DNA from: a virus
Taxonomy: Duplodnaviria; Heunggongvirae; Uroviricota; Caudoviricetes
Length of the DNA: 64,000 bases
IMG/VR virus record: IMGVR_UViG_2531839524_000004
Direction: 5' to 3' (one strand)
Shown here: positions 1 to 64,000 of the stretch, one piece after another
Numbering within the stretch: position 1 is the first letter of the stretch
Layout of the letters: every line of letters begins with the position of its first letter
Position numbers and translations under genes: made by a program
Notes under the pieces: model-generated
Database searches by the model: none
What the model was told of the DNA's origin: nothing
Seen by the model: the letters and a program-made list of their open reading frames with translations, nothing else

Positions 1-310
1 CCTCTGTTATTACAGTGATGACGGTCTGGCGGAGGCGGATAATAATGCTGCGGAAAGAGCGCTTCGTGCAGTCTGTCTCGGAAAGAAAAACTTTATGTTC
101 TTTGGCAGCGATCACGGCGGCGAGCGTGGAGCACTGTTGTACGGGCTGATCGGCACCTGCCGTCTGAACGGTATCGATCCGGAAGCGTATCTGCGCCATA
201 TCCTGAGCGTACTGCCGGAATGGCCTTCCAACCGAGTTGATGAACTCCAGCCATGGAACGTAGTACTCACCAATAAATAAGCGTCAATACGGTGCTCCGT
301 TGACGCTTAC
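1..310 (+). mobile_element. IS66-family insertion sequence, 3' end (element continues upstream of window)
   Basis: Window opens inside a transposase ORF with an IS66 TnpC-like C-terminus; its stop (278-280) is followed by an inverted-repeat hairpin (281-310) consistent with an IS terminus. Confidence 0.7.
2..280 (+). CDS. IS66-family transposase, C-terminal fragment (5' end outside window)
   Basis: Frame open from position 2; translation ...AERALRAVCLGKKNFMFFGSDHGGERGALLYGLIGTCRLNGIDPEAYLRHILSVLPEWP... resembles the conserved IS66 transposase C-terminus (from memory, not searched). Confidence 0.85.
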   Translation, partial: LCYYSDDGLAEADNNAAERALRAVCLGKKNFMFFGSDHGGERGALLYGLIGTCRLNGIDPEAYLRHILSVLPEWPSNRVDELQPWNVVLTNK

Positions 311-568
311 GATAAGTCCAGCCTAATCTACGAAGTTAATGTAGGCGGTAATACATGGGTCGAATGCACAAGAGCTGCATACGTAAGAGCAAAAGACAAG
401 GGTGAATTAACCAGAGTTGTTACCCATCACCCAAATAATGAGCTTAAAGATCACCAGATTAGAGAACTGGTGAACGAGTTGCGGGATATTGCGGTTCAGT
501 ACCACGGAGCGCAGCAATTGCGGGAGAAGATTGCCAGAGCAGTGAACAACTCAGTCCGTAAAAAATAA
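311..568 (+). pseudogene. start-less 3' remnant of a gene apparently interrupted by the IS
   Basis: Same frame stays open from the IS boundary to TAA 566-568 (…YEVNVGGNTWVECTRAAY…QLREKIARAVNNSVRKK) with no start codon; product not recognised. Confidence 0.3.
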
Positions 569-586
569 GCAATAGTACGATAAAGA

Positions 587-611
587 GGCCCCATGCTCTT
601 GATGGGGCCTG
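587..611. terminator. GC-rich hairpin between convergent small ORFs
   Basis: aggccccat-gctcttg-atggggcct, 9-bp stem; lies just 3' of both the + strand remnant and the - strand small peptide ORF. Confidence 0.4.
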
Positions 612-623
612 TAGCAACTAGCG

Positions 624-707
624 TTATGGACGCTGGTTTACGTACTCAATGATCGCTTTGATAATCGCGAACATCGGCGGCACGATTTTGAACAGTAAGT
701 TAACCAT
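624..707 (-). CDS. small hydrophobic peptide, 27 aa (type I toxin-like)
   Basis: Own translation of the minus strand: MVNLLFKIVPPMFAIIKAIIEYVNQRP; GAGG Shine-Dalgarno about 9 nt upstream; below the 60-aa cut-off of the ORF track. Confidence 0.3.
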   Translation of the reverse strand: MVNLLFKIVPPMFAIIKAIIEYVNQRP

Positions 708-949
708 AACAGGCCTCACTTAGTGTTATCGCGCCTAGCTGCAAATACCTTTGGGCTTGCCTTTGCAGTTGCAATATCTGTAGTCGCCAGATACTTACGG
801 CACGATTTCGAGTTAAGGTAAGGTTTTAGAGTCACCAAAAACCTGGACTTAAATCTTCTTTGAGAACAACGATGTTTAGTAAATGGTCATTATTACCTGG
901 TATGACCACTCAACGTTTCTTGATGAATCCAGTACATTCGGTTAATCTT

Positions 950-1038
950 AATTCAGTCGCCAGATACTTATGGCTCAGGAACAGAGCCGCAAACTCTGTT
1001 TCCTTTTAAAAAGCCCAGCCTAGTCAACTGGGCTTTTT
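950..1038 (+). ncRNA. candidate small RNA ending in an intrinsic terminator (antitoxin-like); 5' end not defined
   Basis: Hairpin agcccag-cctagtcaa-ctgggct (1013-1035) followed by TTTTT; region contains a 19-nt repeat (955-973) nearly identical to 782-800, which would lie in the 5' UTR of the divergent small-peptide mRNA. Confidence 0.25.
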
Positions 1039-1333
1039 AATGTCTATTTTTAACCCAACATACCCTCAATACTGCAACATCAGTGTCTTGCGAATTAAGA
1101 TAGTGTGAATAGATTTTTCATGCAAGTGCATAAGCCTGTGGATAACTCAGGAAGGAAAAAGTGACTTCTGCGCACTTTAGACCGGACAAGGCGTTCGAAA
1201 AAGTCAATGGGAAGAAAAAATTTGTTAAAAATAACGTTTGTTTGAATTGTATATATTTATGCCTTTCAATAGTTAGCATCTTATTAACATCTTTTTTAAG
1301 AGATAGAGTTCAAAAATATATAGCTTCAATATA

Positions 1334-1353
1334 TACTGTATGTGTATACAGTA
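1334..1353. promoter_or_regulatory. LexA (SOS) box
   Basis: TACTGTATGTGTATACAGTA fits the CTGT-N8-ACAG LexA consensus; sits in an AT-rich promoter 16 bp upstream of the UmuD'-like start. Confidence 0.7.
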
Positions 1354-1369
1354 TTAAGAGGCGAGTATT

Positions 1370-1759
1370 ATGGGCTTCCCTTCTCCTGCGGCGGATTATG
1401 TTGAGAGCCGTATTTCTCTTGATCAGCAGATAATTAGACATCCTTCAGCGACCTACTTCATGAGGGCAGCTGATAGTCATCATCGTGAGGGAATATTACA
1501 GGGGGCATTGCTGGTGGTCGATTCCTCACTTACCCCGGTTGATGGTTCTCTGCTTGTATGCGCTCTGGATGGGGAATATCGCGTAAAAAGATACCGGAAG
1601 TACCCACGTCAGCATCTGGAGGATTTAAGAACCGGTAAGAAGGAAGCATTGCCAAAGGATGACGATGGATGCACGGGCAGCAATGCCGTGTTTGGTGTGA
1701 TCACTCACATTATCAACGACGCAAGAAGTGGCGAGTTTGATGATTGTCCCGTGATGTAG
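1370..1759 (+). CDS. UmuD'-like S24 (LexA-type) peptidase-family protein
   Basis: MGFPSPAADYVE...HPSATYF...VFGVITHII resembles UmuD; the ORF begins at the position equivalent to the first residue of processed UmuD' (in-frame stop 4 codons upstream); AAGAGG RBS. Confidence 0.8.
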   Translation: MGFPSPAADYVESRISLDQQIIRHPSATYFMRAADSHHREGILQGALLVVDSSLTPVDGSLLVCALDGEYRVKRYRKYPRQHLEDLRTGKKEALPKDDDGCTGSNAVFGVITHIINDARSGEFDDCPVM

Positions 1760-1771
1760 GAGAACTGATTA

Positions 1772-1795
1772 GGCGGTGCAATGCACCGCCTTTTT
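1772..1795. terminator. intrinsic terminator between the UmuD'-like gene and apbC
   Basis: ggcggtgc-aat-gcaccgcc hairpin followed by TTTTT on the + strand. Confidence 0.6.
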
Positions 1796-1796
1796 A

Positions 1797-2897
1797 TCAC
1801 ACTGCGCGGAATGCGATTTCGCCAGGTATTACTTCACCTTGCCAATACATTTGGGCAGCAACGCGATCTGCGAGGTCACGATAAATAGCTGTAAATTCGC
1901 TATCTGGACGACTAATAACGGTTGGTGTTCCGTTATCCAGATCTTCACGAAGAGAGATATGAAGTGGCATTTGGCCTAACAACTGCGTGTTGTATTTCTC
2001 GGCCAGTTTCTGTGCGCCACCGGTGCCAAAAATTGGCTCGTGATGACCGCAGTTACTGCAAATATGCACACTCATGTTTTCAACGATACCCAGTACCGGC
2101 ACTTCGACTTTTTCGAACATCACAATGCCTTTCTTCGCATCGATCAGCGCGATGTCTTGCGGCGTAGTTACCACAACAGCACCAGTTACAGGAATGTTCT
2201 GCGCCAGCGTCAACTGAATATCACCAGTGCCCGGCGGCATATCGAGAACAAGATAGTCCAGATCAGGCCACAATGTTTCCTGCAACATCTGCATCAGCGC
2301 CTTGCTGGCCATCGGTCCACGCCACACCATTGCATTGTCGTCGGTGACCAGATAACCAATAGAGTTGGTTGCCAGGCCATGAGACATGATAGGTGCCATG
2401 TGAGTACCGTCAGGTGAGGTTGGACGTTGGTTTTCCGCGCCCAGCATGGTTGGAATTGATGGACCATAGATATCGGCATCCAAAATACCAACTTTCGCAC
2501 CTTCAGCAGCCAACGCCAGTGCCAGGTTTACCGCCGTGGAGGATTTACCCACGCCGCCCTTGCCTGAGCTGACGGCGATAATGTTCTTAACGCCATTAAT
2601 GCCTGGTTGGTTTTTGACACGCTTAAGCGTGGCAATGTTGTACGACAGCTTCCAGTCAATAGCCTTTGCGCCAGTGATACGGAGCAGATCACCACTACAT
2701 TGCTCTTTCAGGTCTTCAAAAGGCTTATTCCACACGAAAGGCATGATTAGTTCGACATGCAGTGTGTCATCCATCAACGCAACATGGTGTAACGCTTTAA
2801 GCGTAGTCAGGTTGTGTTTCAGGGTTGGGTGCTGAAAATTAGCCAGCGTACCGGCTACCATTGCTCTCAGGGCATCCGGCGATTTGGACTCGCTCAT
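1797..2897 (-). CDS. apbC: Fe-S cluster carrier ATPase ApbC/Mrp
   Basis: 366-aa ORF with P-loop SGKGGVGKS and C-terminal CSNCGHH motif; near-identical to my recollection of E. coli Mrp; divergent from metG as in E. coli. Confidence 0.95.
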   Translation of the reverse strand: MSESKSPDALRAMVAGTLANFQHPTLKHNLTTLKALHHVALMDDTLHVELIMPFVWNKPFEDLKEQCSGDLLRITGAKAIDWKLSYNIATLKRVKNQPGINGVKNIIAVSSGKGGVGKSSTAVNLALALAAEGAKVGILDADIYGPSIPTMLGAENQRPTSPDGTHMAPIMSHGLATNSIGYLVTDDNAMVWRGPMASKALMQMLQETLWPDLDYLVLDMPPGTGDIQLTLAQNIPVTGAVVVTTPQDIALIDAKKGIVMFEKVEVPVLGIVENMSVHICSNCGHHEPIFGTGGAQKLAEKYNTQLLGQMPLHISLREDLDNGTPTVISRPDSEFTAIYRDLADRVAAQMYWQGEVIPGEIAFRAV

Positions 2898-3054
2898 CCC
2901 GTCTCCTTTATTTTAATTTGCGCAATTGTCGCCTTGTAGTGTACTCCAGCTACGACATTTAATCATTTATGAGAAATGCTGTTATCACATGGCAGACATA
3001 AGGCCATTTTGTTACTATCAAGCCCCTTTTCACTACAAAGAAGTAATGCCTACT

Positions 3055-5088
3055 ATGACCCAAGTCGCGAAGAAAATTCTGGTGACGTGCGCGCTGCCGT
3101 ACGCTAACGGCTCAATCCACCTCGGCCATATGCTGGAGCACATCCAGGCTGATGTCTGGGTTCGTTACCAGCGAATGCGCGGCCACGAGGTTAATTTCAT
3201 CTGTGCCGACGATGCCCACGGTACGCCAATCATGCTGAAAGCACAGCAGCTTGGTATCACACCGGAACAGATGATTGGCGAAATGAGTCAGGAACATCAG
3301 ACTGATTTCGCAGGCTTTAACATCAGCTATGACAACTATCACTCGACGCACAGCGAAGAGAACCGTCAGTTGTCCGAGCTTATCTACACTCGCCTGAAAG
3401 AGAACGGTTTTATTAAAAACCGCACCATCTCTCAGCTGTACGATCCGGAAAAAGGCATGTTCCTGCCGGACCGTTTTGTGAAAGGCACCTGCCCGAAATG
3501 TAAAGCACCGGATCAATACGGCGATAACTGTGAAGTCTGCGGCGCTACTTACAGCCCGACTGAACTGATCGAGCCGAAATCGGTAGTTTCTGGTGCTACG
3601 CCGGTAATGCGTGATTCCGAACACTTCTTCTTTGATCTGCCTTCTTTCAGCGAAATGTTGCAGGCATGGACCCGCAGCGGTGCGTTGCAGGAGCAGGTGG
3701 CAAACAAAATGCAGGAGTGGTTTGAATCTGGCCTGCAACAGTGGGATATCTCCCGCGATGCGCCGTACTTCGGTTTTGAAATTCCGAACGCACCGGGCAA
3801 ATATTTCTACGTCTGGCTGGACGCGCCGATTGGCTACATGGGTTCCTTCAAGAATCTGTGCGACAAACGCGGCGACACTACCAGCTTCGACGAATACTGG
3901 AAGAAAGACTCCACCGCCGAGCTGTACCACTTCATCGGTAAAGATATCGTTTACTTCCACAGCCTGTTCTGGCCTGCCATGCTGGAAGGCAGCAATTTCC
4001 GCAAGCCGACCAACCTGTTTGTTCATGGCTATGTGACGGTGAACGGTGCGAAGATGTCCAAGTCTCGCGGCACCTTTATTAAAGCCAGCACCTGGCTGAA
4101 TCATTTTGACGCTGACAGCCTGCGTTACTACTACACTGCGAAACTCTCTTCGCGCATTGATGATATCGATCTCAACCTGGAGGATTTCGTTCAGCGCGTG
4201 AATGCCGATATCGTGAACAAAGTGGTTAACCTGGCCTCCCGTAATGCAGGCTTTATCAACAAGCGTTTTGACGGCGTGCTGGCAAGCGAACTGGCTGACC
4301 CGCAACTGTACAAAACCTTTACTGATGCTGCTGAAGTGATTGGTGAAGCATGGGAAAGCCGCGAATTTGGTAAAGCGATTCGTGAAATCATGGCGCTGGC
4401 TGATCTGGCTAACCGCTATGTCGATGAACAGGCTCCGTGGGTGGTGGCGAAGCAGGAAGGGCGCGATGCCGATCTGCAGGCGATTTGCTCTATGGGCATT
4501 AACCTGTTCCGCGTGCTGATGACGTACCTGAAACCGGTACTGCCGAAACTGACTGAACGTGCAGAAGCATTCCTGAATACAGAACTGACCTGGGATGGTA
4601 TCCAGCAACCGCTGCTGGGCCATAAAGTGAATCCGTTCAAGGCACTGTATAACCGCATCGACATGAAGCAGGTTGAAGCACTGGTGGAAGCATCCAAAGA
4701 GGAAGTAAAAGCCGCTGCCGCGCCAGTAACTGGCCCACTGGCAGATGATCCGATTCAGGAAACCATCACCTTTGACGACTTCGCCAAAGTTGACCTGCGC
4801 GTGGCTCTGATTGAAAACGCGGAGTTTGTCGAAGGTTCTGACAAACTGCTTCGCCTGACGCTGGATCTCGGTGGCGAAAAACGTAATGTCTTCTCCGGCA
4901 TTCGTTCCGCTTATCCAGATCCACAGGCACTGATTGGTCGTCACACCATTATGGTGGCCAACCTGGCTCCGCGTAAAATGCGCTTCGGTATCTCCGAAGG
5001 CATGGTGATGGCTGCTGGCCCCGGCGGGAAAGATATCTTCCTGTTAAGCCCGGATGCTGGTGCTAAACCAGGCCACCAGGTTAAGTAA
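3055..5088 (+). CDS. metG: methionine--tRNA ligase
   Basis: Class I aaRS motifs ([16 protein letters not shown]) and Zn knuckle CPKC...CEVC; start taken at MTQVAKKIL (3055) rather than the upstream in-frame ATG at 2926. Confidence 0.95.
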
Positions 5089-5108
5089 TTAAGCAACCAT
5101 TCTTCACA

Positions 5109-5136
5109 ATGCCCGGCAATACGCTGGGCATTTTCA
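5109..5136 (+). terminator. metG terminator
   Basis: atgcccggc...gctgggcat hairpin followed by TTTTC, about 20 bp after the metG stop. Confidence 0.5.
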
Positions 5137-5171
5137 TTTAGACACAATCCCTTCTGATTTACACATACCCT

Positions 5172-5186
5172 AAAACAATTTGTTTT
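5172..5186. promoter_or_regulatory. operator-like palindrome AAAACAA-T-TTGTTTT
   Basis: First copy of the recurrent motif; about 65 bp upstream of the first prophage gene (5250). Confidence 0.5.
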
Positions 5187-5221
5187 CTGCCTTTTGTTGA
5201 TTGAGATAATAAACCACATAA

Positions 5222-5237
5222 GAAAACAACTTGTTTT
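5222..5237. promoter_or_regulatory. operator-like palindrome GAAAACAA-C-TTGTTTT
   Basis: Second tandem copy, 13 bp upstream of ATG 5250. Confidence 0.5.
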
Positions 5238-5249
5238 GGAGTGGTTTAA

Positions 5250-5549
5250 ATGTTGAACATTACCCAAGCCTACCAGGTGGCATTGATCAGCTCATCTCAT
5301 ACATCAGAGGAAGATGCTCGCCGATTCATGATCGCAAGCAATGAGCTGGATTGGGTTTCACAAATTGAGTACGGTTGCATTGTCCACGCCGGGTTACAGG
5401 ACGATGACTGGAAAGATGAGTTGCGTCGATATGGTATATCCGAGGGCGCGATTGCGAACATTCAGAAAGTACTTGATGTAGGCTTTGACTCTGTACATTT
5501 TGATTGTGGCGCACCGGTCGTTGAAGGGCTTGAGTGCTGGCAATGGTAA
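5250..5549 (+). CDS. hypothetical protein (first gene of the prophage early region)
   Basis: ORF track, 99 aa, acidic; preceded by two operator-like palindromes. Confidence 0.5.
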   Translation: MLNITQAYQVALISSSHTSEEDARRFMIASNELDWVSQIEYGCIVHAGLQDDDWKDELRRYGISEGAIANIQKVLDVGFDSVHFDCGAPVVEGLECWQW

Positions 5550-5585
5550 TCCGGCAATCGCTTCATACTAGATAACGGAGAATTT

Positions 5586-5771
5586 ATGCTTAAAGAAGAC
5601 TCATATCTACTAAAGGCGCTTGAAATGCGTGGCGTTGAACCTACAGTGAAAAACGCCCACGATATCTACCTTCAGTTTTCACCGGAGCTGAAACGGCTCA
5701 TAAATCAATACGGGGTTAATGACTCAAGTGTTAAAGCGATGATAGATGATGAATTAGACCATCTCATCTAA
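5586..5771 (+). CDS. hypothetical small protein
   Basis: ORF track, 61 aa; GGAG RBS 7 nt upstream. Confidence 0.4.
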   Translation: MLKEDSYLLKALEMRGVEPTVKNAHDIYLQFSPELKRLINQYGVNDSSVKAMIDDELDHLI

Positions 5772-5923
5772 TCGTTATCCTATGATAATGGTTTCACTTT
5801 GAGATTGTTATTTTTCATAGCCAAAGCTGATGTTTGTGGAAGGTGGATTGATAAACGGATGCGTATTTAGGTTATACAAGTGAGAAAATTGATAATATAT
5901 AAACGCGATTTTTATGTGATGGA

Positions 5924-6493
5924 ATGGATGTGATGGAAACCCAGAACCAACAAACAAAACCTCTGAATAACATTTATGCGTGGATTCTAGCGTTCATGCC
6001 TTTCTTCTTTGGAGTATTGCCGGAAGAGTATACCAATTACGCTATTATAATTGGGGGTGTAACTACCATCGGTTTGTTAGTAGCTGACAGAATGGCTCTA
6101 TCGGAGTCTGGCTGTGAACCACCTTCAATTCTATGGGGGGTATTCCTCCTGCCTGTCTATCTCTGGAAGCGCGCGACTATTACAAAAGGCAGCAGAGTGC
6201 CATTTATCATAATCGTTGCGTCGCTGGCTTGGATTATCTTCATCGGCATCCCACACAAGGACGAGGTTGCTCTTGAAGAAGCAGCCTGCCCTCTCGTGAC
6301 AACTATTCTGAAAGAGAATAACGGTTCGACTGCACCAAAATGTATGAAGGTGACAATAGAGGACAAGGTGACGGATAAGTTCTATAGAGCAACGGCTACA
6401 CTAGACAATGGTAATGACATTAACATTACTCTGGAACTTACCGGTGACAGGAACTTCTACGTCCGTGTTCCAAATGTTTATCTGAACAACTAA
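5924..6493 (+). CDS. hypothetical integral membrane protein
   Basis: ORF track, 189 aa; three to four hydrophobic segments followed by a soluble C-terminal domain. Confidence 0.5.
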   Translation: MDVMETQNQQTKPLNNIYAWILAFMPFFFGVLPEEYTNYAIIIGGVTTIGLLVADRMALSESGCEPPSILWGVFLLPVYLWKRATITKGSRVPFIIIVASLAWIIFIGIPHKDEVALEEAACPLVTTILKENNGSTAPKCMKVTIEDKVTDKFYRATATLDNGNDINITLELTGDRNFYVRVPNVYLNN

Positions 6494-6599
6494 CGGTTGC
6501 AACTTATTGATAATGGCGGTCACAATTTGATTCTTTTCTATAAGAATCCGTTGATCGCCACTACTCTCCTTCCATACCCGCAATCACATCCTTAAATAT

Positions 6600-7457
6600 C
6601 AATAAGTTATAGTTGTTTATACAATCAAGAAAACAACTGAATAACAGATCAACGAAACATCAACGCTTTCACCCGATTTGGTCTAAAAAATTGACGTTTT
6701 CACACATCACTGCTTATACCCGTAACTCTACGCAGCAGACAGCGCCACAGAGTCCAATTTTCACCACAGACGACTCAACACACTACCAACAAAAACACAC
6801 GCTCAAAATCGCTCCCGTTGCGTTACACAACCATATAAACAACATATTTTCAGGTATAACAAAACAACTAAATAACACATATGCCATTACCCAAAACAAC
6901 CAACCTCTTTATGGCAGGCTACCGAAAAGACCCACCTCTTCTCCCCAGGCTACCGGACAACCAACCTAACTTTCACAGGCAATCCGAAAACATTCATACG
7001 CGCGATACCCACGACACGCCATTACCCAAACAGCGAAGAAACACCTGAACCGCTGAAACCCCAACGAAGCCTGTAACCGCAAGGTTTCTCTCAATCCCAA
7101 AAGACACGAAACATAACAATCACGGGAAACGCCATTACCCAATACACGAATAACTACAAAAGCCTTTCACACACTCCAGACAAACAACTCAAACACAACA
7201 ACGAAAGGAATCGCCCACCTGCCATTACTCCATACACGGAGAAGAACAATCACCAAAACGACGAGAACACCCCATAGAAGAACCACCGCAAAACGAACGA
7301 AACCACATACACCGACAGAGAAAACAACACACCCAATTCACCAACAGAAATAGTCGCCGTATAGGACATTCTGGAAGGAGTGAGCATTAACGCCTATAGA
7401 GAGGTTGAGACAGATAAAACACAACATGTATAGCGAAGAAGCCAGGTATGTATAAGT
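6600..7457 (+). repeat. A+C-rich, G-poor non-coding region with four GCCATTAC(C/T)C-initiated repeat units
   Basis: Units begin at 6883, 7018, 7131 and 7221; the only ORF (6613-6969) translates to low-complexity T/Q/N/P/H sequence; strong strand asymmetry visible by eye. Confidence 0.6.
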
Positions 7458-7480
7458 GGGGAGGGAAGGAGGGGTGTCGC
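7458..7480 (+). terminator. intrinsic terminator closing the A+C-rich region
   Basis: ggagg-ggtgtcg-cctcc followed by TTTTT. Confidence 0.55.
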
Positions 7481-7553
7481 CTCCTTTTTCGTATTTATTC
7501 AACTCCTGATTTTATCCCCCCGTAACACCCCTACGGTCAGCCTTCGGTCCATA

Positions 7554-7696
7554 CAGGGAAAAGGCTGCATCCCGCTACAGAAACGGCTGGGTTGCCTTCG
7601 GGGAACGGCTGGAGGTTTTCAGGGAAACGGTCGAGTTGCCTGTGTGGATTTCGGGAAAAGGCTCGATGCCGGTTCAGGAACGGTGGCGTACCGGTA
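7554..7696. repeat. tandem array of about six degenerate 20-25 bp direct repeats (core GGGAAA(A/C)GGCT)
   Basis: cagggaaaaggctgcatcc / cagaaacggctgggttgcc / ggggaacggctggagg / agggaaacggtcgagttgcc / cgggaaaaggctcgatgcc / caggaacggtggcgtacc. Confidence 0.6.
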
Positions 7697-8017
7697 TAGC
7701 GAGAGGGAGAGTTGCGGCTACCCACCTGTAATGTGCGGGAAGAAGAGAGGCGCTCACGTAGGCGGACTTGCTTACCGCTGGATTCCCTCTGAATGCCCAG
7801 CTACAGCGTAATTGTGCCAGACAGCCAACGGGTCACAATCGATTTCAGTAGGTTTTTGGGGAGAGGATTACTCTGCCACCAGCCACTTTCGGCCACTAAA
7901 TCAGAATAATGTAAAAAGTGTACTCGGTACTGAACCTGAAAACTCACTGCCAAAACCACATTCACCGGAATAAAATCCTTTTTCGCCTGTGCGTTATTGC
8001 GATAATAACACCATCAA

Positions 8018-8032
8018 GAAAACATGTTGTTT
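8018..8032. promoter_or_regulatory. operator-like palindrome (variant GAAAACA-TG-TTGTTT)
   Basis: Immediately upstream of the RBS of gene 8045. Confidence 0.45.
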
Positions 8033-8044
8033 AAGGATTGCTTT

Positions 8045-8374
8045 ATGTTTACAAATATCGACATCAACCAAATCAAGAAATTAACTCAAAAAGAGTTTGA
8101 TCAGTTTTATGAGTTAGAAGGTTGGTCTTCCACTCTGATCAATTCAAGATGGGTGCTGGAACTGATGACTCGTGATGACGCACCTGCTTTGATGATCAGC
8201 GACCTGGGTGAAGATGCTGACTTTATGGATATGAGCGAATTTTGTGTGGACACATACAACCGCAGCCAGAAGTACTACTTCACATGCGATAGCGAAAATG
8301 ACGTGATTTCTAAGGTCTATCTTCACCTCGTCCAGCATTGGAACGTTCAGGAGTTTCTTGAAGTATTCGAGTAA
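8045..8374 (+). CDS. hypothetical acidic protein
   Basis: ORF track (8024-8374); start moved to MFTNIDI because ATG 8024 lies inside the operator motif and AAGGA RBS precedes 8045. Confidence 0.5.
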   Translation: MFTNIDINQIKKLTQKEFDQFYELEGWSSTLINSRWVLELMTRDDAPALMISDLGEDADFMDMSEFCVDTYNRSQKYYFTCDSENDVISKVYLHLVQHWNVQEFLEVFE

Positions 8375-8383
8375 CCCCAACCA

Positions 8384-8410
8384 AAGCCAGCATTGCTGGC
8401 TTAATTTCTC
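8384..8410 (+). terminator. hairpin after gene 8045-8374
   Basis: aagccagc-att-gctggctt followed by AATTTCTC (weak U-tract). Confidence 0.4.
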
Positions 8411-8501
8411 TATAGCCGCAGGGAAGAACCTGCATATAGCTCATGCACCTGATCAATATGCTTTGTAGCCGTTTTCTTACTGGTATTATTTACGCCATTG
8501 A

Positions 8502-8516
8502 GAAAACAAGTTGTTT
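8502..8516. promoter_or_regulatory. operator-like palindrome GAAAACAA-G-TTGTTT
   Basis: Abuts the RBS of gene 8528. Confidence 0.5.
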
Positions 8517-8527
8517 ACGGAGTTGTG

Positions 8528-8839
8528 ATGAAAAAATCATTGGTTCTTGGTCTGGACAAAGACCAGAAGAGAAAAGAGAAGCCTGCGCTGGTTGCTCAAT
8601 TAACTTTGCTGGACATCGTTGCCAATGGGACCTCTATTCGTCTGTTCCGTGAAACAGCGGTGTCTTTCGATAAAAACACCTTTACTCGTTATGTAATGAA
8701 TGTTCGTCGCCAGCGTGGAAAAGGCTGGGTGGCATTTCAAAGAATGTGGCCGGAACATCAGCTCGAACTTGCTTTGATGGAAGTTAACCGCGTGGCCCAG
8801 CAAGAGATTCAGAGAGCATCAGTGATGGCAATAGCCTGA
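8528..8839 (+). CDS. hypothetical basic protein
   Basis: ORF track (8498-8839); start moved to MKKSLVLG after RBS ACGGAG; lysine/arginine-rich. Confidence 0.5.
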   Translation: MKKSLVLGLDKDQKRKEKPALVAQLTLLDIVANGTSIRLFRETAVSFDKNTFTRYVMNVRRQRGKGWVAFQRMWPEHQLELALMEVNRVAQQEIQRASVMAIA

Positions 8840-8873
8840 TAATGTGCAAGTGGTAATTAGTCGACCGTACGAC

Positions 8874-8902
8874 AGCCCCGCCATCCTTACGGGGCTTTTT
8901 TG
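8874..8902 (+). terminator. intrinsic terminator
   Basis: agccccg-ccatccttac-ggggct followed by TTTTTT. Confidence 0.6.
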
Positions 8903-8965
8903 TATTGTAAGTACATACTTACGATCATAGAATAGAAAAATAACCAATACACTACGGAGAGTGAA

Positions 8966-9361
8966 ATGACCGCTAAACGCGAAAAACTGACAGTTGATGT
9001 TTACTATGCCTCTGAAACCGCCGAAGGTAAGAATGTGGCAAAAATCACCGTTGTTACGTACAACACCGAAACTGGTGCCGAAGTCCAGGCCAGTACGATC
9101 GTGCGTAAAGGTGATGCCTCCGGCGGCGAGTACGCGACTCAATACCAGTCTATTTTCGATGCAACTGACCCGCTGCTGCTGAAAATCGAGAACTACTTCC
9201 GCCAGGTTGATGAAGAGGTGTTTGAAACCATGATGAATATGGTTAACACCGTATTCGCCTCCAGCCTGAATACCAACACTACCTGGATTGGTCAGTACGG
9301 CCTGCGCATTACCTCCGGCATTCCTGCTGACACCTTAATCCCTGAAAGCGTATTCGCTTAA
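8966..9361 (+). CDS. hypothetical protein
   Basis: ORF track, 131 aa; RBS ACGGAGAG upstream. Confidence 0.55.
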   Translation: MTAKREKLTVDVYYASETAEGKNVAKITVVTYNTETGAEVQASTIVRKGDASGGEYATQYQSIFDATDPLLLKIENYFRQVDEEVFETMMNMVNTVFASSLNTNTTWIGQYGLRITSGIPADTLIPESVFA

Positions 9362-9370
9362 TCCTCTTTG

Positions 9371-9398
9371 AATGGCGCGTAAACCGCGCCATTTTCTT
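9371..9398 (+). terminator. intrinsic terminator
   Basis: aatggcgcg-taaac-cgcgccatt followed by TTCTT. Confidence 0.55.
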
Positions 9399-9405
9399 AT
9401 GCCCG

Positions 9406-9420
9406 ATAACAATTTGTTTT
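9406..9420. promoter_or_regulatory. operator-like palindrome ATAACAA-T-TTGTTTT
   Basis: Shares the extended sequence AACAATTTGTTTTCTGCC with the 5172 copy. Confidence 0.5.
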
Positions 9421-9478
9421 CTGCCTTATCTGATTTGTGAAAATGATTTCACTGAAGCAACTTAATAAGGAAACCATC

Positions 9479-9853
9479 ATGGGACTTGATATCTATATCG
9501 AGACACAGCCTAAAAACGATCTGAATAACGAGGCATCCAGAAAGCAGGTTGCTTACTTCCGTAAGTTCAATGCGCTCGTTGGGTGGATGGAGCGCAACGT
9601 AGGTGAAGTCGAAAATTGTGAGCTTTTAGAATTAACGATGAATGACATTTGTTTTCTGAAGGCTCATTTGATGCACATAAACGAAAGTAATTGCGAAGAG
9701 TACTTGCCTACCCGGGAAGGTTTTTTCTTCGGCAGTCAGGAGTACGATGAAGGTTACTGGCATGATGTGGGGCAGTTGAAAGAGCTTGTGGAAGATCTGA
9801 TTAAGAACCACGACTTTCACAATAACAGACTGACCTTCTGCGCCTGGTGGTAA
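9479..9853 (+). CDS. hypothetical protein
   Basis: ORF track (9437-9853); start moved to MGLDIYIETQ after RBS AAGGAAACC. Confidence 0.5.
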   Translation: MGLDIYIETQPKNDLNNEASRKQVAYFRKFNALVGWMERNVGEVENCELLELTMNDICFLKAHLMHINESNCEEYLPTREGFFFGSQEYDEGYWHDVGQLKELVEDLIKNHDFHNNRLTFCAWW

Positions 9854-9855
9854 AT

Positions 9856-9999
9856 ATGGGCGATTTCAAGAAACGCCTGAAGGAAAGAGCCGAGATGGTC
9901 AGAAAGCAAAACGCCTCTTCTGTCATCAGATACGCAAGGCAGTTTAGTCGCAACAACAAATCAGTTGAGGAAAAGATCCTTAGCGTAATCGGGCGATAA
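9856..9999 (+). CDS. hypothetical small basic protein (47 aa)
   Basis: Own translation MGDFKKRLKERAEMVRKQNASSVIRYARQFSRNNKSVEEKILSVIGR; starts 3 nt after the previous stop; below ORF-track cut-off. Confidence 0.3.
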   Translation: MGDFKKRLKERAEMVRKQNASSVIRYARQFSRNNKSVEEKILSVIGR

Positions 10000-10049
10000 T
10001 TATTAAGGCCATCAGCATTGGTGGCCTTAAATGACCATCTTGTTTCCCG

Positions 10050-10134
10050 CAGGCTAAAAACACCAACCTCTTCCCTCCAGGCAACCGACAAACCCACCTG
10101 TTCCCGTCCGGCTACCGTAACTTTCCACTTTGAC
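10050..10134. repeat. second, shorter copy of the A+C-rich element seen at 6893-6990
   Basis: Shares ...aaaacaccaacctctt..caggc.accg..acccacct.ttc..c.ggctaccg... blocks with 6893-6990. Confidence 0.5.
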
Positions 10135-10168
10135 GCCTTATTCGTACAACGATAATTAACGCCAACAA

Positions 10169-10183
10169 GAAAACAATTTGTTA
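10169..10183. promoter_or_regulatory. operator-like palindrome GAAAACAA-T-TTGTTA
   Basis: 20 bp upstream of ATG 10204, RBS AAGGAA between. Confidence 0.5.
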
Positions 10184-10203
10184 TTTACGATAAGGAATTA
10201 ATC

Positions 10204-10686
10204 ATGAATTTTATCGCTACTGTAAACGCACCCGCACATGGCAATATCGCTGTAACGTTCTCTGACATTGAAAAACGAGTACTTGGTGCATGGCGCGACA
10301 ATGAGACGGTAGAACTGTCAGCACAAGAAAAATGCATTATTGCACGCGACATCATTGGCAATCGTCGTTACTCGCGGGTATTTGAGAAAGCGTATGTGGT
10401 AAATTCTGGATTCGGAACGTTCGTCTTTCCGGTGCGCTCCGGGCGATTCTGCCAGTCCAAGCTGATTGAGTTCGCTACGCAGATTTCTGTCTGGATTAAA
10501 ACTCAATCGTCGTTCAAATTTTCCGACGATGAAGCAGTATCGCAGGGGATGCGGATCGCCAACAATGCAATTAAATGCAAAAACATTACGTATACCGCTG
10601 GCGTTGATACATGGAAACTGTTTTGCGCTAACTTTATGCTGAATGTATACGCAAGCAACCGCATCCACATCCTTGATGGCGTGTAA
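10204..10686 (+). CDS. hypothetical protein
   Basis: ORF track, 160 aa. Confidence 0.55.
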   Translation: MNFIATVNAPAHGNIAVTFSDIEKRVLGAWRDNETVELSAQEKCIIARDIIGNRRYSRVFEKAYVVNSGFGTFVFPVRSGRFCQSKLIEFATQISVWIKTQSSFKFSDDEAVSQGMRIANNAIKCKNITYTAGVDTWKLFCANFMLNVYASNRIHILDGV

Positions 10687-10694
10687 CTGAGAAG

Positions 10695-10850
10695 AGGGCC
10701 AGAAACGGCCCTTTATCTATAGCCACCAGCTGCCGCAGGGAAATTTTCAGAAACGGCGAGGAACGTATTCATGAGCCGACGGGAAACGGCCAGGATTTTT
10801 TTCGGGAAACGGCTGCATTCGCCTTTATGTAGAAAAAACATCGGGAAGCT
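10695..10850. repeat. second array of GGGAAACGGC-type direct repeats
   Basis: ccagaaacggccc / cagggaaattttc / agaaacggcgagg / cgggaaacggccagg / cgggaaacggctgc; first unit doubles as a terminator-like hairpin (agggcc-agaaac-ggccct). Confidence 0.5.
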
Positions 10851-11278
10851 GGTGGAATCCAACCAGCGGTTGTCGGACAGGTGAGCGGGGAAAATTATGA
10901 TGACTTTCGTCGCCTGAGACATCCAGATTTCTTTCGTAGCATAATCACATACGTGATTAAGTGGTGTGATTATGTGAAAAATCACGCGCACATAATACGC
11001 GAGCGGATACGGAACAAAACAAAATGCCGATCCGCGCCGACAAATAAACGCGGATCACATAGCAAGACTAAAAGCCAATGATTAACCATATTCTATAGCG
11101 CAATATAACGCGTTTTAAGCGCGTTAATGTGTTAAGTAATGGGTATGTACTGGCAAGGATATAAAAGCGCGTCTATGGCGTCATTTTGGCGCTTATTTTT
11201 ATGTTGTTGGAGTGAGTTAAAGACAATAAAAAACGCGCCAATGATGGCGCGTTATGGTGGGAGTATTGGAAACGAAAA

Positions 11279-11297
11279 AGCGCCCATAGTGGGCGCT
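11279..11297 (-). terminator. hairpin AGCGCCCA-tag-TGGGCGCT, copy 1 (end of the minus-strand operon)
   Basis: 8-bp stem; on the minus strand it is followed by TTTTTCG; sits directly 3' of the 76-aa gene. Confidence 0.55.
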
Positions 11298-11302
11298 CGA
11301 TT

Positions 11303-11533
11303 TTATTTGTGTAAACTGATTTTAAATCCCATTTCTACAAACGCTTTTAACATTAAAAATATATCAGCGTCGTTCACGTCTGCTTTTTTTCGCTCCTGGT
11401 CGCTCAATAAGTCAATTTTGCGCGTCGTTTCATCTATAAGCTCGACTGAACGCCCAGCGTAACCAGCGATCCCAGCGATGCGATTAACATAATATTCATT
11501 GTGGACGTTAACGTCAGCGATAAGAACAAACAT
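11303..11533 (-). CDS. hypothetical protein (third gene of an AT-rich operon)
   Basis: ORF track, 76 aa. Confidence 0.5.
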   Translation of the reverse strand: MFVLIADVNVHNEYYVNRIAGIAGYAGRSVELIDETTRKIDLLSDQERKKADVNDADIFLMLKAFVEMGFKISLHK

Positions 11534-11553
11534 GATTAAGCTCCTTAAAAAAA

Positions 11554-11757
11554 TTAAATAGAATTTTGAAGTTTTCCGATTAATGCGCTTAAACGTAAGT
11601 ATTCACGTTTGCGCTTGCAATCTCGCTTGCTGTTAAGCAAATCAGAAAACGTAAAATTTAATTGGTCGCGTTGCGCGATCAAATCATCGATTAATTCCAG
11701 TTTATAAGCGCGATACTTTGCGCGATATTCCGCGCGGATCTTGTCATAGCTGACCAT
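11554..11757 (-). CDS. hypothetical basic coiled-coil protein (67 aa)
   Basis: ORF track gives 11554-11802; start moved to the internal ATG (MVSYDKIRAEY) because AAAGGAG RBS precedes it and the annotated N-terminus is encoded by the hairpin repeat. Confidence 0.45.
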   Translation of the reverse strand: MVSYDKIRAEYRAKYRAYKLELIDDLIAQRDQLNFTFSDLLNSKRDCKRKREYLRLSALIGKLQNSI

Positions 11758-11778
11758 TTTTAAAGCTCCTTTAAAGCG

Positions 11779-11797
11779 CCCATAGTGGGCGCTTGAT
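11779..11797 (-). repeat. hairpin AGCGCCCA-tag-TGGGCGCT, copy 2 (intercistronic)
   Basis: Identical 19-bp hairpin plus shared flanks (aaagcgcccatagtgggcgct.gatt) between the 216-aa and 67-aa genes. Confidence 0.55.
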
Positions 11798-11805
11798 TCC
11801 ATTAA

Positions 11806-12456
11806 TTACGCTTTGAAAGCATCAGCTAAATAATTGTAGAAATCATTTTTAATGAAGCGATATTGCTGAGTACCAGCTTTGGCGCTCCCAGCTCCTTTGA
11901 CTTTTTCAACAAGTCCAAGACGTTCGCAAAGATTGATCAACTGGTTGGCTTGAGTATAGCCAGCGTCCAATTTAATTTCGCACGCTTTTTTAGCTTCATT
12001 CATTAAATCGAAAACAGCGCCATTGGTGAACGTGTCGATCTCGTCGTTAATCATATCGATTAAAGCGAATACACGAGATCCTGACATATCAGCGACGGAA
12101 TAAACACATTTACCAGCTTTAATGGATTTAACCAGATAAACCAGTTTTTCCAGTGAATAACTATTAGTCATTGCATCACGAAAAAATACTTCTGGCGCTT
12201 GTTTGCTTGCTTTAATCGCATAGTAGAAAACAGAGCATAATTTATCGTCTTCTACTGCGTTTACGACGTTGTTGATGAAGTAAGCAAGTTTAGTGGTCGC
12301 AGCTTGCATATTTGCTTTGTCTGCTTTAGTGTGCGTACCATTTTTATAATGTTCGTTATATGTTTGAGTTGCCAGATCTGCTTTTTCGCGCAGTTCATCG
12401 GATACAATGGATGCAGCTTCAATGATGGATTTTTTAGAAATGATAATGTTAGCCAT
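11806..12456 (-). CDS. hypothetical protein (first gene of the AT-rich operon)
   Basis: ORF track, 216 aa; AT-rich relative to neighbours; AT-rich promoter region 12457-12690 upstream. Confidence 0.6.
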   Translation of the reverse strand: MANIIISKKSIIEAASIVSDELREKADLATQTYNEHYKNGTHTKADKANMQAATTKLAYFINNVVNAVEDDKLCSVFYYAIKASKQAPEVFFRDAMTNSYSLEKLVYLVKSIKAGKCVYSVADMSGSRVFALIDMINDEIDTFTNGAVFDLMNEAKKACEIKLDAGYTQANQLINLCERLGLVEKVKGAGSAKAGTQQYRFIKNDFYNYLADAFKA

Positions 12457-12696
12457 GATAATTTTTCCTTATGTAAATTTAAAATTTATTGTCGTTAGCG
12501 TCTTCGCTTTCGACGAGTTCAATTATCGATACGCGAAAAAAGATTGCAAGTGTTTTTTTAAAATTTTTTGCAGGGATGAAAGTCCTAGAAATAAAAGCGA
12601 GATCGTCGAAGGTGTTCCCTAAATAAATAATCGATTCCGGCTTTCGACCTTATATATATTTAGATTATTTGATTTATAGATATAAAGAAGTGATGT

Positions 12697-12726
12697 GAAA
12701 AATAATAACCGGACTTAGCCGGTTAT
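12697..12726 (-). terminator. intrinsic terminator ending the helicase-side minus-strand operon
   Basis: ataaccgg-acttag-ccggttat; on the minus strand followed by a T-run. Confidence 0.6.
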
Positions 12727-12739
12727 TAACCTTATAGAT

Positions 12740-13048
12740 TTATTGAACAGACTCTACAGCCTTACGATTGGTGTCAAATAGCGCATCAACGAACTGTGCC
12801 GATGACTCGCTAGATTCGCAATCCAACATTGCCCGTTCTTCATTTGCCACTTTCTTACACAGTTCCACATTCTCACCTATCGCTTTTCCTGCTTTTACGG
12901 CTGCCGAAAATTGATACATGCAAACTGATACATTCTGAGACGTTGAGCACACGTCATTCATCAGCGACTGAATGACAGGCTTATAGTCCATTGCATTTGC
13001 CGCAACTGAGCAAAGTAAAAATAATGGTGGTAACAATATCGATTTCAT
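12740..13048 (-). CDS. hypothetical secreted/periplasmic protein
   Basis: ORF track, 102 aa; N-terminal signal-peptide-like MKSILLPPLFLLCSVAANA; several cysteines. Confidence 0.55.
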   Translation of the reverse strand: MKSILLPPLFLLCSVAANAMDYKPVIQSLMNDVCSTSQNVSVCMYQFSAAVKAGKAIGENVELCKKVANEERAMLDCESSESSAQFVDALFDTNRKAVESVQ

Positions 13049-13051
13049 AAC

Positions 13052-13576
13052 TCAAAAAGGCAAAATTCGTTCAACCCAATCGAACAAAACAACTATTTTT
13101 CTACCGTTCTCGACACGTAGTGTAACCTGACAAGCATCTGCGCCTGCTGACACCCCCTCAATTTCACGGCCATCCGCCATGTACACCCTTATAGATTTGT
13201 TTGCTTTGTAGGCTTGGTTGCAAATTGCAAAAAAATCGCGGCGTGATGGCCGATTATCGACATAATCAGGGTGAACTGTTAGTCGACCTTTGAAATCGTG
13301 TGCGATACTGTCAACCACACCTGATTCAATTGTACTAATGCGTTCAAGTGGGAGCCTTATACGATTTTCTTTGTCAAAAGGGGCTGGGCAAAGGTCAACT
13401 TTGTTACGAGATGGCATGAGGCCATAAACGTACATGCAAAACGCCTGGCCATCTTCGAGAGTGACCCTTACAGGAATTTGTTCTCTGCGCCAGAACATCA
13501 GTAGTTTTTCAACGTTAGTGTAATCTCGCGGCCAGAGTTCAGCTTGGATACCGTAGGTAATATCTTTGGTTGTCAT
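13052..13576 (-). CDS. hypothetical protein
   Basis: ORF track gives 13052-13654; start set at the internal Met (MTTKDITYG) to avoid overlap with the upstream lipoprotein gene. Confidence 0.45.
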   Translation of the reverse strand: MTTKDITYGIQAELWPRDYTNVEKLLMFWRREQIPVRVTLEDGQAFCMYVYGLMPSRNKVDLCPAPFDKENRIRLPLERISTIESGVVDSIAHDFKGRLTVHPDYVDNRPSRRDFFAICNQAYKANKSIRVYMADGREIEGVSAGADACQVTLRVENGRKIVVLFDWVERILPF

Positions 13577-13580
13577 GTCA

Positions 13581-14003
13581 TCACAGAGTTGTTGGCAGAA
13601 TGTCGATGTCACCAGAATTGCTGGTGAACACCCTGAACGCTTTTGTGTCTCCATTCTTCAGAGTCGTTTCTCGCTCTTGACGAGCGGGGTTTAGAGCACA
13701 TAAACCTGCACCTTCAAGAGATGCACCCACAATTAATTCTCCGGCATTTAAATGGAAAGTCGCTTTTTCGCCTGTAGCCAGTTTTGCGACAGTTTCGCCG
13801 TTGATGAAAATGGAAGCATCACATCCAGCTCCTACAAAACCTGTGTCTCTCATTACCACCAACGTAGCTGGCGCTGCGCTTTGATACTTGAACACTTTGG
13901 CCTGCGGTGCTGGTTTGGCGTCATGGATTGATATTGGGCGTGATTGGCACGCGGTAAGCATCAACACTGGTAACGTTAGTAGAGGGAGAAGCGAGTATTT
14001 CAT
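13581..14003 (-). CDS. putative lipoprotein
   Basis: ORF track (13581-14045); start at MKYSLLPLLTLPVLMLTAC gives a signal peptide ending in lipobox LTAC. Confidence 0.55.
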   Translation of the reverse strand: MKYSLLPLLTLPVLMLTACQSRPISIHDAKPAPQAKVFKYQSAAPATLVVMRDTGFVGAGCDASIFINGETVAKLATGEKATFHLNAGELIVGASLEGAGLCALNPARQERETTLKNGDTKAFRVFTSNSGDIDILPTTL

Positions 14004-14071
14004 GATAGTTTTAGAACAGAAAGTGAACAGTATGGGAGACTTCATCTTTGTCTCCCTAATTGATAGCGTGA

Positions 14072-14350
14072 TTATTTTAATCTGCTTAATAGCGTTTCGA
14101 GATCTTCCTTTGTCATATTAGAGTTCTCATAGATACGCATGATTTTCTCACGAGTCTTAGCGGAAGCCCCGACAGAAGATATAACCTTGTCAAAGTCGGC
14201 CATTGTCAATTGTTCCAGAATGGTATTTATGACTTCAGCCTTAGACATTTTGATATTTTTTTCTTTTAGTTTCACTTGAAACTTTCCAAGTTTGTCATTG
14301 GCCTTATCAGACAATGCTACCTGACAATAAGTTGTTTTCTTTTCGCTCAT
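14072..14350 (-). CDS. hypothetical protein
   Basis: ORF track, 92 aa; starts 3 nt after the helicase stop. Confidence 0.5.
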   Translation of the reverse strand: MSEKKTTYCQVALSDKANDKLGKFQVKLKEKNIKMSKAEVINTILEQLTMADFDKVISSVGASAKTREKIMRIYENSNMTKEDLETLLSRLK

Positions 14351-14352
14351 AA

Positions 14353-15912
14353 CTAATCTCGTTTCAGAACTCCAAAATCGAATGCTCCATCAATAGGCAA
14401 TACACCTTCTGCAAAGCCAGGTGTGGTGTCGATGATGTGTTTTCGCTCATAAGAGTGAGACAACAGGTATTTGTTGCTAATGTCAATGAAATCAGTGATA
14501 AAACACACGTTTGCCTGATTTTTTTTGGCTCGTAAGCCACGACCGACACGCTGCCTCATTTCAACTTCTGCTTTCCCACCACCAGCAAGAATGACCGCAC
14601 CAACGCTTGGCACATCAACACCGACATCCAGAATAGTCGAGCCTATTAAAACATCTATTTCTCCAGACGCTAAACTGTTCAGCTTTGCTTGCCTTGTCGT
14701 CTGGTTAGATTCCCCATAGATGAAATCAACTTTAAGACCTGACTCCTTCATCATCTCCATCAGGATTTGCCCGTGGCGTTTAAGACGAACCAGAGTCATG
14801 CAGTTGAGTGAATGTTGCTTATAAAGCAATGCCTCGCGCACTATGGCCTCGTTACGTCCCAAATTATACACGATCCCCAACTGATAAGCCTTTTGGTAGG
14901 CGGTGCTCATACCAACTCTAAAATTGAGGTGTTTGTTGGCAAGTTCGGCCTTGATTCTGGCCTCGTCTGGCTTGTAGGCAACTTTATGATAAAGGAAGTA
15001 CGGCTTTGCCAGAATGCCTCGATCAATCAGGTACTTTTCTGTGACTTTAATTTCAATTCGCCCGGCCACCGCCATCAGGCGCATGTTGGCTTCCGTCGAA
15101 TCCTTCATGAACGGCGTGGCTGTAAGCGCCAGACGATAGTCTGCGTTCACACATAATCTGGCAATGTCATAGAAATTAGAGCCTGAAGACTCATGCGCTT
15201 CTTCCAGAATAAGCAGAGACACACTTGAAAGGAAGCGTTTCACCAACTCCCGACGTTTGAGGTGGTAGCTCTTTTTATCTGGTGTTGCATCGCGTGGTGG
15301 TTCTTCAAGGAAACTTGCCAGAGTTTGAACTGTAGCGACGTTGATATGTCGTGATACCTGGAACTCACCCGAGCCAATGACTCCAACCTTTTGGTCTTTT
15401 AACCACGGTTCGCCATTTTCGGCGCGGTAGTCGATGGATCTCTGGAAGTTTTCGGCCATTTGAAACATCAGAACAGAGCGGGTTGTTAAAAATAATGTCA
15501 TTCGACCGATACGAGCAGCTGCTTTGCAGGCAACGTTAGATTTCCCGCCACCAGTAGCGATCTGCGCAATCATCATTCCCTCTCGAACCAGTGTTTCCAC
15601 AGTCTGATCCTGATACGCATAATCAGGATTGTATGGGAATGGGTTAACCGCAGGATTTGGTTTACCAAGCGCCGGGGCTTTGTCTTTGCGGATATGAACA
15701 CATTTGATGCCCGCCTTGTTCAAGTTCGCCGCTACAGGCTTGGCAAAGCCAGCAGGGAACGAGTTTTTACTCCAGTTGAACATCGTGCTTGTGCCCTTCC
15801 AGTCGCCAGTCTCGACTTCGTAGCTCAACATCTGTTGCACCATTTGCTTTACCTTGTCATCTGCGCCAGAAATAAGCGCATTAACTGCGTTAGATACAAT
15901 CCGAACAGTCAT
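14353..15912 (-). CDS. superfamily 2 DEAD/DEAH-box helicase
   Basis: Walker A ATGGGKS, Walker B/DEAH-like LILEEAH, motif III LALTATP; 519 aa. Confidence 0.8.
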   Translation of the reverse strand: MTVRIVSNAVNALISGADDKVKQMVQQMLSYEVETGDWKGTSTMFNWSKNSFPAGFAKPVAANLNKAGIKCVHIRKDKAPALGKPNPAVNPFPYNPDYAYQDQTVETLVREGMMIAQIATGGGKSNVACKAAARIGRMTLFLTTRSVLMFQMAENFQRSIDYRAENGEPWLKDQKVGVIGSGEFQVSRHINVATVQTLASFLEEPPRDATPDKKSYHLKRRELVKRFLSSVSLLILEEAHESSGSNFYDIARLCVNADYRLALTATPFMKDSTEANMRLMAVAGRIEIKVTEKYLIDRGILAKPYFLYHKVAYKPDEARIKAELANKHLNFRVGMSTAYQKAYQLGIVYNLGRNEAIVREALLYKQHSLNCMTLVRLKRHGQILMEMMKESGLKVDFIYGESNQTTRQAKLNSLASGEIDVLIGSTILDVGVDVPSVGAVILAGGGKAEVEMRQRVGRGLRAKKNQANVCFITDFIDISNKYLLSHSYERKHIIDTTPGFAEGVLPIDGAFDFGVLKRD

Positions 15913-15976
15913 AAACCTCTTTCCTTAGTGCCTTTTGTATGTTATTTGGCTATTATAATAAGTAAGTGATTACTTA

Positions 15977-16675
15977 GTGGATTGTAGCAATAAAATGGAT
16001 GTAAAAATCACGATTTTGCAGGTTGATGTTGCCAACCTTCGCCCGAATACCTGGAACACCAATTCGGTTGGTGCGCAGAATTTTGAAAAACTGAAAGGTT
16101 CTATCGAAAAATTGGGCTTTTTTAAGCCAATTTTGGCTCGTGAACTTGAAGATGGATTTTTTGAAATCCTCGGCGGCGAACATCGCTGGCGTGCTGCTAT
16201 TGAGCAAGGAATTTCAACGGTTCCGGTGCTTTCTGTGGGCAAAATTAGCGATGTCGTAGCTAAACAGATGTCACTGGTGGACAACGAGCGATACGGTGAA
16301 GACGACCAAATCGCATTGCAACGCTTCATTGAAGAAATTCAGTCAGAACTTGACTATCAACTGTCTGAAATCGCCCCGTATGACGACGAAATCTCGATGG
16401 TTTTAGCAAAAGAGGCGGCAATCGACCTTGAAGCACTGGAGGCGTTGTCTCGTGGTAGTGATGAGCCTGTCGATACCGACAAACGAGAGAAAACCGAACG
16501 TGTGGGTGCGGAACATCAGACCATGCGCTTCAAAGTAACTTTCGATGCGTCAGATCGTGTTGCAGAAACCATAAAAAACATCATCAAAGAGCAGGCTATT
16601 AACACCGGTAATGAAATGGAGAACGCTGGTGAGGCTCTGGTGTGGCTGGTCGACTACTACAAGGAGCGTATGTAA
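15977..16675 (+). CDS. ParB/Srx-fold nuclease-like domain protein 1
   Basis: N-terminal ParB-like core ...FKPILARELEDGFFEILGGEHRWRAA...; acidic C-terminus; start could be 15995. Confidence 0.7.
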   Translation: MDCSNKMDVKITILQVDVANLRPNTWNTNSVGAQNFEKLKGSIEKLGFFKPILARELEDGFFEILGGEHRWRAAIEQGISTVPVLSVGKISDVVAKQMSLVDNERYGEDDQIALQRFIEEIQSELDYQLSEIAPYDDEISMVLAKEAAIDLEALEALSRGSDEPVDTDKREKTERVGAEHQTMRFKVTFDASDRVAETIKNIIKEQAINTGNEMENAGEALVWLVDYYKERM

Positions 16676-17343
16676 TGACCAAAAAGTTTGAAATCGTATA
16701 TCGCGACCCGGCAGATCTTATTCCCTATGAGATGAATGCCAAAAAGCATGATGAACAGCAGATCCGAGATCTGGCCGCAGCCATTAAAAAGCGCGGATTT
16801 GACCAGCCAATTACGGTCGATAAGAACGACGTAATTATTACTGGCCACGGCCGCCGTGAGGCTGCAATTTTTGCTGGACTTGAGCGCGTACCGGTTATTG
16901 TTCGCGATGATCTCAGTGATGACGAGGTTCGTGCGAAGCGCCTTGAAGATAACCGACTTGCCAGCATTGATTACGATGCAATTAAGCTACAGAAAGAGCT
17001 TGAGTCGCTCGTTCTGGACGATATCGAGGTTTTCGGCTTTGAAGAGCGTGAGTTGAATGTTCTCGTTGGCAGTATGACAGAAGAAATGGACACCGACTCG
17101 CTAGTTATCGATCTTGGCGAAGAAACTAAACGACAGAAGGATGAACACACCGAGATCAGTCGTGAAGTTGCAGCGGAAGAAGTACGTGTTGTCGACGTAT
17201 TGGGCTTTAAAACGCTCCCTGCTGGCTCTGCCATTGTTGTTGGTGATTTGCTTGCCCACATGGAAGAAATGACGGGAGAAAGCGGGGTAGACGCATTTGT
17301 GGCATATGCGGAGAAGATCTCTTCCGGGGAGATGGCTGCATGA
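16675..17343 (+). CDS. ParB/Srx-fold nuclease-like domain protein 2
   Basis: ...FDQPITVDKNDVIITGHGRREAA...; start at MTKKFEIVY overlaps the upstream stop (TAATG), implying translational coupling. Confidence 0.7.
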   Translation: MTKKFEIVYRDPADLIPYEMNAKKHDEQQIRDLAAAIKKRGFDQPITVDKNDVIITGHGRREAAIFAGLERVPVIVRDDLSDDEVRAKRLEDNRLASIDYDAIKLQKELESLVLDDIEVFGFEERELNVLVGSMTEEMDTDSLVIDLGEETKRQKDEHTEISREVAAEEVRVVDVLGFKTLPAGSAIVVGDLLAHMEEMTGESGVDAFVAYAEKISSGEMAA

Positions 17344-18005
17344 GCAAATACATCATCAACGTATCGTTTCAGACACGCGTAAATAAAACCACGCGCACGT
17401 TGGAAATCGCTGAGTCGTTCGGGCTTGGCCTGGACGAAAAAGAGTGGACGCTTTACGACAATCTGGAGCTGGAAGTGAAGCAGGGCGATGTGGTGTACAT
17501 CACCGGCCAATCCGGTTCCGGCAAATCCGTTGTGCTGCGCGAGTTGCAACGACAGATGAAGGATGAAGGGCTGTCTGTAGCCTCCATCGATGATTTTACC
17601 TTCGATAATGAGGTTAACGTCATCGATCAGTTGGGCAAAACGACCAGTGATGCGCTTGGGTTGTTATCTATGGCTGGTCTGAACGATGCATATCTGTTTG
17701 TTCGCAAGCCTTCTGAAATGTCAGACGGCCAGAAATATCGTCTCAAGATTGCCAAACTGATTGAGTCAGGCGCTAAAGTGTGGGCTGCTGACGAGTTCGG
17801 CGCTGTTCTCGACCGTGTAACCGCTCAGGTTGTGGCGTCTAACCTCCAGCGTGCCGCGCGAAAGGTTGGTGCGACGGTAATGGTGGCGACGACTCACGAA
17901 GACCTGAAGAACGCGCTGCGCCCGGATATGCAGATCACCAAGCACTACAAAGAACGCGTGAAGGTGGAATATCACAATGGTAGTCATGATGAGGTCCATT
18001 CATGA
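17340..18005 (+). CDS. small ABC-type ATPase
   Basis: Walker A GQSGSGKS, signature-like MSDGQKYRL, Walker B VWAADEF, H-loop TTHE; start overlaps upstream stop (ATGA). Confidence 0.65.
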   Translation: MSKYIINVSFQTRVNKTTRTLEIAESFGLGLDEKEWTLYDNLELEVKQGDVVYITGQSGSGKSVVLRELQRQMKDEGLSVASIDDFTFDNEVNVIDQLGKTTSDALGLLSMAGLNDAYLFVRKPSEMSDGQKYRLKIAKLIESGAKVWAADEFGAVLDRVTAQVVASNLQRAARKVGATVMVATTHEDLKNALRPDMQITKHYKERVKVEYHNGSHDEVHS

Positions 18006-18892
18006 CGGACATCATCATTAAACGCTACCGCCCTGAAGAGTTTCCGCGTCATCTGGACTTTCTGGAGCGAATGACTGTTACAAAGGGAACTGTAGAGGAC
18101 TGGCACGCTCTTAAGTCGCTTCACTACAAAACAGACGGCAAACCTTTCGCGCCAACTTACTATCGCTGCGAACTTGATGACCGTCTGGTGGGCGTCGTGG
18201 TTATGGCTTACCCGAAACTACTGTTGGCACCTCGCCACCGCATGTTTCCTAAGTTGAAACCAACCACTAATACCACCGTGGCTAACCAGTACTGGGGTCG
18301 GTACGTGAATAACAACTTTGCGGTGATCAGTCGCTCAGTTGTGGATACTCAGTATCGTGGCGTAGGCGTCTCTTATCGAATGATTAACCTGGTTAGCAGG
18401 ATGCATGACCGGCCAATCATTGAGATCCAGTCCTCGATGAGCAAATACAATCCCTTCGCCATGAAAGCAGGGTTTAAGTTCATCCGCCCTGAGCGACCGA
18501 AGAGCTATGAAAGTGCACTGCGTGTATTCCAGCGCCATTTTCGTTCCGACCCGGGTGATAACGAGGCGATCGTCAAAGAGTTGTTCGCAATGAGCGAGTC
18601 TCGTCGTCGCCGTGCACTGCGTGATCTGGTGGCGGACTACCATAAGAACAGTTCCCTGGCAAAAGCTGGGCGGAATCGTGGCACGACGATTCAGGACATT
18701 GCCGACAGTCTGGTGGACGAGGCCAGCATTGTGAAGTTGCTCAAGGACATTCACAACCTGAGCTTTACGTCTCCGTTGTATGGGGTGTATCGAAACCCTG
18801 ACTTTGGTCGTCGACTGCCTGACACGCTGCCACTGCTGGCATTCGACAAACAACCTTTGGATAAACCGTTAGAAATTGCTTTACCGGCATAA
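18002..18892 (+). CDS. hypothetical protein, possible GNAT-type acyltransferase fold
   Basis: 296 aa; motif-A-like QYRGVGVSYRMINLV; assignment is weak; start overlaps upstream stop (ATGA). Confidence 0.4.
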   Translation: MTDIIIKRYRPEEFPRHLDFLERMTVTKGTVEDWHALKSLHYKTDGKPFAPTYYRCELDDRLVGVVVMAYPKLLLAPRHRMFPKLKPTTNTTVANQYWGRYVNNNFAVISRSVVDTQYRGVGVSYRMINLVSRMHDRPIIEIQSSMSKYNPFAMKAGFKFIRPERPKSYESALRVFQRHFRSDPGDNEAIVKELFAMSESRRRRALRDLVADYHKNSSLAKAGRNRGTTIQDIADSLVDEASIVKLLKDIHNLSFTSPLYGVYRNPDFGRRLPDTLPLLAFDKQPLDKPLEIALPA

Positions 18893-18901
18893 GGATTTGC
18901 C

Positions 18902-19168
18902 ATGACGTTAACCGATAAACAAAAGGACATCATCAAAACGCTCAATCTCGGTTATGAGCGAGGTCATCTACTTGATCTGGACGAATTGCTTGAAGTTTTG
19001 CCGTACAAGACAACCAAGCAAAGTATCCAGTTCTCAATTCGCGCTCTGATAAAAAAGGGGCTTGTGGAGAAAGGGCATACGCGCCAACGCAGTGACAATC
19101 GCTATCACCGCCGAACTCTTGGGTTAACCACTTTAGGTCGAGCCAAAGCGAAGTTACTGGTGATGTAA
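18902..19168 (+). CDS. hypothetical small protein, possible winged-helix DNA-binding fold
   Basis: ORF track, 88 aa, basic C-terminus; fold assignment is a guess. Confidence 0.35.
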   Translation: MTLTDKQKDIIKTLNLGYERGHLLDLDELLEVLPYKTTKQSIQFSIRALIKKGLVEKGHTRQRSDNRYHRRTLGLTTLGRAKAKLLVM

Positions 19169-19192
19169 TCGGTCTGGGAGCTTATTTAAAGA

Positions 19193-19249
19193 CCTGCTTC
19201 TGTATATATAAATAATAAGTAACTTATTAAATATATATACGGAAGCAGG
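19193..19249. repeat. 57-bp AT-rich palindromic repeat, copy 1
   Basis: cctgcttctgtatatataaataataagtaacttattaaatatatatacggaagcagg; identical copy at 50746-50802. Confidence 0.8.
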
Positions 19250-19286
19250 CTTAATAAGACATGCCCAGACCTAATTAAACAACCCA

Positions 19287-19301
19287 GAAAACAAGTTGGT
19301 T
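19287..19301. promoter_or_regulatory. operator-like palindrome GAAAACAA-G-TTGGTT
   Basis: First of two copies ahead of the small terminase gene. Confidence 0.45.
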
Positions 19302-19312
19302 AGAAAATGCAG

Positions 19313-19328
19313 TAAACAAGTTGTTTTA
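19313..19328. promoter_or_regulatory. operator-like palindrome TAAACAA-G-TTGTTTTA
   Basis: Second copy, about 40 bp upstream of ATG 19367. Confidence 0.5.
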
Positions 19329-19366
19329 GAGCGCATGGACGCGCTCTGTGTGTTTTAGAGGGATCT

Positions 19367-19999
19367 ATGACGGTCGAAAAAGACGAGGTAAAAACTCGCC
19401 TGACACCAGCGGAGTGGGCCGAAGCTGAAGCCAAATGGACGTCAGGCGAATATACACTCTCAAAGCTGGAGGAAGAGTACGGCATTCGTCGTGAAACACT
19501 CTCCAGACATTTCAAAAAGCGAGGATTAGAGAAAGGCGCGGACTCTGTTGGGAAGATGGTTCGTGAGTCTCTTAAATCTGACGCAGAGCTTCGCGCTAAA
19601 GCCCGTGCGGAAAAGATAGAAGAACGTCGTACACGTTATGACGGCTGGGCGTATGCGTTGGGGCAGATGGTGATGGTCGAAGTCACTACGGCCAAACGTG
19701 AGGGTAAGCCTTTAGGGGCGATTGAGGATTCTCTCAAGAGCTTACAGAGAGCCAGTAATACCCTTGCAAAATGCTTTGAAGTTTCGTCCAAAGCATTGGG
19801 CATGGATCATGCGGAAAATGACGAGGAAGAAATTCCGAACCTGGTATTTGGTGAGCTTACGCCTTCCCAGGTGGCGAAATTACGTCAGGAAGACGACGAG
19901 CCTGAAATCATCGATGACGAATTGCTTGAGACGTTGGAAGAAGAAGCTCTAAGCGAATTTGATGCGACAGATGATGGAAGTGAAGGGGAGGACGAATAA
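19367..19999 (+). CDS. terminase small subunit (putative)
   Basis: 210 aa directly upstream of the large terminase; N-terminal HTH-like region and acidic tail; call by position. Confidence 0.6.
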   Translation: MTVEKDEVKTRLTPAEWAEAEAKWTSGEYTLSKLEEEYGIRRETLSRHFKKRGLEKGADSVGKMVRESLKSDAELRAKARAEKIEERRTRYDGWAYALGQMVMVEVTTAKREGKPLGAIEDSLKSLQRASNTLAKCFEVSSKALGMDHAENDEEEIPNLVFGELTPSQVAKLRQEDDEPEIIDDELLETLEEEALSEFDATDDGSEGEDE

Positions 20000-21255
20000 T
20001 GGCAATCCCGTCCTCGCTCAGTCTTGTGCAACTGCATTCTGGACAGATGAAAGTCTTCCAGTCTCCGCATCGATTTAAAGTTGTTTGTGCTGGTCGACGC
20101 TGGGGAAAATCCCGGTTGTCGATCTCCACTATTATTCGTGCGGCGGCAAAGGAAAAAAAGCAAAGGGTCTGGTATGTCGCTCCTACTTACCAGATGGCTC
20201 GCCAGATTTTGTGGGACGATCTACAGGAAGTTCTGCCTCGTAAGTGGGTTAGGAAAAAGAACGACACCACGATGACAATCGTGTTGAAGAACGGTTCGGA
20301 GATCGCCCTCAAAGGTGCTGATAAGCCTGACACTCTGCGCGGCGTAGCGTTGCATTTTGTAGTGCTTGATGAATTTCAGGATATGAAGGCTGACACCTGG
20401 TACAAGGTGTTACGACCTACTCTTTCATCGACACGCGGCGGTGCACTGATCATTGGTACGCCAAAAGGTTTCTCGGAATTTCACAAACTGTGGACTATAG
20501 GCCAGAACGTAGAGCTGCAAAGAAAGGGACAGTGGAAGAGCTGGCAGTTTGTAACTGCCGATTCTCCGTTTGTGCCTACGGCGGAAATTGAAGCTGCTAA
20601 GAACGATATGGACCCGAAATCGTTCGCTCAGGAGTACCTGGCGAGCTTTGAGAACATGTCCGGGCGCGTTTACTACCCGTTCGATCGTAACGTGCATGTA
20701 AAACCGCTTCAGTTCAACCCTCGGTTGCCTATATGGGTAGGGCAGGACTTCAACATTGACCCGATGTCTTCAGTAATTTTGCAACCTCAGCCAAATGGTG
20801 AGCTATGGGCAATTGATGAATTGGTGCTCTTTTCCTCTAACACGGCAGAGGTTTGTGATGAGCTTGAGAGACGCTTCTGGCGCTGGAAATCACAGATAAC
20901 GGTATTTCCAGATCCGGCAGGTGCTTATCGCCAACATGCTCGCGGGGAGTCTGACGTCGACATATTCAAAGAGAAGGGATTCTTACGTGTCGATTATTCG
21001 AAAAAGCCCCCGCCAATTGCGGATCGTGTTAATGCTGTTAACCGAATGCTGATGACCGCATCTGGAGATATCCGGTTGTATATCGATCCGAAGTGCAAGC
21101 ATTTGATTGATTCACTGGAAAAAGTCATCTACAAGCCTGGAACACGAGATATGGATAAGACAGGTGGCATTGAGCATAGTGCAGACGCATTGGGCTATCC
21201 AGTACATCGTAGGTATCCAGTCAAAAACCGTGTTATTCTTGGTGGTTCTCGATAG
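19999..21255 (+). CDS. terminase large subunit
   Basis: Walker A VCAGRRWGKS, Walker B HFVVLDEF, C-terminal nuclease-like acidic residues; 418 aa. Confidence 0.9.
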   Translation: MAIPSSLSLVQLHSGQMKVFQSPHRFKVVCAGRRWGKSRLSISTIIRAAAKEKKQRVWYVAPTYQMARQILWDDLQEVLPRKWVRKKNDTTMTIVLKNGSEIALKGADKPDTLRGVALHFVVLDEFQDMKADTWYKVLRPTLSSTRGGALIIGTPKGFSEFHKLWTIGQNVELQRKGQWKSWQFVTADSPFVPTAEIEAAKNDMDPKSFAQEYLASFENMSGRVYYPFDRNVHVKPLQFNPRLPIWVGQDFNIDPMSSVILQPQPNGELWAIDELVLFSSNTAEVCDELERRFWRWKSQITVFPDPAGAYRQHARGESDVDIFKEKGFLRVDYSKKPPPIADRVNAVNRMLMTASGDIRLYIDPKCKHLIDSLEKVIYKPGTRDMDKTGGIEHSADALGYPVHRRYPVKNRVILGGSR

Positions 21256-21281
21256 GTAAGTAATTATCTAAGGTTATTCAA

Positions 21282-22856
21282 ATGGAATTGAACGACAAAC
21301 AAATTAAGGATCTGGTGGCGCGACGCCACCCGGAATACGAAAAGAAAAAAGAACATTGGGACTTCCTCGCCAGCACTTACGCTGGCGGGCGTGGTTGGTT
21401 TACAGACAATATCTTTCGTTACTTTAAAGAGGGAGATCAGGAGTTTAAGGAGCGAGTTGAGCGTGCTTATCGCTTCAACCACACTCGTGAGGTGGTAAAC
21501 CTCATCAACAAATATCTCTTTAAAGAAGACATTCATAGAAATATCGAAGAGGCACCAGAGCAGATCCGCAATTTCTGGAAACGTGCGACTCGCCAGAATG
21601 CCTCTATTGACTCATTTATGGCCGCTATTGATTTGCAGTCGTCTATTTACGGTCGCATATGGGTTGTTGTCGATAGCACGATGAGTGGTGATGTTGAGTC
21701 AGTAGCTGACGAGAAAAAGAAAGATGCTCGCGCCTACGCCTACTGGATTTCACCTCAGCAAATGCTGGATGTGGCATGGGACGACGACGGGAATATGTTG
21801 TGGGCGTTAATTGTGGAAGTCGCTCGTGATGACGCAGATCCTTTTACTTCTACAGGTCAGGAATACCAACGTTATCGTCTGTGGACACAAAACGAGTGGT
21901 ATCTGTTCCGTGAGGAAGTGAAGAAGGGCGCTGGTGGAGCAGGTCGCCGTCAGGCAAAAGTTATTTTAGAGGATAGCGGTGAGCATAATCTCGGCGTAGT
22001 TCCTGTGTTTCCTGTTGATTGTATTGGAGAAAGTGAATCACCGTATTTCAGCCCATCGTTGATCGATGATATCGCTTATCTTGATCGTGCGGTTGCAAAC
22101 TATCTGTCAAACCTTGATGCCATTATTCAGGATCAGACATTTAGCCAGTTGGCTATACCGGTACAGTCGCTTTTACCTGGTGATGAAAACCACACTAAAG
22201 TGCTTGAAATGGGCACAAAGCGAGTCTTCACCTACGATTCTGAAGGTGGAAACCAGCCGTTTTATCTGTCACCAGACCCGAAACAAGCTCAGATGATCAT
22301 CACTACGATTAAGACGGTGATTAACGAAATCTACCATTCAGTTGGTGTAGCTGGTGAGCGAACGAAGCAGGACAACGCACAGGGAATCGATAATTCATCT
22401 GGTGCCGCAAAAATGTATGACTTCCAGCGTGTAAATAGCTTGCTTGTCACAAAAGCAGAGCGTCTGGAAAGGGCTGAACGCCAAATCATGCTACTGGTTG
22501 CGAAATGGATGGGGGTAGATCTGGACGAAGACCACTCTTTAATTGCGTATCCAGAAAGTTTCGATATTCGTGGCCTTACTGATGAATTTTCTGTTGCCGA
22601 GAAACTGTCATTACTTCAGGCACCGGACTCTGTACGTCGTCACCAGATGGAAATGCTTATTGAGAAGATTTTCCCGAACATTACTGAGGCGATGAAAAAG
22701 GAATTTGATAAAGATCTCTTGAATTTTCCTCCAAAAAATGATCTAAATACCCTTGAAAATAAGTCAGTACTTACTTATGATCGTGGTGCAGCCCAAGAAA
22801 GCGGGCAAGATCAACCCCGAGGGAATGGGGACTCATCTACTCAAGAGAACGAGTGA
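21282..22856 (+). CDS. portal protein (putative)
   Basis: 524 aa immediately after the large terminase; call by size and synteny. Confidence 0.7.
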   Translation: MELNDKQIKDLVARRHPEYEKKKEHWDFLASTYAGGRGWFTDNIFRYFKEGDQEFKERVERAYRFNHTREVVNLINKYLFKEDIHRNIEEAPEQIRNFWKRATRQNASIDSFMAAIDLQSSIYGRIWVVVDSTMSGDVESVADEKKKDARAYAYWISPQQMLDVAWDDDGNMLWALIVEVARDDADPFTSTGQEYQRYRLWTQNEWYLFREEVKKGAGGAGRRQAKVILEDSGEHNLGVVPVFPVDCIGESESPYFSPSLIDDIAYLDRAVANYLSNLDAIIQDQTFSQLAIPVQSLLPGDENHTKVLEMGTKRVFTYDSEGGNQPFYLSPDPKQAQMIITTIKTVINEIYHSVGVAGERTKQDNAQGIDNSSGAAKMYDFQRVNSLLVTKAERLERAERQIMLLVAKWMGVDLDEDHSLIAYPESFDIRGLTDEFSVAEKLSLLQAPDSVRRHQMEMLIEKIFPNITEAMKKEFDKDLLNFPPKNDLNTLENKSVLTYDRGAAQESGQDQPRGNGDSSTQENE

Positions 22857-22877
22857 TAAGTAACAAAAGGAATTTTT

Positions 22878-23765
22878 ATGAATCTGTGGCAAATGCTTTT
22901 GGCCCGTCGTGGTCTGATGGATGTCGCTGAAGCGCATGAGCGTGGAGGCGCTGGCGGTGTAGCTGCTGATAATGAGCAGAGTACACAAGATCCTGACAAA
23001 CAGGGTGAACAAAAAGAGCAGCCGAAGGGCGATGACGAATACGCTGGCATGACTCAGGAAGAGTTACTGGCCGAACTTCGTAAAACCAAGAAAGCTGGTG
23101 CTGAACTGCTGAAGGAGAACATGAAGCGCAAAGAGAAAGAGCGCACATTGGCCGATCAGCTTGCTCAGTACGGTGATATCGATCCGGCTCGTGCTCGCCA
23201 GCTTTTAGAAGCTGAACAGGCCGCAGAAAACGCACGTCGTGAGGCGGAGCAAGCTGAACTGGAGCGTCGTGGGGAGTTCGATGCTGTTAAAAAACAGATG
23301 ATCGAAGCACACCAGGCAGAGCTGGCACAGCGTGACGAACGTTATGCAGCACTGGAAAGTGAAAACGCATCACTGAAATCTCAATTAGTCGAGATGACCG
23401 TGGGCGCTTCCTTCAGTAACTCTCTCTTCCTACGTGACAAAGTTCTGATGACCCCGGCAAAAGCCCGCGTGATCTACGGTTCTCATTTTGAAGTGGGTGA
23501 AGACGGTAGCGTAGTGGGTTATGACAAACCGGCAGGTCATAACGAACGAGCTGTTCTGGTTGACGGTGAAGGTAAGCCGTTGCCGTTTGAATCCGCGATT
23601 GAACGCATTGTGCGGGCAGATCCGGAAGCTGACGCATTGATGCGTAGCGAAGCCAAGCAGGGTGTAGGCTCACATTCCAAATCGACCTACACAATATCCC
23701 AACCGAAGAACAAGTCGACTATGGATAAGTTGGCCTCCGGTCTGGGGAAAATTGGACTTAAGTAA
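22878..23765 (+). CDS. scaffolding protein (putative)
   Basis: 295 aa, charged coiled-coil-like core (...AELERRGEFDAVKKQMIEAHQAELAQRDERYAALESENASLK...) between portal and capsid. Confidence 0.6.
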   Translation: MNLWQMLLARRGLMDVAEAHERGGAGGVAADNEQSTQDPDKQGEQKEQPKGDDEYAGMTQEELLAELRKTKKAGAELLKENMKRKEKERTLADQLAQYGDIDPARARQLLEAEQAAENARREAEQAELERRGEFDAVKKQMIEAHQAELAQRDERYAALESENASLKSQLVEMTVGASFSNSLFLRDKVLMTPAKARVIYGSHFEVGEDGSVVGYDKPAGHNERAVLVDGEGKPLPFESAIERIVRADPEADALMRSEAKQGVGSHSKSTYTISQPKNKSTMDKLASGLGKIGLK

Positions 23766-23790
23766 CATCTAAATCAAAGGGAATTGATAG

Positions 23791-24666
23791 ATGCCATTAC
23801 TGCGTGAAGAAGCTGAAAAGCTGTCTAACAACGAACTTGAACAGGGTGTGATCGAAACTATCATCGATCGCGATGACCTGTTTGCCATCCTGCCTTTTAT
23901 GAAAATTAATTCAAAGGCATATCTGTACAACCGTGAAAAAACGCTGAGTGAAGCTACCTTCATCGACGTTAACGACACCATCCCTGAAGGTGCGGCAACC
24001 TTCGAAGAATGCGTTGCGAAACTGCGTATTCTGGCTGGTGACGTAGACGTTGATAAATTCCTGGCGACCACTATGGCCGACACCAACAACCAGTTGGCTA
24101 TTCAGGTTCGTCAGAAAGTTAAAGGTCTGGCTCGTGCGTTCCGTCGCAACCTGATTTTGGGTGACTCCAGCTCCAACAACAAGGCGTTTGACGGCATTCC
24201 ACGCCTGATGCACGCAGATCAGAAGATCGATATCGCCGGTGCATCTATGACTTTCTCTATGTTCGACGAACTGGTCGATGCGGTGAAAGATCTTGGTGCT
24301 GACTGCATCATGATGCGTTCAGAGCACCTGCGTGCTTACCGTGCGCTGCTGCGTACAGTAAACGTAGGTCCGTCTGAAATCATGATGGAGAACTTCGGTC
24401 GTCCGATGCTGTGTCATAACGGCGTTCCGTTCATCATCAACGACTTCATCCCGACCGATTCTGGCAAAGCAAGCATCTACTGCCTGCATCTGTCAGAAGA
24501 GAACGGCGTTACTGGTCTGTATGGCGGCGACAACGCAGGTATCGTTGTTGAAAACATTGGTACTGTACAGAACAAAGACGCAGTACGTACCCGTGTGAAG
24601 TGGTACTGCTCTCTGGCGAATAAGCACGATAAGGCTATCGCTGCACTGACCAATGTAAAAATTTAA
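23791..24666 (+). CDS. major capsid protein (putative)
   Basis: 291 aa after scaffold; followed by a strong terminator; call by synteny. Confidence 0.6.
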   Translation: MPLLREEAEKLSNNELEQGVIETIIDRDDLFAILPFMKINSKAYLYNREKTLSEATFIDVNDTIPEGAATFEECVAKLRILAGDVDVDKFLATTMADTNNQLAIQVRQKVKGLARAFRRNLILGDSSSNNKAFDGIPRLMHADQKIDIAGASMTFSMFDELVDAVKDLGADCIMMRSEHLRAYRALLRTVNVGPSEIMMENFGRPMLCHNGVPFIINDFIPTDSGKASIYCLHLSEENGVTGLYGGDNAGIVVENIGTVQNKDAVRTRVKWYCSLANKHDKAIAALTNVKI

Positions 24667-24698
24667 TCAGTGTAGTAGATAAGTAGTTATCTATGTTA

Positions 24699-24727
24699 AA
24701 GGGTGGGCTATACGCCCACCCTTTTTG
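24699..24727 (+). terminator. intrinsic terminator after the capsid gene
   Basis: gggtgggc-tatac-gcccaccc followed by TTTTTG. Confidence 0.7.
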
Positions 24728-24739
24728 TAGGAGCGAGAA

Positions 24740-25660
24740 ATGCCAGAACAAAAGATGAAGATTACGGAAGAGGCATTTTCGGATTTTACGGGGCATATGT
24801 GCCGTGCCGGATTTACCAATTCTATCTCCGATGAACCTTTAACCGAGCGGCAACAAAGTCAGCTATCTGCTTGTTTGCAGGCGGTTCCCCTCTCCCAATC
24901 CGTAAACATAACCCCGGCTTCACCGTCAGTTTTGGTTGGGAAAACTGTTCAACTTAGTGCAGGTATTAGTATGGGTAAGAGTGCCAGTTCATTCACCTGG
25001 AAGTCAGCCAATGACCAAATTGCAACCGTTAACGGCACTGGATTAGTAACTGGCGTAGCCCCAGGCAAAGTAAAAATTACTGCAACTGATCAGGAAACCC
25101 AGCTTTCCGCTTCAGTGGAAGTCACCGTAAATCCGGTAGCCGTTCAATCCGTAACGGTAACGCCAGACTCAACCTCTGTTGAGAAAGGAAAATCAGTCAG
25201 TCTGAAAGCGAATGTTCAGCCGTCAAATGCGACGAATAAGGCTGTTACCTGGTCTTCCAAAAATGAAGATAAGGCAACGGTAGACCAGAGCGGGAACGTA
25301 ACTGGTGTAGAAGTTGGCACTGCGACGATTGAGATCGTTTCCCAAGATGGTAGCAAAAAGGCAACTGCAACGGTGGAAGTAACTGCGCCTGTTGTGGCTG
25401 TTACCGGCGTCGAAATCGACCCAAATAGCACAACCGTTGAGGCAAACAAAACTGTTCAGCTGACAGCAAATGTCGAGCCGGCAGGAGCCACAAATAAAAC
25501 CGTTACTTGGGAATCTAAAAATACCGAGTTTGCAACGGTTGACAGCGAAACCGGTGTTGTAACTGGTGTTGCGGCTGGTACTGCCACAATCGAGGTTACT
25601 ACCCAAGATGGTAGCCACAAAGCGACAGCGACCGTAGAAGTCACTGCTGCACAGGAATAA
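24740..25660 (+). CDS. Ig-like (Big_2-type) repeat protein, likely head decoration/fibre
   Basis: Three tandem about 85-aa repeats each ending ...ATVD.(S/T)G.VTGV..G.A.I...; same repeat type recurs at the C-terminus of the major tail protein. Confidence 0.7.
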   Translation: MPEQKMKITEEAFSDFTGHMCRAGFTNSISDEPLTERQQSQLSACLQAVPLSQSVNITPASPSVLVGKTVQLSAGISMGKSASSFTWKSANDQIATVNGTGLVTGVAPGKVKITATDQETQLSASVEVTVNPVAVQSVTVTPDSTSVEKGKSVSLKANVQPSNATNKAVTWSSKNEDKATVDQSGNVTGVEVGTATIEIVSQDGSKKATATVEVTAPVVAVTGVEIDPNSTTVEANKTVQLTANVEPAGATNKTVTWESKNTEFATVDSETGVVTGVAAGTATIEVTTQDGSHKATATVEVTAAQE

Positions 25661-25704
25661 TCAATATTGGGCGGCGAAAGCCGCCCATGTAGAGAGAATG
25701 CGTT

Positions 25705-26139
25705 ATGAAACCAGCAAAAATTGTTTTATTAGAACCGCAATTTTCCGGTTATTCGGGAATGTTGTGCGGCGTTCAGTTCGAGAACGGGGTGTCCGTAGCG
25801 GAGTTGCCTTTTATCGATCAGCAAAGGATTTGTGCCTCAATGCGAGCATCAACAGTCGAGGGCAAAAATGTTTCTCCGTCTGCCGCATACAGTGATCGTG
25901 GCGAGTTGACCGCAGACCTGATTACCGAGCCAGCAGCACCTGACATTGTGCCAATGAAACGTGGGACACCAGATGAACCGGCCAAACAGATCCAGACTTT
26001 CACACGAGAAGAGTTGGAGTCAATTGCAGACAATGAAGGCATTGCCGGTCTACGTGTGATTGGTAATCAGGTTGGTGTCAAAGCGAAAGGAATTGTCGAG
26101 ATGATTGAAGGCATCCTGAAAGCACAAGGCGGTGAGTAA
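25705..26139 (+). CDS. hypothetical head-module protein
   Basis: ORF track, 144 aa. Confidence 0.4.
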   Translation: MKPAKIVLLEPQFSGYSGMLCGVQFENGVSVAELPFIDQQRICASMRASTVEGKNVSPSAAYSDRGELTADLITEPAAPDIVPMKRGTPDEPAKQIQTFTREELESIADNEGIAGLRVIGNQVGVKAKGIVEMIEGILKAQGGE

Positions 26140-26972
26140 TGGCGCAGATCGACTCGTATCGCAGCGGTGAAGCTGTTTCCCTTTCATTTGCCTTCAACGT
26201 GCTGGATATCGAATCTGCTACCTACACAGTAAAGGACAGCACCGGGGCTATTCTCGTTGATGGCGAGCCGCTAGAAATTACCAGCGGTCAAATGTCGATT
26301 CCGGTTGTCGTGTCGGCTGAATATAACCAGCTCTCTGAGAAAGAGCGAGATCTGCGGTACGTCATTGTGAAGGCTGTTGCATCGGGTCTGACGCATGAAG
26401 AGCGGCAAATGTATGTTCTGCTGAATAGTTTTGAACTGTCGATACCAGAACAGTCGTTTGCAACTGTCGCTGATGCTCAAATGCAGGCGATCGATATGCT
26501 GAATGGGGACACTTTGCTGTCGGATGGTGAAGGCTTAATGCGCAAGCGTCTCATTGAGGCTACCAGACGAATTAAAACTTTACCGTTCTCAATCCGCAAA
26601 ATTCTACGTATCGACTTTGACCGATACGATCGCCCTCAAAATATGCTGAATGTGTATGACATTCCGTGGGGAGCAGATGGAGCGTACCGGCATGATTTAG
26701 TCGATTGGGAAAAGATGACGCAGGAGAAGTTTGAAGAGTTCCCTGACTACTTCAAAGAAGCGTTGATGCTTGCCGTTGTCAACGAAGCGTGTGAGATCGC
26801 AAATGGCAATGATGTAGCCGCAGCACGAGAGGATGGCATTTTGTCAGAGTCCATCGGTGAAACAACCAACATGTACCGTACCGGTAAAGCTGCAAACGTG
26901 CATGTGGCTCGTAGTACCTGGCGCTTGCTGGTCAGTTACATCAACAACCGTATGATTGTTCGCCGTGCGTAA
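26139..26972 (+). CDS. hypothetical head/connector-module protein
   Basis: ORF track, 277 aa; start overlaps upstream stop. Confidence 0.4.
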   Translation: MAQIDSYRSGEAVSLSFAFNVLDIESATYTVKDSTGAILVDGEPLEITSGQMSIPVVVSAEYNQLSEKERDLRYVIVKAVASGLTHEERQMYVLLNSFELSIPEQSFATVADAQMQAIDMLNGDTLLSDGEGLMRKRLIEATRRIKTLPFSIRKILRIDFDRYDRPQNMLNVYDIPWGADGAYRHDLVDWEKMTQEKFEEFPDYFKEALMLAVVNEACEIANGNDVAAAREDGILSESIGETTNMYRTGKAANVHVARSTWRLLVSYINNRMIVRRA

Positions 26973-27051
26973 CGCCAGTCGCATTATTTACTTTTGGTCG
27001 AAAGGGTTTTTGGCCAGTAATGAGAGCGACCGACAACAACAGGGAGAGAGC

Positions 27052-27396
27052 ATGAATATTTCATGGCAAACAGAAATTGCGATCTACCGCTTTGGCGCAA
27101 AGAACGTATACGGCGAGGCGCAATTACAATTCGTCAGGAAGACGAATGTCGGCGTGGTTAAGTTCGAACAGAGTAATGAGAAATCGTCAGTTCGTGCTGA
27201 TAGCTCTGGTAGTCGTGGTAAGGCGAGTCTGGAGCTGTTTGATGCTGTGTTAGTTGTCCCTTTAGAAGCGGCTGTACAACTTGATGATGTGCTGATCCTT
27301 GAAGGTCAAAAATTAAAGGTGTCCAGTGTTCATCGCCGCTGGGGGCTACGAGGAAGACCTGGGCATCTTGAAGTGGGGGCGAATATATGGGTCTGA
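27052..27396 (+). CDS. hypothetical head-tail joining protein
   Basis: ORF track (26956-27396); start moved to MNISWQ after RBS GGGAGAGAG. Confidence 0.4.
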   Translation: MNISWQTEIAIYRFGAKNVYGEAQLQFVRKTNVGVVKFEQSNEKSSVRADSSGSRGKASLELFDAVLVVPLEAAVQLDDVLILEGQKLKVSSVHRRWGLRGRPGHLEVGANIWV

Positions 27397-27860
27397 AATA
27401 CGATGCGCATCAGTTCAAACGTGCGGGGAATAGACTCAATAACAGCCAGAAAGCATTTAAGCGATATCTTATTCGGGACATGGAAAAGCTGGCGCGTTTG
27501 GTTGAGCGTCTCAGCCGTGCAATGGCCCCGCTGGAAACCGGATCTCTGGAGACAGCCATCTTTGCCAGGGTGATTAAAGAAGGTTATTCAGGGCTGCGCA
27601 TTGAGCTTTCTGTGTCTGGAGCAAAACCACGTCAGGGGCATCCGGGCGTAGAAGTCGGTGACTATGCTAAGTACATGGAGCTGGGTAAATACCGACTCGG
27701 TTATCTTTCTCGAATGAAGAACGTGACAAACCCACCAATTGCCGGTGTTAAACCTCGTGTTGGGCCACACTTTCTGGAAAGAGCGGTGGAAATTAGCGAG
27801 AAGCAGTTCTCAGAAGCGATTCTTGAGGCTGCCAGAAAAGCCGGTTTTACGAGAGGTTAA
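27387..27860 (+). CDS. hypothetical head-tail joining protein
   Basis: ORF track, 157 aa. Confidence 0.4.
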   Translation: MGLKYDAHQFKRAGNRLNNSQKAFKRYLIRDMEKLARLVERLSRAMAPLETGSLETAIFARVIKEGYSGLRIELSVSGAKPRQGHPGVEVGDYAKYMELGKYRLGYLSRMKNVTNPPIAGVKPRVGPHFLERAVEISEKQFSEAILEAARKAGFTRG

Positions 27861-27861
27861 T

Positions 27862-28245
27862 GTGTTTATTGAAGCGTTTGCAAGTTTGATGCAGAAGGCA
27901 AAGATTGGCACGGTCGGGGCTGACATTTTCTGTCACTACTTGCCTGCCAATGTGAAATCTGGCGTCCTGCTTATTAACCCAAATACCGGTATCAGCATCG
28001 ATCATGAGCTACAGGGCTTTTACCACGAATCATTCACAATAATTGTGCGTGGTTCGTCAATTACTACGACGGTTGAGAAAGCCAATAAAATCATTGAGAT
28101 GTTTCCAGTAGAGGAAACGGAATCTGGTGGTGTTTATTTTCGACTGGTACGACCGATGGCGATGCCAATCATTTATCCCAAAAATGATGGAGCATTAATA
28201 GAAGCAGGCATTCCTGTTGAATTTGCTGGCTATTTATTGAATTAA
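27862..28245 (+). CDS. hypothetical tail completion protein
   Basis: In-frame GTG right after the upstream stop (VFIEAFASLMQ...); the ATG at 27739 would overlap the preceding gene. Confidence 0.4.
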   Translation: MFIEAFASLMQKAKIGTVGADIFCHYLPANVKSGVLLINPNTGISIDHELQGFYHESFTIIVRGSSITTTVEKANKIIEMFPVEETESGGVYFRLVRPMAMPIIYPKNDGALIEAGIPVEFAGYLLN

Positions 28246-28319
28246 GTTAATCGGTAAGTATATACTTATTGTTAGCGCAATGAATGCGTAGAATTAACGG
28301 AAAAAGGAGTTTTCCATCA

Positions 28320-29066
28320 ATGTCTAATACCCATGTAAAAAACATCAAACTTGGTGCCTGTAAGGTGTCGTTTGGTGGTGTGGATTTGGGTTACACCAAA
28401 GGTGGGGTTCAGGTTGAAGTAGCCACTGAAACGCTGAAAGTCACCGTCGATCAGTTGGGGCAGACCGTAATTTCCGAATTAGTTCAGGGGCGCAACATTA
28501 CCATCACCGCGCCTCTGGCTGAGTCTGTACTCCAAAACATGGTTGACCTGATGCCTGGTTCTACTCTGAGCGAAGATGACAACTCTGTCACGATCACATC
28601 TGCACAGGGCGTTAATCTGATTGATGTGGCGAAGGAGCTGGTTCTGACTCCGCAGGACACCACCGACTATGTGTTGACCATCCCGAAAGCGGCAACCGCG
28701 GGCAACTTCACTATGACCTACCAGTCTGATGATGTTCGTGTGTTCTCTGTTCAGTTCAGCGCATACCCGGATGATGAAGGCGTTCTGGGCAAAATGAGCG
28801 GTCCTAAACCGGTAAAAACTGTGTCGATCTCACCGGAATCTCCAACCGTAAAAGCTGGAGAAACTGTGCAACTGACAGCCGAAATCACTCCAGCTGATGC
28901 CGCAGACAAAACCGGTGTTTGGGAATCCGAAGACCAGGAAAAGGCCACGGTAGATCAAACGGGTCTGGTACGTGGTGTGGCGCAGGGTTCTACAAATATC
29001 TCCTTCACCAGCAATAGCGGTGGTAAGAAGGCAACTAAGTCAGTAACGATTAACTCCGCAGGTTAA
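28320..29066 (+). CDS. major tail protein with C-terminal Ig-like domain (putative)
   Basis: Start at MSNTHVKN after RBS AAAAAGGAG; C-terminal about 85 aa repeat of the Big_2-type domain; precedes chaperone and tape measure genes. Confidence 0.65.
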   Translation: MSNTHVKNIKLGACKVSFGGVDLGYTKGGVQVEVATETLKVTVDQLGQTVISELVQGRNITITAPLAESVLQNMVDLMPGSTLSEDDNSVTITSAQGVNLIDVAKELVLTPQDTTDYVLTIPKAATAGNFTMTYQSDDVRVFSVQFSAYPDDEGVLGKMSGPKPVKTVSISPESPTVKAGETVQLTAEITPADAADKTGVWESEDQEKATVDQTGLVRGVAQGSTNISFTSNSGGKKATKSVTINSAG

Positions 29067-29079
29067 TCAGTAATTAAGC

Positions 29080-29106
29080 AGAGGCTCAGGATGAGCCTCT
29101 CTTTTA
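29080..29106 (+). terminator. hairpin after the major tail gene
   Basis: agaggctca-gga-tgagcctct followed by CTTTTAAAA. Confidence 0.5.
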
Positions 29107-29121
29107 AAAGGATTTTAACCA

Positions 29122-29439
29122 ATGACCAAATTACTCGATCTCGATTCCATTCTGCCTCCGAAGAAAAGCATCAAATTTGGCGGTCAGGAATATCCCATCG
29201 TTGAAATGACGGTAGGTCTGTTCGTTTCCATCAAGCAGATGGAAGGCAAAGATCTCATGAACATGTCTCCTGTTGAGCAAGTGACAGCTTATGCAGATCT
29301 GGTTCGTAAGGTTATCCCTTCAGTACCTGACGAAGTTCTTGAAAAACTGACTGTTCCGCAACTCCAGCAGATCTTCACCTTCGCTATGGAAGTGATTGAT
29401 GAAGAAAACGAAAAAGCGGCTGGCGAAGGGGCAAAGTAA
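29122..29439 (+). CDS. tail assembly chaperone (G-like, putative)
   Basis: 105 aa, acidic, immediately upstream of the tape measure gene. Confidence 0.55.
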   Translation: MTKLLDLDSILPPKKSIKFGGQEYPIVEMTVGLFVSIKQMEGKDLMNMSPVEQVTAYADLVRKVIPSVPDEVLEKLTVPQLQQIFTFAMEVIDEENEKAAGEGAK

Positions 29440-29789
29440 TTTCCCGCGATGAATCCGGGACAAGGACCGTCTCAATAGATCTCGGATTCTATTTCAGTCG
29501 TGTAGTTGCTCACTACGCCGTGTCGCCATTAGAGCTACTGAACGTTCCTCTCACGATGTTCTGGATGCTCAGTCGCAATATAGACCGTCTGCGTGCGGAA
29601 GAGGATGTCCGCAACTTACAAGTCGCTCGTGCGTCCCAGGCGGATGGCGAGGCTGTGAAGGCGTTCATGGAGGGTTTGCAACTCAGGATTGGAAGACCAG
29701 TCGTAACAGATAAAGTCTACGATCCAAGCCAGGATAAGGCAGACCCTGACGCCAAAGAGCAACTGATGCAAATATTTGGCAGAGGATGA
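29403..29789 (+). other. possible -1 frameshift extension of the tail chaperone (GT-like)
   Basis: The -1 frame is open from 29403 to 29789 and bridges chaperone and tape measure genes; A-run GAAAAAG at 29410-29416 near the chaperone 3' end could be slippery; alternatively an independent GTG-initiated ORF from 29520. Confidence 0.3.
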
Positions 29790-32700
29790 CAAGGGAATGT
29801 CACAAAACGTAGAGTTTATCCTGTCGCTGGAAGACAAACAGTTTACAGCGTCAATCGATCGTGCGGGGAAACTGCTTACTCGATTTGGTGAGCAGGTAAC
29901 AAAGCCTGCTCAAAAAATCCAAACCTTTGAACGCTCTTTGGGTTCGGTCGCCCGTATCATTGGCGTTCTGGAAAGCAAGCTCGATTCTACGGCAGATAAA
30001 CTACAGGATGTAGCTGCCTGTTTTGAGCTTGCTTCAGATGCTACGCGTAAAATGCGTGGCAACATCACCAGCCTCAATTCTGGTCTTAAAGCCCTGATTG
30101 AGCGCGTCGATACGACAACTTCTTCAGTAGATAAACTCACCGCGTCATTACGTAAAGTGCAATCAGAGCTAAATGATTTCTCTGATTGGGCGCCCTATGC
30201 AAGCAAAAGCGCAAGCCGCTTTGGTACGGAGGTCAAAGAAGCCTCTGCGTCCGTGAGTGGCATGAATACGCGCCTTAATACCACGACGAAGCGACTCAGT
30301 AATTGGGGTGTCACAACGAGTCAGGCTGCCGAGGGACTGAAAAAGGTTCGTGAGCAGATGGACGAAGTTATCGGACGTCAGCAACTGATTAGCAAGCCGG
30401 TACGCGTTCGTACATCTGGAAGTGGTGATGGTGGTAGCGGGCGGCGTAGCGGCGCTTCTGGCCATAGCGGTAAAAGTAACGAAGGAGGTATGTTCTCTGG
30501 CCTGCGTGGCAACATTTTCCTGCTTGGCGAGATCGGAGATGCAGCCAGAACGGTTACTGACATCATGTTTGGGTGGCAGAAGCCTATTGTTGAAGCTGCG
30601 GCCGAAATGGAACGTATGCGGGTGATGCTTCGAGGGTTGAATAAGGAGAAGTCCAACCCGGGCCAGGCTGCCGCTGATGATATGAAGTACATCGTAGACA
30701 TGGCTCAAAATGCGCCGTTCGCGATGCAGGCGTTAACAGACTCCTTCGTGAAGTTTCGTTCTGCTGGCTTAGATCCAACCGATGGTTCTCTGAAGGCGCT
30801 GGTGGACTCCGTTGCTCGTTTTGGTGGTGATAGTGAGCTGTTGAAACGTGCGGCTGTGGCCGTTCAGCAGATGTCCGGTAAGGGCGTTGTGTCAATGGAA
30901 GAGCTACGTCAGCAATTAGGTGAAGCAGTTCCTAACGCGATGCAGGCAATGGCAGACGCCGCAGGCATCACTATGGGGGAACTGACTAAAGCCGTTGCCA
31001 GCGGTACGGTTGAGGCAAAACAGGCGTTGTCTCTGATGTTTGTTGGTCTGCGTGCGGAGAATGAGAACGCAGCGAAAGACATGATGCAAACCTACACAGG
31101 TGCGCTGGCGCAACTTCAGACGTCATTCACGTTATTTGCTGATCGGGTTGGTCAGGCCGGATATCTGGATTCTCTATCGAAGGGGATGAAAGAACTGGCT
31201 TCAATCATGAATAGCGCCGAAGGGATTTCGTTTGCCAATTCTGTAGGTTCGGGGTTAACAACGGCAATCGATGGGTTGCGTCAGCTTGCTCAATGGTTAG
31301 CAAAGAACCAAGAGCTGGTAATTAATCTCGGTAAGGTCGTGGCCGCGATGGTTGCGTTCAAACTGATGCGAGCAGGGATCATGGGGGTAGTTGGCGCTGG
31401 GAGCCAGATGGTTAGCACCTTTGCCACGATGGCGACCGCCATACAGACTCCATTTAACCTCGGCGCTACAGCAGTAACTCGATTCAATCGTGCGGCACGT
31501 ATGGGGCTGGCTCCGATCCCCTCTCTTATTTTCGCCATCCGTGGGGCGATTACGGGGCTTAAAGGCGCTTTTGCTGGATTAACGGCGTTCATTGCAGCAA
31601 ACCCTATAGGGGCAGCATTTACAGTTGCCACTGTAGCTGTTGCTGGCCTAATCACGTACATGACCATGCTCCGCAGCGAAACTTCAAAGGTCGTTGACGA
31701 GATTAGGAAAATACCAGAAGCGATGACAGCGGCCAAACGTGCACAAATGGCCGACCGCGCAGAAAAGCTCGAAAAGCAGATTCTTGCTGATCAACGAGCA
31801 TTAAAAACTGGTGAGGGTGTTAATTACGTATCTAACTCTGCCGGTGTTATTACTCACAAAGAGTCGAAGGCTGACATCGAAGCACGCCTGAAAAAAAATC
31901 AGGAGGAGTATCAAAAGATAACCGGCACGATAGCTCTTGGTGACGGCGCTGTAGCAAAGCGTTTGGCTAAAGAGGCTGCCGAATCTCAGATTGAGAAAAT
32001 TCGAGCGGAAAACCAGATTTTCGCGGCAACATTCGTGAAAGCCCGGCAAGAGGCTCTGGATAAGATCCAGAAAATCAATGATGACGGTTCACTTTCAGAT
32101 GACGAAAAGAACAAGCTATTGGCACCGTTACGTGAAACGGTAAACAAAAGCTATCTGGAGCCTGCGCAAAAACTGGTTGATTCACTTTCTTCTCGTAAGA
32201 ATGCGACCGAGAAGCAAATTGCGACTCTTAATGATCAGCTTGAAAAAGCCAAAAAGGATGGAAATACCGAGCAGATCCAGAAACTGCAAGGCAGTATTCG
32301 TGGTTATCAGGAGCATTTGGAAGCCGTTGCTCAGGAGCTGACTCAGGCAGAGTTCGAGAGAGATAACGCGGCCAAAACTGGTAAGGGCGTAATGTCAAAC
32401 CAGGGGACTGTTCTTGGGTTAGGTACAACTGATAAAGCTGCTCAGAAGGCGCTGGCGCAATATATGCGAAACCAGATGGATTCTGCGACTTATCAACGTA
32501 CTTTGCCTGACGGCACTCCGATGATGGACTTCGAAGGTAAGCCGATTATTGGGCCTAAACAACTCAAGACGCAGCTTAATTTGCAGAAAGCATCCAGCGC
32601 CAGCTCTCTGGAGAAAATGAGCGATGAAGAGCGTGCCGCAGCCATTGCTGCACTGACTAAAGCTCGTGAACAGGATGCCGCAGCCGCCGAGAAAGCAGCC

Positions 32701-34368
32701 CAACGATCAGCTAACGCCTCGCAGCGTGCGGCCAAGAAGGAACAGGCAGCGCAACAGAAACTGGCAGCCGGATACCAGAAGGCTCTGGACAAAGCCGATC
32801 AGCTTATGGGGCAAATGGGGGAAAGCTCTAAGGCTACGGTATCGTTTGATCAGTCTCTTCGCGATACAACGAAATCGCTGACAGATTTGGCTAATGCGGT
32901 TCCTAACGAGTTCATCACTCAAGAGATGATCGACAAGGCGAAAAAACGTCTTGAAGACCTCAAAAATGCGACACCTGAATATCGCGAGATGTTTAATCGC
33001 CGCAATGTTGAGCAGATGATCTCCACCTGGGCGCCGGAGGCGGATTCCATTATTAGTGCTGGCTATACGCCGTCTCGCGAAGAGAAAGTTGCTGATTTCG
33101 AAGACACCTACAACCGCAATCTCAAAGCGTTGATAGAACTTCGTGATAAGGCGTCTGATCCTAAAGTTGTGGCGCTTTATACAAAGAAAATCAATCAACT
33201 GATTGCTGCTGGCAATACCGCGCTTATTAAAGAGACGGGGACTGCGACGCAGAAGTTGGCACTGGAATACGAAAACCTGGCAGAGCAGATCGAAAGCACC
33301 TGGACTGATTTGTTTAGTGGCTTAACTGATGTCCTGACTGATTTCGTTATTAACGGGAAGATGAGCTTCTCCAGCCTATCTCAGTCCATTTTGAAAGATA
33401 TCACCAATATGGTCGTGAAGTCGCAAATCACGCTGCCTCTAATGAACATGTTGGGGATGGGAACCACCGCAGCTGGTAGTTCACAGAGTGGCAATTTGCT
33501 CACTGGAGTTGCTTCTGCCGTTGCCAATCAAGGTGTACGAATGGGCAACACTGTTAATGGCGACAAGTCGGTAGGAGAAGCCACGAAGGAGACGTCCAGT
33601 TCGGGAACTGGATTGGGGCAAACAACACAGCAGACCACCAGCGCAATTGGCACAGCAACAAATGCGATTGGTAGCTGGGTATCGGGGCTATTTGATAGCA
33701 CCGAAGCCAAAGATGCTGAGACAAAAGCAGTGAAGGACTCCATCTTCTCGATGCAGAACCTCAGCTCTGTTACCGGCGCTCTGTCTGCCGCGTTTGCAAT
33801 GCTTGGAGCTAATGCTTCCGGCTCTGGTAATAAGTGGTTGAATTTCGGCGCGACAGTTGCATCTGGTTTGGTTTCAGTATGGGCTGGTGGTGGATTCGAT
33901 GGATTGATGTCCGGTTCTTCTGGCTCAACTTCCGGGTTCAACAATCTGACCAGTTCTGCTGCCGATGGCACGAATGGTATTCCTGCAATTCCGAAGTTTG
34001 CAAATGGTGGCATATTCGGAAAAGACGGCGTGATCCCGCTCCGGGCATACCAGAAAGGCGGTATCGCCAACTCACCTCAATTGGCGTTGTTTGGGGAAGG
34101 CGATATGAATGAGGCGTATGTTCCATTGCCTGATGGTCGAACAATCCCTGTAACGCTCAGTACCGATGGTATGAGTGGAGGAGGAAATGTTCTTTCTCCG
34201 GTATCAATTGAGATCAACGTCCATAGTGACGGTAGCACAACTGAATCCGGCGATACAGAAAGCATATGGAACAATGCCGCTCAACGGATGAAAGCAATCG
34301 CGCTTGAGACTATCGCTCAAGAGAAACGCCCTGGCGGATCACTCAACCCAAACACTCAACGTAACTAA
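29776..34368 (+). CDS. tail tape measure protein
   Basis: 1530 aa, long helical regions and glycine-rich C-terminal stretches, placed between chaperone and M/L/K/I/J-like genes. Confidence 0.9.
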   Translation: MAEDDKGMSQNVEFILSLEDKQFTASIDRAGKLLTRFGEQVTKPAQKIQTFERSLGSVARIIGVLESKLDSTADKLQDVAACFELASDATRKMRGNITSLNSGLKALIERVDTTTSSVDKLTASLRKVQSELNDFSDWAPYASKSASRFGTEVKEASASVSGMNTRLNTTTKRLSNWGVTTSQAAEGLKKVREQMDEVIGRQQLISKPVRVRTSGSGDGGSGRRSGASGHSGKSNEGGMFSGLRGNIFLLGEIGDAARTVTDIMFGWQKPIVEAAAEMERMRVMLRGLNKEKSNPGQAAADDMKYIVDMAQNAPFAMQALTDSFVKFRSAGLDPTDGSLKALVDSVARFGGDSELLKRAAVAVQQMSGKGVVSMEELRQQLGEAVPNAMQAMADAAGITMGELTKAVASGTVEAKQALSLMFVGLRAENENAAKDMMQTYTGALAQLQTSFTLFADRVGQAGYLDSLSKGMKELASIMNSAEGISFANSVGSGLTTAIDGLRQLAQWLAKNQELVINLGKVVAAMVAFKLMRAGIMGVVGAGSQMVSTFATMATAIQTPFNLGATAVTRFNRAARMGLAPIPSLIFAIRGAITGLKGAFAGLTAFIAANPIGAAFTVATVAVAGLITYMTMLRSETSKVVDEIRKIPEAMTAAKRAQMADRAEKLEKQILADQRALKTGEGVNYVSNSAGVITHKESKADIEARLKKNQEEYQKITGTIALGDGAVAKRLAKEAAESQIEKIRAENQIFAATFVKARQEALDKIQKINDDGSLSDDEKNKLLAPLRETVNKSYLEPAQKLVDSLSSRKNATEKQIATLNDQLEKAKKDGNTEQIQKLQGSIRGYQEHLEAVAQELTQAEFERDNAAKTGKGVMSNQGTVLGLGTTDKAAQKALAQYMRNQMDSATYQRTLPDGTPMMDFEGKPIIGPKQLKTQLNLQKASSASSLEKMSDEERAAAIAALTKAREQDAAAAEKAAQRSANASQRAAKKEQAAQQKLAAGYQKALDKADQLMGQMGESSKATVSFDQSLRDTTKSLTDLANAVPNEFITQEMIDKAKKRLEDLKNATPEYREMFNRRNVEQMISTWAPEADSIISAGYTPSREEKVADFEDTYNRNLKALIELRDKASDPKVVALYTKKINQLIAAGNTALIKETGTATQKLALEYENLAEQIESTWTDLFSGLTDVLTDFVINGKMSFSSLSQSILKDITNMVVKSQITLPLMNMLGMGTTAAGSSQSGNLLTGVASAVANQGVRMGNTVNGDKSVGEATKETSSSGTGLGQTTQQTTSAIGTATNAIGSWVSGLFDSTEAKDAETKAVKDSIFSMQNLSSVTGALSAAFAMLGANASGSGNKWLNFGATVASGLVSVWAGGGFDGLMSGSSGSTSGFNNLTSSAADGTNGIPAIPKFANGGIFGKDGVIPLRAYQKGGIANSPQLALFGEGDMNEAYVPLPDGRTIPVTLSTDGMSGGGNVLSPVSIEINVHSDGSTTESGDTESIWNNAAQRMKAIALETIAQEKRPGGSLNPNTQRN

Positions 34369-34410
34369 CTATCGACTGCCCCGGTCGGGGCAGTCTCACA
34401 AGGATGTGAG

Positions 34411-34746
34411 ATGGAAAGACAAACGTTTAATTGGTATCCAGATTACGAATCTGAAAAAAGCGTAAAACCGAATGTAACGGTACTTAATTTTGGTGATGAC
34501 TACGAGCAGCGACAGGCTCAAGGTCTTAATCGTATTAAAGAAGAATGGTCGTTAACCTTTACCAGATCATACAACGAAATTAATGCAATCGATGACTTCC
34601 TGACTGAGCGATCAGGCGTTGAATCGTTCTATTGGGTTAATCCAAGAGGCAAGCAGATTGTAGTTGTATGTGACAGTCATACGGTCAAGCGATATCAGGG
34701 GTACTGTGTCTTAACTGCTACATTCAGACAAGTATTTGAGGCTTAA
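34411..34746 (+). CDS. minor tail protein (lambda M-like)
   Basis: 111 aa, first gene after the tape measure; size and order as in lambda M-L-K-I-J. Confidence 0.65.
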   Translation: MERQTFNWYPDYESEKSVKPNVTVLNFGDDYEQRQAQGLNRIKEEWSLTFTRSYNEINAIDDFLTERSGVESFYWVNPRGKQIVVVCDSHTVKRYQGYCVLTATFRQVFEA

Positions 34747-34825
34747 GTATCTGGATAAGTAAGTACTAATTTACTATCATTGTGGCGCTGACAGGATGTT
34801 AGCGCCTACTTATTTCAAGGATGAA

Positions 34826-35527
34826 ACAATGGGAATTAAAGCTGATATTCAGAGCTTATCTCCCTCTGCACTCATTGAGTTGTTCGTACTGGATATGTCG
34901 AACACAACTTCAGGGGGGAAGCTATTCTTCCACGCCGGAACAAACGAACTGATGCAACCGGTCGTCTGGCAAGGAGTGACATACGAGCCGTGGCCAATAA
35001 AAGCATCAGGCTTTGACAAAACGGGCCAGGGAACGTTGCCACGTCCAAAAATTCAGGTATCGAACTTTGCCGGAACCGTCTCTGCGGAAGTTCAGGCAAA
35101 CGACGATCTTGTTGGCTGCCGCATTATTCGCAAGATGACGCTGGCTCGCTTCCTCGATGCCGTTAATTTTAAAGACGGTAATCCAACAGCAGATCCAAAC
35201 CAACATTTCCCGGATGAAATGTGGTTTATCGAACAGAAAACGCTCGAAACTCATCAGGTTGTCGAGTTTGAGTTGTCCAGTGTGTTCGATTTGATGGGGG
35301 TGCAACTGCCGTATCGTCAGATCATTAAAAACACCTGCCCGTGGAAATACCGAGGGCCAGAATGCGGCTATACCGGTCCATATTTCGACAAAAATAACCA
35401 GCAGACGTCTATGTCTGGTGCTGATTACTGCACAAAACGTTATGACGCCTGTAATGCGCGTCGGAATTATTTTGCCAACGGAGTGATCCATTTTGGCGGG
35501 TTTATTGGAGCTACGCGATATGGGTAA
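34826..35527 (+). CDS. minor tail protein (lambda L-like)
   Basis: ORF track (34796-35527); start at MGIKADIQ after RBS AAGGA; C-terminal cysteine cluster CPWKYRGPECGY as in L-type proteins (from memory). Confidence 0.7.
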   Translation, partial: TMGIKADIQSLSPSALIELFVLDMSNTTSGGKLFFHAGTNELMQPVVWQGVTYEPWPIKASGFDKTGQGTLPRPKIQVSNFAGTVSAEVQANDDLVGCRIIRKMTLARFLDAVNFKDGNPTADPNQHFPDEMWFIEQKTLETHQVVEFELSSVFDLMGVQLPYRQIIKNTCPWKYRGPECGYTGPYFDKNNQQTSMSGADYCTKRYDACNARRNYFANGVIHFGGFIGATRYG

Positions 35528-36317
35528 TAAAGCAATCCCTGAGCTTGGCTCTGATGTTATGCAGCAAATCTATCTCTGCGCCATAAATCGCTACCCTAAT
35601 GAAGCGTGTGGCTTTCTGGTGAGAACTAATGGCGACAAATATCGCTTTATGGAAGCGCGAAATGTTTCGGAGAACCCGCAGAACACTTTTGTAATGCACG
35701 TTGACGACATTATAGCGGCAGAGGATGCAGGTGACGTAATCGCAATCTGGCATTCACATACTGATGAATCAGCAGAAGCATCTGATGCCGATCGTGCAGG
35801 CTGTGAAGCGACGGAAGTTCCGTGGATGATTCTGGCTATTCGCAAGAATGTTGAGGGAGATGCCCCTTTCCATTTTAGCGAGATGAATGTGATCACACCT
35901 GATGGTTTCGAAATGCCATACCTGGGTAGACCGTATGTATTTGGCGTATTCGATTGCTGGATGTTGTGTCGGGACTATTTGAAGCGTGAGTTTAACGTCG
36001 AGCTTAACCCGAACGCACACCTGCATATTCCATCGTGGTACACCGGCGATAACGACATTCTCGACCAGAACTACCGAAACGAAGGGTTGGTACGGCTTGC
36101 GCCTGGAACAGAGCCTCAACGTGGGGACGTCTTCTTTATTCAATACGGGAAAATGCCAGATCACTGCGCGGTTTATATCGGCGATGGAATGATTCTTCAT
36201 CACCAGATCGACCGTCTTAGTTGTCGTGCTTATTACGGCGGAATGTATCAGAAACATACGACGCATCACTTGCGTCACAGAGACTTGCTCAAGGGAGATG
36301 AGACGTGTCTGAGTTAG
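35520..36317 (+). CDS. tail assembly protein (lambda K-like; JAB/MPN plus NlpC/P60-type)
   Basis: HSH..ESAEASDADR metalloprotease-like motif and downstream Cys/His (CWMLCRDY ... HCAVYIGDGMILHH); start uncertain (35493/35520/35562). Confidence 0.65.
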   Translation: MGNKAIPELGSDVMQQIYLCAINRYPNEACGFLVRTNGDKYRFMEARNVSENPQNTFVMHVDDIIAAEDAGDVIAIWHSHTDESAEASDADRAGCEATEVPWMILAIRKNVEGDAPFHFSEMNVITPDGFEMPYLGRPYVFGVFDCWMLCRDYLKREFNVELNPNAHLHIPSWYTGDNDILDQNYRNEGLVRLAPGTEPQRGDVFFIQYGKMPDHCAVYIGDGMILHHQIDRLSCRAYYGGMYQKHTTHHLRHRDLLKGDETCLS

Positions 36318-36898
36318 TTCATGTGCAGCTTGGCGGACCTATGGCTAAACATTTTGGTCGCCACTGGCATCTAAAGGTGCGCAATACAAAACAGGCTCTG
36401 GATTTAATTGAAGCCAACAAGCCTGGGTTTAAAGCATGGATGAAGCGCAATATCAAAACCTATGACAGTTACCACATCCAGATCACCAATAAACAGGGCC
36501 ACAAGTGGTCTGTTGACGAAAGTGAATATCAGATGATGGGGCAGTCTGACAACATTGCCAAAATCCGCATTACACCTGTTCCGCGAGGAAGCGGTGGATC
36601 TGCTTTTGGGTGGTTTCAGACGGTAGTAGGGGCCGCTTTGTTGGTTGTATCGGCGGTAGTGATGCCTGCTTTAGCACCTCTCGGTTTGTCACTGATGATG
36701 GGCGGCATATCACAAATCATATCGCCGCAAGCCACTAACGAAAGTGTGAGACAGGCAGATAACTCGAACTCTTATTATTTCGACGGCCCTCAAAATACAG
36801 AAAACCAGGGCAACCCAGTACAACTTATCTATGGCGAGGAAATTCTGGTTGGCTCACAGGTTGTGAGTTCTTCAATCACGATTGACCAGCTAATGTAA
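36305..36898 (+). CDS. tail assembly protein (lambda I-like)
   Basis: 197 aa with C-terminal hydrophobic segment, between K-like and J-like genes. Confidence 0.6.
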   Translation: MSELVHVQLGGPMAKHFGRHWHLKVRNTKQALDLIEANKPGFKAWMKRNIKTYDSYHIQITNKQGHKWSVDESEYQMMGQSDNIAKIRITPVPRGSGGSAFGWFQTVVGAALLVVSAVVMPALAPLGLSLMMGGISQIISPQATNESVRQADNSNSYYFDGPQNTENQGNPVQLIYGEEILVGSQVVSSSITIDQLM

Positions 36899-36909
36899 AC
36901 AAGGATTTT

Positions 36910-39900
36910 TTGAACATGGAACAGTTCAAGAAGAAAAAGCTACCGCTGTTTATTGCCGGTGCGGGTGGTAAAAAAAGCAGCAAAAGCTCCAGTCGTACAC
37001 CGGTTGAAGCCGACGATACCGTAAATTCTCGTGCAATGGCCGCTATCCTCGATCTTCTTGGGGAAGGGGTAATTGGCGGCTTAGTAAATGGCGCAAGATC
37101 TATTTTTATCGACGATCTGCCGATTGTAAATGAAGACGGTTCCTCCAACTTCAGCGGAATCACATGGGATTTTCGCGACGGTTCACAAGACCAGACTCCA
37201 ATGTCTGGCTTTGATTTCGTTGAAACGCCTAAATCCGTCAATATCCAGTTAAAAAAAACACATTATGTAACGGTTTCAATCGATAACGATGAAGCTGATC
37301 GGGTTCGTGTCATCATGAAGTTTCCTTCTTTGCGAAGCATAGATAAAAAAACTGGTGACACGAACGGTACGACTGTTGAGTACAAGTTCCAGATAGCAAA
37401 TGGCGACTCAACATTTGTAGATGTGGTCGCGGAAGGGGAAAAAAGCGTTGGCATTAAGCTAACAGCAAAGAAGACCGGCGTTTATTACCGTAGCTATGAG
37501 CTGAAGCTGCCTAAGCCTGGACGCGCATACAAGGTTCGTGTAGTCCGTATTACCGATGATAACAGTAGCCAGTATCTCTATAACGATACATGGGTGGATT
37601 CAATCGGGGAAATTGTCGATACACCGATGAACTATCCAAACTCTGTTTTGGTTGGATTGAAGGTAAACTCTGAGCAATTCGGCAGCACCATGCCATCTCG
37701 CTCTTATCTGGTGCGTGGCCTAAAAATTCGAGTACCTTCAAACTATAACGAGTCCAGTAACACTTACGCTGGGGTATGGGATGGCACTTTTAAGCTGTTG
37801 TCTTCTTCGAACCCCGCGTGGATTCTCTTTGATTTGCTGACCAATGCTCGATATGGCCTTGGTCAGTATGTGTCGGAATCTATGATTGACCTTGGCCAGT
37901 TGTACCAGATTGGTCGATATTGTGACGAAGAGGTCGATGATGGCTTTGGTGGCAAAGAGAAACGCTTTGCAATCAATACGCAGATCACCAGTCGACAGGA
38001 CGCATACCGGCTAATTCAGGATATTGCTGGAGCATTCCGCGGCATGGTGTTTTGGGCTGGTGGGATGGTTAACATCATGCAGGATAGCCCATCAGATCCG
38101 GTAATGATGTTTACCAACTCTAACGTCAAAGATGGATTGTTTACCTATAAAGGTTCTGCGCGTAAAGATCGCCCATCCGTTGCGCTCGTAACCTACAACA
38201 ACAAGGAGGACGGTTATAAGCAAAACATCGAGTACGTTGAAGATCAGGACGCAATGCGCCGTTATGGTGAGCGTAAGACAGAAGTCGTAGCATTTGGCTG
38301 TACAAGCCGAGGGCAGGCTCACCGAGTTGGTTTATGGCTTTTATATACCGCCAGAATGGAGTCGGATGTAATTACATTTACTGCCGGCTTAGACGCGTCA
38401 TTTCTGATGCCTGGTGAAACCGTTCTGATTCAGAACAAATATCGCGCAGGCAAACGTAACTCAGGTCGAATTGTGGCGTTTACCAAAAACAGCGTCACAC
38501 TCGATGCGCCTGTGTCGTTAGCCAAAGGCGGCTGCTTTATTCGAATACTGAATCAGGAAGGCAAAATCGTTGAACGCGATGTTCTTGAAACTGGCGAAAA
38601 TATAACAAAAGTTACGTTTTCAAAAGCCCTGTCTTCGGCTGAAACGCCTGTTTTGAACGGCGTCTGGACTATTACAGAACCAGACCTCGAACCTATGCGC
38701 GTTCGCATCGTTAACATCGCGCAGGGGGAAACGCCGGGTAGCTTTGACATCACCGCTGTTGAGAACAATCCGTCTAAATATGAGGCGATCGACAATGGTG
38801 CAACGCTTATCCCGCAAAATACGACGGTATTGGACCCGACTTACTCCAAGCCGTCTAATTTGCAAATCACCGAAGGGACTTATCTCTCAAGCCCTGGCAA
38901 CCTGTCAGTAAAACTGACTGCAACATGGGAAGGGAAATCTCCAGAGTATTGGATCAGTTGGCGACGTTCTGATGAAAACAATGTATCGAACTGGCAATCG
39001 GCGCGTGTAACCGAAGAGCAATACGAAATCGTTAATGTTGCGGAGAATGGACGCTACGACTTCCAGCTGTATGCGGTTTCATTCAACGGTAAAAAAACAG
39101 AGATTATCAGTACCGTTTATCAGGTGCTGGGCACAATGACACCGCCAGATGCCCCAACGTCATTAACGGCCGTTGGAGACTATCGTAATGTGATACTGAA
39201 TTGGGTTAATCCAGATTCGGTAGACCTTGATCACATTAATGTTTACGCGTCCCAGACCAATAATCTGGATACGGCGAAACTGATCGCAGAGTCTGCAAGC
39301 ACCACCTTTACACATGCTGGTCTTGGGGATAGCGAAACGTGGTATTACTGGGTTCGAGCATCGAACAAGCGAGGTATGTTAAGTCCTCCGAACTCAAACT
39401 TGGGTACAGAGGCGACAACTCGCGATGTACTGTCGTTCCTGACTGGCAAAATTACATCTTCCGAGCTTGGTCAGGCTCTGCTTGAGGACATCAACAGCAA
39501 AGCCTCTCAAGAAGCCGTTGACGAGTTAAATGAGCATATCAACCAGAGCGTCGAATCTTTGGAGGGGGCGGTAAACGACGTTAAGGAAGATATAGCTGAA
39601 TTAGATAAGCAGTTCAGCGATAACCTCGCGGATTTTGAAATAAAATTCAACGAGCGTAGCGATGCTTTGGAGAACGCACAAACCGAGCTTAAAGGGGAGG
39701 TTTCGGCAACGATCGACAAGGTCAATGAAGCGTTTGAAAAAATTGATGCTACTGATGCTGCAATTGTTGAAATCGAAAATACAGTATCTGAACACGATAA
39801 AGCTCTCGCTAATACAGTCGAGGCAATAAAGGCTGCAAGAGATGAAGCGGCGGCTCTTATTGCTAAGGAAAGCGAGGCTCGTGTTGAAGGCGATGCTGCA

Positions 39901-41643
39901 AACGCTAAACAACTGGAAGTGTTGCAGTCAACGGTAGAGGAAAGCTCCGCTGCCGTTGAAGAAATGAAAAAGACGGTTGCAGAGGTCGATCGTGCAAGTG
40001 CAGAACTGACTACGAACATTGAGGCGTTAGCCAAAACAAATATTGACCTGGCTCTTCGTCAAGATGAAGACCAGCACAAGCAGATGGTCAATAACGCGAA
40101 GATCGCAACAACACAGAAAACCTTTGCTGATGATATGTCTGCAATGGCTACGAAGGTTGAAGAAATTCGCGTAGAAATTGGCGAAGACATTAAGGCCAGT
40201 ATTCTGGAAGAGTCCACCGCGCGTGCCGATGGCGATGAAGCGTTAGCAAAGCGTGTCACTCAGCTGCAATCTAAGTTTGAAGGAGATATCAGCGCGGCGA
40301 TTAGTACAGAACAGGAGGCTCGTACATCTGCCGATGAAGCTTTGACGAAACAAATAACTCAGCTTGAGTCGAAAGTAAGCAACGATATTGTCGCAGCCAT
40401 TAAGGAAGAGCAAGAAGCCCGAGCAACGGAAGATTCGGCTCTGGCAAGCCAGATCACCCAACTTCAGGCAAAAGTTGATGATGATATTTCTGCTGCAATA
40501 CGCAGTGAGCAGGAGGCTCGTGCGAGCGGAGACTCTGCGTTAGCTAAACAAATAAACCAGCTTCAAGCAAAGGTTGACGGTGATATATCCGCCGCCATCA
40601 CTCAGGAGCAGGAGGCCAGAGCAAGTGCTGACGAGGCGCTCTCACGAGAAATTAACAGCCTGCGGGCGCAGACCGGAACTGACATTGCCGCAGCCGTTGC
40701 TGTAGAGACAAAGGCAAGGACTGACGCTGATAGTGCATTGTCCAGCCAGATTACATCTCTTACAGCAAAAGCTAATGATCTCGAGGCGTCTCTTGCCAAA
40801 GAAACAACGGCTCGTGCAGATGGGGATACCGCTTTAACAAAAGAGGTTTCAAGTTTAAAAGCACAGACTGCGAAAGATATTAGTGCGGCCGTTGCAGTGG
40901 AAACGCAGGCTCGAACTGATGCTGACTCGGCGTTGTCATCTCAGATCACCAAGCTGACCTCTCAATACAAAGAGGATATTAAAGCGGCTGTGGCAACCGA
41001 AACGAAAACGCGTACAGAGCAAGATGCGGCATTGGCGACCCAAATCACAAACTTAGAGTCTCAAACAGCAGCCAACATTTCTGCGGCGGTCACAACTGAA
41101 ACGACAGCGAGAACGCAGGCAGATAATGCTCTAAGTGGGCGAATCGATACTCTGAAAGCAGAGGTGGATGGAAATACCGCGACAATTCAACAGCAGGCAA
41201 CAGCTATTGCTGATACCAACAAAAAAGTGTCAACCGCGTGGACGTTGAAAATGGAGACTTCAACGAGCGGAGGGCAGAAGTATGTTGCCGGTATTGCGCT
41301 TGGTATTGACACCACTGGGCTATCTCAGTTTTTGGTTCAGGCGGACAGGTTTGGTTTGGTCAACTCTGTCAACGGGAAGATCACCACGCCATTTGTTATC
41401 GAAAACAGTATTGCCTATATGAATGGTGCTTATATCAAGGATGGCACAATCACCAATGCAAAGGTAGGCGATCTGCAATCTACCAATTTTGTTAGCGGTA
41501 GATCTGGATGGCGATTCGGTAAAAATGGAACGCTTGAAATAAACGGTAATAGCGGCGGCAATGGGCGATTGGTCATTAATGGTCAGCGGATTGACGTTTA
41601 TGACGATAACAACGTCCTACGAGTAAGAATTGGCCGTCTGTGA
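36910..41643 (+). CDS. tail tip / host specificity protein (lambda J-like) with internal tandem coiled-coil repeats
   Basis: 1577 aa; conserved J-like N-terminal two-thirds by order and size; residues about 1115-1420 hold nine or more tandem about 30-aa repeats (DISAAI..EQEARA..D.AL..QITQLQAKV). Confidence 0.8.
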   Translation: MNMEQFKKKKLPLFIAGAGGKKSSKSSSRTPVEADDTVNSRAMAAILDLLGEGVIGGLVNGARSIFIDDLPIVNEDGSSNFSGITWDFRDGSQDQTPMSGFDFVETPKSVNIQLKKTHYVTVSIDNDEADRVRVIMKFPSLRSIDKKTGDTNGTTVEYKFQIANGDSTFVDVVAEGEKSVGIKLTAKKTGVYYRSYELKLPKPGRAYKVRVVRITDDNSSQYLYNDTWVDSIGEIVDTPMNYPNSVLVGLKVNSEQFGSTMPSRSYLVRGLKIRVPSNYNESSNTYAGVWDGTFKLLSSSNPAWILFDLLTNARYGLGQYVSESMIDLGQLYQIGRYCDEEVDDGFGGKEKRFAINTQITSRQDAYRLIQDIAGAFRGMVFWAGGMVNIMQDSPSDPVMMFTNSNVKDGLFTYKGSARKDRPSVALVTYNNKEDGYKQNIEYVEDQDAMRRYGERKTEVVAFGCTSRGQAHRVGLWLLYTARMESDVITFTAGLDASFLMPGETVLIQNKYRAGKRNSGRIVAFTKNSVTLDAPVSLAKGGCFIRILNQEGKIVERDVLETGENITKVTFSKALSSAETPVLNGVWTITEPDLEPMRVRIVNIAQGETPGSFDITAVENNPSKYEAIDNGATLIPQNTTVLDPTYSKPSNLQITEGTYLSSPGNLSVKLTATWEGKSPEYWISWRRSDENNVSNWQSARVTEEQYEIVNVAENGRYDFQLYAVSFNGKKTEIISTVYQVLGTMTPPDAPTSLTAVGDYRNVILNWVNPDSVDLDHINVYASQTNNLDTAKLIAESASTTFTHAGLGDSETWYYWVRASNKRGMLSPPNSNLGTEATTRDVLSFLTGKITSSELGQALLEDINSKASQEAVDELNEHINQSVESLEGAVNDVKEDIAELDKQFSDNLADFEIKFNERSDALENAQTELKGEVSATIDKVNEAFEKIDATDAAIVEIENTVSEHDKALANTVEAIKAARDEAAALIAKESEARVEGDAANAKQLEVLQSTVEESSAAVEEMKKTVAEVDRASAELTTNIEALAKTNIDLALRQDEDQHKQMVNNAKIATTQKTFADDMSAMATKVEEIRVEIGEDIKASILEESTARADGDEALAKRVTQLQSKFEGDISAAISTEQEARTSADEALTKQITQLESKVSNDIVAAIKEEQEARATEDSALASQITQLQAKVDDDISAAIRSEQEARASGDSALAKQINQLQAKVDGDISAAITQEQEARASADEALSREINSLRAQTGTDIAAAVAVETKARTDADSALSSQITSLTAKANDLEASLAKETTARADGDTALTKEVSSLKAQTAKDISAAVAVETQARTDADSALSSQITKLTSQYKEDIKAAVATETKTRTEQDAALATQITNLESQTAANISAAVTTETTARTQADNALSGRIDTLKAEVDGNTATIQQQATAIADTNKKVSTAWTLKMETSTSGGQKYVAGIALGIDTTGLSQFLVQADRFGLVNSVNGKITTPFVIENSIAYMNGAYIKDGTITNAKVGDLQSTNFVSGRSGWRFGKNGTLEINGNSGGNGRLVINGQRIDVYDDNNVLRVRIGRL

Positions 41644-41736
41644 TGGTGGAAAAAAAATTTTATATCGGTAAGAATAGGTAAGTACTTACTTAATGGCGGG
41701 CAAGGATAGCCCGCCAAATCAAGGAGCATATTCAAC

Positions 41737-44700
41737 ATGTGGTACAGGGAAGGTACTATCACATTTACACAGGGTAGCAATACTCTGGTTGGGGCAGGGA
41801 CAGCCTGGAACGTAACAGCTAATGGGGTGTTGCCTGGGATGATCGTCATTGGCCCCGACAACAAGCTGTATGAGATCAAGCGCGTAACCAGTGATACGAA
41901 CATTGTTCTCTCAGAACCTTATACCGGCGAAACTCAGTCTGAAGTTCCGTGCCGAATCATTACGACCTATGAAGGCGACTTAACACAGTTTAGCGCGCGC
42001 TTTACTGCACTAATGTCGCGTATGTCGGCTGATTCCAAGTCCATGCGCAGTTGGTTGACTGCTCTGGATGAGGTGACAATCGAGCGTGAAGACGGTACAG
42101 AAGTGACCGTTAAGCCGCTAATGCAGATCGTCAACGAGCACAACGAAAACGTTGAGTGGTATAAAAATAACACTGACGCGATTGATGCTGCTGGCGACAA
42201 AGCTCGTGAGGCGGCGGCCAGTGCTGCCGCAGCAGCAGAAAGCGCCAATACCGCTGGAGAAAAAGCCTCTCAAGCGTCTCAAAGTGCATCCGCTGCGGCA
42301 TCCTCACAAAGTGCTGCAAGTGCGAGCGCAACTGCTGCGAAAAAATCTGAAACGAACGCACAAGCCGCAAAAGAAGCGGCAGCAGAATCAGCATCTTTAG
42401 CGTCGGCCAAAGCATCGGAGGCAGCAACATCTGCGTCCAGTGCCTCTGCATCTAAGGATGCAGCCAAAGCATCAGAGACTAACGCTTCATCGAGCGCAAA
42501 CGCGGCAGCATCATCGGCAACAGAAGCTGCAAATTCGTCTAAGGCAGCAAAAACGTCAGAGGCAAACGCAAAAGCATCTGAAACGGCAGCCGAACAGAGT
42601 GCATCGTCTGCAAACAGTTCGAAATCTGCGGCAGAAGCGTCAGCAAGCGCAGCCTCAGCAAGTGCGGATAGTGCTTCATCAAGTGCAACAGCGGCAGGAA
42701 AATCTGCGGATAGCGCATTGTCATCAGCGACAACAGCTACCACAAAAGCGACAGAGGCGACGAGTCAGGCTACAGCTGCTAAAAATTCAGCATCTGCAGC
42801 AAAAACCTCTGAAACAAATGCAAAGACTTCAGAAGACAATGCTGCTTCCTCTAAGGCGGCAGCTGCTGAATCTGCAAGTTCTGCGTCTGCATCAGCCTCC
42901 TCAGCATCCGCTTCAAAAGATGAGGCGACCAAGCAGGCATCAGAAGCGAAGGGCAGTGCTTCAACGGCATCCACGAAAGCAACAGAGGCGGCAGGCAGTG
43001 CGACGGCTGCATCTCAGAGCAAAACTGCTGCTGAATCCGCTGCGACCCGTGCGGAAGCTGCTGCTGATCGTGCTGAAGAGATTGCCGGTGCAGTTGCGAT
43101 GGAAGACGCAAGCCTTACAACTAAAGGTGTTGTGAAACTTAGCAGTGCTGTCGATAGCACCAGTGAATCGCTGGCCGCAACGCCAAAAGCAGTTAAAGCA
43201 GCCAATGACAATGCGAATAGCAGGGTGCCATCTAACCGAAAAATTAACGGAAAAGCACTGACTGCGGATATAACATTAACGCCGAAAGATATTGGTACTT
43301 TAAATTCAGTAACGATGTCTTTCTCTGGCGGGGCTGGGTGGTTCAAACTGGCTACGGTTACCATGCCACAAGCGAGTTCCATCGTTTACATCACATTGAT
43401 TGGTGGTGCTGGATATAATGTTAACTCCCCTATGCAGGCTGGTATATCTGAACTTGTTCTTCGTGCGGGAAATGGAAATCCAAAAGGTCTTACTGGTGCG
43501 TTATGGCGAAGGACATCGGTTGGATTTACTAATTTTGCATGGGTGAATACATCCGGCGATACATATGATATTTATGTTGAGATTGGCAATTATGCGACGA
43601 GTGTAAATGTCCACTGGGATTGTACTGCAAATGCGTCAGTTTCTATTTATACATCGCCAACATATTCAGCGAGTAAGCCTGCCAGCGTTACCGATGGTGT
43701 TGTTTATACGATGTATAGCTCACATCAGAAACCTACGCCATCAGATATTGGAGCACTGCCAACAACCGGAGGAACAGTTTCTGGTCCGTTGTCTGTTACA
43801 GGCGGATTAACTGGTTCATTGAATGGTAATGCAAGTACAGCAACGAAATTACAGACGACAAGAACTATCGGCGGCGGGAGCTTTGATGGTACTGCAAATA
43901 TTAATTTGCCAGGTGTTAATACGACTGGTAATCAGAATACAACAGGTAATGCGGCTACTGCTACGAAGTTGCAGACTGCGCGTACTATTAATGGGGTGTC
44001 GTTTGACGGTTCGGCAAATATTTCCTTGTCACCAGCAAATATAGGTTGCCCGGCATCTCCTACTGGTTGGTTAACTACAGGAAGTAATGGCGGAGCAATA
44101 ACAACAGCCCAGTTAGTGACGTTATTGCAAAATAATGGAGCCTTTAACACAAAGGCATGGATTGCTCGATGTGCGTGGGCCTATGCCAATAGCGCAACCA
44201 TACCAAATAGTGAAACTGGTTGTGGCGTTATTCCATTGGCAGGAGCTGTTATAGAAGTATTTAATAACGGTAGTAGTTCAAATAATTATACGATCCGCAT
44301 AACAACGGCCACAACGACAAGTGTTTCCGGTGCTCTCACTAATGCGGAGTTTATCTATGTATTTAATGGCACAGATTATTCTCCAGGATGGCGAAGAGTA
44401 TATAACACGAAAAACAAACCAACTGCATCTGACGTTGGTGCATTACCTCTTACCGGTGGTACATTATCTGGAGGTTTGACATCTTCTGGTGAGATCGTTT
44501 CAAAATATGCAAATGGTTTCCGCATTGCTTACGGTAGCTTTGGGTTCTTTATCCGTAATGACGGCGGCAGCACATATTTCATGCTAACAGCATCAGGAGA
44601 TACGTTAGGTTCATGGAACGGCTTGCGACCGATTACAATTAATAATACTAGCGGGGTTGTGTCTATTGGTAATGGACTAAATGTTACTGGTGGCGTAAAT

Positions 44701-45645
44701 GGTAGTTTGAACGGTAATGCTTCAACAGCTACGAAGTTGCAAACAGCGAGAAACATCAATGGTGTTAAGTTTGATGGCTCAGGCGATATCAACATTAATA
44801 CATTGGTATCTCGTGGCCGAGTTACGGCGTTAAGCGGCTCTACTCAAGGCACTGCTGGCATTCAAATGTACGAGGCGTACAACAATAGCTATCCGACCAC
44901 GTATGGCAACGTATTGCACATGAAAGGTGCGAGTGCTGCTGGCGAGGGTGAGTTGCTTATTGGCTGGAGTGGTACGAGCGGTGCACATGCGCCGGTTTTC
45001 ATTCGCTCCCGAAGAGATACCACTGATGCAGCATGGTCAGCGTGGGCACAGGTATATACCGCTAAGGATTCAATCCCTGGTGTGAATACAACCGGTAATC
45101 AGAACACTACTGGTAATGCTGCCACCGCCACAAAATTGCAGACAGCAAGGAAAATTGCTGGTGTGGCGTTTGATGGCTCTGCCGATATTACTTTGACTGC
45201 GGCTAACCTTAATGCCTATACGAAAACAGAGGTAACAAACCTTCTAAGTTCCTATGTGAAGAGCAGTTCTCTTCCAAGCATGACTGTGCGAACTTCCTCT
45301 GTTTCAGGTGGGGATATGGGCATGAGTTTGTCCGCATTCATTAGCCACCTTAAATCAAATGGGGCGTTTAGCAAAAGTTATTGGATTGGCTTTGGCGATG
45401 CTATGGGATTCAATGCTGGCAGTATCAACAATATAACGGGATTTGGTGCTGTAGAATTAGCAGAATCCATAATCGAAGTTTTTAATCTACCTAATGGTGA
45501 TTATACAATTCGTTTAACGACGTCACACAAAGCTGACTACGGTGGGATTACAAACGCAATCCTCGTTTATCACTACCGCAGTAATAGAAACCCGGCAGGT
45601 CAATGGCTTAAATTTGCCGGTACTCTTGGGGCTACAAACAACTGA
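41737..45645 (+). CDS. tail fibre protein
   Basis: 1302 aa; about 300-aa Ala/Ser-rich repeat region and four copies of GN(A/S)(A/T)TATKLQT(A/T)R.I.GV.FDGS. Confidence 0.8.
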   Translation: MWYREGTITFTQGSNTLVGAGTAWNVTANGVLPGMIVIGPDNKLYEIKRVTSDTNIVLSEPYTGETQSEVPCRIITTYEGDLTQFSARFTALMSRMSADSKSMRSWLTALDEVTIEREDGTEVTVKPLMQIVNEHNENVEWYKNNTDAIDAAGDKAREAAASAAAAAESANTAGEKASQASQSASAAASSQSAASASATAAKKSETNAQAAKEAAAESASLASAKASEAATSASSASASKDAAKASETNASSSANAAASSATEAANSSKAAKTSEANAKASETAAEQSASSANSSKSAAEASASAASASADSASSSATAAGKSADSALSSATTATTKATEATSQATAAKNSASAAKTSETNAKTSEDNAASSKAAAAESASSASASASSASASKDEATKQASEAKGSASTASTKATEAAGSATAASQSKTAAESAATRAEAAADRAEEIAGAVAMEDASLTTKGVVKLSSAVDSTSESLAATPKAVKAANDNANSRVPSNRKINGKALTADITLTPKDIGTLNSVTMSFSGGAGWFKLATVTMPQASSIVYITLIGGAGYNVNSPMQAGISELVLRAGNGNPKGLTGALWRRTSVGFTNFAWVNTSGDTYDIYVEIGNYATSVNVHWDCTANASVSIYTSPTYSASKPASVTDGVVYTMYSSHQKPTPSDIGALPTTGGTVSGPLSVTGGLTGSLNGNASTATKLQTTRTIGGGSFDGTANINLPGVNTTGNQNTTGNAATATKLQTARTINGVSFDGSANISLSPANIGCPASPTGWLTTGSNGGAITTAQLVTLLQNNGAFNTKAWIARCAWAYANSATIPNSETGCGVIPLAGAVIEVFNNGSSSNNYTIRITTATTTSVSGALTNAEFIYVFNGTDYSPGWRRVYNTKNKPTASDVGALPLTGGTLSGGLTSSGEIVSKYANGFRIAYGSFGFFIRNDGGSTYFMLTASGDTLGSWNGLRPITINNTSGVVSIGNGLNVTGGVNGSLNGNASTATKLQTARNINGVKFDGSGDININTLVSRGRVTALSGSTQGTAGIQMYEAYNNSYPTTYGNVLHMKGASAAGEGELLIGWSGTSGAHAPVFIRSRRDTTDAAWSAWAQVYTAKDSIPGVNTTGNQNTTGNAATATKLQTARKIAGVAFDGSADITLTAANLNAYTKTEVTNLLSSYVKSSSLPSMTVRTSSVSGGDMGMSLSAFISHLKSNGAFSKSYWIGFGDAMGFNAGSINNITGFGAVELAESIIEVFNLPNGDYTIRLTTSHKADYGGITNAILVYHYRSNRNPAGQWLKFAGTLGATNN

Positions 45646-45848
45646 TTTAGGGATTATTTATATGGCTGTGTGGTTTAAAAATGCGATTTCACAGCCGCAA
45701 TCATAGGGATATATTAGTGAGTTACTAGATGCGAATATGAACAACCGTTAAACGGTATATGTATAGGTAGGTAAGTATATACCTACAATTAAAAGGAGAA
45801 GTGTGATATAAATCCGCCATCCCGATTTGACTTTTCACGGAGGAAAAC

Positions 45849-46172
45849 ATGTCGAACGAGATGGCGGGCGTTACAACAGAGCAAGTTGAGCGTATTGCCG
45901 CGATCGTTGCTCGGGAGGTTGTTGGCAAATTAGGCAAAGAGCTACGTGAAGAAATTGGCCAGGAGGTCAATGATCAGCTGAAAACCTACTTTGGTGATAT
46001 GACCCCGGCGCAACATAGTATTCAACACTCCAACCTGGACAAGCTCCTTAACCGGTTAGATTCCATCTCCAGTGGGTTCTTTGGCGGCATTGTTTCTAAA
46101 ATAACGTCGTTCATTATTACTGCACTGCTTTTGGGGTTAGCCGCGTATGGCGTAAAAAATGGACTGCAATAA
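45849..46172 (+). CDS. hypothetical protein with C-terminal transmembrane helix (possible holin)
   Basis: 107 aa; single hydrophobic segment ITSFIITALLLGLAAYGV near the C-terminus; first gene of the apparent lysis cassette. Confidence 0.35.
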   Translation: MSNEMAGVTTEQVERIAAIVAREVVGKLGKELREEIGQEVNDQLKTYFGDMTPAQHSIQHSNLDKLLNRLDSISSGFFGGIVSKITSFIITALLLGLAAYGVKNGLQ

Positions 46173-46185
46173 CAGGAGATCAAGG

Positions 46186-46878
46186 ATGAAGACTCCGAGA
46201 GGCATTCGTAATAATAACCCCGGTAATCTTGATAAAGGATCACCGTGGCAAGGTCTGGTTGCGAATCCAGATGAACCGCGCTTTTGCACGTTTAAAGACC
46301 CTGTTTGGGGGATTCGTGCGTTGGCGGTGACTCTAATTACCTACCACGACAAACGTCGCGCAAAAGACGGCTCAAGTATCGATACCATTCGTGAAGTTAT
46401 TGAACGTTGGGCACCGCCGAATGAAAACAACACTGACGCCTACATTAATGAGGTGTCTAAAGCCGTTGGTGTAACCGCAGACATGATCATCGATCTGCAT
46501 GATTACGACATTCTTCGACCTTTGGTTGAGGCAATCATTCGCCATGAGAATGGGCGAGGTCCGCTAAAAACGCTGAACACCTGGTATGCGGCAGAAGTTA
46601 TTGAGGAAGGTCTGCGTCGAGCTGGCGTCGTTAAGCCGGTGAAAACCGTGAAGGCTGTTCCTGTAACTAAAGAAACAGCAGGCGCAACTGTCACAGCAGG
46701 TATTGGTCTGGCGCAGCTGGCCGATGTTATGCCGCAGGTTTCCGCTGCTATGGATAAAGCACAAGGTCATATCTCTAGCGGGGATACAGTACGCATCATC
46801 TTCGGTATTGCCACTATTGTTGTGGCTGGATTTATCGCCTGGTCGCAGGTAAGAAGACACCAGAAAGGGATGGTCTAA
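46186..46878 (+). CDS. hypothetical lysis-cassette protein, possible cell-wall hydrolase with C-terminal membrane anchor
   Basis: ORF track (46159-46878); start at MKTPRGIRNNNPGNL after RBS AGGAG; enzymatic family not recognised; C-terminal hydrophobic helix. Confidence 0.35.
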   Translation: MKTPRGIRNNNPGNLDKGSPWQGLVANPDEPRFCTFKDPVWGIRALAVTLITYHDKRRAKDGSSIDTIREVIERWAPPNENNTDAYINEVSKAVGVTADMIIDLHDYDILRPLVEAIIRHENGRGPLKTLNTWYAAEVIEEGLRRAGVVKPVKTVKAVPVTKETAGATVTAGIGLAQLADVMPQVSAAMDKAQGHISSGDTVRIIFGIATIVVAGFIAWSQVRRHQKGMV

Positions 46879-46879
46879 T

Positions 46880-47131
46880 ATGCTAGGCAGCCTGATGACA
46901 AAGCTCAAAGTTGCTTTGATTACGCTGGCTGCCGTTCTTTTCGTTCTGGTCGGCGCTTACACGATGGGCGGAAATGCGGCGCGACGAGCAATGGAAGAGA
47001 AGGCAAAACAGGAAGACAGGAAACGACTTCAAAGCACAGTGGACGTCAAAAATGAAACACTTGATGAGTTACGGCGCAAGGATGCTTCTACTGTTCATCA
47101 TGAGTTGCACAATAAGTGGTTGCGTGATTAA
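46880..47131 (+). CDS. i-spanin (Rz-like)
   Basis: 83 aa; N-terminal TM helix then charged coiled-coil region. Confidence 0.6.
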   Translation: MLGSLMTKLKVALITLAAVLFVLVGAYTMGGNAARRAMEEKAKQEDRKRLQSTVDVKNETLDELRRKDASTVHHELHNKWLRD

Positions 47132-47282
47132 GCCTCAATCCTCTGGTGTGCTTTTCTGCGATGCGGCTACACCGCTATACATCAGCCGTGATGATCTCAT
47201 GACCGAAGAGACTGAAAGGGAAGTACTTTTTCACAATATGATAGGGGAGCGATTGTGTGGATGGGGCAGAAAAGTGCCATAA
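47052..47282 (+). CDS. o-spanin (Rz1-like), overlapping the i-spanin gene in another frame
   Basis: MKHLMSYGARMLLLFIMSCTISGC: lipoprotein signal with lipobox; begins inside the Rz-like gene and runs past its stop. Confidence 0.6.
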   Translation: MKHLMSYGARMLLLFIMSCTISGCVIKPQSSGVLFCDAATPLYISRDDLMTEETEREVLFHNMIGERLCGWGRKVP

Positions 47283-47456
47283 TAAAAGCGGAATTTTCTA
47301 ACATAAAATTTGCATATTATTAGAGCACAAGGTAGATTTGAAGCATGGATGTCAAGTAAATCATACCTTGTTTTAATAAATCGACGCATACTCGTAGCCT
47401 CTAAACCGACAAGGTCGCCGCTATGACATAAAGTTATTACCGGCTAAGGTGGAAAC

Positions 47457-47855
47457 ATGCATACTGCACTTAACGCATCTCGTTCTATTCAGACGATAAG
47501 AGACTGTACCAAGATGATCGCATCGGTTCCGTTGCGACATTGGAATGACTCGCTCCAAATTCGTGAAATGAACAAACCGGGTATGCTTAAGGATCAGCGT
47601 TTCATCGTTAACCTTAAAAGTGACGTTGAAGAAGGCAAGTTTACCATCAAATTGTTTGCAGAAATGATGGTGCTCAACAATCGGTTACGTTTTCTTGTTA
47701 AGCCAGAAAAACAGTTTCCCGATGTTGTGCGTTGTGAACAGGATGCTTTCTATGAGATTGAAAGCAAAATAGCTAAATTTATCAAAGATAAATACCGCGT
47801 AGATGTTAAAATAGCGAAACTGGATTCATCTACGGATATGCGGCTTGCTAACTAA
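47457..47855 (+). CDS. hypothetical protein
   Basis: ORF track, 132 aa. Confidence 0.45.
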   Translation: MHTALNASRSIQTIRDCTKMIASVPLRHWNDSLQIREMNKPGMLKDQRFIVNLKSDVEEGKFTIKLFAEMMVLNNRLRFLVKPEKQFPDVVRCEQDAFYEIESKIAKFIKDKYRVDVKIAKLDSSTDMRLAN

Positions 47856-48632
47856 ATGTCACCATCATTCATAGCAGAGTATTCAAAAGTACTGTCTGGT
47901 TTCCCTGAATGTGAAGCAAGAGAGAAAATCAGAGTTGGCTACATGGTTAACTCTGATTTTTCTGTTTTACGGCTCACAGAGTGGTCCTTGATCGGGTCTA
48001 ATTATGATTACTGTTTGACAGTGTCATTTGTAGGCGACCCTGATGCAGATTGGCTTCAAGAACATGCAATGGATCTTGACGAGCAGGGGTATTCAGAAGC
48101 AGAGATAGTTCATAGTGTTCGTGAATTAGTTGGTGATGAGCAAGAAGATGATGACGGCATTCAGATCGCCAGGTTCGTCTACAAACGATTCCAGTTTCGC
48201 TCACAAAAAGGCTCTCATCTTGGGGTCCAGATTAAAGGGGCATTTGTAACCCCTTCAAAGGAACAAAAGGGACTTGCTAGAAGAGTTTACAATTTCCTTC
48301 TCAATTGGCATGACCATGTGGTATGTGATGACCATCAGACGGTTTACGGTGCCAGAATTTGGGCGGTCGGTATGCTTCTGGTCGGGCGTGTCCAAATCTA
48401 TGACAATTTAAACAAAGAATTTATAGATGTCCTTGTTGAAGGTGGTATTGGGCAGAATGGCGTCAAACCGTGGGACGCGCTGCTATTGAGCAGCGAGGCC
48501 CAGTTACGTCACTGGAACCCTATGGCCGTCAGCATAGACCCATCTAGTCAGATTCTCGCCATCATCTCCAAAGAAGACCGTCACATTGAAGTGGGCGTTA
48601 CAACTTTTGACGCCAGGTCTACCAACCATTAA
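47856..48632 (+). CDS. hypothetical protein
   Basis: ORF track, 258 aa; starts directly after the previous stop. Confidence 0.5.
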   Translation: MSPSFIAEYSKVLSGFPECEAREKIRVGYMVNSDFSVLRLTEWSLIGSNYDYCLTVSFVGDPDADWLQEHAMDLDEQGYSEAEIVHSVRELVGDEQEDDDGIQIARFVYKRFQFRSQKGSHLGVQIKGAFVTPSKEQKGLARRVYNFLLNWHDHVVCDDHQTVYGARIWAVGMLLVGRVQIYDNLNKEFIDVLVEGGIGQNGVKPWDALLLSSEAQLRHWNPMAVSIDPSSQILAIISKEDRHIEVGVTTFDARSTNH

Positions 48633-48637
48633 TTCCT

Positions 48638-48660
48638 AAACCCGCTTCGGCGGGTTTTTG
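48638..48660 (+). terminator. intrinsic terminator
   Basis: aaacccgc-ttcg-gcgggttt followed by TTG. Confidence 0.65.
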
Positions 48661-48737
48661 ATGTTTCAGTTTCTTTATCAACCTACTAATTAACCTTTAC
48701 ACCGCAGCCGTAGGCATTTAGGCTATATCACATATAA

Positions 48738-48753
48738 GAAAACAAGTTGTTTC
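48738..48753. promoter_or_regulatory. operator-like palindrome GAAAACAA-G-TTGTTTC
   Basis: 35 bp upstream of the parA-like start. Confidence 0.5.
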
Positions 48754-48787
48754 AGACGATAATTATATACGCAAAGGGAACTCTCCA

Positions 48788-49456
48788 ATGACCAAGATCT
48801 TTGTGGTTGGCGGCACAAAGGGCGGGCCTGGCAAATCCACCGTTGCCCAGCAAATTGCCGTTTGCCTGAAAGTCAAAAAGAAGAAGAAGGTTTATATCAC
48901 TGATATAGATATTCAGCGCACGACAACAAGCTGGTGTGAAGACCGTCGACAGAACGAAGACCTTGAGCTGATTCCTTTTGCATACGTTCAGGATGACATC
49001 ATTAAGCACCTAAAATCGCTTCAGGGTAGAGCTGAGTTTGTAGTGGTAGATGCTGGTGGCTTTGACTCCGAAATTCAGCGACAAGCGATGCTGATGGCCG
49101 ACGTTATCATTATCCCGCTGCGTCCTAAGCGTCGTGATTTGAAATCTTTACGTGACATCGATCCTATTATCGACAATGTTCGTAATGTAAACGATAAAGT
49201 GAAGGTCCGCGCGGTCATGAACCAGTGCCCGGCTTTGCCATCACAAGTGTCTCGCATTTTGGCGGCTAAAGAGATTGTCGAGACGTTTGGCATCGAGTCT
49301 GCGCCAGTCAATTTATATAACCGCAACGTCTATGATGATGCGGAAGAGTCTGGTCGTTCTATCTTTGAAATGACCGGTAGCGAGCGCGACAAAAAGGCGG
49401 AAGCCGAGTTTGAAGAATTTGTAGATTATCTGTTGAGTCTGGAGGAAGAAGAATAA
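48788..49456 (+). CDS. ParA-type partition ATPase
   Basis: Deviant Walker A GGTKGGPGKST, Walker B-like FVVVDAGG; 222 aa. Confidence 0.85.
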   Translation: MTKIFVVGGTKGGPGKSTVAQQIAVCLKVKKKKKVYITDIDIQRTTTSWCEDRRQNEDLELIPFAYVQDDIIKHLKSLQGRAEFVVVDAGGFDSEIQRQAMLMADVIIIPLRPKRRDLKSLRDIDPIIDNVRNVNDKVKVRAVMNQCPALPSQVSRILAAKEIVETFGIESAPVNLYNRNVYDDAEESGRSIFEMTGSERDKKAEAEFEEFVDYLLSLEEEE

Positions 49457-49815
49457 TGTCCATGAAAATGGGTGACCTAGCAAAGCGCAAAGAGCCTGAT
49501 GCACCGGCTAAGAACACAACTCCTTTGCGCCAACCAGTCAGACCACAGGGACGCCCGACTCGTGGCAAAGAGAAAATTAAAAGCCGCACAATGTCACTGG
49601 AGGACGAATACTTCGAACTGCTGGAGATGATGAAGTTCATCCCTCGCTTCGAGAAGTTCACTCGTTCTGACGTGATTCGAGCAGCCATTTTCCATCTGGC
49701 AGAGAAGTCACCGCAGGAAATCGAGGACATCGTGAAATTGAATGAGGCGATCACCGCTGCCGATGTCACGATGCGTACCGATGAAATCAAACGAGAGTTG
49801 ATGAAGAAAGGTTAA
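49456..49815 (+). CDS. small partition partner, ribbon-helix-helix-like (ParG-type, putative)
   Basis: 119 aa translationally coupled to parA (TAATG); basic disordered N-terminus then RHH-like MSLEDEYFELLEMM...RSDVIRAAI. Confidence 0.55.
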   Translation: MSMKMGDLAKRKEPDAPAKNTTPLRQPVRPQGRPTRGKEKIKSRTMSLEDEYFELLEMMKFIPRFEKFTRSDVIRAAIFHLAEKSPQEIEDIVKLNEAITAADVTMRTDEIKRELMKKG

Positions 49816-49867
49816 AAATCATGCATTGGCGCGTACATTGCGCCAATGCATAACTACAGTGTCAGCT

Positions 49868-50635
49868 TTATGCCGCGCTAACACTATGTTCAGTCCTAAC
49901 CACCCCAACCTTCACAAAAGGGCTACCGTAGCTTGGTGGCTTCTTGATTAATTTGCCTACATACAGTTTTCTAATATGCTCATCGGCTATTCTGCCAACA
50001 AATTCATAACGTTTTGTGTCGGGGCCAAGAGCTATATCCCTTGTAAAGTACTGCTGAGAACCGGCTTTGACCCAGCATTCAATCTGATAAACTTCCATTA
50101 TCAGCCCACCATATGTAGCGTAGGCATATTTGAGATTCTCGTCTCTTGGAACCTTTGCCCATACGCCACGCGTAGCTTCATATAATGCCAGAGCGGACAT
50201 TCCTGACTTGTAGGTGCTGTTTAGCAGGAAGGCAAGACCGGCGTGCTCAGGAGCAATTTCAGTTTCCTCTTGCAGCACTAAGTGATGGTAGGCGTCCAGT
50301 GATATTCTGCCCATCATGGAACCACTTCCTCGTACCTTATTCGTAAGCTCTCCGACCCCCATAAGGTCGATGCATGTCGCCTCAACAAGTTTGGCTGTGG
50401 TTTCATCCATACCATGACGAAGTATATCTATGCCTAATTTTTTATTAGCCAAAAGTTCTTTGATCCGCATGGATTTGGGAGAGTCATCGGGATACTTGAT
50501 GTGATCGAGACAACGAGTCGATTTGCCTTTTCCTATGTAAAACGGTCTTTTCATCTTGTCTTCTGTATCATAGAGACAGTAAACATAGTATTTAGCCTTA
50601 TCCAATGATCTCGCGTATACCGATAAATCGTCCAT
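49868..50635 (-). CDS. GIY-YIG nuclease-domain protein
   Basis: N-terminal YYVYCLYDTEDK..KRPFYIGKGKSTRCLDH matches the GIY-(10-11)-YIG...R...H layout; 255 aa. Confidence 0.65.
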   Translation of the reverse strand: MDDLSVYARSLDKAKYYVYCLYDTEDKMKRPFYIGKGKSTRCLDHIKYPDDSPKSMRIKELLANKKLGIDILRHGMDETTAKLVEATCIDLMGVGELTNKVRGSGSMMGRISLDAYHHLVLQEETEIAPEHAGLAFLLNSTYKSGMSALALYEATRGVWAKVPRDENLKYAYATYGGLIMEVYQIECWVKAGSQQYFTRDIALGPDTKRYEFVGRIADEHIRKLYVGKLIKKPPSYGSPFVKVGVVRTEHSVSAA

Positions 50636-50745
50636 TATTGCATCTCTTTGCTACTGACTAATGCGTTCTATTTTACACATAAGTTTTTAATCAATTTAAC
50701 AGGCTCAAAGTGTAGAGCTTCTGGGCGTCTAAGACGACAAGTTAG

Positions 50746-50802
50746 CCTGCTTCTGTATATATAAATAATAAGTAACTTATTAAATATATATACGGAAGCA
50801 GG
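50746..50802. repeat. 57-bp AT-rich palindromic repeat, copy 2
   Basis: Identical to 19193-19249; lies in the divergent promoter region between the GIY-YIG gene and gene 50910. Confidence 0.8.
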
Positions 50803-50909
50803 TCTTTTAAAAGACACCACCAGAACAACTCCCTTCCGTTTCCACTTCCAAAAACTGCCACCAGTCGCTATCATCCGCTCATTGTGATAAGTAAGTAACT
50901 ACCTACCAG

Positions 50910-51659
50910 GTGAGCCACATGAGCCAAATCTTTTTCGATACCATCGACAACGACCAGTACGACTTCATGACAGAGTGGAATACCGCTGTTATGGACAAGT
51001 GGGTCGCTGAAAACATTGGTTTGTCGCGCTGTAAAGACGAGGCTGAACTCTTCGAGACGAAGTGGTTTGATTACCGCGACATGCATCCTCTCATGGCCAC
51101 CTGTCTTTTTACGGAGGCATACAAACGTCAGTACTCAAATATCATGCTGACGCACGGTCGCGAACACTTTGAAACAGCTCCGTTCACCACCGGGTTAAAA
51201 CGCCTGCCTTATCAGGAGTTGTCGACTGCCAATAAAACGTCGCTATGGAAAGCACGCCAGTTTGCGGATCGCTATTGCTGCTCATACGACTACTTTATCT
51301 CCACCGTTCTTTCCGCAGCTGCACGACGGCTGTGGGACAAGCTGCCGCGCCCACAGCATTTGTGGCAGCCAGAACTGATTGAGATATTTGAAGAGAAATT
51401 AGCCAGACGCGCAACAACCCGTCTGGATGACTCTCTGGTTAGCTTTAAGCATATGGGAGACATGCAGTTCAACCCGATTCAGGAAAGCTATTTTGAGTGG
51501 ATTCTGGAGCGTTTGCGCACCATCCCTCGCAGCAAGCGCATACGCGCAATTTTCTCCGCTATCTGGCTAATGGAAATCGTTCCAGAGCGCCTTATTTCCG
51601 CCCACTTTCCAGAAGAACTGGAAGAAGCACGGCGGTTTATTGATCCCCTATCTAATTAA
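50910..51659 (+). CDS. hypothetical protein (replication module; initiator or helicase loader is possible)
   Basis: ORF track, 249 aa, immediately upstream of the DnaB-like helicase. Confidence 0.45.
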   Translation: MSHMSQIFFDTIDNDQYDFMTEWNTAVMDKWVAENIGLSRCKDEAELFETKWFDYRDMHPLMATCLFTEAYKRQYSNIMLTHGREHFETAPFTTGLKRLPYQELSTANKTSLWKARQFADRYCCSYDYFISTVLSAAARRLWDKLPRPQHLWQPELIEIFEEKLARRATTRLDDSLVSFKHMGDMQFNPIQESYFEWILERLRTIPRSKRIRAIFSAIWLMEIVPERLISAHFPEELEEARRFIDPLSN

Positions 51660-51668
51660 CTAATACTA

Positions 51669-51684
51669 GAAAACAATTTGTTTA
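51669..51684. promoter_or_regulatory. operator-like palindrome GAAAACAA-T-TTGTTTA
   Basis: 19 bp upstream of the helicase start. Confidence 0.5.
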
Positions 51685-51702
51685 AAAAACAAAGGAAAGC
51701 AC

Positions 51703-53043
51703 ATGACCGAACTTTGCCATACAGGACGCGGGCTGTCCGAAGAGTTTGATGAAGATTTCCAGAACAGACTGACGGCATATTTTTGTCGTGATCACGAGTT
51801 TCTTACTCGTGCGGGAGATCTGGTTGTGCCTAGCCAATTTGCCAATGCGGCCAATGCCATATTGGTTAATATGGTTTCGGGCTATTACCGTATGTACAAG
51901 AGCGCGCCCTCTTCATCTGCAATTCTGGATATGCTTAAGCGTGCGAAACGCGATAAGACTATCCGTGAGGAACTATTCGCCGATGTTGTTGCTGCGTTTA
52001 AGCGCATTCTTGCAGAAAAATTGTCCGATACCTCGTACATGGTTGACCAGGTATCAACCTTCGCAAAAAGTGTAGCGTTTGATGATGCTCTGATTAAGGC
52101 TGCTGAACTGAAAGAGAAAGGCGACTTTCACGGGGCGATGGCAATCATGGCCAAGGTTCAGCAGATTGGATCGAACGAAGCGACCGGAATCTATGACTAC
52201 TACACCTCCGCAAGTGAGCGATTGAAAGCGCGTGAATATGAGGCTTCAGAGGAGTATGTACCAAACAGTATTACAACTGGACTCCCTCTTCTCGATAGGT
52301 TGCTGTACCAAAAAGGCTGGGCAAAGCGCGAAATGGTGCTCTTCATGGGGTTCGCTAAATCCGGTAAATCGACCGCAATGGGTGAGTTTTCCATAAACGC
52401 AACACTTGCTGGCTACAATGTTCTGTATCTCTCGCTGGAGGTTCACACCACCATTTTATCCGACCGTTTTGATGCAAGATTGTCGGAGACGGAAATGTCC
52501 AAGTTGGTGGAACGGCGCGATGAAGTTCATCGCAAGTTGGCAGAGTTGGGAGCTACGAAGGGTATTGGTAGTTTGTGGGTTGTTGAGCGTCCGTCAGGAA
52601 GTATGTCACCGGCAGATCTGGACCGTATGCTTAACAGCATGAAAGCCAACGGCATGGTGCCTGACATGGTTGTTGTCGACTACGCAGATTTGATGCGTGC
52701 CAGTTATGACCTTCGTGATGATCGCGCCAACATTCGTAGTATCTACACCGATTTACGTGCTCTTTATGACAAGCATAACGTTGCTGGGATCACGGCATCG
52801 CAGACAAACCGTGAAGGTGGCGCGTCAGAAGTTGCCACAATGATGCACGCTGCCGACAACATCGAAAAAGTACGTATTGCTGACCTGGTAATAACGATCA
52901 ACAAAACCGAAGAAGAAGAAGCGAAAGGAGAGGCTCGTCTCTACTTTGCTGGTTCACGTAACCAGCAGGGAGGGATCAGCATTCGCGTTAAACAAAACCT
53001 CGAACAAATGCGCTTCATTGAGCGAATCTTAGACGTTACCTAA
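51703..53043 (+). CDS. DnaB-like replicative helicase
   Basis: Walker A GFAKSGKST, Walker B MVVVDYADLM, SQ.NR-like ASQTNREG, as in DnaB C-terminal domains. Confidence 0.7.
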   Translation: MTELCHTGRGLSEEFDEDFQNRLTAYFCRDHEFLTRAGDLVVPSQFANAANAILVNMVSGYYRMYKSAPSSSAILDMLKRAKRDKTIREELFADVVAAFKRILAEKLSDTSYMVDQVSTFAKSVAFDDALIKAAELKEKGDFHGAMAIMAKVQQIGSNEATGIYDYYTSASERLKAREYEASEEYVPNSITTGLPLLDRLLYQKGWAKREMVLFMGFAKSGKSTAMGEFSINATLAGYNVLYLSLEVHTTILSDRFDARLSETEMSKLVERRDEVHRKLAELGATKGIGSLWVVERPSGSMSPADLDRMLNSMKANGMVPDMVVVDYADLMRASYDLRDDRANIRSIYTDLRALYDKHNVAGITASQTNREGGASEVATMMHAADNIEKVRIADLVITINKTEEEEAKGEARLYFAGSRNQQGGISIRVKQNLEQMRFIERILDVT

Positions 53044-53124
53044 AAAATAAGCGTGGAGAACACCTCCACGCTTGATTCATTGGTGAAACAACTTTTCTTT
53101 TGCCAAACCACAAAAGAAAAACAC

Positions 53125-54306
53125 ATGAGCCTTTATGTTATATCAACATTTAGGTTGGTCACAATATTGCCTGTTAAAAGTGGAATTATCGTGAGCGAGC
53201 TGAAAGAGCTAATTACCGAATTAGATTTTGAACAATGGTTGGATACTGAAGGTATCGTTTATCGACGTGGAGGCGTGAGTACTCGCGGTCGTGAAGTGAA
53301 TATCAAGGAGTGTCCGGTATGTGGCAGCTCCAACTGGAAGGTATATTTCAATCTGACCAGTGGCGTCGGTAAATGCTTCGCTGGTGATCATCCCGAAGAG
53401 ATTCAGTTCAATAAGCTGGTCTTCCTCAAGCACTACAGCGGCAAATCACGACGACAGTTCGAGGAATATGTGCAGAACGCCCTTCTTTCCCAGGGGTGGG
53501 CACCAAAGAAAGAAGAGCTAGTGCTTGCAAGCACAGTCGAGTTAGAGGGGCCAGTTGCACTCCCTCGTCATTACGAGCTTCCTATAGATGGTCGTCTTCC
53601 AGACTATCTGGTTGAACGAAACATATCGCCTGAAATGGCAAAGTATTTTGACCTACGATACTGCGTCGAAGGCAAGCACGCCTATGTAGATCCGTATACA
53701 GATCAGGTTAAAGGACAGATATTCGATATGCGAATACTGATACCGGTTTACGATCTGGATGGGGTAATGAAGACATTTCAGGGACGAGACATTACCGGTA
53801 CAGCAGAACGTCGCTACCTCTTTCCTATGCAGCTTCCAGCTTCAGGTAAGTTTCTCTACAACGGCCATAATGCAGTCGGCAAACAGACGGTAGTTGTCTG
53901 TGAGGGGGCGTTCGATGTTATGGGGGTCAAACGAGCTATTTTTGACGAAGAAACATTACGTGATTACGTGGAACCAATAGGAACGTTCGGGATGCATCTA
54001 TCTGGCAACACCACTCAGGATGCAGAAGATCAGCTGGGCGCGTTCCTGACGCTCAAGGCGCGTGGATTACGTAATGTGATCATGATGTGGGATAGTGAAA
54101 AGCAAGCTATACGCAACACTATGGCCGCAGCTAGGCGACTCACAAGTATTGGCCTTAATGTCAAAGTTGCGTGTTTGGGCGAGGAAGGACTCGACCCCGG
54201 CGATGCGACACCGGGGCAGATTATCAAAGCCTACTATTGCGCAAAACCTTATTCACGACAGCTTGAACTCTTAAGCAAGGTGAAAGGCATTGCAGCACTA
54301 GTTTGA
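53125..54306 (+). CDS. DNA primase (zinc-ribbon plus Toprim)
   Basis: Zn ribbon CPVCGSS...GKCFAGDH; Toprim-like VVVCEGAFDVMGV and MMWDSE; start uncertain (53053/53125/GTG 53191). Confidence 0.7.
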   Translation: MSLYVISTFRLVTILPVKSGIIVSELKELITELDFEQWLDTEGIVYRRGGVSTRGREVNIKECPVCGSSNWKVYFNLTSGVGKCFAGDHPEEIQFNKLVFLKHYSGKSRRQFEEYVQNALLSQGWAPKKEELVLASTVELEGPVALPRHYELPIDGRLPDYLVERNISPEMAKYFDLRYCVEGKHAYVDPYTDQVKGQIFDMRILIPVYDLDGVMKTFQGRDITGTAERRYLFPMQLPASGKFLYNGHNAVGKQTVVVCEGAFDVMGVKRAIFDEETLRDYVEPIGTFGMHLSGNTTQDAEDQLGAFLTLKARGLRNVIMMWDSEKQAIRNTMAAARRLTSIGLNVKVACLGEEGLDPGDATPGQIIKAYYCAKPYSRQLELLSKVKGIAALV

Positions 54307-55335
54307 ACCAGTATTAGTCACGTAAACATTGACCGAAAATGATTTAACTTCTGTGTTGAAGTTGTCAGTCATTACCGCGAGGTAGGCATTCTTGGTATCT
54401 CTGAATTGCTTCAGGATGATTTGAACGTTATCGGTGCAAACAAACGAGGTAGCCAGATTGCCTCCTTTCTCTGAAAAATCCTTTAGGAAAGTGCAGTCAA
54501 TTTTGCCATCATTAGCGGTGAAGGTGGCATCATCACCCTGCCAGGTAAATGTTGCGTTAACGCCTTTATCAATGGATTTAGCAATAAGTCGCTGAGTGGA
54601 GGATTTTGCTTTAGATCTTGCTGCTGATGGTTGGTATTTACCGCTTTCTTTTAGTTCTGCAATGTAATCACAGCCATTTTTATCTTCTTTATCGCAAGCT
54701 GCCTGATAAAGCTCAGCTGCTTTTTTATAATCTTTTTTAACCCCTTCACCATACTCATACATAATGCCAAGATTCGCCAATGCAGATGCACTGCCTAGTT
54801 CGATTCCTTTTTTATAATACTCTATTGCCTTTTTGTAGCTTTTTGGCACGCCTGCGCCAACATAATATAACTGTCCTAGATATGACGCAGATTCAGGGTC
54901 GCCAGCCTCTACTGCAAGTTTGTGATATTTCAGGGAAAGTTTTTGGTCTTTCTTACCCGCAAGTCCTTTATGATAAATAACACCCAGATTGTGATAAGAG
55001 TTGCCTCCAGCTGCATCACCAGCTTTCTTAAAGAGTTCCTCTGCCTTTTTGAAATTTTTATCAACCCCATACCCAAGGGCATACATTATACCTAGAGCAT
55101 TAAACGCTTCTTTGTTCCCCTTAGAAGTCGCCAGTTCAAGCCATTTTCTGGCTTCATCGTAGTTTTTTTCGACACCATGAATACCTTTCATATAGTCGAT
55201 ACCTAAAGCACTCTGTGACTCAACGTCGCCTGCTTTTGCCGCATCGATCAGCTTTTGTATTTCATAGGCATGTGCACTCCCCGAAACAAGTAATAGCGAC
55301 AACATAAAGAAAGATATTGGTTTGAAATGTTTCAT
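54298..55335 (-). CDS. secreted Sel1-repeat protein
   Basis: Signal peptide ...LLLVSGSAHA; at least six Sel1/TPR-like repeats (A..G...A.LG.MY..G.GV.K(D/N)YKKA...Y.KA); unrecognised about 110-aa C-terminal domain. Confidence 0.8.
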   Translation of the reverse strand: MKHFKPISFFMLSLLLVSGSAHAYEIQKLIDAAKAGDVESQSALGIDYMKGIHGVEKNYDEARKWLELATSKGNKEAFNALGIMYALGYGVDKNFKKAEELFKKAGDAAGGNSYHNLGVIYHKGLAGKKDQKLSLKYHKLAVEAGDPESASYLGQLYYVGAGVPKSYKKAIEYYKKGIELGSASALANLGIMYEYGEGVKKDYKKAAELYQAACDKEDKNGCDYIAELKESGKYQPSAARSKAKSSTQRLIAKSIDKGVNATFTWQGDDATFTANDGKIDCTFLKDFSEKGGNLATSFVCTDNVQIILKQFRDTKNAYLAVMTDNFNTEVKSFSVNVYVTNTGSN

Positions 55336-55516
55336 TTTTGGATTTTCACAAGATGGTTAGGTGGTTGTGGCTACTCGGTGTAAGGCTTTGTAATCACCGA
55401 TTGGTAAGGTTACTTCAATTTAGCTTAACTGTCAGCATACCCAATCGCCGAAAAGATAAGTAGATGATTACTTATTAGTGTGTAAGAATACTGCCATCTG
55501 TTAGCTAGGAGTTGGT

Positions 55517-56299
55517 ATGAAAGAAGAAATTAAGAGATTAGCCTGCAACATCATTGATAAAACTGGTTTAGAAATCAGCGAGAGCAATCGGCTAGACATC
55601 ATTGAAAAAGCCGTCAATACGGCAATGGATCATATCGCCACTCGTTTGGTCGAGATCCCGCTACCGGGGCTACCTTATCTGAAGGTTAAGTTGCGCGTAT
55701 GGGGCGAACCTGCACATGCACGACGTTCTGCATTAGTTGTTTTTGTACGCAAAGAAAACTTACGAACTCTAAAAGTGCAGGTTGGGGCGTGGTTTGATGG
55801 CAGAGTCATCTATACAGATACCATTATCTGTCCTCCAGGTGACGAACATATTGAAGCCGTCATTCGAGAATCAATTCGAGCTATGCGCAGTTTAGCTTTG
55901 CTGGAAGACAAGCAAAACTTTGAAGATTACTTGCTGTCGGTAAAAGCTGAACCAACATTGTCTCTGAAAGCCGATTTCGTCACCCCGACAAATCTGTTGG
56001 AGGTTTTGATTAATAAAGGGGCTAATGATGCTGTAAACCTAATCAGGGAAAGCGAATATTCGACTCTTTGCGACATGTGCAAAAGCCAGTTGGATCTGGT
56101 GCATATCGTTATTGATGCTGGGAAGGCATGTGATGGCGTAATGGCTGAATTTGCTGGGAAGATGGTCAGGATTGCTAACGAATTACCGATGATAGAGCAA
56201 GAGGCCAAATCATACGCCACCAATCATGTCACAGAGCTTCTTGCCCCCTATCGCTTAGAAAGCGATCAGCGCAAGATGATTAGCTGGGGAAGTTGGTAA
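55517..56299 (+). CDS. hypothetical protein
   Basis: ORF track, 260 aa. Confidence 0.5.
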   Translation: MKEEIKRLACNIIDKTGLEISESNRLDIIEKAVNTAMDHIATRLVEIPLPGLPYLKVKLRVWGEPAHARRSALVVFVRKENLRTLKVQVGAWFDGRVIYTDTIICPPGDEHIEAVIRESIRAMRSLALLEDKQNFEDYLLSVKAEPTLSLKADFVTPTNLLEVLINKGANDAVNLIRESEYSTLCDMCKSQLDLVHIVIDAGKACDGVMAEFAGKMVRIANELPMIEQEAKSYATNHVTELLAPYRLESDQRKMISWGSW

Positions 56300-56366
56300 G
56301 CTCTCTGTGTGTCGTTTTTTACGCAAATAATGATAGGTAAGCACAAGATTATTTCTGGCGGTAATT

Positions 56367-56837
56367 GTGAAAGCTGATTTGTCAAAAATCCCTTCTATTT
56401 CAGGAAATAACGGTTATTCACTTCGTTGTGAGGAAGTAAAGATAAACGGTGAGTCGGCATATTGCAGCTATTCCGTTTGCCAGCACACCATTCTTGCCTT
56501 CAAAGAAAACCGTCTTCCTCGAACTTCTTTCCAGTCGTGCGCAACCGCTATCAAAGCAGGCAAATGCAAGGCGTTAAAAATGATGGTTGAAGAGATTCGT
56601 AAAGGAGAATCTCTGTATTTCGAAGATATGACCGCGCTCATTAAGGAGGTTGAAGAACGGAATAAACAAGCCAGAACTATAAAACGAAAACGTGACAGTG
56701 TAACGATTAATAGCATGGTTAAGAAGAGCACCACATCACAAACAGCGATCACTGACGTGTATGCGGCGTTGCTTGAAGAAACAACAAAAGAAACACATGA
56801 GCAAATCGATCAACATATGGAGGCAAAACAACAATGA
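56367..56837 (+). CDS. hypothetical cysteine-rich protein
   Basis: ORF track, 156 aa (GTG start); C-x-x-x-C and C-x-x-C spacing near the N-terminus. Confidence 0.4.
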   Translation: MKADLSKIPSISGNNGYSLRCEEVKINGESAYCSYSVCQHTILAFKENRLPRTSFQSCATAIKAGKCKALKMMVEEIRKGESLYFEDMTALIKEVEERNKQARTIKRKRDSVTINSMVKKSTTSQTAITDVYAALLEETTKETHEQIDQHMEAKQQ

Positions 56838-58156
56838 AAAAGTTGATCGCACTTAAGCATAAGCTGGACGAAATGAAAGCTATGGGAACCAATGCAAAAA
56901 AAGAGGCATTGGCCAACATGGATGACTTCGAGCAAAGCATGGTTTCATTGATGCTCAACCCTTTCATCCGTTTTGGGGTAAAGAAATACAAAGTGGCAGA
57001 GCCGCTTAGTGAGTCCGTCCCAAGTGACGAAAAAGCCATTGATATACTGAATAAGCTGGCCTCTCGCGAGCTGACGGGGAACGCAGCAATAGCTGCTGTT
57101 GAGTCTATCGTGGCGTCAATGTGCGCCGATGGGCAGGACGTGTTCCGTCGTTTCCTCTTAAAAGATCCGAAAGCTGGCGTTGGGATTAGCCTATGTAACA
57201 AGGTTTTTGAAAATCCCATTCCGAAATTCGAGGTGCAGCTGGCGTCACCGTATAAAGAAAAAGGCGACAAATACCCCTTCAAGCCAAATCCTAAAGCCAA
57301 ATGGCCGATGATTGGCAGTCTTAAGCTCGATGGTTTGCGAGTAATTTGCGAGGTTATTGTTGACGAGGAAGAGGTTAACTTCCTTTCTCGTACTGGTAAT
57401 CCAATCACGTCTCTCGATCACCTAAAGCCAGCCATGCTCGAATTAGGCAAACTTTCAGGCCACAAACACATCTTCTTCGATGGTGAAGGAACTGCCGGTT
57501 CATTTAACCAGTCCGTATCTGCATTGCGCAAAAAGAACGTGCAGGCAATTGGCGCTATTTATCATGTTTTCGACTTCTTCCTACCGGAATGGCGAGCACA
57601 GGCTAAATCCAAAGAGTATGCAAAGACAGGTATGAAGCTGAAAGAGCGCCTGGCTATGCTGGTGGCGTTGTTCAAAAACGATCGCAGTGAAGGCTACACA
57701 CAAGACATTCACCTGCATCCGTTCTATATCATCCATAGCCACGAAGACTTCATCGAACGCTTCATGAAACGCCTGGACGATAACGAAGAAGGGGAGATGG
57801 GCAAAGATCCGAACTCTGTTTACGAGTTTAAACGTACCCGCAGCTGGTGGAAGTTAAAAGACGAAGATTCAGAAGATGGTGAAATTATCGACTTTGAGCC
57901 GGGCGACCCGGACTCTGGTTTTGCCAACACACTTGGAAAAATTGTTATTCGTCTTGAAAACGGCGTCATCGTTCGTGCGAGCGGTATTAAGCATAAATAT
58001 CTGGACGAGATCTGGAACAACAAAGAGAAGTACCGTGGTCGTATTGTTGAGGTTCATTGTCACGAGAAAACACCGGATGGCAGCTTACGCCACCCCCGAC
58101 TGAAATGGCCGCGTTGCTTACGCGATACAGAAGATCGAATCGGAGATAAAGAATGA
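56834..58156 (+). CDS. ATP-dependent DNA ligase
   Basis: Motif I KLDGLR, motif III-like FFDGEG, motif V WWKLK, C-terminal LRHPRL...R.D (motif VI-like); 440 aa. Confidence 0.75.
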   Translation: MKKLIALKHKLDEMKAMGTNAKKEALANMDDFEQSMVSLMLNPFIRFGVKKYKVAEPLSESVPSDEKAIDILNKLASRELTGNAAIAAVESIVASMCADGQDVFRRFLLKDPKAGVGISLCNKVFENPIPKFEVQLASPYKEKGDKYPFKPNPKAKWPMIGSLKLDGLRVICEVIVDEEEVNFLSRTGNPITSLDHLKPAMLELGKLSGHKHIFFDGEGTAGSFNQSVSALRKKNVQAIGAIYHVFDFFLPEWRAQAKSKEYAKTGMKLKERLAMLVALFKNDRSEGYTQDIHLHPFYIIHSHEDFIERFMKRLDDNEEGEMGKDPNSVYEFKRTRSWWKLKDEDSEDGEIIDFEPGDPDSGFANTLGKIVIRLENGVIVRASGIKHKYLDEIWNNKEKYRGRIVEVHCHEKTPDGSLRHPRLKWPRCLRDTEDRIGDKE

Positions 58157-58332
58157 TGCTCGGCTGGATGATTGCATTTTTAGCAGTTGGGTTTTTCATA
58201 GGTATTGTGGTGATGTCCAGTTGCATCAATGACTACATTAAAAGCGGTGTTATAGAAAGACGCGGTCGTATTTATCGCATTGTAGAAATAACCAACACCC
58301 TGAAGGAGATTAAGGATGATCGTATTAAGTAA
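58153..58332 (+). CDS. small membrane protein (59 aa)
   Basis: Own translation MMLGWMIAFLAVGFFIGIVVMSSCINDYIKSGVIERRGRIYRIVEITNTLKEIKDDRIK; start overlaps the ligase stop (ATGA). Confidence 0.4.
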   Translation: MMLGWMIAFLAVGFFIGIVVMSSCINDYIKSGVIERRGRIYRIVEITNTLKEIKDDRIK

Positions 58333-58531
58333 ACGGGAGAAGGAAACGCTTCATGAAATCAGTAAGTGGCCGGAGTTCCCTGAGTACTGGAAGCCTAAAA
58401 CGCGAGCTAAGTTAGAGCGTTTAGGGTTGGTTGCAAACGTTTCTGAAACGTGGTGTTCGGCCAACTACCAGTTAACTGATAAAGGGAAAGTATTGCTACA
58501 GCAATTAGTAGAATCAGGAGTGTTAAAATGA
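58316..58531 (+). CDS. hypothetical small protein
   Basis: ORF track, 71 aa. Confidence 0.4.
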   Translation: MIVLSKREKETLHEISKWPEFPEYWKPKTRAKLERLGLVANVSETWCSANYQLTDKGKVLLQQLVESGVLK

Positions 58532-58680
58532 TTCCATACATCTCATTAGCTTTTATGGGTGGCTTCCTTATCGGCTTCGGCATCTGTCGTGATTTAATTA
58601 AGCAGGAACTTAAAACCAAAACACTGTGCATCGGAAAGCGTGTGTATCGGGTAGTTCATGAAACAAAGGTGAAAAAATGA
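58528..58680 (+). CDS. small membrane protein (50 aa), paralogue of 58153-58332
   Basis: Own translation MIPYISLAFMGGFLIGFGICRDLIKQELKTKTLCIGKRVYRVVHETKVKK; shares TM plus G(R/K)R.YR.VE.T with the 59-aa protein. Confidence 0.4.
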   Translation: MIPYISLAFMGGFLIGFGICRDLIKQELKTKTLCIGKRVYRVVHETKVKK

Positions 58681-58967
58681 GCAATTTAACTTCTTGGGAA
58701 TGGTGGTTGGCCACCTATTTCTTAGCGGCCGGAGTCGCATTCGCCTTTTACGTAGGTCAGTTAGTCGTAAAACTGTTGCTGATTAAATTTGCTAGTCATA
58801 AACGTATCGATGATGGTCTGTGGCGTCTTGGCACCCTGGTGGAAACTCGCTACGGGCAACTTAAGGAGAACGAAACCATTACTATCCAAGCGAAACGATT
58901 CACTGCCACCATTACAAGAACACCTAGTCGTAGAGTGGCCTTGATCAAAAAAGTCACAACCGAATAA
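58677..58967 (+). CDS. hypothetical membrane protein
   Basis: ORF track, 96 aa; N-terminal TM helix. Confidence 0.4.
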   Translation: MSNLTSWEWWLATYFLAAGVAFAFYVGQLVVKLLLIKFASHKRIDDGLWRLGTLVETRYGQLKENETITIQAKRFTATITRTPSRRVALIKKVTTE

Positions 58968-59172
58968 AAACATATTGATAAGTATTTACTTACTTATCTT
59001 TTGTGTATAAGATGACTTTGTTTTCGTTGAGACGCGACTGTTTGAACTTAAATACAAGTGCAAACGAAGAAGTCTATCTGGCAGTAGCCTAATAAGCCAA
59101 ACACCAGCGAGGTCAGTTTCCAGCCTCGTTACCGAAATGGGACACACTGAGCGAGTGGGATTGCAGAACGCA

Positions 59173-59196
59173 GGAGGGAACATTCATGTTCCCTCC
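59173..59196. repeat. perfect 24-bp palindrome GGAGGGAACATTCATGTTCCCTCC
   Basis: 11-bp arms with 2-nt centre; first of three inverted-repeat structures upstream of the tRNA cluster. Confidence 0.7.
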
Positions 59197-59202
59197 GATG
59201 AA

Positions 59203-59280
59203 GTAACAGAATGGGCGGTTGGTATATTTTCAACTCCATATGACTCCCGGATTCTTAGCCACTGACCGCCCATTCTGTTA
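59203..59280. repeat. long-range inverted repeat AACAGAATGGGCGGT ... ACCGCCCATTCTGTT
   Basis: 15-bp arms separated by about 45 bp. Confidence 0.7.
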
Positions 59281-59745
59281 CGTCATTTTGTTCAATTATG
59301 TCGTTTATACTGGGTTAAAAAGCGGCGACGTAGCCCGGCTGGTATGGTTAGCCAGCACACAACGTTGAGGCCATTACATTTTTATCAATTCTAAGGTTCT
59401 ATTCACAGAGATACCGGCGAGCGTTGATATGTAACATGTTGGGCAAACATTCAATCGGAGTAGTGGCCTCAACGTTGTGAAGACGGGATTGTTGTGTAGG
59501 TTTAACCACTGTTGCCATTGGTGCCTGTTTTCACAACAAATGATTCCATACATCACATTGTATAAATTACAAAGTAGGTGCTGTCCTCAGAAACATCATC
59601 TACTTAAAGATTTTGCCTTCTACTATTGAGCGAAGTCGAAAGCGTCTGGCACTAACGAAAAGTGCAAGTAGCGGTGCGTTTCCTGGCAGAAACTAAACCG
59701 TCGCGATTGGCACTGTTGAGTAATAAATACTGGCAGTGCTGAATT

Positions 59746-59820
59746 GATGGTGTAGCTCAGCGGTAGAGCAGTTGGCTGTTAACCAACTGGTCGGTGGTTC
59801 GAATCCACCCACCATCGCCA
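59746..59820 (+). tRNA. tRNA-Asn (anticodon GTT)
   Basis: Manual cloverleaf: acceptor GATGGTG/CACCATC, D-arm GCTC..GAGC, anticodon loop CTGTTAA, T-loop TTCGAAT, 3' CCA. Confidence 0.8.
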
Positions 59821-59825
59821 ATTTA

Positions 59826-59912
59826 GGGGAGTTAGTCCGTAGAGGTAGCGGTGTAGACTGTAAATCTACTGTCATGGCGACTCGGGTGGTTCGACTCCAT
59901 CACTCCCCACCA
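59826..59912 (+). tRNA. tRNA-Tyr (anticodon GTA), long variable arm
   Basis: Acceptor GGGGAGT/ACTCCCC, anticodon loop CTGTAAA, long variable arm, T-loop TTCGACT, 3' CCA; D-arm non-canonical. Confidence 0.6.
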
Positions 59913-59916
59913 AATT

Positions 59917-59992
59917 GCCGGTTTAGCTCAGTTGGTAGAGCGCCTGCCTTGTAAGCAGGATGTCAGCGGTTCGAGTCCGTTAACCGGCACCA
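59917..59992 (+). tRNA. tRNA-Thr (anticodon TGT)
   Basis: Acceptor GCCGGTT/AACCGGC, D-arm GCTC..GAGC, anticodon loop CTTGTAA, T-loop TTCGAGT, 3' CCA. Confidence 0.8.
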
Positions 59993-60209
59993 ACACAACA
60001 GGAAAGAGCATTGAAACCCGCCGAGACTGCCCTGTTTTAAGCGTAAGTCCGTGCAAACGTCATACAGTGCTCTTTTCGTTGTGGTTGATGCGCAGACTGA
60101 TGCGCGGAAAGAAATGCCCCAGCGACACACGAGGCGAGTTCACACACTGCAATGCAGTCAGTAGCCGGGGTCGCTAAGCCGGAGATCAGTACCGGTAACC
60201 ACAACAATT

Positions 60210-60296
60210 GGAGAGTAGGGAGCATGGTGCTCAAGCGGTCTTGAAAACCGTCCCATTGTGCAAACGATGATGGTTCGATTCCATTACTCTCCGCCA
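60210..60296 (+). tRNA. tRNA-Ser (anticodon TGA), long variable arm
   Basis: Acceptor GGAGAGT/ACTCTCC, anticodon loop CTTGAAA, long variable arm, T-loop TTCGATT, 3' CCA. Confidence 0.65.
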
Positions 60297-60488
60297 GACA
60301 CAGCGTTGAGCGGTTTGGCCTTTTAATCAACTCGATTAAGACTCCGCTAACATAAACCAGACCGCTCAACGCTGTGATAGATAATTACGGCAGACGTTCT
60401 TAACCATAGCTTGCTAACATCCTAGCAACACTTTTTTCAGCGCAAAATTCAAAGGGGCTTCGGCCCCTTTTTTGTTGAACAGTGCAAT

Positions 60489-61751
60489 TTACTTTGCATA
60501 GTCGCCCAATTTTAATATTTCGCGCTTATATTCATTAACCATGCTACTGGATTCAGTATAAATTCGATTTAAAAGATTATCGTTATCTTTATTTTCATTT
60601 ATCTTAATTAGTGCTAATTTATATTCATAGTCATCAAATGCCACAATTAAATGGTGGCCTGGGATTATATCTTCGTCACTCTTAAAGTATATATCTTCAA
60701 GTATGTAATCTAGTTGATTAGATTTTCTTTTCTCGATGTAATCTTCAGCCATAGCTATTACATCATTCCTGTCATTTAACCTGTTTTTTTCGGAAGGCAC
60801 ATCTTCGTAATGTTGCACGATTGAACAACCAATAAGGCGTGGGATGTAAACGTCAAAATGAGTAACTCTATCATTCGCGGTTTTAAGTAGTTCCTCAAAG
60901 TAGTTTCTTACATGTAAAGGCAACTTCTCAAAGTAATCATTAATTATAGGAGAACAAGGAGTTTTATAATTCATAAGAACCGACGGTACGAGCTTTGGGT
61001 GTCGAAACATCCAGTCCCTTTTAACGTCCGATGGAACATAATAACTTTTAATGATATTATCAAAATAATTTATCATTCGAGATTTGAATATTTTGTTGAA
61101 TCTAAGGTTTATGAATGTATCCAGATAAGGCATATTTGAATAAGCATCATCAAAAAATATTTCATCATTGAAAAAATCATATTTATTCAATAAACAACAC
61201 AGTTTTTCCGAATTAATATGTTCACAATAATCGATTTTTAATCCAAAGATAGCAATGATCAACTTCATCTGAGGTGGGATTTTAAAAATTAATTGTGACA
61301 CATACGCTCTTTTTTCCTTGAGACATTCCCCATCAATATAAAATGAACCATCCACATACTCAAATATATTAATAATATGCTTCACATACTGTATTACCTC
61401 ATGCTGTCTTACCAATGGATAATATAGTCTATGTAACTCATCGCTGTTTAAATTAATTTTGTGTTTATCGATAATTTGTTTTGCAAGAAGACATAACTCA
61501 TCATGTTGATTTAATAAGGAATCAAACCATTGTTTAAATGCACTCTTTCGCATTTCGAACAATGATTCAGTTGTTAATTGAAGGGCTGAAAAAGCTGCTT
61601 TTGCACTTTTTCTCGCTTCGTAGGCATTCCATGCTGTTGCTATAAAAGCAAATGCTGTAGCCAATGTTCCAACAGTTTGACCATTTAAAACAACCCAATC
61701 CCAAAAAATGACGGTGAGCAGTAGTATAATAATGAAAATTAAAAAAGGCAT
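60489..61751 (-). CDS. hypothetical AT-rich membrane-anchored protein (cargo gene)
   Basis: ORF track, 420 aa; two N-terminal hydrophobic segments then a large soluble domain; markedly AT-rich versus flanking genes. Confidence 0.6.
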   Translation of the reverse strand: MPFLIFIIILLLTVIFWDWVVLNGQTVGTLATAFAFIATAWNAYEARKSAKAAFSALQLTTESLFEMRKSAFKQWFDSLLNQHDELCLLAKQIIDKHKINLNSDELHRLYYPLVRQHEVIQYVKHIINIFEYVDGSFYIDGECLKEKRAYVSQLIFKIPPQMKLIIAIFGLKIDYCEHINSEKLCCLLNKYDFFNDEIFFDDAYSNMPYLDTFINLRFNKIFKSRMINYFDNIIKSYYVPSDVKRDWMFRHPKLVPSVLMNYKTPCSPIINDYFEKLPLHVRNYFEELLKTANDRVTHFDVYIPRLIGCSIVQHYEDVPSEKNRLNDRNDVIAMAEDYIEKRKSNQLDYILEDIYFKSDEDIIPGHHLIVAFDDYEYKLALIKINENKDNDNLLNRIYTESSSMVNEYKREILKLGDYAK

Positions 61752-61925
61752 GTATGTATTTCACTCTACTAACTATAAAATATTAGGCTAATGTTAACCA
61801 AACAATGCCTTAATTAATAGATTGATCGAGGCTTTAATAGCTTTATAATGCAGACTGTAAAGATAAGTATGCACATACCTATCTTCTTTGTAAGTAAAGT
61901 TGCATATCAATTCTATGAGGTAACA

Positions 61926-62171
61926 ATGACGATCACTATCTACGGACGAGATAACTGCTCATACTGCAAACGTGCGGTCGAGCTGGCGAAGCAACTAAAG
62001 GGACATGGCTACGGTGATTATGAGTACATCGACATCACCACTGCCGGTATCGACAAGGAAAAACTAAGTGAAATTGTTGGTAAACCGGTAGAGACTATCC
62101 CCCAAGTGCTGATCGATGGCCAACCGATTGGCGGATACACAGAACTGGCTGCATACGTCAGCACCCTCTGA
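61926..62171 (+). CDS. glutaredoxin
   Basis: Active site CSYC and C-terminal ...GKPVETIPQVLIDGQPIGGYTEL resemble E. coli GrxA (from memory); start at MTITIYG after RBS GAGG; ORF-track start 61848 is an N-terminal extension. Confidence 0.75.
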   Translation: MTITIYGRDNCSYCKRAVELAKQLKGHGYGDYEYIDITTAGIDKEKLSEIVGKPVETIPQVLIDGQPIGGYTELAAYVSTL

Positions 62172-62180
62172 TTTTAACGG

Positions 62181-62203
62181 CTCACAGGAGCCGTTTTTAT
62201 TCC
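62181..62203 (+). terminator. intrinsic terminator after the glutaredoxin gene
   Basis: acggctc-acag-gagccgt followed by TTTTAT. Confidence 0.6.
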
Positions 62204-62251
62204 CACCAAACTCACTCCCGTTTCCCTTAAAATTCAAAAAACAACGTCAAA

Positions 62252-62282
62252 ATGATTCCATACCTACTATGTATGGAATCAT
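62252..62282. promoter_or_regulatory. perfect inverted repeat ATGATTCCATA-N9-TATGGAATCAT upstream of the integrase
   Basis: 11-bp arms; the half-site AATGATTCCATACA also occurs at 58527-58540 and 59539-59552. Confidence 0.5.
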
Positions 62283-62381
62283 TACTGAAAATGAGTTACT
62301 TTGACTCTTGATCCTATAAGAATCTATGCCTAATATACTGTTTACTTATACAGTGAATCGGCGTAACTCGGTGATTGTCAT

Positions 62382-63485
62382 ATGAAAAATAGCTTTGACA
62401 GAGCACGCGCTGCGGAGAACACCTCAAAAGAGGCGATTGAGTATCTCGAAAGAGCATCTCAAATGCAGGCCGTTATGATCTCGCAGGTTAGCAATGATAT
62501 GAGATTCTCGGACGCATTCATGTTATTTACTCGCTTATCTCTGCTGATAACAAGACGTCGGCCGGAGATCGCTGTTCATTGTATTTTGATACATGTTTTG
62601 CCGCACATTGCTGATGTAAAAGTAAGTGACATTAATAGGTTCATGGTGAACCAACTGGTCAACCCCCTAATACTGGATGGCAAAATTGTTATGGGCCGCC
62701 GCGTTTTCTCTCTGATGAAGCAGTTCCTTAGCTGGTGTGCCTTCCAGGGGATGATCGACGTGTCACCGTTAAACGATATGTCACTAAACAAAGTTGCCGG
62801 TGGCGCAAAGCCCACGCCTCGCGAGCGGAAGCTAACCGACGCAGAGGTATGGGTGTTCTGGAATATATGGGACTACTTCAATGTGTGCGCTGGTACAAAA
62901 TGGGCGGCCAGGCTATGTCTTGTATCCGCAAGACGACCTGACGAAGTACTGCGGGCTAAAAAAAGTGAGTTCAACCTCCAGCGTGGGGTTTGGAATCAAG
63001 GCAAGAGAAACAAATCAGCCCGTGAGCATTCTCTGCCTTTAAGCACATTAATGCGCACATGCATTGAAGAGTTATTCGAATATGGTAAAGGCAGCCAGTG
63101 GCTTGTGCCTTCGAATAAAAAAATCGGGAAAGATCTTCCGATGTCTAAAGTGGCAATAGCCCAGGCATTACGCCGTATCCTGGAACGACCAGAACTGATG
63201 GAGCTTGAGCCATTTACACCACGAGATTTGCGTCGTACTGCGCGTAGTTACTTCCCAGCATTAGGCATAAGCCAGGAGGTATCACGTAAAATCATGAACC
63301 ACAGTCTTGAGGGGATAGATCGGGTCTACGACCGGCACGATTATATGGACGAGATGCGAGACGCCTTAGAAAGTTTCTCGACGTACATCGCATCAATCGT
63401 AGAGCAACCGGATTTAGACGAAATTGACCACAAATTCAAGGGAGATCGTCTATCGACAGAGCTTATTCGTGTAAATTTTTCATAG
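62382..63485 (+). CDS. tyrosine-type site-specific recombinase (integrase)
   Basis: 367 aa; C-terminal catalytic-domain residues in expected order (...TPRDLRRTARS...HS...VYDRHDY...). Confidence 0.85.
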   Translation: MKNSFDRARAAENTSKEAIEYLERASQMQAVMISQVSNDMRFSDAFMLFTRLSLLITRRRPEIAVHCILIHVLPHIADVKVSDINRFMVNQLVNPLILDGKIVMGRRVFSLMKQFLSWCAFQGMIDVSPLNDMSLNKVAGGAKPTPRERKLTDAEVWVFWNIWDYFNVCAGTKWAARLCLVSARRPDEVLRAKKSEFNLQRGVWNQGKRNKSAREHSLPLSTLMRTCIEELFEYGKGSQWLVPSNKKIGKDLPMSKVAIAQALRRILERPELMELEPFTPRDLRRTARSYFPALGISQEVSRKIMNHSLEGIDRVYDRHDYMDEMRDALESFSTYIASIVEQPDLDEIDHKFKGDRLSTELIRVNFS

Positions 63486-63866
63486 AGACTTTATGGCCTC
63501 AACAACCTTTTGTGATGCGCCTTTCTCTTTACCGAATCGCTCGTTATATGCAGCAAGAACCTGTTTTTCGTCCTCGTTAAGAGGAGCAGTGCCTTCTTTG
63601 TATAAAAATGCTGCGAGTTCGGGTTGGCGTTCTTCCAGCACCATCATCATAAGACGACTTGGCTCAATACCCAGTGCCAGCGCCAGCGGACGAACCTTAT
63701 CGATAGGCAAAGGAATTTTGCCGCTTTTAATTAAAGAAAGGTTGTTGGCGTTTTTATACCCAATTGTTTTGGCTATCTGGGCCTGGCTCATAGGTGAGGA
63801 TTCAATCAACCCTGCGATAAAAGCAGCGTAGCGACTTTCTATAAATTCAATCTTGTTGTCAGACAT
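63480..63866 (-). CDS. XRE-family helix-turn-helix transcriptional regulator
   Basis: 128 aa; HTH ...MSQAQIAKTIGYKNANNLSLIKSGK...; convergent with and overlapping the integrase 3' end by 6 nt. Confidence 0.7.
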   Translation of the reverse strand: MSDNKIEFIESRYAAFIAGLIESSPMSQAQIAKTIGYKNANNLSLIKSGKIPLPIDKVRPLALALGIEPSRLMMMVLEERQPELAAFLYKEGTAPLNEDEKQVLAAYNERFGKEKGASQKVVEAIKSL

Positions 63867-64000
63867 TGTTACAACCTTTGCGCGTTCAATTCTCTCTGGT
63901 AAGTGCTTACCGATATTACATCAAAGGTTAGGGTTGTAAAGCTATTATCATTTTTTTCGATAGGCACTTAAAAGACCGGTTAAAGGCCATTGCACGGAGA

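Follow-up and report, generated by a model that had tools for sequence, protein, structure and literature searches.

The window, meaning the whole 64,000-nucleotide stretch analysed here, belongs to an SSU5-like Escherichia coli phage-plasmid that shares 98.7% identity with phage CMS-2020a and lies close to Cyrano. In such genomes a palindrome of 20 bases occurs in about 25 copies per 108 kb (25 in Cyrano), and the window contains 13 strong sites and a weak one. They are listed below with their scores on a palindromic weight matrix (PWM) of 22 bp with a fixed centre, which fits 58 sites in four genome sets. No strand is assigned to the sites. The last line gives the gene of the protein proposed to bind them.

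8902..8923: site GTATTGTAAGTACATACTTACG, PWM 13.1 bits, upstream of gene 8966-9361(+) and 3' of a terminator
15957..15978: site AATAAGTAAGTGATTACTTAGT, PWM 21.7, between the divergent UvsW-like helicase and first ParB_N genes
21251..21272: degenerate site GATAGGTAAGTAATTATCTAAG, PWM 22.7, large-terminase/portal junction
22758..22779: site AATAAGTCAGTACTTACTTATG, PWM 26.4, within the portal gene, at its 3' end
24674..24695: site AGTAGATAAGTAGTTATCTATG, PWM 19.3, 3' of the major capsid gene
28249..28270: site AATCGGTAAGTATATACTTATT, PWM 22.4, upstream of the major tail gene
34754..34775: site GATAAGTAAGTACTAATTTACT, PWM 24.2, gap between tail genes M and L
41673..41694: site AATAGGTAAGTACTTACTTAAT, PWM 30.0, the best of the window, gap between the J-like and tail-fibre genes
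45766..45787: site GGTAGGTAAGTATATACCTACA, PWM 22.8, 3' of the tail-fibre gene, 5' of the holin and lysis genes
50886..50907: site GATAAGTAAGTAACTACCTACC, PWM 25.4, abutting the ribosome-binding site of gene 50910-51659
55455..55476: site GATAAGTAGATGATTACTTATT, PWM 21.7, divergent region upstream of gene 55517-56299 and the ligase operon
58977..58998: site GATAAGTATTTACTTACTTATC, PWM 28.0, downstream of gene 58677-58967 and upstream of the tRNA cluster
61862..61883: site GATAAGTATGCACATACCTATC, PWM 26.9, upstream of the glutaredoxin-like gene
63894..63915: weak variant CTCTGGTAAGTGCTTACCGATA (core GGTAAGtgCTTACC), PWM 6.5, candidate autoregulatory operator
63480..63866, minus strand: gene of a 128-aa XRE-type helix-turn-helix protein, the proposed palindrome binder, identical to CYRAN_45 ("putative repressor")

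This family of dispersed repeats is real and far above chance. The first-pass annotation had described it as ATAAGTA and TACTTAT arms around a variable spacer, and all seven of its examples and both of its "half-sites" are found within 1–2 nt of where it placed them. The latter, at 21255 and 34750, are present but are really full degenerate sites (21253-21270 and 34756-34773), and its list lacked those at 8904, 22760 (portal gene 3' end), 50888, and 61864 and the weak one at 63897. Exact matches to the literal ATAAGTA-N(0-8)-TACTTAT occur only at 55456 and 58978 (n = 2, window). When up to two mismatches are allowed, the window contains 25 matches to TAAGTA-N2-TACTTA (2.0 expected) and 19 to TAAGTA-N6-TACTTA (1.8 expected). 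At least 28 of the 44 TAAGTA/TACTTA hexamers lie in noncoding DNA, which makes up ~11% of the window, and TAAGTA ranks first among the 4096 hexamers for such inverted repeats. AT-rich composition falls far short of explaining this, as 10 intergenic site clusters are observed against a mean of 0.09 and a maximum of 2 in 1000 shuffles of the intergenic segments alone with dinucleotides kept.

The motif is a single fixed palindrome of 20–22 bp, RATARGTAAGT-ACTTACYTATY (the hyphen marks the centre). Its half-site, TAAG-TAAG-T, repeats TAAG each 4 nt, and this periodicity produces the apparent spacers of 0, 2, and 6; the "variable spacer" is thus an artefact. One fixed-centre matrix fits all 58 sites, with information at every position and the inner AGT-ACT conserved at 74–84%, and the scores in the window drop cleanly from 13.1 bits to 7.2 bits, the next-best value. 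Hence, the spacer gives no reason to choose an RNA stem-loop rather than a rigid dimer operator, as had been argued from its variability.

The location of the sites at module boundaries is borne out and extends across genera. The same gene junctions in SSU5 and in Klebsiella relatives bear the same motif, whereas the spacers around it have otherwise diverged; with at most one mismatch, there are 20 matches in SSU5 and 13 in Klebsiella pJN2-26, against 0.02 expected in each. The Klebsiella orthologue of the degenerate site at 21251..21272 is near-perfect (33.6 bits), and that of 24674..24695 scores 32.9 bits. The site at 15957..15978, between the helicase gene (14353-15912(-)) and the ParB_N gene that heads a long rightward operon, is conserved in SSU5 and Klebsiella and has a conserved −10-like TATTAT/TAGAAT 3 nt upstream. 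Conservation in SSU5 is also found at 41673..41694, along with an upstream TAAGAAT/TAAAAAT (a G+C-rich hairpin without T-run follows this site), at 50886..50907, where the adjacent gene precedes the DnaB-like helicase and primase genes, and at 58977..58998, together with the downstream TATAAGAT (the tRNAs are at 59746-60296). The SSU5 counterpart of 45766..45787 is TGTAGGTAAGCGCTTACCTACA, at the same junction. In the diverged spacer around 55455..55476, the site and a downstream −10-like TGTAAGAAT are the only blocks conserved with SSU5.

The sites overlap predicted σ70-like core promoters. The one at 22758..22779, identical in SSU5 and nearly so in Klebsiella, fills the spacer of the best such promoter of its region (TTGAAA-17-TATGAT, 22753-22781) and precedes both the gene at 22878 and the capsid gene. 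Predicted promoters also enclose 8902..8923 (TTGTAA-17-TAGAAT, 8905-8933; conserved in SSU5 and pJN2-26), which contains the perfect 14-mer TAAGTAcaTACTTA in a shifted register, and 34754..34775 (TGGATA-17-TATCAT, 34752-34780), which is conserved. At 28249..28270 the site overlaps the −10 of TTGAAT-18-TATACT (28237-28266), and both site and promoter are conserved in SSU5 and Klebsiella. Just upstream of 61862..61883 lies TTGATC-16-TATAAT (61822-61849); the glutaredoxin-like ORF spans 61848-62171, and a later ATG is its likely start. The suggestion that the repeats are associated with promoters thus holds in that four of the few late-region σ70-like matches coincide with sites, and in the four genome sets sites lie on better promoter-like sequence than random intergenic positions, an association with some circularity, since the motif's own ends (GATA... 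and ...TATC+AT) look like −35 and −10 hexamers. Measured from the predicted start, site centres fall anywhere between about −32 and +18, at many offsets, a spread that resembles the pattern of repressor operators and is unlike that of activator sites or intrinsic promoter elements.

The repeats are, on balance, probably copies of one ~20-bp palindromic DNA operator, ATARGTAAGT-ACTTACYTAT, for the 128-aa XRE-type protein; we infer that a protein binds at the sites, that it is this repressor, and that its binding represses transcription. The protein matches phrog_8, "transcriptional regulator" (1.3e-11), and HTH_19 with E = 7.8e-4, short of Pfam's cut-off. Its predicted fold resembles XRE domains (C.AhdI, SinR, P22 c2, 434 repressor; TM up to 0.78), and this likeness to dimeric palindrome-binding proteins would support it as the binder. 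The gene is present in the E. coli and Klebsiella relatives and missing from SSU5; this phage, employed as a lytic one, has kept the sites without the repressor–integrase module. The absence of the gene from a lytic phage argues for a repressor. Upstream of the gene, the only stretch conserved between E. coli and Klebsiella is the block TTTACA-16-TAATAT-CGGTAAGYACTTACC, where, in both, a conserved GGTAAGYACTTACC comes after the promoter while the surroundings have diverged. The weak site lies immediately downstream of this predicted promoter (63940-63913(-)), and a conserved motif copy at the repressor's own promoter, though weak by the matrix, is further support.

Among homologues from Escherichia, Salmonella, Cronobacter, Citrobacter, Enterobacter, and Klebsiella, only 55–100% identical overall, the recognition helix GYKNxNNLSLIKSGK is invariant, which matches the invariance of the motif and counts in favour of this binder. 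The only natural helix variant, P0032 (GYKYQNQVSFIKSGK), occurs in a genome whose sites are shifted toward TATGTA and GTAAAT: 5/12 half-sites have T at position 3, against 6/116 (Fisher p = 0.001), and 6/12 have A at position 8, against 15/116 (p = 0.005), these figures coming from one variant genome, 20 kb of it, with 12 half-sites and positions picked post hoc. That a variant helix and shifted sites occur in the same genome also points to the repressor.

Published RNA-seq of the Cyrano lysogen shows that the repressor is expressed (PMC9928086). According to the S1 table of that work, genes immediately following a site show background levels (median 8.8; background 9.8) and 17 of 20 lysogen-expressed genes have no upstream site; CYRAN_34, CYRAN_81, and CYRAN_118 are site-adjacent yet moderately expressed. 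Silence of site-downstream genes in the lysogen fits any model with lytic-specific promoters. Under partly inducing conditions some of these genes rise sharply, e.g., those for the major tail protein and for the membrane protein encoded after recA. The rise in transcript level across sites is not significant (p = 0.14).

The sites might instead be bound by a different phage-encoded protein, which we regard as unlikely. One candidate is the pair of ParB_N-domain proteins (15977-17343), as a KorB/ParB-type global regulator or an organiser of DNA in the lytic cycle; others are an FljA-like protein (13052-13654(-)) and small regulators (18902-19168 and 58316-58531). Scattered palindromes are indeed bound by ParB-family proteins: KorB, from RK2, uses 12 such sites to repress many promoters, and in N15 lytic genes are affected by four dispersed centromere sites. 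Site 15957 is directly followed by a ParB_N gene, the ParB_N and FljA-like (PF03614, E = 2.5e-84) proteins are conserved in SSU5, and SSU5 has the sites without the XRE repressor. Yet ParB_N expression in the lysogen is at the detection floor, so that these genes cannot be its silencer, FljA is known as an mRNA-binding regulator, and the window copy of the FljA-like protein is only 67–80% identical to those in genomes with the same motif. These candidates also leave unexplained the conserved site at the XRE promoter and the motif shift that accompanies the variant helix. It is quite improbable that the palindrome is part of a phage-specific promoter, as the site of an activator or of an RNA polymerase–modifying factor for middle and late transcription. 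Nearly all lytic gene blocks are headed by sites, the −35 hexamers of many associated promoters are poor, the late region is depleted of ordinary σ70-like promoters (10 found, 26 expected), and the sharp rises under partly inducing conditions would fit. Against this, centre positions spread over about −32 to +18 relative to the predicted −10 elements, several sites lie in the −35/−10 spacer of a near-consensus promoter such as TTGAAA-17-TATGAT, where an activator could not work, and the same motif heads early-type (replication) and late-type (structural) genes. Neither Cyrano nor SSU5 has an annotated phage RNA polymerase or sigma-like gene.

It is very improbable that the repeats work as RNA stem-loops, be it as sites of processing, as stabilisers, as translational operators, or as terminators. 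Hairpins of 6–9 bp are possible at most sites, several being more stable than shuffles (z down to −6.3), some sites (21251, 50886) abut ribosome-binding sites, and the element encodes the FljA-like protein, of an mRNA-binding family. However, mirrored positions show no RNA-type pairing preference (G.U 56, A.C 54), so that sequence is conserved and not pairing, and the stems are weak and A+U-rich (−0.2 to −8.7 kcal/mol), with registers that differ between sites. The strong site at 50886..50907 does not fold (−0.2 kcal/mol, z = +1.0), and the best-scoring site has z = −0.77. Nor is the earlier proposal of terminators supported, as none of the window's palindromes has a U-tract and the terminators are separate neighbouring hairpins, such as the G+C-rich intrinsic one at 24701-24717, right after site 24674..24695.

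Under the operator reading, the sites would lie on or next to σ70-type promoters heading the replication, recombination, nucleotide-metabolism, structural, and lysis blocks, some at promoters within the long "late" array of genes. Each operator would be bound, in the plasmid (lysogenic) state, by an XRE-type repressor dimer that occludes RNA polymerase, so that the whole lytic programme would be silenced directly, and the weaker copy just downstream of its own promoter would provide negative autoregulation. One small repressor would then keep a 108-kb prophage silent. The literature searched contains no binding or transcription experiment on this palindrome family.

Several known systems resemble this arrangement. 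The phage-plasmid P1 also has one repressor, C1, with one operator sequence at well over a dozen places on a ~100-kb plasmid prophage, where many separate lytic operons have an operator overlapping their promoter and immunity acts directly on many transcription units. However, C1 operators are asymmetric 17-mers, C1 (283 aa) has no relationship to XRE repressors, and control of the P1 late genes is indirect, by way of Lpa, whereas here a 20-bp palindrome with a candidate 128-aa XRE protein is found also inside the structural gene array. RK2 KorB and the N15 SopB centromeres likewise involve dispersed plasmid palindromes that modulate many promoters, but their ParB-family binders are expressed in the plasmid state, in contrast with the lysogen-silent ParB_N genes. 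With lambdoid cI, 434, and P22 c2, the candidate shares the predicted fold, palindromic operators (14–20 bp), and a copy at the repressor's own promoter; it differs in lacking an S24 peptidase or RecA-cleavage domain, and the ~25 single operators contrast with two clusters, there being no tandem OR/OL cluster and no divergent cro. The stoperators of cluster A mycobacteriophages (L5 gp71) likewise repeat one short motif 20–30 times, in short gaps between the genes of long operons genome-wide, and silence the prophage; they are asymmetric 13-mers in one orientation that block elongation. Given that the present sites are symmetric and fall on predicted promoters, it is simpler to suppose that initiation is occluded, and the sites may also act as roadblocks.

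The inverted repeats form a real motif family, wider than the first-pass annotation had seen. All the examples listed there are found in the window sequence, which contains only 2 exact matches to the literal ATAAGTA-N(0-8)-TACTTAT. When up to two mismatches are allowed, TAAGTA-N2-TACTTA is observed 25 times in the window (2.0 expected) and TAAGTA-N6-TACTTA 19 times (1.8 expected), and the non-coding ~11% of the window contains at least 28 of its 44 TAAGTA/TACTTA hexamers. That A+T-richness alone explains the repeats, a possibility raised in the annotation, is ruled out by two controls. Shuffles restricted to the intergenic segments and preserving dinucleotide content give a mean of 0.09 intergenic clusters (maximum 2 in 1000 shuffles), against 10 observed. 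When all 4096 hexamers are scored as H-N2/N6-rc(H), TAAGTA ranks first, followed by its relatives TAGGTA, AGTAAG, GGTAAG, and GATAAG.

The variable spacer described in the annotation is an illusion. Alignment of the sites gives one palindrome with a fixed center, ideally TAAGTAAGT|ACTTACTTA, and the hexamer arms can be read at spacers of 0, 2, or 6 because TAAG occurs twice per half-site. A symmetric 22-bp weight matrix (PWM) was refined on the window, the remainder of its relative Cyrano, 49 kb of Klebsiella pJN2-26, and SSU5. It settled on 58 sites, has information at all positions, and gives the consensus RATARGTAAGT|ACTTACYTATY; conservation is greatest in the outer TARGTA and still reaches 78, 74, and 84% at the inner A-G-T. 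Palindromic sites of such fixed geometry, all described by one symmetric matrix, are suited to a dimer. Thirteen window sites reach 13-30 bits (12 of these at least 19), and the next best match scores 7.2; shuffled windows usually have maxima of 7-13 bits, though one reached 17.4. At sites 8904 and 28251 the palindrome improves when the register is shifted by 2 bp.

The 64-kb window covers most of an E. coli phage-plasmid, a siphovirus resembling SSU5. Over bases 15000-35000, identity is 98.7% with Escherichia phage CMS-2020a and 95-99% with PhiR41_1 and Cyrano; it is 81% with Salmonella phage SSU5 and ~79% with several Klebsiella phage-plasmids. Of 5426 complete E. coli genomes, 846 have plasmids that match part of the window. 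The gene order is that of the Cyrano annotation:

leftward cluster, with a UvsW-like helicase as its last gene, then a long rightward array of ParB_N proteins, ATPases, terminase, head, tail, and lysis genes
after the lysis genes, parA, the genes for replication, the tRNAs, an integrase under LexA control, and, convergent with it, an HTH "putative repressor"

The tRNA cluster (Asn, Tyr, Thr, and Ser; 59746-60296) has four genes, where Cyrano has three and SSU5 one at the same position.

Among these relatives, the 14-mer occurs with at most one mismatch 20 times in SSU5, spread across the entire genome (0.02 expected), 13 times in pJN2-26 (0.02 expected), and 5 times in the remaining part of Cyrano (0.07 expected). 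The site junctions common to these genomes are helicase/ParB, terminase/portal, within the portal 3′ end, 3′ of the capsid gene, 5′ of the major tail gene, M/L, J/fiber, 5′ of the holin gene, and 5′ of the replication genes. In the alignments the palindrome is a conserved island and the spacers around it have diverged; the sites at 21253 and 24676, degenerate in the window, are near-perfect in Klebsiella. Nearly all sites (53 of 58) are intergenic or at gene edges. The perfect 18-mer is also found on many IMG/VR contigs of 60-113 kb (kinship to SSU5 unchecked), in at most three stretches per contig.

From the apparent variation of the spacer, the annotation had preferred an RNA stem-loop or a promoter element to a dimer operator. 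The first of these is not borne out by pair statistics or fold energies. An RNA hairpin is expected to tolerate G.U and avoid A.C on the sense strand, yet mirrored positions show 54 A.C and 56 G.U (13 and 7 at half-site position 3); because A.C is about as common as G.U, the half-sites vary independently between TAAGTA and TAGGTA. The predicted hairpins have little stability (-0.2 to -8.7 kcal/mol) and differ in register from site to site, one strong site has no fold, and the best-scoring site folds about as its shuffles do (z = -0.77). None of the sites carries a U-tract, and terminators, where present (e.g., 24701-24717), are separate G+C-rich hairpins. Lacking compensatory changes, a stable register, and U-tracts, the family does not belong to the intrinsic terminators or RNA stem-loops, and an RNA element of any kind is very improbable. 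The sequence is conserved but the structure is not, which points to the repeats being a double-stranded DNA binding site. G+C-rich hairpins do lie directly 3′ of two sites (GGCGGGcaaggatagCCCGCC at 41693-41720, which has no T-run, and GGCGCTGACAGGATGTTAGCGCC at 34784-34806); both are kept in SSU5 and could be 5′-UTR structures of transcripts starting at those sites.

The association with promoters has fared better. Sigma-70-like promoter matches are scarce, numbering 10 at 28-48 kb (26.3 +/- 4.7 expected from shuffles) and 16 at 44-64 kb (37.4 +/- 6.1 expected), a depletion over window positions 28001-64000 suggesting that stray promoters are selected against where the structural and replication genes lie. 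Several of the predicted promoters that do exist coincide with sites:

8905-8933, predicted promoter TTGTAA-17-TAGAAT, coinciding with a site
22753-22781, predicted promoter TTGAAA-17-TATGAT, the best of its region, its spacer filled by the palindrome
28237-28266, predicted promoter TTGAAT-18-TATACT, its -10 overlapped by the palindrome
34752-34780, predicted promoter TGGATA-17-TATCAT, coinciding with a site

The hexamers of these four are kept in SSU5 and Klebsiella. At sites 55457 and 58979 the sole other conserved block is a downstream, -10-like TGTAAGAAT or TATAAGAT. The best nearby promoter score has a median of 8.9 for the 58 sites and 5.9 for random intergenic positions (Mann-Whitney p = 4e-15), an excess that is partly circular because the motif ends resemble promoter hexamers.

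The candidate binder of the sites is the XRE repressor, a 128-aa protein (63480-63866, minus strand; identical to CYRAN_45 of Cyrano), on the indirect basis of an invariant helix and of one variant that travels with a shifted motif. It matches phrog_8 "transcriptional regulator" (1.3e-11) and, weakly and under the Pfam cut-off, HTH_19. Its AF2 model (pLDDT 81-88 across residues 11-80) has the five-helix XRE HTH fold and matches C.AhdI, SinR, P22 c2, and 434 repressor (TM up to 0.78, rmsd 1.5-1.9 A), and also HigA. C-proteins, SinR, HigA, P22 c2, and 434 repressor all bind palindromes as dimers. Directly 3′ of the predicted promoter of the repressor gene, TTTACA-16-TAATAT, lies GGTAAGYACTTACC, kept in E. 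coli and Klebsiella and a candidate autoregulatory operator; the weak version of the motif just 3′ of this promoter reads GGTAAGtgCTTACC. The repressors of E. coli and Klebsiella are 56% identical and their upstream regions otherwise unalignable, yet the promoter-plus-palindrome block is conserved. The 55 homologs found are all at least 55% identical, and a search for more distant ones gave none under about 55% identity; those on long contigs (roughly 100-116 kb) come from six genera. The putative recognition helix, GYKNxNNLSLIKSGK, is invariant among the homologs with one exception, while the termini vary, and this invariance matches that of the motif.

The exception, P0032, is as follows:

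L015 (E. coli contig ABZCOC010000014.1), 9731-10384, natural repressor variant with five changes in the putative recognition helix (N39Y, A40Q, N42Q, L43V, and L45F)

Its helix is GYKYQNQVSFIKSGK, and at its own promoter the palindrome, TATAGGTAAATACTTACCAATA, has the score of a strong site. TATGTA, not TAAGTA, is the top inverted-repeat hexamer in the 20 kb around P0032, and the half-sites shift to TAWGTAAAT (T at position 3, p = 0.001; A at position 8, p = 0.005), including at sites orthologous to canonical ones. The canonical motif is kept in canonical-helix genomes that have diverged just as far, those of SSU5 and Klebsiella. This covariation of helix and motif, from a small sample and with positions picked post hoc, is suggestive; it rests on 20 kb because the variant plasmid has no match of at least 95% identity in complete E. 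coli genomes or PLSDB. L015 is a candidate heteroimmune lineage. SSU5 retains the sites and lacks the repressor-integrase module: at ~42.6 kb, corresponding to 60.4-64 kb of the window, the whole glutaredoxin/integrase/XRE-repressor block is missing, which in the E. coli and Klebsiella relatives lies between the tRNA genes and a cobT-like gene. SSU5 is used as a lytic biocontrol phage, and it may behave as one for want of this module.

Lambda cI has an S24 peptidase for RecA-mediated self-cleavage; the 128-aa protein has no match to this domain, and induction must work another way. Two LexA boxes lie in the window:

1334-1353, perfect LexA box TACTGTATGTGTATACAGTA, 5′ of a UmuD-like gene (1370-1759)
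62336-62355, LexA box TACTGTTTACTTATACAGTG, overlapping the promoter of the integrase gene (62382-63485, plus strand)

In the Klebsiella relative a perfect LexA box also precedes the integrase gene. The integrase gene is convergent with the repressor gene, whose 3′ end it overlaps over 6 nt. Because of this arrangement, and because the repressor has no cleavage domain, SOS-driven convergent transcription could be part of induction.

Expression was taken from RNA-seq of an LF82 lysogen carrying Cyrano (S1 table of PMC9928086). The repressor is at 96 in the lysogen, against a background of 9.8, and repA, the parA operon, toxin-antitoxin genes, and CYRAN_43 are likewise expressed (PMC9928086). 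In the same data, the genes immediately 3′ of the 25 Cyrano sites are at background level (median 8.8), with the first ParB_N gene at the detection floor (PMC9928086). Twenty genes are expressed at 43 or above, and three of them have an upstream site: CYRAN_34, CYRAN_81 (where it is weak), and the divergent helicase gene; the other 17 have none. Under partly inducing conditions, some site-adjacent genes, such as the major tail, capsid, and post-recA genes, rise well above their upstream neighbors; tested overall on the published RNA-seq, the rise of transcripts across sites is not significant (p = 0.14).

The most likely explanation is that the XRE repressor would silence the lytic program directly at many sites, which we consider on balance probable. 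The expression data fit repression, and they fit any lytic-specific promoter equally well. An activator site or promoter element is decidedly unlikely: the palindrome center lies anywhere from about -32 to +18 from the predicted start, a spread that fits repressor operators and not an activator site or a fixed promoter element. The main rival, that a different phage DNA-binding protein binds the sites, seems rather doubtful. A ParB-parS or KorB-OB system could be proposed from the encoded ParB_N pair (15977-17343; CYRAN_119 and CYRAN_120), but both genes are at floor or background in the lysogen. The FljA-like protein (13052-13654, minus strand) was weighed because it is conserved wherever the motif is; it ranks low, as a member of an mRNA-binding family that leaves unexplained both the site at the XRE gene and the motif shift in the variant genome. 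Host-factor sites were also rejected. The NarL/NarP heptamer TACYYMT, arranged TACYYMT-NN-AKRRGTA (7-2-7), accommodates TACTTAT and TACCTAT, but the arrangement here is reversed (AKRRGTA...TACYYMT); the GATAAT repeats of the Fur box have a spacing unlike that of the sites; and the LexA boxes are separate elements.

Among known systems, silencing by the XRE repressor would be comparable to that by the dispersed immunity operators of P1 C1, which also occur in many copies genome-wide, at lytic-operon promoters; the 25 Cyrano sites are all 5′ of lytic-type genes, their overlap with promoters being predicted by sequence. P1 C1 has an asymmetric 17-bp operator and a C1-homologous repressor, whereas the motif here is symmetric and the candidate has an XRE fold. 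The system resembles P1 C1 in its proposed action and is outside its family. Mycobacteriophage stoperators are asymmetric and orientation-dependent, unlike these palindromes.

The dispersed-operator principle is already known. In the literature searched, no description was found of lysis-lysogeny control in SSU5/pHCM2/pSLy3-type elements, nor of the motif or its regulon. Such phage-plasmids are common in Enterobacteriaceae. They carry resistance genes and are ciprofloxacin-inducible (PMC9928086). Should our reading hold, it would supply a candidate repressor and a defined operator sequence, a map of ~25 regulated promoters, testable hypotheses on how these elements are silenced and induced, immunity groups predictable from sequence, and a possible account of the lytic behavior of SSU5. 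A bolder and improbable version is that the 128-aa protein silences a 108-kb phage-plasmid through ~25 operators, acting at promoters and as a roadblock in the 30-kb structural array (one site is within the portal CDS), with a few residues of one helix setting immunity specificity and helix variants like P0032 marking heteroimmune lineages, or else that the binder is a ParB/KorB-like genome-wide regulator of the phage lytic cycle. Heteroimmune lineages, if real, would concern plasmids carrying antibiotic-resistance genes.

FljA is the Salmonella repressor of phase-1 flagellin, and its family is known for mRNA binding. The FljA-like protein is a full-length homolog (PF03614, E = 2.5e-84) with a weak Hfq-like match at the C-terminus, kept in SSU5, Klebsiella, and E. 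coli relatives, yet with just 67-80% identity among them. Its role could lie in phage regulation or, as a lysogenic-conversion gene, in an action on host flagellin. Finally, two identical copies of a 57-bp sequence, CCTGCTTCTGTATATATAAATAATAAGTAACTTATTAAATATATATACGGAAGCAGG, which is a long imperfect palindrome in its own right, lie immediately 5′ of the small terminase gene (19192-19250) and 5′ of the replication block (50745-50803). This sequence may be the "first" motif family of the annotation; a pac- or ori-type element and a bidirectional terminator are conceivable roles for it.

Follow-up and report, generated by a model that had tools for sequence, protein, structure and literature searches.

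The palindrome and its surroundings

The window, i.e., the whole stretch of 64,000 nucleotides (64 kb) analyzed here, is an E. coli phage-plasmid of the SSU5/pHCM2-like type. Exact matching places a 57-nt palindrome at positions 19193-19249 (copy s1) and 50746-50802 (copy s2), both on the + strand and in direct orientation, as the initial annotation had described. Allowing up to three mismatches, we found no match in the window beyond these two copies (0 were expected from 100 shuffles). The genomic context was also described correctly. Copy s1 lies between the gene of an 88-aa protein (18902..19168, + strand; phrog_900, with a DNA-binding annotation in some records) and the small terminase/DNA-binding gene (19367..19999, + strand), 24 nt 3' of the stop codon of the former (19168) and 118 nt 5' of the latter. 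The 88-aa gene is the last one of a ParB_N/ABC-ATPase block ending at s1, and the genes directly upstream of s1 encode two ParB_N proteins and this 88-aa putative DNA-binding protein; the small terminase gene is the first one of the packaging and structural block. A separate canonical terminator-like hairpin (GAGCGC..GCGCTC followed by TGTGTTTTAG; 19327..19358, + strand) is located just 5' of the small terminase ribosome-binding site and is conserved in SSU5 and Klebsiella relatives. Copy s2 marks the left edge of the replication module, between a GIY-YIG gene (LEM-3-like, PF22945; 49868..50635, - strand) and the gene of a 249-aa protein (phrog_2500; 50910..51659, + strand), the first one of that module, where a DnaB-like helicase and a primase come next. 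The GIY-YIG gene separates the partition genes of the window from s2; it is outside the conserved element and fills a variable cargo slot left of s2, a slot that holds other genes in Cyrano, SSU5 and Klebsiella plasmids. PDB sequence searches with the 249-aa and 88-aa proteins returned no matches, and the single-sequence structure model of the 249-aa protein was too poor to use (pLDDT 47).

The palindrome is imperfect (asymmetry at T9/G49, segments AAATAAT versus ATTAAAT, centre GTAAC), and it is for this reason that direct orientation is meaningful. It folds into 19 bp, a 2x2 internal loop, 7 bp and a 3-nt loop, with + strand energies of -36.3 kcal/mol for s1 (z = -9.6) and -32.9 kcal/mol for s2 (z = -8.3). 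A GC clamp, CCTGCTTCTG / CGGAAGCAGG at s1, surrounds a TA-rich core of ~37 nt of almost pure A/T. The identity between s1 and s2 ends exactly at the palindrome edges, and the sequence directly 3' of the s2 stem is a U-rich tail, TCTTTT (50803..50808), present on the + strand only. Each copy is enclosed in a larger composite element. At s1 (19171..19271, + strand), a weaker outer inverted repeat, GGTCTGGG (19171-19178) / CCCAGACC (19264-19271), and pairing flanks enclose the inner palindrome, and the whole folds as a ~45-bp rod (-52.8 kcal/mol, z = -10.0); at s2 (50720..50826, + strand), the likewise weaker outer repeat is TCTGGG (50720-50725) / CCAGAAC (50820-50826). In an Rfam 15 scan of the window only three tRNAs reached the gathering score, and the hairpin gave only sub-threshold microRNA-precursor look-alikes. 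Integron attC sites (R''/R' = RYYYAAC ... GTTRRRY) were considered and rejected, as the arms CCTGCTTC / GAAGCAGG have no conserved GTTRRRY at their edges.

Three syntenic copies in related genomes

The initial annotation suggested that copy number and position should be compared in related genomes. This comparison yielded three conserved syntenic copies: s1 and s2 are two of them, and the third (s3), which falls outside the window, follows a DNA methylase gene in relatives. For example, the copies are located at 13435, 45582 and 75115 of the 107,998 bp of PhiR41_1, at 33458, 78304 and 103263 of SSU5, and at 31256, 62564 and 92913 of CP057798.1. All three are oriented with the genes. As read in the window, PhiR41_1, SSU5 and Cyrano, the stem starts 22-27 nt after the stop codon at every site (s1, s2 and s3), independent of the upstream gene. 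The three sites split the ~108-kb circle into early/accessory genes, genes of packaging, structure, lysis and partition, and genes of replication and nucleotide metabolism; the blocks that start after the copies are the packaging, replication or early module.

Syntenic copies of s1 were found in about 80 IMG/VR loci and about 800 plasmids, and the s1 locus is present on plasmids in 216 of 5,426 complete E. coli genomes. Every IMG/VR copy falls in one of the three contexts, and a scan of GTDB species representatives found the element only in SSU5-like contexts. A mobile MITE-like repeat was rejected for the same reason, i.e., the copies in about 300 loci are all at the same three contexts. The REP/BIME and ERIC repeats of enterobacteria are similar in being imperfect palindromes in transcribed intergenic DNA and at operon 3' ends, in their composite nested repeats and in their homogenization by conversion; however, they share no sequence similarity with the element, and they are scattered in hundreds of copies, whereas the element occupies three fixed sites in one phage-plasmid family.

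Identity of the two copies

The initial annotation had read the perfect identity of s1 and s2 as constraint or recent copying, and both readings hold: conservation of the element extends over the whole SSU5/pHCM2/pMT1 family, and episodic gene conversion between the paralogous copies best explains why s1 and s2 are exactly identical. The two are identical in 7 of 35 genomes, and in one lineage all three copies are within 3 edits of each other and have private changes in common. When the genome pairing was shuffled, the result was p = 0.034. The length of the window copies points the same way: copies in relatives are usually 55 nt long, as are s1 and s2 of the closest relative, compared to an extra TA in both window copies. 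At s1, none of the 216 complete E. coli genomes with the locus has this extra TA.

Conservation of the hairpin

The GC clamp CCTGCTTCYGTATATA / TATATACRGAAGCAGG hardly varies across E. coli, Salmonella, Klebsiella and Yersinia, and the AT-rich centre drifts. Among the arm columns, 18 of 32 are invariant, compared to flanks that are 76-85% identical, and in most lineages each of the three sites has the outer boxes TCTGGGAG / CTCCCAGAC on either side of the copy. The outer 14 stem pairs are 95.5% paired across 27 distinct variants; both-sided changes occur at three stem pairs, a number reached in 20 of 500 shuffles. Deep lineages have a long s3 hairpin with different but mutually complementary arms, CCTTGCTCCCATA / TATGGGAGCAAGG and GCCGTGTTCC / GGAGCACGGC (in the two deepest lineages the scan recovered s3 copies only, and s1 and s2 were not seen there). 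These deep lineages indicate that the hairpin structure is under selection. It should be noted that the tails after the altered-arm s3 stems (L325 and L326) are not U-rich; thus, these lineages support selection for a hairpin, not intrinsic termination.

Another type of change was observed in Klebsiella NZ_CP103584.1 and its relatives. At the s3 and s2 positions, the palindrome is cut down to a right-arm remnant, which is followed by a canonical GC hairpin and a U-run; s1 of this lineage carries a long U-run.

Proposed transcription termination or insulation

Among the alternatives listed in the initial annotation were bidirectional terminators. The terminator part is the best supported of these alternatives, and the case for it is good only for s2 and s3; the copies look unidirectional (+ strand) rather than bidirectional. 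From the position, synteny, orientation and conservation of the copies, the strand-specific U-run, the compensatory arms, the replacement by terminators and the lack of rearrangement products, we infer that the elements would act as RNA hairpins that terminate or insulate transcription, the reading that we consider most likely, with about an even chance of being correct. In the proposed mechanism, the GC-clamped AT-rich stem-loop would form in the + strand transcript behind RNA polymerase and would end, or insulate against, read-through from the upstream gene block. At s2 and s3, the stem and the U-run on the + strand only would constitute the anatomy of an intrinsic terminator. The s1 copy may only pause the polymerase, stabilize the upstream 3' end or be processed, because it has no U-run in the window lineage.

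The evidence is as follows. The coding-strand transcript contains a stable stem-loop (-32.9 to -36.3 kcal/mol, z from -8 to -10), which is located just 3' of a co-directional gene or operon, at the 22-27-nt gap. Among the distinct tails 3' of the s2 stem, four or more consecutive T are present in 10 of 14 on the + strand versus 1 of 23 on the minus strand, and for the s3 stem in 8 of 14 versus 0 of 12; at s1, the frequencies are 0/15 (+) and 0/10 (-) distinct tails, with the exception of the divergent Klebsiella lineage. At s2, the + strand RNA forms the more stable hairpin in 24 of 29 variants (-22.5 versus -18.4 kcal/mol). Wobble pairs that can pair in one strand only are also biased at s2 (30 for the + strand versus 3 for the minus strand), although mutation bias or common descent could account for this as well, and they show no strand bias at s3 (8 versus 11).

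Several properties argue against a terminator. Both the length and the AT content of the hairpin are unusually high for an intrinsic terminator, and only 4-5 U make up the run; neither window copy was called by a terminator scan that requires at least 5 T in 8. The arm sequence is conserved far beyond the needs of a stem, and the outer inverted repeat is beyond what simple termination explains. The comparison with known intrinsic terminators, including lambda tI/sib, is similarly mixed. They share the stable GC-based stem-loop directly 3' of a gene block and the U-run in the transcribed strand only (s2 and s3), and with lambda sib also a larger stem that is possible only in read-through RNA. 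However, intrinsic terminators are unlike a 55-57-nt hairpin with a 26-bp, mostly A/U stem and a run of 4-5 U (none at s1), and ordinary terminators do not have the same sequence at three sites, conserved across genera. If the elements are only terminators, the result is a useful annotation, not a discovery. Literature searches found no RNA-end data for the element and no accessible paper on the element or on the SSU5 genome ends.

Possible RNA processing

In another RNA-level explanation, the element would be a site of RNA processing or retroregulation, comparable to lambda sib/tI: the long rod would be a candidate RNase III substrate in read-through RNA, and its cleavage would separate and differentially stabilize the module mRNAs. 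The stems are long enough (26 bp for the inner stem, ~45 bp for the s1 composite at -52.8 kcal/mol), and the outer arm is 3' of the U-run and thus pairs only in read-through RNA. That s1 has no U-run is more in keeping with processing than with termination. The RNase III sites of phage T7 are likewise repeated, sequence-conserved intergenic hairpins, several of them related in sequence and placed between blocks of a genome transcribed one way; however, the element has only three copies, the T7 sites are not known to be followed by U-runs, and cleavage is only proposed here. The outer arms are invariant and thus yield no covariation evidence for this model, and the lineage that replaced the palindrome used plain terminators, not long stems. 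Overall, RNA processing is a rather doubtful explanation.

A possible role in binding or replication at the DNA level

Alternatively, the element may have a DNA-level role, as an operator, origin or packaging site. In the broader form of this idea, the composite palindrome would be a cis site bound as duplex or cruciform by a protein that the phage-plasmid encodes, serving as a dispersed operator/centromere or as an origin or entry point of lytic recombination-dependent replication. We consider this unlikely, yet several features are consistent with it. The arm sequence is almost invariant across genera, single arms were never found in a complete relative, and the GC-clamped core is almost pure A/T over ~37 nt. 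The outer boxes are conserved, and further CCAGAMC boxes lie downstream of the copies, phased at 11 or 21 nt. However, the CCAGA 5-mer is common genome-wide (169-208 copies versus about 100 expected), and this phasing is therefore only suggestive; iterons were rejected on the same ground. Copy s2 moves with the replication module, and Y. pestis pMT1, which has a different module, has no s2. Genes for two ParB_N proteins and the 88-aa putative DNA-binding protein are just upstream of s1, and, according to annotations in SSU5 and plasmid records, the phage-plasmids encode a recombinase and a pair of an exonuclease/AAA ATPase and a metallophosphoesterase, a pair that we take to be possibly SbcCD-like.

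Conversely, the complementary changes of both arms in deep lineages and the exchange of the element for ordinary terminators in one lineage speak against such a DNA-level site, and half-sites often differ by transitions that keep RNA pairing on one strand. There is no origin-like switch of GC skew at s1 or s2; a replication origin was rejected by this measure, the skew tracking gene orientation only. In addition, pMT1 keeps s1 despite what we take to be a different partition system. The last point also separates the element from the dispersed centromeres of N15 and the KorB operators of RK2, which otherwise offer a parallel: a few palindrome copies scattered on a plasmid-prophage beside phage blocks, with ParB-family genes present. 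In those systems, a known ParB binds perfect palindromes of 13-16 bp, whereas the unit here is 55-100 nt.

A more specific version, which we hold to be improbable, is that the three composite palindromes would be cruciform-prone control points instead of terminators, flanked by TCTGGGAG, recognized by an encoded protein and used as spaced entry points of recombination-dependent lytic replication or as operator/centromere sites. Candidate recognizers would be the 88-aa, ParB_N and 249-aa proteins, or a hairpin-cutting nuclease (the SbcCD-like pair, if it is one). If true, dispersed operator/centromere sites would couple plasmid maintenance to the phage gene blocks.

Proposed recombination, and module boundaries

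The initial annotation proposed that the direct copies are recombination substrates, by which homologous recombination, the integrase or the GIY-YIG protein would excise or invert the 31.5-kb module from packaging to partition. Two directly oriented copies that are identical over 57 bp and the presence of a tyrosine recombinase gene (62382-63485) are in line with this model, and so is the finding that the palindrome is often a mosaic joint between lineages (L381, L406 and L401). However, queries for the deletion and inversion junctions matched none of 481 plasmid records, and there are three copies, not two. The arms of ~16 bp with a variable AT-rich spacer of 19-25 nt are unlike the cores of lox, att and res sites and their spacer of 6-8 bp, and a degraded 62-kb derivative from E. 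albertii is not the product of a clean s1-s2 exchange. The GIY-YIG gene is missing from most palindrome-bearing relatives; the same palindrome stays at the site where quite different cargo genes replace it, making the proposed link to this protein unlikely, and the palindrome as its target was rejected. Excision or inversion of the module by the repeats is thus an explanation with hardly any probability left.

The part that the element plays in module exchange seems to be a by-product. For most of the 836 related plasmids, homology to the window starts at positions 50742-50746, i.e., at the left edge of the s2 palindrome. This resembles the "linker" boundary sequences of mosaic phages, in that the palindrome is the exact point at which divergent relatives become homologous and chimeras are joined; unlike those linkers, the boundary here is conserved as a structure and probably has a function in its own right. 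Phage-plasmids of the SSU5/pHCM2/pMT1 type, which include Y. pestis pMT1 and S. Typhi pHCM2, are common in clinical Enterobacteriaceae; to our knowledge, their regulation is essentially unstudied. A boundary element offers a handle on the transcriptional separation of the maintenance, replication and virion gene blocks, and also on where accessory or resistance cargo gets swapped in, because the slot left of s2 ends exactly at the element.

A possible packaging site and record ends

A further possibility is that s1 would be the recognition or cleavage site of phage packaging (cos or pac), the other copies being relics or secondary sites. Copy s1 is close upstream of the small terminase gene (118 nt), it is better conserved than the other copies, pMT1 has retained no other copy, and SSU5 and Cyrano, the only two phage-isolate records, start inside its right arm, 1 nt apart. 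Against this, draft assemblies of bacterial isolates also break in the palindrome, both at s1 (L171 and L209) and at s2 (L101 and L105). These assemblies do not come from virions, and record ends at these points are therefore likely to be assembler products at a repeated hairpin, which undermines a cos site deduced from the record starts. Three equivalent copies per genome, with only s1 adjoining the small terminase gene, are also hard to square with a cos site, which would be unique. The large terminase has matches to Terminase_6N and Terminase_3, and its distant relatives include those of 41-45-kb Salmonella/Escherichia phages and of 91-122-kb phages, which we take by name and size to be Jersey-like and T5-like phages and presumably not cos phages. 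Overall, a packaging site is very unlikely. The boundary element also provides a handle on why draft assemblies of these plasmids break at fixed places.

Three syntenic copies of the palindrome

The window belongs to an E. coli phage-plasmid of the SSU5/pHCM2 family. Its identity is 98-99% with the Escherichia phages CMS-2020a, PhiR41_1 and Cyrano, and ~85% with Salmonella phage SSU5; more than 800 related plasmids are present in PLSDB, from Klebsiella, Escherichia, Enterobacter, Yersinia (pMT1), Salmonella, Citrobacter and Cronobacter. The 57-mer CCTGCTTCTGTATATATAAATAATAAGTAACTTATTAAATATATATACGGAAGCAGG (family D12) has exact + strand matches at 19193-19249 (s1) and 50746-50802 (s2), and no further match in the window with up to three mismatches, nor is any expected by chance. 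The initial annotation, which described two identical copies in direct orientation, was correct on both counts: because the palindrome is imperfect, the orientation is real. The genomic context that it gave for the copies was also confirmed: s1 lies just ahead of the late operon, flanked by the gene for an 88-aa protein (18902-19168) and, downstream, by the small terminase gene (starting at 19367), and s2 lies between the GIY-YIG gene (49868-50635, minus strand) and the replication module, with genes for a 249-aa protein, a DnaB-like helicase and a primase. The gene block 15977-19168 that ends at s1 encodes two ParB_N proteins, two ABC-type ATPases and, last, the 88-aa putative DNA-binding protein. 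This five-gene block is kept across the SSU5/pHCM2 family, including pMT1.

Copy number and position were checked in related genomes, and PhiR41_1, SSU5 and CP057798.1 each contain three syntenic copies, not two. The third copy (s3), found by scanning a complete relative, lies outside the window, after a DNA methylase gene. The s3, s1 and s2 copies are located at 13435-13487, 45582 and 75115 in PhiR41_1 (L074; 107,998 bp), at 78304-78360 (28304-28360 in locus L085), 103263 (spanning the record junction) and 33458 in SSU5, and at 92913-92967, 62564 and 31256 in CP057798.1, the closest plasmid relative. The copies are co-oriented with the genes at all three sites, and the stem is always separated from the preceding stop codon by 22-27 nt (23-27 nt after the methylase at s3). 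Together they bound three blocks of ~30, 31 and 47 kb; one block contains early and accessory genes, another the packaging, structure, lysis and partition genes, and another the genes for replication, recombination and nucleotide metabolism.

In IMG/VR, a pattern scan yielded 66 loci and a looser one 120, and anchoring on flanking proteins yielded 80 loci per site, and every genuine copy could be assigned to s1, s2 or s3. The s1 locus is plasmid-borne in 216 of 5,426 complete E. coli genomes. In a scan of GTDB with one genome per species, the palindrome was confined to SSU5-like contigs of Kluyvera, Buttiauxella and Y. pestis, and one MAG; therefore, a mobile repeat was ruled out.

Fold and conservation of the palindrome

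As a single strand, the palindrome forms a hairpin whose stem segments of 19 bp and 7 bp are separated by a 2x2 internal loop and capped by a 3-nt loop, with + strand energies of -36.3 kcal/mol at s1 (z -9.6) and -32.9 kcal/mol at s2 (z -8.3). The minus-strand fold loses 4 kcal/mol, since a U-G pair turns into a C-A mismatch there. The GC-clamped arms CCTGCTTCYGTATATA / TATATACRGAAGCAGG are nearly invariant, the neighbouring flanks are 76-85% identical, and the variable parts are the AT-rich centre and the lengths of the (TA)n tracts. The outer 14 pairs were compared over 27 distinct arm variants, in which 95.5% of cells pair on the + strand; changes on both sides were found at three pairs (two of them C-G to U-A, the third U-A to G-C), a number reached in 20 of 500 shuffles. 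Deep lineages, in which the methylase is 62-64% identical, keep a long GC-clamped AT-rich hairpin at the s3 position, with arms that differ yet are mutually complementary (CCTTGCTCCCATA / TATGGGAGCAAGG and GCCGTGTTCC / GGAGCACGGC); neither of these hairpins has a U-rich tail. In NZ_CP103584.1 and its Klebsiella lineage, the palindromes at s3 and at the s2 position are cut down to a right-arm remnant followed by an ordinary GC-rich hairpin and a U-run, and s1 has a hairpin followed by a long U-run. The feature that is kept is the structure and, at the replaced Klebsiella sites, a terminator.

At all three sites in most lineages, the copies are enclosed by an outer inverted repeat, with TCTGGGAG on the upstream side and CTCCCAGAC on the downstream side. 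It lies at 19171-19178 / 19264-19271 around s1 and, in a weaker form, at 50720-50725 / 50820-50826 around s2; the s1 composite folds as a rod of -52.8 kcal/mol.

Strand-specific signals and predicted function

We counted distinct tails directly 3' of the stem that contained at least four consecutive T. Such U-runs were found in 10 of 14 + strand tails vs 1 of 23 minus-strand tails at s2, and in 8 of 14 vs 0 of 12 at s3, whereas s1 had none on either strand (0/15 and 0/10). The s2 tail in the window is TCTTTTAAAAG, and the + strand U-run of s3 is CTGTTTTG or CTTTTT. At s2, + strand RNA gives the more stable hairpin (-22.5 vs -18.4 kcal/mol, 24 of 29 variants), and wobble pairs are biased to the + strand at s2 (30 vs 3), more mildly at s1 (11 vs 3), and not at s3 (8 vs 11), although these stability and wobble counts are phylogenetically non-independent and mutation bias may explain part of them.

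The best-supported reading, to which we give roughly even chances, is that this family-specific, three-copy hairpin terminates or insulates transcription at module boundaries. The downstream arm of the outer repeat lies beyond the U-run and therefore could pair in read-through RNA only, so that the arrangement might be likened to lambda tI/sib, with a larger stem able to form only in read-through RNA. A consensus terminator scanner called neither window copy, and no Rfam family matched the palindrome. Termination does not account for the extreme degree to which the arm sequences are conserved, for the outer TCTGGGAG boxes or for the U-less s1, which leaves real room for other roles: a site acting at the DNA level appears unlikely but deserves weight, and an RNA processing site appears quite unlikely. 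Neither attC cores at the palindrome nor an origin-like GC-skew switch was found, and literature searches returned no paper describing the element.

Identity of the copies and exchange between modules

The identity between s1 and s2 stops precisely at the palindrome edges. The two are identical in 7 of the 35 genomes in which both sites were recovered and are 1-14 edits apart elsewhere; in one lineage, s1, s2 and s3 are all within three edits of each other and have private changes in common, and pairs of copies from the same genome are slightly closer than shuffled pairs (p = 0.034). In CP057798.1, s1 and s2 are identical at 55 nt each, and both window copies carry the same extra TA compared to that plasmid, located in the right arm, where it makes the (TA)4 tracts symmetric. 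The resulting 57-nt form at s1 is absent from the 216 E. coli genomes with the locus, the best match being 99.5% with a 2-nt gap. The simplest account of the identity of the window copies is episodic gene conversion, by which the boundary hairpin would be homogenised now and then across its three positions; the shared 57-nt form may reflect either recent conversion or a systematic indel or assembly error in identical (TA)n contexts.

The proposal that recombination between s1 and s2 excises or inverts the intervening module was not borne out. Of three chimeric queries, built for the deletion junction (s1-left + palindrome + s2-right), the inversion junction and the circle junction (s2-left + palindrome + s1-right), the first two were run against PLSDB, and neither junction occurred as one contiguous place in any of the 481 matching plasmids. 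Programmed recombination between the copies is exceedingly improbable, even though the palindrome is a frequent mosaic joint: the homology of most relatives at s2 starts at window 50742-50746, and in the chimeras L381 and L406 an E. coli-type left flank meets an SSU5-type right flank exactly at the palindrome. Between the partition genes and s2 lies a variable cargo slot (49816-50745), occupied by the GIY-YIG (LEM-3-like) gene in the window, by a gene for a 267-aa protein in Cyrano, by DUF2971 and others in SSU5, and by a P-loop NTPase or others in Klebsiella, with toxin-antitoxin pairs near the slot in relatives; on the right, the slot always ends at the palindrome or its TCTGG box. The E. 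albertii plasmid NZ_CP126909.1 (L329/L330; 62,344 bp) is a degraded SSU5-like derivative without structural genes; a large segment of it is inverted, s2 is retained, and one 'solo' composite palindrome lies beside a RelE/ParE pair. This plasmid was rejected as the product of a clean s1 x s2 exchange.

The SSU5 (L006/L007) and Cyrano (L004/L005) records both begin within the right arm of s1, as expected if s1 were a cos or pac packaging site, but draft contigs of bacterial isolates also break within s1 (L171, L209) and s2 (L101, L105), and we regard this role as very improbable. As a caution, public records and draft contigs in this family frequently have an end within the palindromes, and such an end is not necessarily a physical genome terminus. 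The large terminase has matches to Terminase_6N and Terminase_3, and its distant relatives include those of 41-45-kb Salmonella/Escherichia phages and of 91-122-kb phages. Judging by names and sizes, we take these to be Jersey-like and T5-like phages, which are not known as cos phages.

Other features of the window

The consensus scanner called a separate, canonical terminator-like hairpin at 19327-19348 (GAGCGC-loop-GCGCTC; 19327-19358 together with the following TGTGTTTTAG). It directly precedes the small terminase ribosome-binding site, is kept in SSU5 and Klebsiella relatives, and suggests antitermination control of the late operon. The 13-bp palindrome AAACAANTTGTTT is present in 10 copies vs 0.5 expected, at 5173-5185, 5224-5236, 8020-8032, 8504-8516, 9407-9419, 10171-10183, 19289-19301, 19314-19326, 48740-48752 and 51671-51683. 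All are intergenic and ahead of + strand genes, usually with ATTTAC or ATTAAC ~12 nt upstream, and two lie between s1 and the terminase gene; the set resembles a family of dispersed operators or promoters. The motif ATAAGTAAGTA(nTTACTTAT) occurs 9 times vs 0.75 expected (15958, 21252, 22759-22778, 34755, 41674-41693, 50887 and 58987, and weaker at 24675 and 45763), 10-60 nt upstream of late and replication start codons, including that of the first replication gene after s2.

Three clustered tRNA genes (59746-59989; Rfam RF00005) are surrounded by local inverted repeats at 59198-59286 (I10), 59358-59479 (I19) and 60299-60376 (I21), with arms of 20-22 nt, 95% complementarity and loops of 38-82 nt. 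The gene for a 1302-aa tail fibre contains, at 43825-45206, four diverged copies of a 77-nt coding repeat and a 131-nt pair (D1, D3).

What the first reader, a model, noticed from the sequence alone, without database searches (positions are those of the whole stretch)
54298..55335. Secreted Sel1-repeat protein carried as a reverse-oriented gene inside the replication module
The gene is on the opposite strand to all its neighbours, overlaps the primase 3' end by 9 nt, has a signal peptide, at least six Sel1-type repeats and an unassigned C-terminal domain. Sel1-repeat proteins often mediate protein-protein interactions in the periplasm or with eukaryotic hosts; here it looks like a lysogenic-conversion cargo gene.
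Basis: partly seen in the sequence, partly recalled or inferred. Interest (0 to 1): 0.4.

Follow-up and report, generated by a model that had tools for sequence, protein, structure and literature searches.

The report
Exported Sel1-plus-barrel cargo gene, phage-plasmid
A real but optional passenger gene on an E. coli phage-plasmid encodes an exported protein made of five Sel1 repeats tethered to a small, previously undescribed beta-barrel; its function is unknown, and a protective binder in the cell envelope is my best guess.

Summary
The ORF at 54298-55335 (-) is real and under purifying selection. It encodes 345 aa: a Sec-type signal peptide, five 36-aa Sel1 repeats with capping helices (not six), a basic linker, and a C-terminal 99-aa domain. 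No Pfam, NCBIfam or PDB sequence matches that domain. It models confidently as an eight-stranded beta-barrel.

The window is an SSU5-like phage-plasmid. The gene fills a slot after the primase. About 24% of E. coli relatives have it there (61 of 253 genomes). Most relatives have an empty slot, and a few carry other reverse-oriented cargo. Its GC is 41%, against 45-48% for its neighbours.

Alleles are mosaics. The barrel half is 95-98% identical in DNA (dN/dS 0.02-0.07). The signal peptide, the first Sel1 repeats and the upstream DNA are swapped, and alleles carry 5, 6 or 7 repeats.

The barrel resembles PliC/MliC lysozyme inhibitors and a T6SS immunity protein in fold only.

The "cargo gene" reading is supported. 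"Lysogenic conversion" stays untested, because there are no expression data and only a weak, conserved promoter-like element. My best guess for function is a periplasmic protective binder or inhibitor, with low confidence. This is an ordinary kind of finding with modest novelty.

The parts
54298..55335 (-). Complete CDS, 345 aa plus stop: exported Sel1-repeat / beta-barrel protein (member of phrog_8741; RefSeq WP_001718051.1 in the near-identical plasmid pRM13322)
   Evidence: ORF list; Pfam Sel1 E=1e-37; phrog_8741 E=1.2e-143; annotated 'tetratricopeptide repeat protein' at the same place in NZ_CP050499.1; exact protein on 507 contigs
55267..55335 (-). Codons 1-23: Sec-type (signal peptidase I) signal peptide, MKHFKPISFFMLSLLLVSGSAHA, predicted cleavage after AHA
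   Evidence: Sequence features computed; equivalent N-termini in full-length homologues. Read by inspection, not with a dedicated predictor
54640..55266 (-). Codons 24-232: alpha-solenoid. N-cap helix (24-37), five 36-aa Sel1 repeats (38-73, 74-109, 110-145, 146-181, 182-217) and a C-cap helix (218-232) carrying the conserved Cys214-x7-Cys222 pair
   Evidence: Pfam, 5 stretches; 36-aa register; AlphaFold2 pLDDT >90 with 12 helices; strong matches to solved Sel1 proteins 6ok3, 4bwr (EsiB) and 1ouv (HcpC)
54598..54639 (-). Codons 233-246: Lys/Ser-rich linker (net charge +4), predicted disordered, and divergent between alleles
   Evidence: pLDDT <50 for residues 238-247; dN/dS 0.30 and 73-80% nt identity, against 95-98% on both sides; charge
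54301..54597 (-). Codons 247-345: conserved eight-stranded beta-barrel domain with two invariant Cys (281, 300). No described sequence family apart from the C-terminal part of phrog_8741
54298..54306 (.). 9-nt convergent overlap (CTAGTTTGA) between the stop regions of the primase gene (+) and this gene (-)
   Evidence: The same overlap is annotated in pRM13322 and CP099286 and in an Enterobacter hormaechei phage-plasmid, and it is preserved in a chromosomal relic
54253..55451 (.). Presence/absence segment relative to phage-plasmids that lack the gene. PhiR41_1 has about 65 bp here
   Evidence: Pairwise blastn of the window against PV340561.1: homology stops at 54252 and resumes at 55452; annotation of PhiR41_1; empty slot in four further E. 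coli plasmids
54829..55445 (.). Allele-specific block (upstream region, signal peptide and the first ~3.5 Sel1 repeats) that differs between the 345-aa allele here and the common 381-aa allele
   Evidence: blastn against CP099286.1: 96.8% identity up to 54828, none detected until 55446; sliding identity 0.47-0.68 for codons 1-180 with saturated synonymous sites
55407..55435 (-). Candidate promoter: CTGACA (55435-55430), 17-nt spacer, TAACCT (55412-55407), ending 71 nt upstream of the ATG
   Evidence: Block conserved in the otherwise unrelated upstream DNA of the 381-aa E. coli allele (CTGACA-17-TACCAT) and of the chromosomal Pseudenterobacter homologue, but not in Pantoea. It fails the consensus scan threshold in the window. 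Function is inferred only

Best explanation
This is an optional, horizontally exchanged cargo gene of an SSU5-like E. coli phage-plasmid. It sits in a hotspot just after the primase gene and points the opposite way.

Shown by sequence, comparison and modelling: the product has a Sec signal peptide, a five-repeat Sel1 alpha-solenoid, a flexible basic linker and a small, highly conserved eight-stranded beta-barrel. Two conserved Cys pairs fit an oxidising compartment. The barrel half is under strong purifying selection, and recombination swaps the 5' half together with the upstream DNA.

Inferred: the gene is transcribed from its own weak promoter while the element is kept as a plasmid. The protein is exported to the periplasm. 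There it acts as a stoichiometric binder or inhibitor that protects the carrier cell's envelope from an incoming enzyme. That enzyme could be a peptidoglycan- or membrane-attacking effector of competing bacteria, a phage tail enzyme, or host lysozyme. In this model the constant barrel is the core module and the variable solenoid sets partner specificity.

The stated confidence is a compromise. I put about 0.85 on 'exported accessory cargo protein with this architecture' and about 0.3 on the protective-inhibitor mechanism.
For: - Architecture: Pfam Sel1 E=1e-37, 36-aa register and signal-peptide features, AlphaFold2 models.
- Accessory status: absent from PhiR41_1, Cyrano and CMS-2020a and from four of four further sampled plasmids. 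Present in 61 genomes against 253 that hold the primase, and always on plasmids.
- Foreign composition: GC 40.7%, against 44.7-48.2% for neighbours.
- Hotspot: SSU5_041 in SSU5; Phd/Doc plus a fimbrial operon in pYPE3-114k. The nearby reverse-oriented gene matches the defence family PD-T4-3.
- Selection: barrel dN/dS 0.023 and last repeat plus cap 0.065. The 5' half is replaced, and alleles have 5, 6 or 7 repeats on a barrel at least 97% identical.
- Other mobile or conflict contexts: a CDI orphan-toxin island in Pseudenterobacter; a position next to prophage tail-fibre and HigB genes in Enterobacter kobei.
- Promoter-like block conserved across alleles and genera.
Against: - There are no expression, localisation or binding data.
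- No sigma-70-like site upstream of the gene passes the scan, and total site counts equal the shuffled expectation. There is no obvious Shine-Dalgarno sequence and no terminator between the convergent genes.
- No toxin or effector gene lies next to it in the window, so the usual criterion for an immunity gene fails.
- The fold matches are generic small barrels at 2-18% identity. The best hits are DUFs, and avidins and outer-membrane barrels score similarly. Foldseek against PDB finds nothing at E<0.001.
- No sequence relation to MliC/PliC was detected.
- Similarity to the immunity protein Pa5087 (5jkp, E=1.5e-6) is far weaker than to unrelated Sel1 proteins.
- The barrel model rests on only 12 sequences. 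In the full-length run the same domain reached only pLDDT 60-66.
- In immunity proteins one might expect the most conserved module to be the one facing a conserved toxin. The data cannot say which domain does what.
Confidence: 0.45

Rival explanations
1. Host-interaction or colonisation factor. The Sel1 solenoid binds a eukaryotic or mucosal ligand after release from the cell, as described for E. coli EsiB (binds secretory IgA; my own knowledge) or the Helicobacter Hcp proteins. The gene would then be a virulence- or colonisation-type lysogenic-conversion gene.
For: EsiB (4bwr, E=3e-46) and HcpC (1ouv, E=2e-37) are among the closest solved Sel1 proteins. Carriers come from animal and human gut, urine and blood isolates. 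The signal peptide and Cys pairs fit an extracytoplasmic protein.
Against: Sel1 similarity is not function-specific. Oxalobacter, human SEL1L and designed TPR proteins score comparably. There is no secretion system or autotransporter module to carry it across the outer membrane. Homologues also occur in plant- and environment-associated Pantoea. The barrel has no eukaryote-related match.
Confidence: 0.15
2. Superinfection exclusion. The periplasmic protein blocks DNA entry or the tail-associated cell-wall enzyme of incoming phages, particularly related SSU5-like phages. The variable Sel1 half would track variable phage proteins.
For: Temperate elements commonly carry such genes (general knowledge; for example P22 SieA and T5 Llp, papers listed). 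The gene is accessory and allelic. A defence-type gene (PD-T4-3) lies nearby in reverse orientation. The barrel has a lysozyme-inhibitor-like fold.
Against: I found no exclusion protein with a Sel1 architecture in the literature. There is no match in PADLOC beyond noise, E=7.6e-4 to a PtuA ATPase model with 0 stretches. Chromosomal homologues in Pantoea and Pseudenterobacter are not in prophages.
Confidence: 0.15
3. Modulator of the element's own biology. Convergent transcription across the 9-nt overlap would damp primase expression by antisense or transcriptional collision. Alternatively, the protein would regulate the element's own lysis enzymes.
For: The convergent overlap has no terminator between the genes. 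The overlap is conserved wherever the gene is present. The last 18 primase codons differ between plasmids that carry the gene and those that lack it.
Against: Antisense control would not need a 345-aa exported protein under strong purifying selection. Three quarters of relatives replicate without it. Homologues exist away from any primase.
Confidence: 0.07
4. Passenger with no current benefit to host or element, kept only by linkage and recombination.
For: Patchy distribution. Truncated or IS-disrupted copies and relics exist. The expression signals are weak.
Against: dN/dS is 0.02-0.07 over 146 codons with dS about 0.19-0.27. The barrel is 73-77% identical across genera. The ORF is intact on more than 1,000 contigs. 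Architecture is conserved in a homologue whose barrel is only 35% identical.
Confidence: 0.08

Closest known systems
Bacterial periplasmic or secreted Sel1-like repeat (SLR) proteins, Pfam PF08238 (e.g. E. coli EsiB/c5321 4bwr, Helicobacter HcpC 1ouv, Oxalobacter SLR protein 6ok3)
   Same: A signal peptide followed by tandem 36-aa Sel1 repeats forming an alpha-solenoid, with E-values of 1e-37 to 6e-51 to solved members. The Cys-x7-Cys pair in the last unit resembles the Hcp disulfide motif (my own knowledge of Hcp proteins).
   Different: Only one Cys pair is present, not one per repeat. The array is fused through a flexible linker to a conserved beta-barrel that none of the matched solved Sel1 chains covers; all matches end by query residue ~233. 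It is carried on a phage-plasmid.
Sel1-type immunity proteins of type VI secretion effectors (Klebsiella Sel1E for VgrG4; Pseudomonas Pa5087, PDB 5jkp)
   Same: Sel1-repeat proteins that neutralise an antibacterial effector. Sel1E also has a ~70-residue C-terminal extension of unknown function (PMC7108748). One homologue of the present family lies in a toxin/immunity-rich CDI island.
   Different: There is no adjacent effector here. Similarity to 5jkp and 5jjo is weak (E about 1e-6 to 1e-7) and no better than to generic SLR proteins. The Sel1E extension was described as mostly loop, not a barrel.
PliC/MliC periplasmic lysozyme inhibitors and relatives (Brucella PliC 4mir, E. coli MliC/YdhA 2f09, Brucella PhiA 7dpy, Salmonella PliC 3oe3, Neisseria ACP 6gq4)
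   Different: Sequence identity is 6-11%. No match to the Pfam MliC model or to any other family. I could not see the conserved inhibitor loop motif (SxSGAxY, from my own knowledge). Other unrelated barrels score as well or better: DUF4251, DUF1842, Cap15 and avidins.
Morons / lysogenic-conversion cargo of temperate phages and phage-plasmids
   Same: Present or absent between otherwise syntenic genomes, opposite orientation, deviant base composition, sits in a slot that holds other cargo, and encodes an exported protein unrelated to virion or replication functions.
   Different: An autonomous promoter and terminator are not demonstrated. Expression in the lysogen is unknown.

Membership tests
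Sel1-like repeat proteins (Pfam PF08238) | Tandem Sel1 repeats scoring above the Pfam gathering threshold | tested here: met
   127.6 bits against a cut-off of 30.7, E=1e-37, 5 stretches; five exact 36-aa units
Sel1-like repeat proteins (Pfam PF08238) | Helix-turn-helix repeats stacked into an alpha-solenoid | tested here: met
   AlphaFold2 gives 12 helices with pLDDT >90 over residues 25-232. This is a prediction, not an experiment
Helicobacter cysteine-rich (Hcp) subfamily of SLR proteins | A disulfide-forming Cys pair in every repeat (from my own knowledge) | tested here: not met
   The solenoid contains only Cys214 and Cys222, both in the last unit and cap
PliC/MliC lysozyme inhibitors (Pfam MliC, PF09864) | Eight-stranded beta-barrel of about 90-100 residues | tested here: met
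PliC/MliC lysozyme inhibitors (Pfam MliC, PF09864) | Sequence match to the family profile or its conserved inhibitory loop motifs | tested here: not met
   No Pfam family at E<=10 for the window domain. None but noise at E<=1 for all 12 barrel sequences. No PDB sequence hit with the profile
PliC/MliC lysozyme inhibitors (Pfam MliC, PF09864) | Inhibition of c-type lysozyme | not testable with these tools
   Needs an enzyme assay with purified protein
T6SS/CDI immunity proteins | Encoded next to the cognate effector or toxin gene | tested here: not met
   Neighbours in the window are the helicase, primase, phrog_4248 and ligase genes. A Pseudenterobacter homologue lies among CDI fragments but is not directly paired with one
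T6SS/CDI immunity proteins | Specific binding and neutralisation of a toxin | not testable with these tools
   Needs co-expression rescue or binding assays
Moron / lysogenic-conversion gene | Dispensable insertion between conserved genes of otherwise syntenic phages | tested here: met
   Homology breaks at 54252 and 55452 against PhiR41_1. The slot is empty in Cyrano, CMS-2020a and four sampled plasmids. Distribution is 61 of 253 genomes
Moron / lysogenic-conversion gene | Own promoter and terminator | tested here: inconclusive
   No site upstream of the gene passes the scan and there is no terminator. A CTGACA-17-TAACCT/TACCAT block is conserved in three divergent upstream regions
Moron / lysogenic-conversion gene | Expressed in the lysogen and changes the host phenotype | not testable with these tools
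   I found no paper that mentions this protein or Sel1 genes of SSU5-like elements
PHROG 8741 (unknown function) | Full-length profile match | tested here: met
   E=1.2e-143, 480 bits. The profile is 380 positions long, one repeat longer than this allele. The barrel alone scores E=8.6e-66

The most novel reading that the evidence does not exclude
The conserved C-terminal barrel founds a new, Enterobacterales-restricted family of periplasmic enzyme inhibitors. It would be an analogue, or a very distant relative, of PliC/MliC. The gene would then be a modular 'orphan immunity' carried by phage-plasmids: a constant inhibitor barrel joined to a Sel1 specificity array that recombination swaps as 5-, 6- or 7-repeat cassettes together with the promoter. 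Lysogens would gain transferable protection against type VI effectors, phage tail enzymes or host lysozyme.
Probability: 0.15. Interest if true: 0.6.

Novelty: new variant of a known kind. Interest (0 to 1): 0.3.

Why it matters
SSU5-like phage-plasmids are common in E. coli. The backbone was found in 253 of 5,426 complete genomes, and these elements move between clinical lineages.

If this cargo protein protects the envelope, it would be a transferable trait spread by infection. The threats could be competitor toxins, other phages or host lysozyme. It would also add an exported Sel1 protein and a new small-barrel domain to the list of mobile defence or immunity modules.

The work also gives three practical results. 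The slot after the primase is an insertion hotspot in this group. The C-terminal domain now has a fold. The allele structure is mapped: a constant barrel with a swappable repeat array.

If the protein proves to have no such role, this is simply one more uncharacterised accessory gene.

Tried and rejected
- Sequence searches of the C-terminal domain against Pfam, NCBIfam, PHROGs, PADLOC and PDB sequences, as a single sequence and as a profile, found only its own PHROG.
- A profile search of 1.84 billion representatives gave only 11 hits. Four of them are repetitive or low-complexity artefacts: P0125, P0127, P0128 and P0129.
- Foldseek against PDB gave nothing at E<0.001. The AFDB50 library was unavailable.
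- I rejected a structural, assembly or replication role because the gene is dispensable in relatives and has no such homology.
- I looked for mobile-element hallmarks at the cassette borders and for known RNAs, and found none.
- The promoter and terminator scans are not above the shuffled expectation.
- Literature searches for Sel1 genes in SSU5-type elements, for the RefSeq accession, and for Sel1 proteins in superinfection exclusion found nothing relevant.
- The neighbours of the chromosomal homologues gave no paired partner gene with a recognisable family. The distant member P0126 sits on a 2.3-kb contig with no informative context.
Full report
**Observation.** It converges on the primase gene (53053..54306, +), and the two reading frames share the nine bases CTAGTTTGA. 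All neighbouring genes with family support between 50910 and 58156 are on the + strand. These are phrog_2500, the DnaB-like helicase, the primase, phrog_4248, phrog_5055 and the ATP-dependent ligase. One other reverse-oriented gene lies at 49868..50635.

The N-terminus, MKHFKPISFFMLSLLLVSGSAHA|YE, has the features of a signal peptidase I signal peptide and no lipobox. I judged this by inspection and from conservation in homologues, not with a dedicated predictor.

Pfam Sel1 matches at E=1e-37 in five stretches. The sequence divides into five exact 36-residue units (aa 38-217) flanked by single capping helices. "At least six repeats" is therefore a small overcount for this allele. The last ~115 residues match nothing in Pfam, NCBIfam or PDB sequences.

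**Genomic setting.** The window is an SSU5-like phage-plasmid of E. coli. The flanks match Escherichia phages PhiR41_1, Cyrano and CMS-2020a at 92-94% and Salmonella phage SSU5 at 79%. They also match about 110-kb non-mobilisable E. coli plasmids.

In PhiR41_1 homology stops at 54252 and resumes at 55452. About 65 bp stand in place of the 1.2-kb segment that holds the gene. Four further E. coli plasmids taken from across the primase ranking all have the same empty 75-nt junction.

Among 5,426 complete E. coli genomes, 253 carry the primase and 61 carry at least the 3' half of this gene, always on plasmids. Only three have this 345-aa allele.

The same slot holds an unrelated reverse-oriented 321-aa gene in SSU5 itself. 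In pYPE3-114k it holds a reverse-oriented Phd/Doc pair plus a fimbrial operon. An Enterobacter hormaechei phage-plasmid has a homologue in the same convergent arrangement.

The gene's GC is 40.7% (GC3 36%), against 44.7-48.2% (GC3 46-51%) for its neighbours. Together these points show an accessory gene in an insertion hotspot. It is not a component of the replication module.

**Family and evolution.** Proteins that share the C-terminal domain form a small family restricted to Enterobacterales.

A profile of the domain searched against 1.84 billion cluster representatives returned 11 hits. About seven are genuine and the rest are repetitive artefacts. One genuine distant member, P0126, has a barrel only 35% identical. 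It keeps the whole architecture: signal peptide, Sel1-like repeats, Cys-x7-Cys cap, linker and barrel.

Across the family the barrel is 73-99% identical to the window's. The Sel1 part is 36-61% identical and has five, six or seven repeats.

Against the common 381-aa E. coli allele (CP099286.1), backbone homology runs at 96.8% up to 54828 and resumes at 55446. Codons 1 to ~180 are 47-68% identical at the DNA level, with saturated synonymous sites. Codons 186-232 and 247-345 are 95-98% identical, with dN/dS of 0.065 and 0.023. The linker between them has diverged.

The gene is therefore a recombinational mosaic. A constant, strongly constrained barrel half is joined to a swappable cassette made of the promoter region, the signal peptide and most of the repeat array. 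The one-repeat length difference is an exact 36-residue gap.

**Structure.** With the family alignment, AlphaFold2 models residues 25-232 as a 12-helix solenoid at pLDDT >90. It models the linker as disordered. In that run the C-terminal domain reached only pLDDT 60-66.

Modelled alone with a more diverse 12-sequence alignment, the domain reaches pLDDT 88.3 and pTM 0.78 as an eight-stranded up-and-down beta-barrel. Cys281 and Cys300 are invariant. They lie on adjacent antiparallel strands, so a disulfide is plausible, but that is inference. Cys214 and Cys222 are conserved in the last Sel1 unit and cap.

- DUF4251, DUF1842 and the Cap15 barrel;
- the Bacteroides T6SS immunity protein BtaiB;
- the lysozyme-inhibitor group: PliC 8.3, MliC/YdhA 7.7, PhiA 7.5, PliC-St 6.6, ACP 6.6;
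- avidins and eight-stranded outer-membrane proteins.

Foldseek against PDB finds nothing at E<0.001. Against predicted viral structures the best hits are stand-alone phage barrels of 106-118 aa. One is annotated as a putative lysozyme inhibitor.

This assigns a fold and shows that periplasmic inhibitor barrels are structurally close. It does not establish homology. No barrel sequence in the family matches any Pfam model.

**Expression signals.** The scan finds no sigma-70-like site upstream of the gene and no terminator between the convergent genes. Site counts equal the shuffled expectation. There is no clear Shine-Dalgarno sequence.

The upstream regions of the two E. coli alleles and of the chromosomal Pseudenterobacter homologue are otherwise unrelated. 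They nevertheless share a block, CTGACA-17 nt-TAACCT/TACCAT, at 55435-55407 on the minus strand in the window. I treat it as a candidate promoter only.

**Function.** None of the evidence fixes a function. These points bear on it:
- The protein is built for the periplasm.
- It is optional and exchanged between elements.
- It shares a hotspot and a neighbourhood with toxin-antitoxin, fimbrial and defence-type cargo. The nearby reverse-oriented gene matches PD-T4-3 at E=1.3e-23.
- Homologues elsewhere sit in a CDI orphan-toxin island and beside prophage tail-fibre and HigB genes.
- Sel1 proteins include proven immunity proteins for type VI effectors, such as Sel1E, which also has an unassigned C-terminal extension (PMC7108748).
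- The barrel fold is that of periplasmic enzyme inhibitors.

My best-supported mechanism is therefore a periplasmic stoichiometric binder or inhibitor that protects the carrier's envelope. The constant barrel would be the core module and the variable solenoid the specificity module. I put about 0.3 on that mechanism, and about 0.85 on the narrower statement that this is an exported accessory cargo protein with the architecture described.

The rivals are a host-interaction factor of the EsiB/Hcp type, superinfection exclusion, antisense or collision control of the primase, and a neutral passenger. I weigh each in the rivals section. The neutral-passenger and antisense-only readings fit poorly with dN/dS of 0.02-0.07 and with conservation across genera.

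**Comparison with known families.** The protein is a member of the Sel1-like repeat family by the Pfam criterion, and of phrog_8741, which has no known function.

It is not an Hcp-type protein, because it has one Cys pair and not one per repeat. It cannot be filed under PliC/MliC, because the fold criterion is met but the sequence criteria are not. It cannot be filed as a T6SS or CDI immunity gene, because no effector lies next to it.

It meets the comparative criteria of a moron. The expression criterion is untested.

**Novelty and score.** The protein is already present in public databases on more than 1,000 contigs, under generic "Sel1/TPR repeat protein" names. I found no paper about it.

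Three things are new here. The C-terminal domain now has a fold and is shown to be a rare, undescribed sequence family. The constant-barrel/swappable-array mosaic is mapped. The post-primase slot is recognised as a hotspot.

This is a new variant of a known kind and is of modest interest (0.3). The most novel reading that the evidence does not exclude is a new inhibitor family acting as a modular, phage-plasmid-borne orphan immunity. I give that a probability of about 0.15.

Noticed in passing
window 49868-50635 (-): A 255-aa LEM-3-like GIY-YIG protein (Pfam PF22945, phrog_5356) matches the PADLOC anti-phage defence model PD-T4-3 at E=1.3e-23. It is the only other reverse-oriented gene near the replication module, and it is conserved in many related plasmids.
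   Followed up: partly
L009 8001-8549 (Logan ERR4250679 contig, between the trp operon/ompW and cls): A chromosomal relic of exactly this junction. It comprises a 123-aa barrel-only ORF and a convergent 61-aa ORF that is the primase C-terminus, with the same 9-nt overlap. It is 89% identical to window 54109-54597. A fragment of a phage-plasmid has landed in a chromosome.
   Followed up: partly
window 55456-55475: A palindrome, ATAAGTA-N6-TACTTAT, sits just outside the right border of the cassette and about 40 nt upstream of the phrog_4248 gene. Its arms are conserved in PhiR41_1, which lacks the cassette. It may be an operator or promoter element for the downstream replication genes.
   Followed up: no
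L010 4023-4988 (-) = SSU5_041 of Salmonella phage SSU5: A different reverse-oriented 321-aa protein occupies the same post-primase slot. It has no signal peptide and no Pfam or PADLOC match. Its function is unknown.
   Followed up: partly
L011 5278-9170 (E. coli pYPE3-114k, NZ_CP041451.1): In this relative the slot carries a reverse-oriented Phd/Doc toxin-antitoxin pair, a PdcA fragment and a chaperone-usher fimbrial operon. The site can evidently take large cargo.
   Followed up: no
L003 4478-4891 (+) (CP099286.1): Plasmids with the 381-aa allele have an extra 137-aa ORF between the Sel1 gene and the phrog_4248 gene. It has no Pfam or PADLOC match, and it is absent from the window.
   Followed up: no
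window 59746-60296 and 60250-62000: A cluster of four tRNA genes (Asn-GTT, Tyr-GTA, Thr-TGT, Ser-TGA) is followed by a region of very low GC (28-35%) holding a 420-aa reverse-oriented ORF at 60489-61751. This may be another cargo region.
   Followed up: no
protein cluster of the window protein: The exact 345-aa protein is recorded on a contig of 5.06 Mb, although every match in complete E. coli genomes is plasmid-borne. This could reflect an integrated copy or a misassembly.
   Followed up: no
window 53053-54306 (+): The longest primase ORF (417 aa, GTG start) is 46 codons longer than the 371-aa CDS that RefSeq annotates for the same gene in related plasmids. The true start is probably internal, near 53191.
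   Followed up: no
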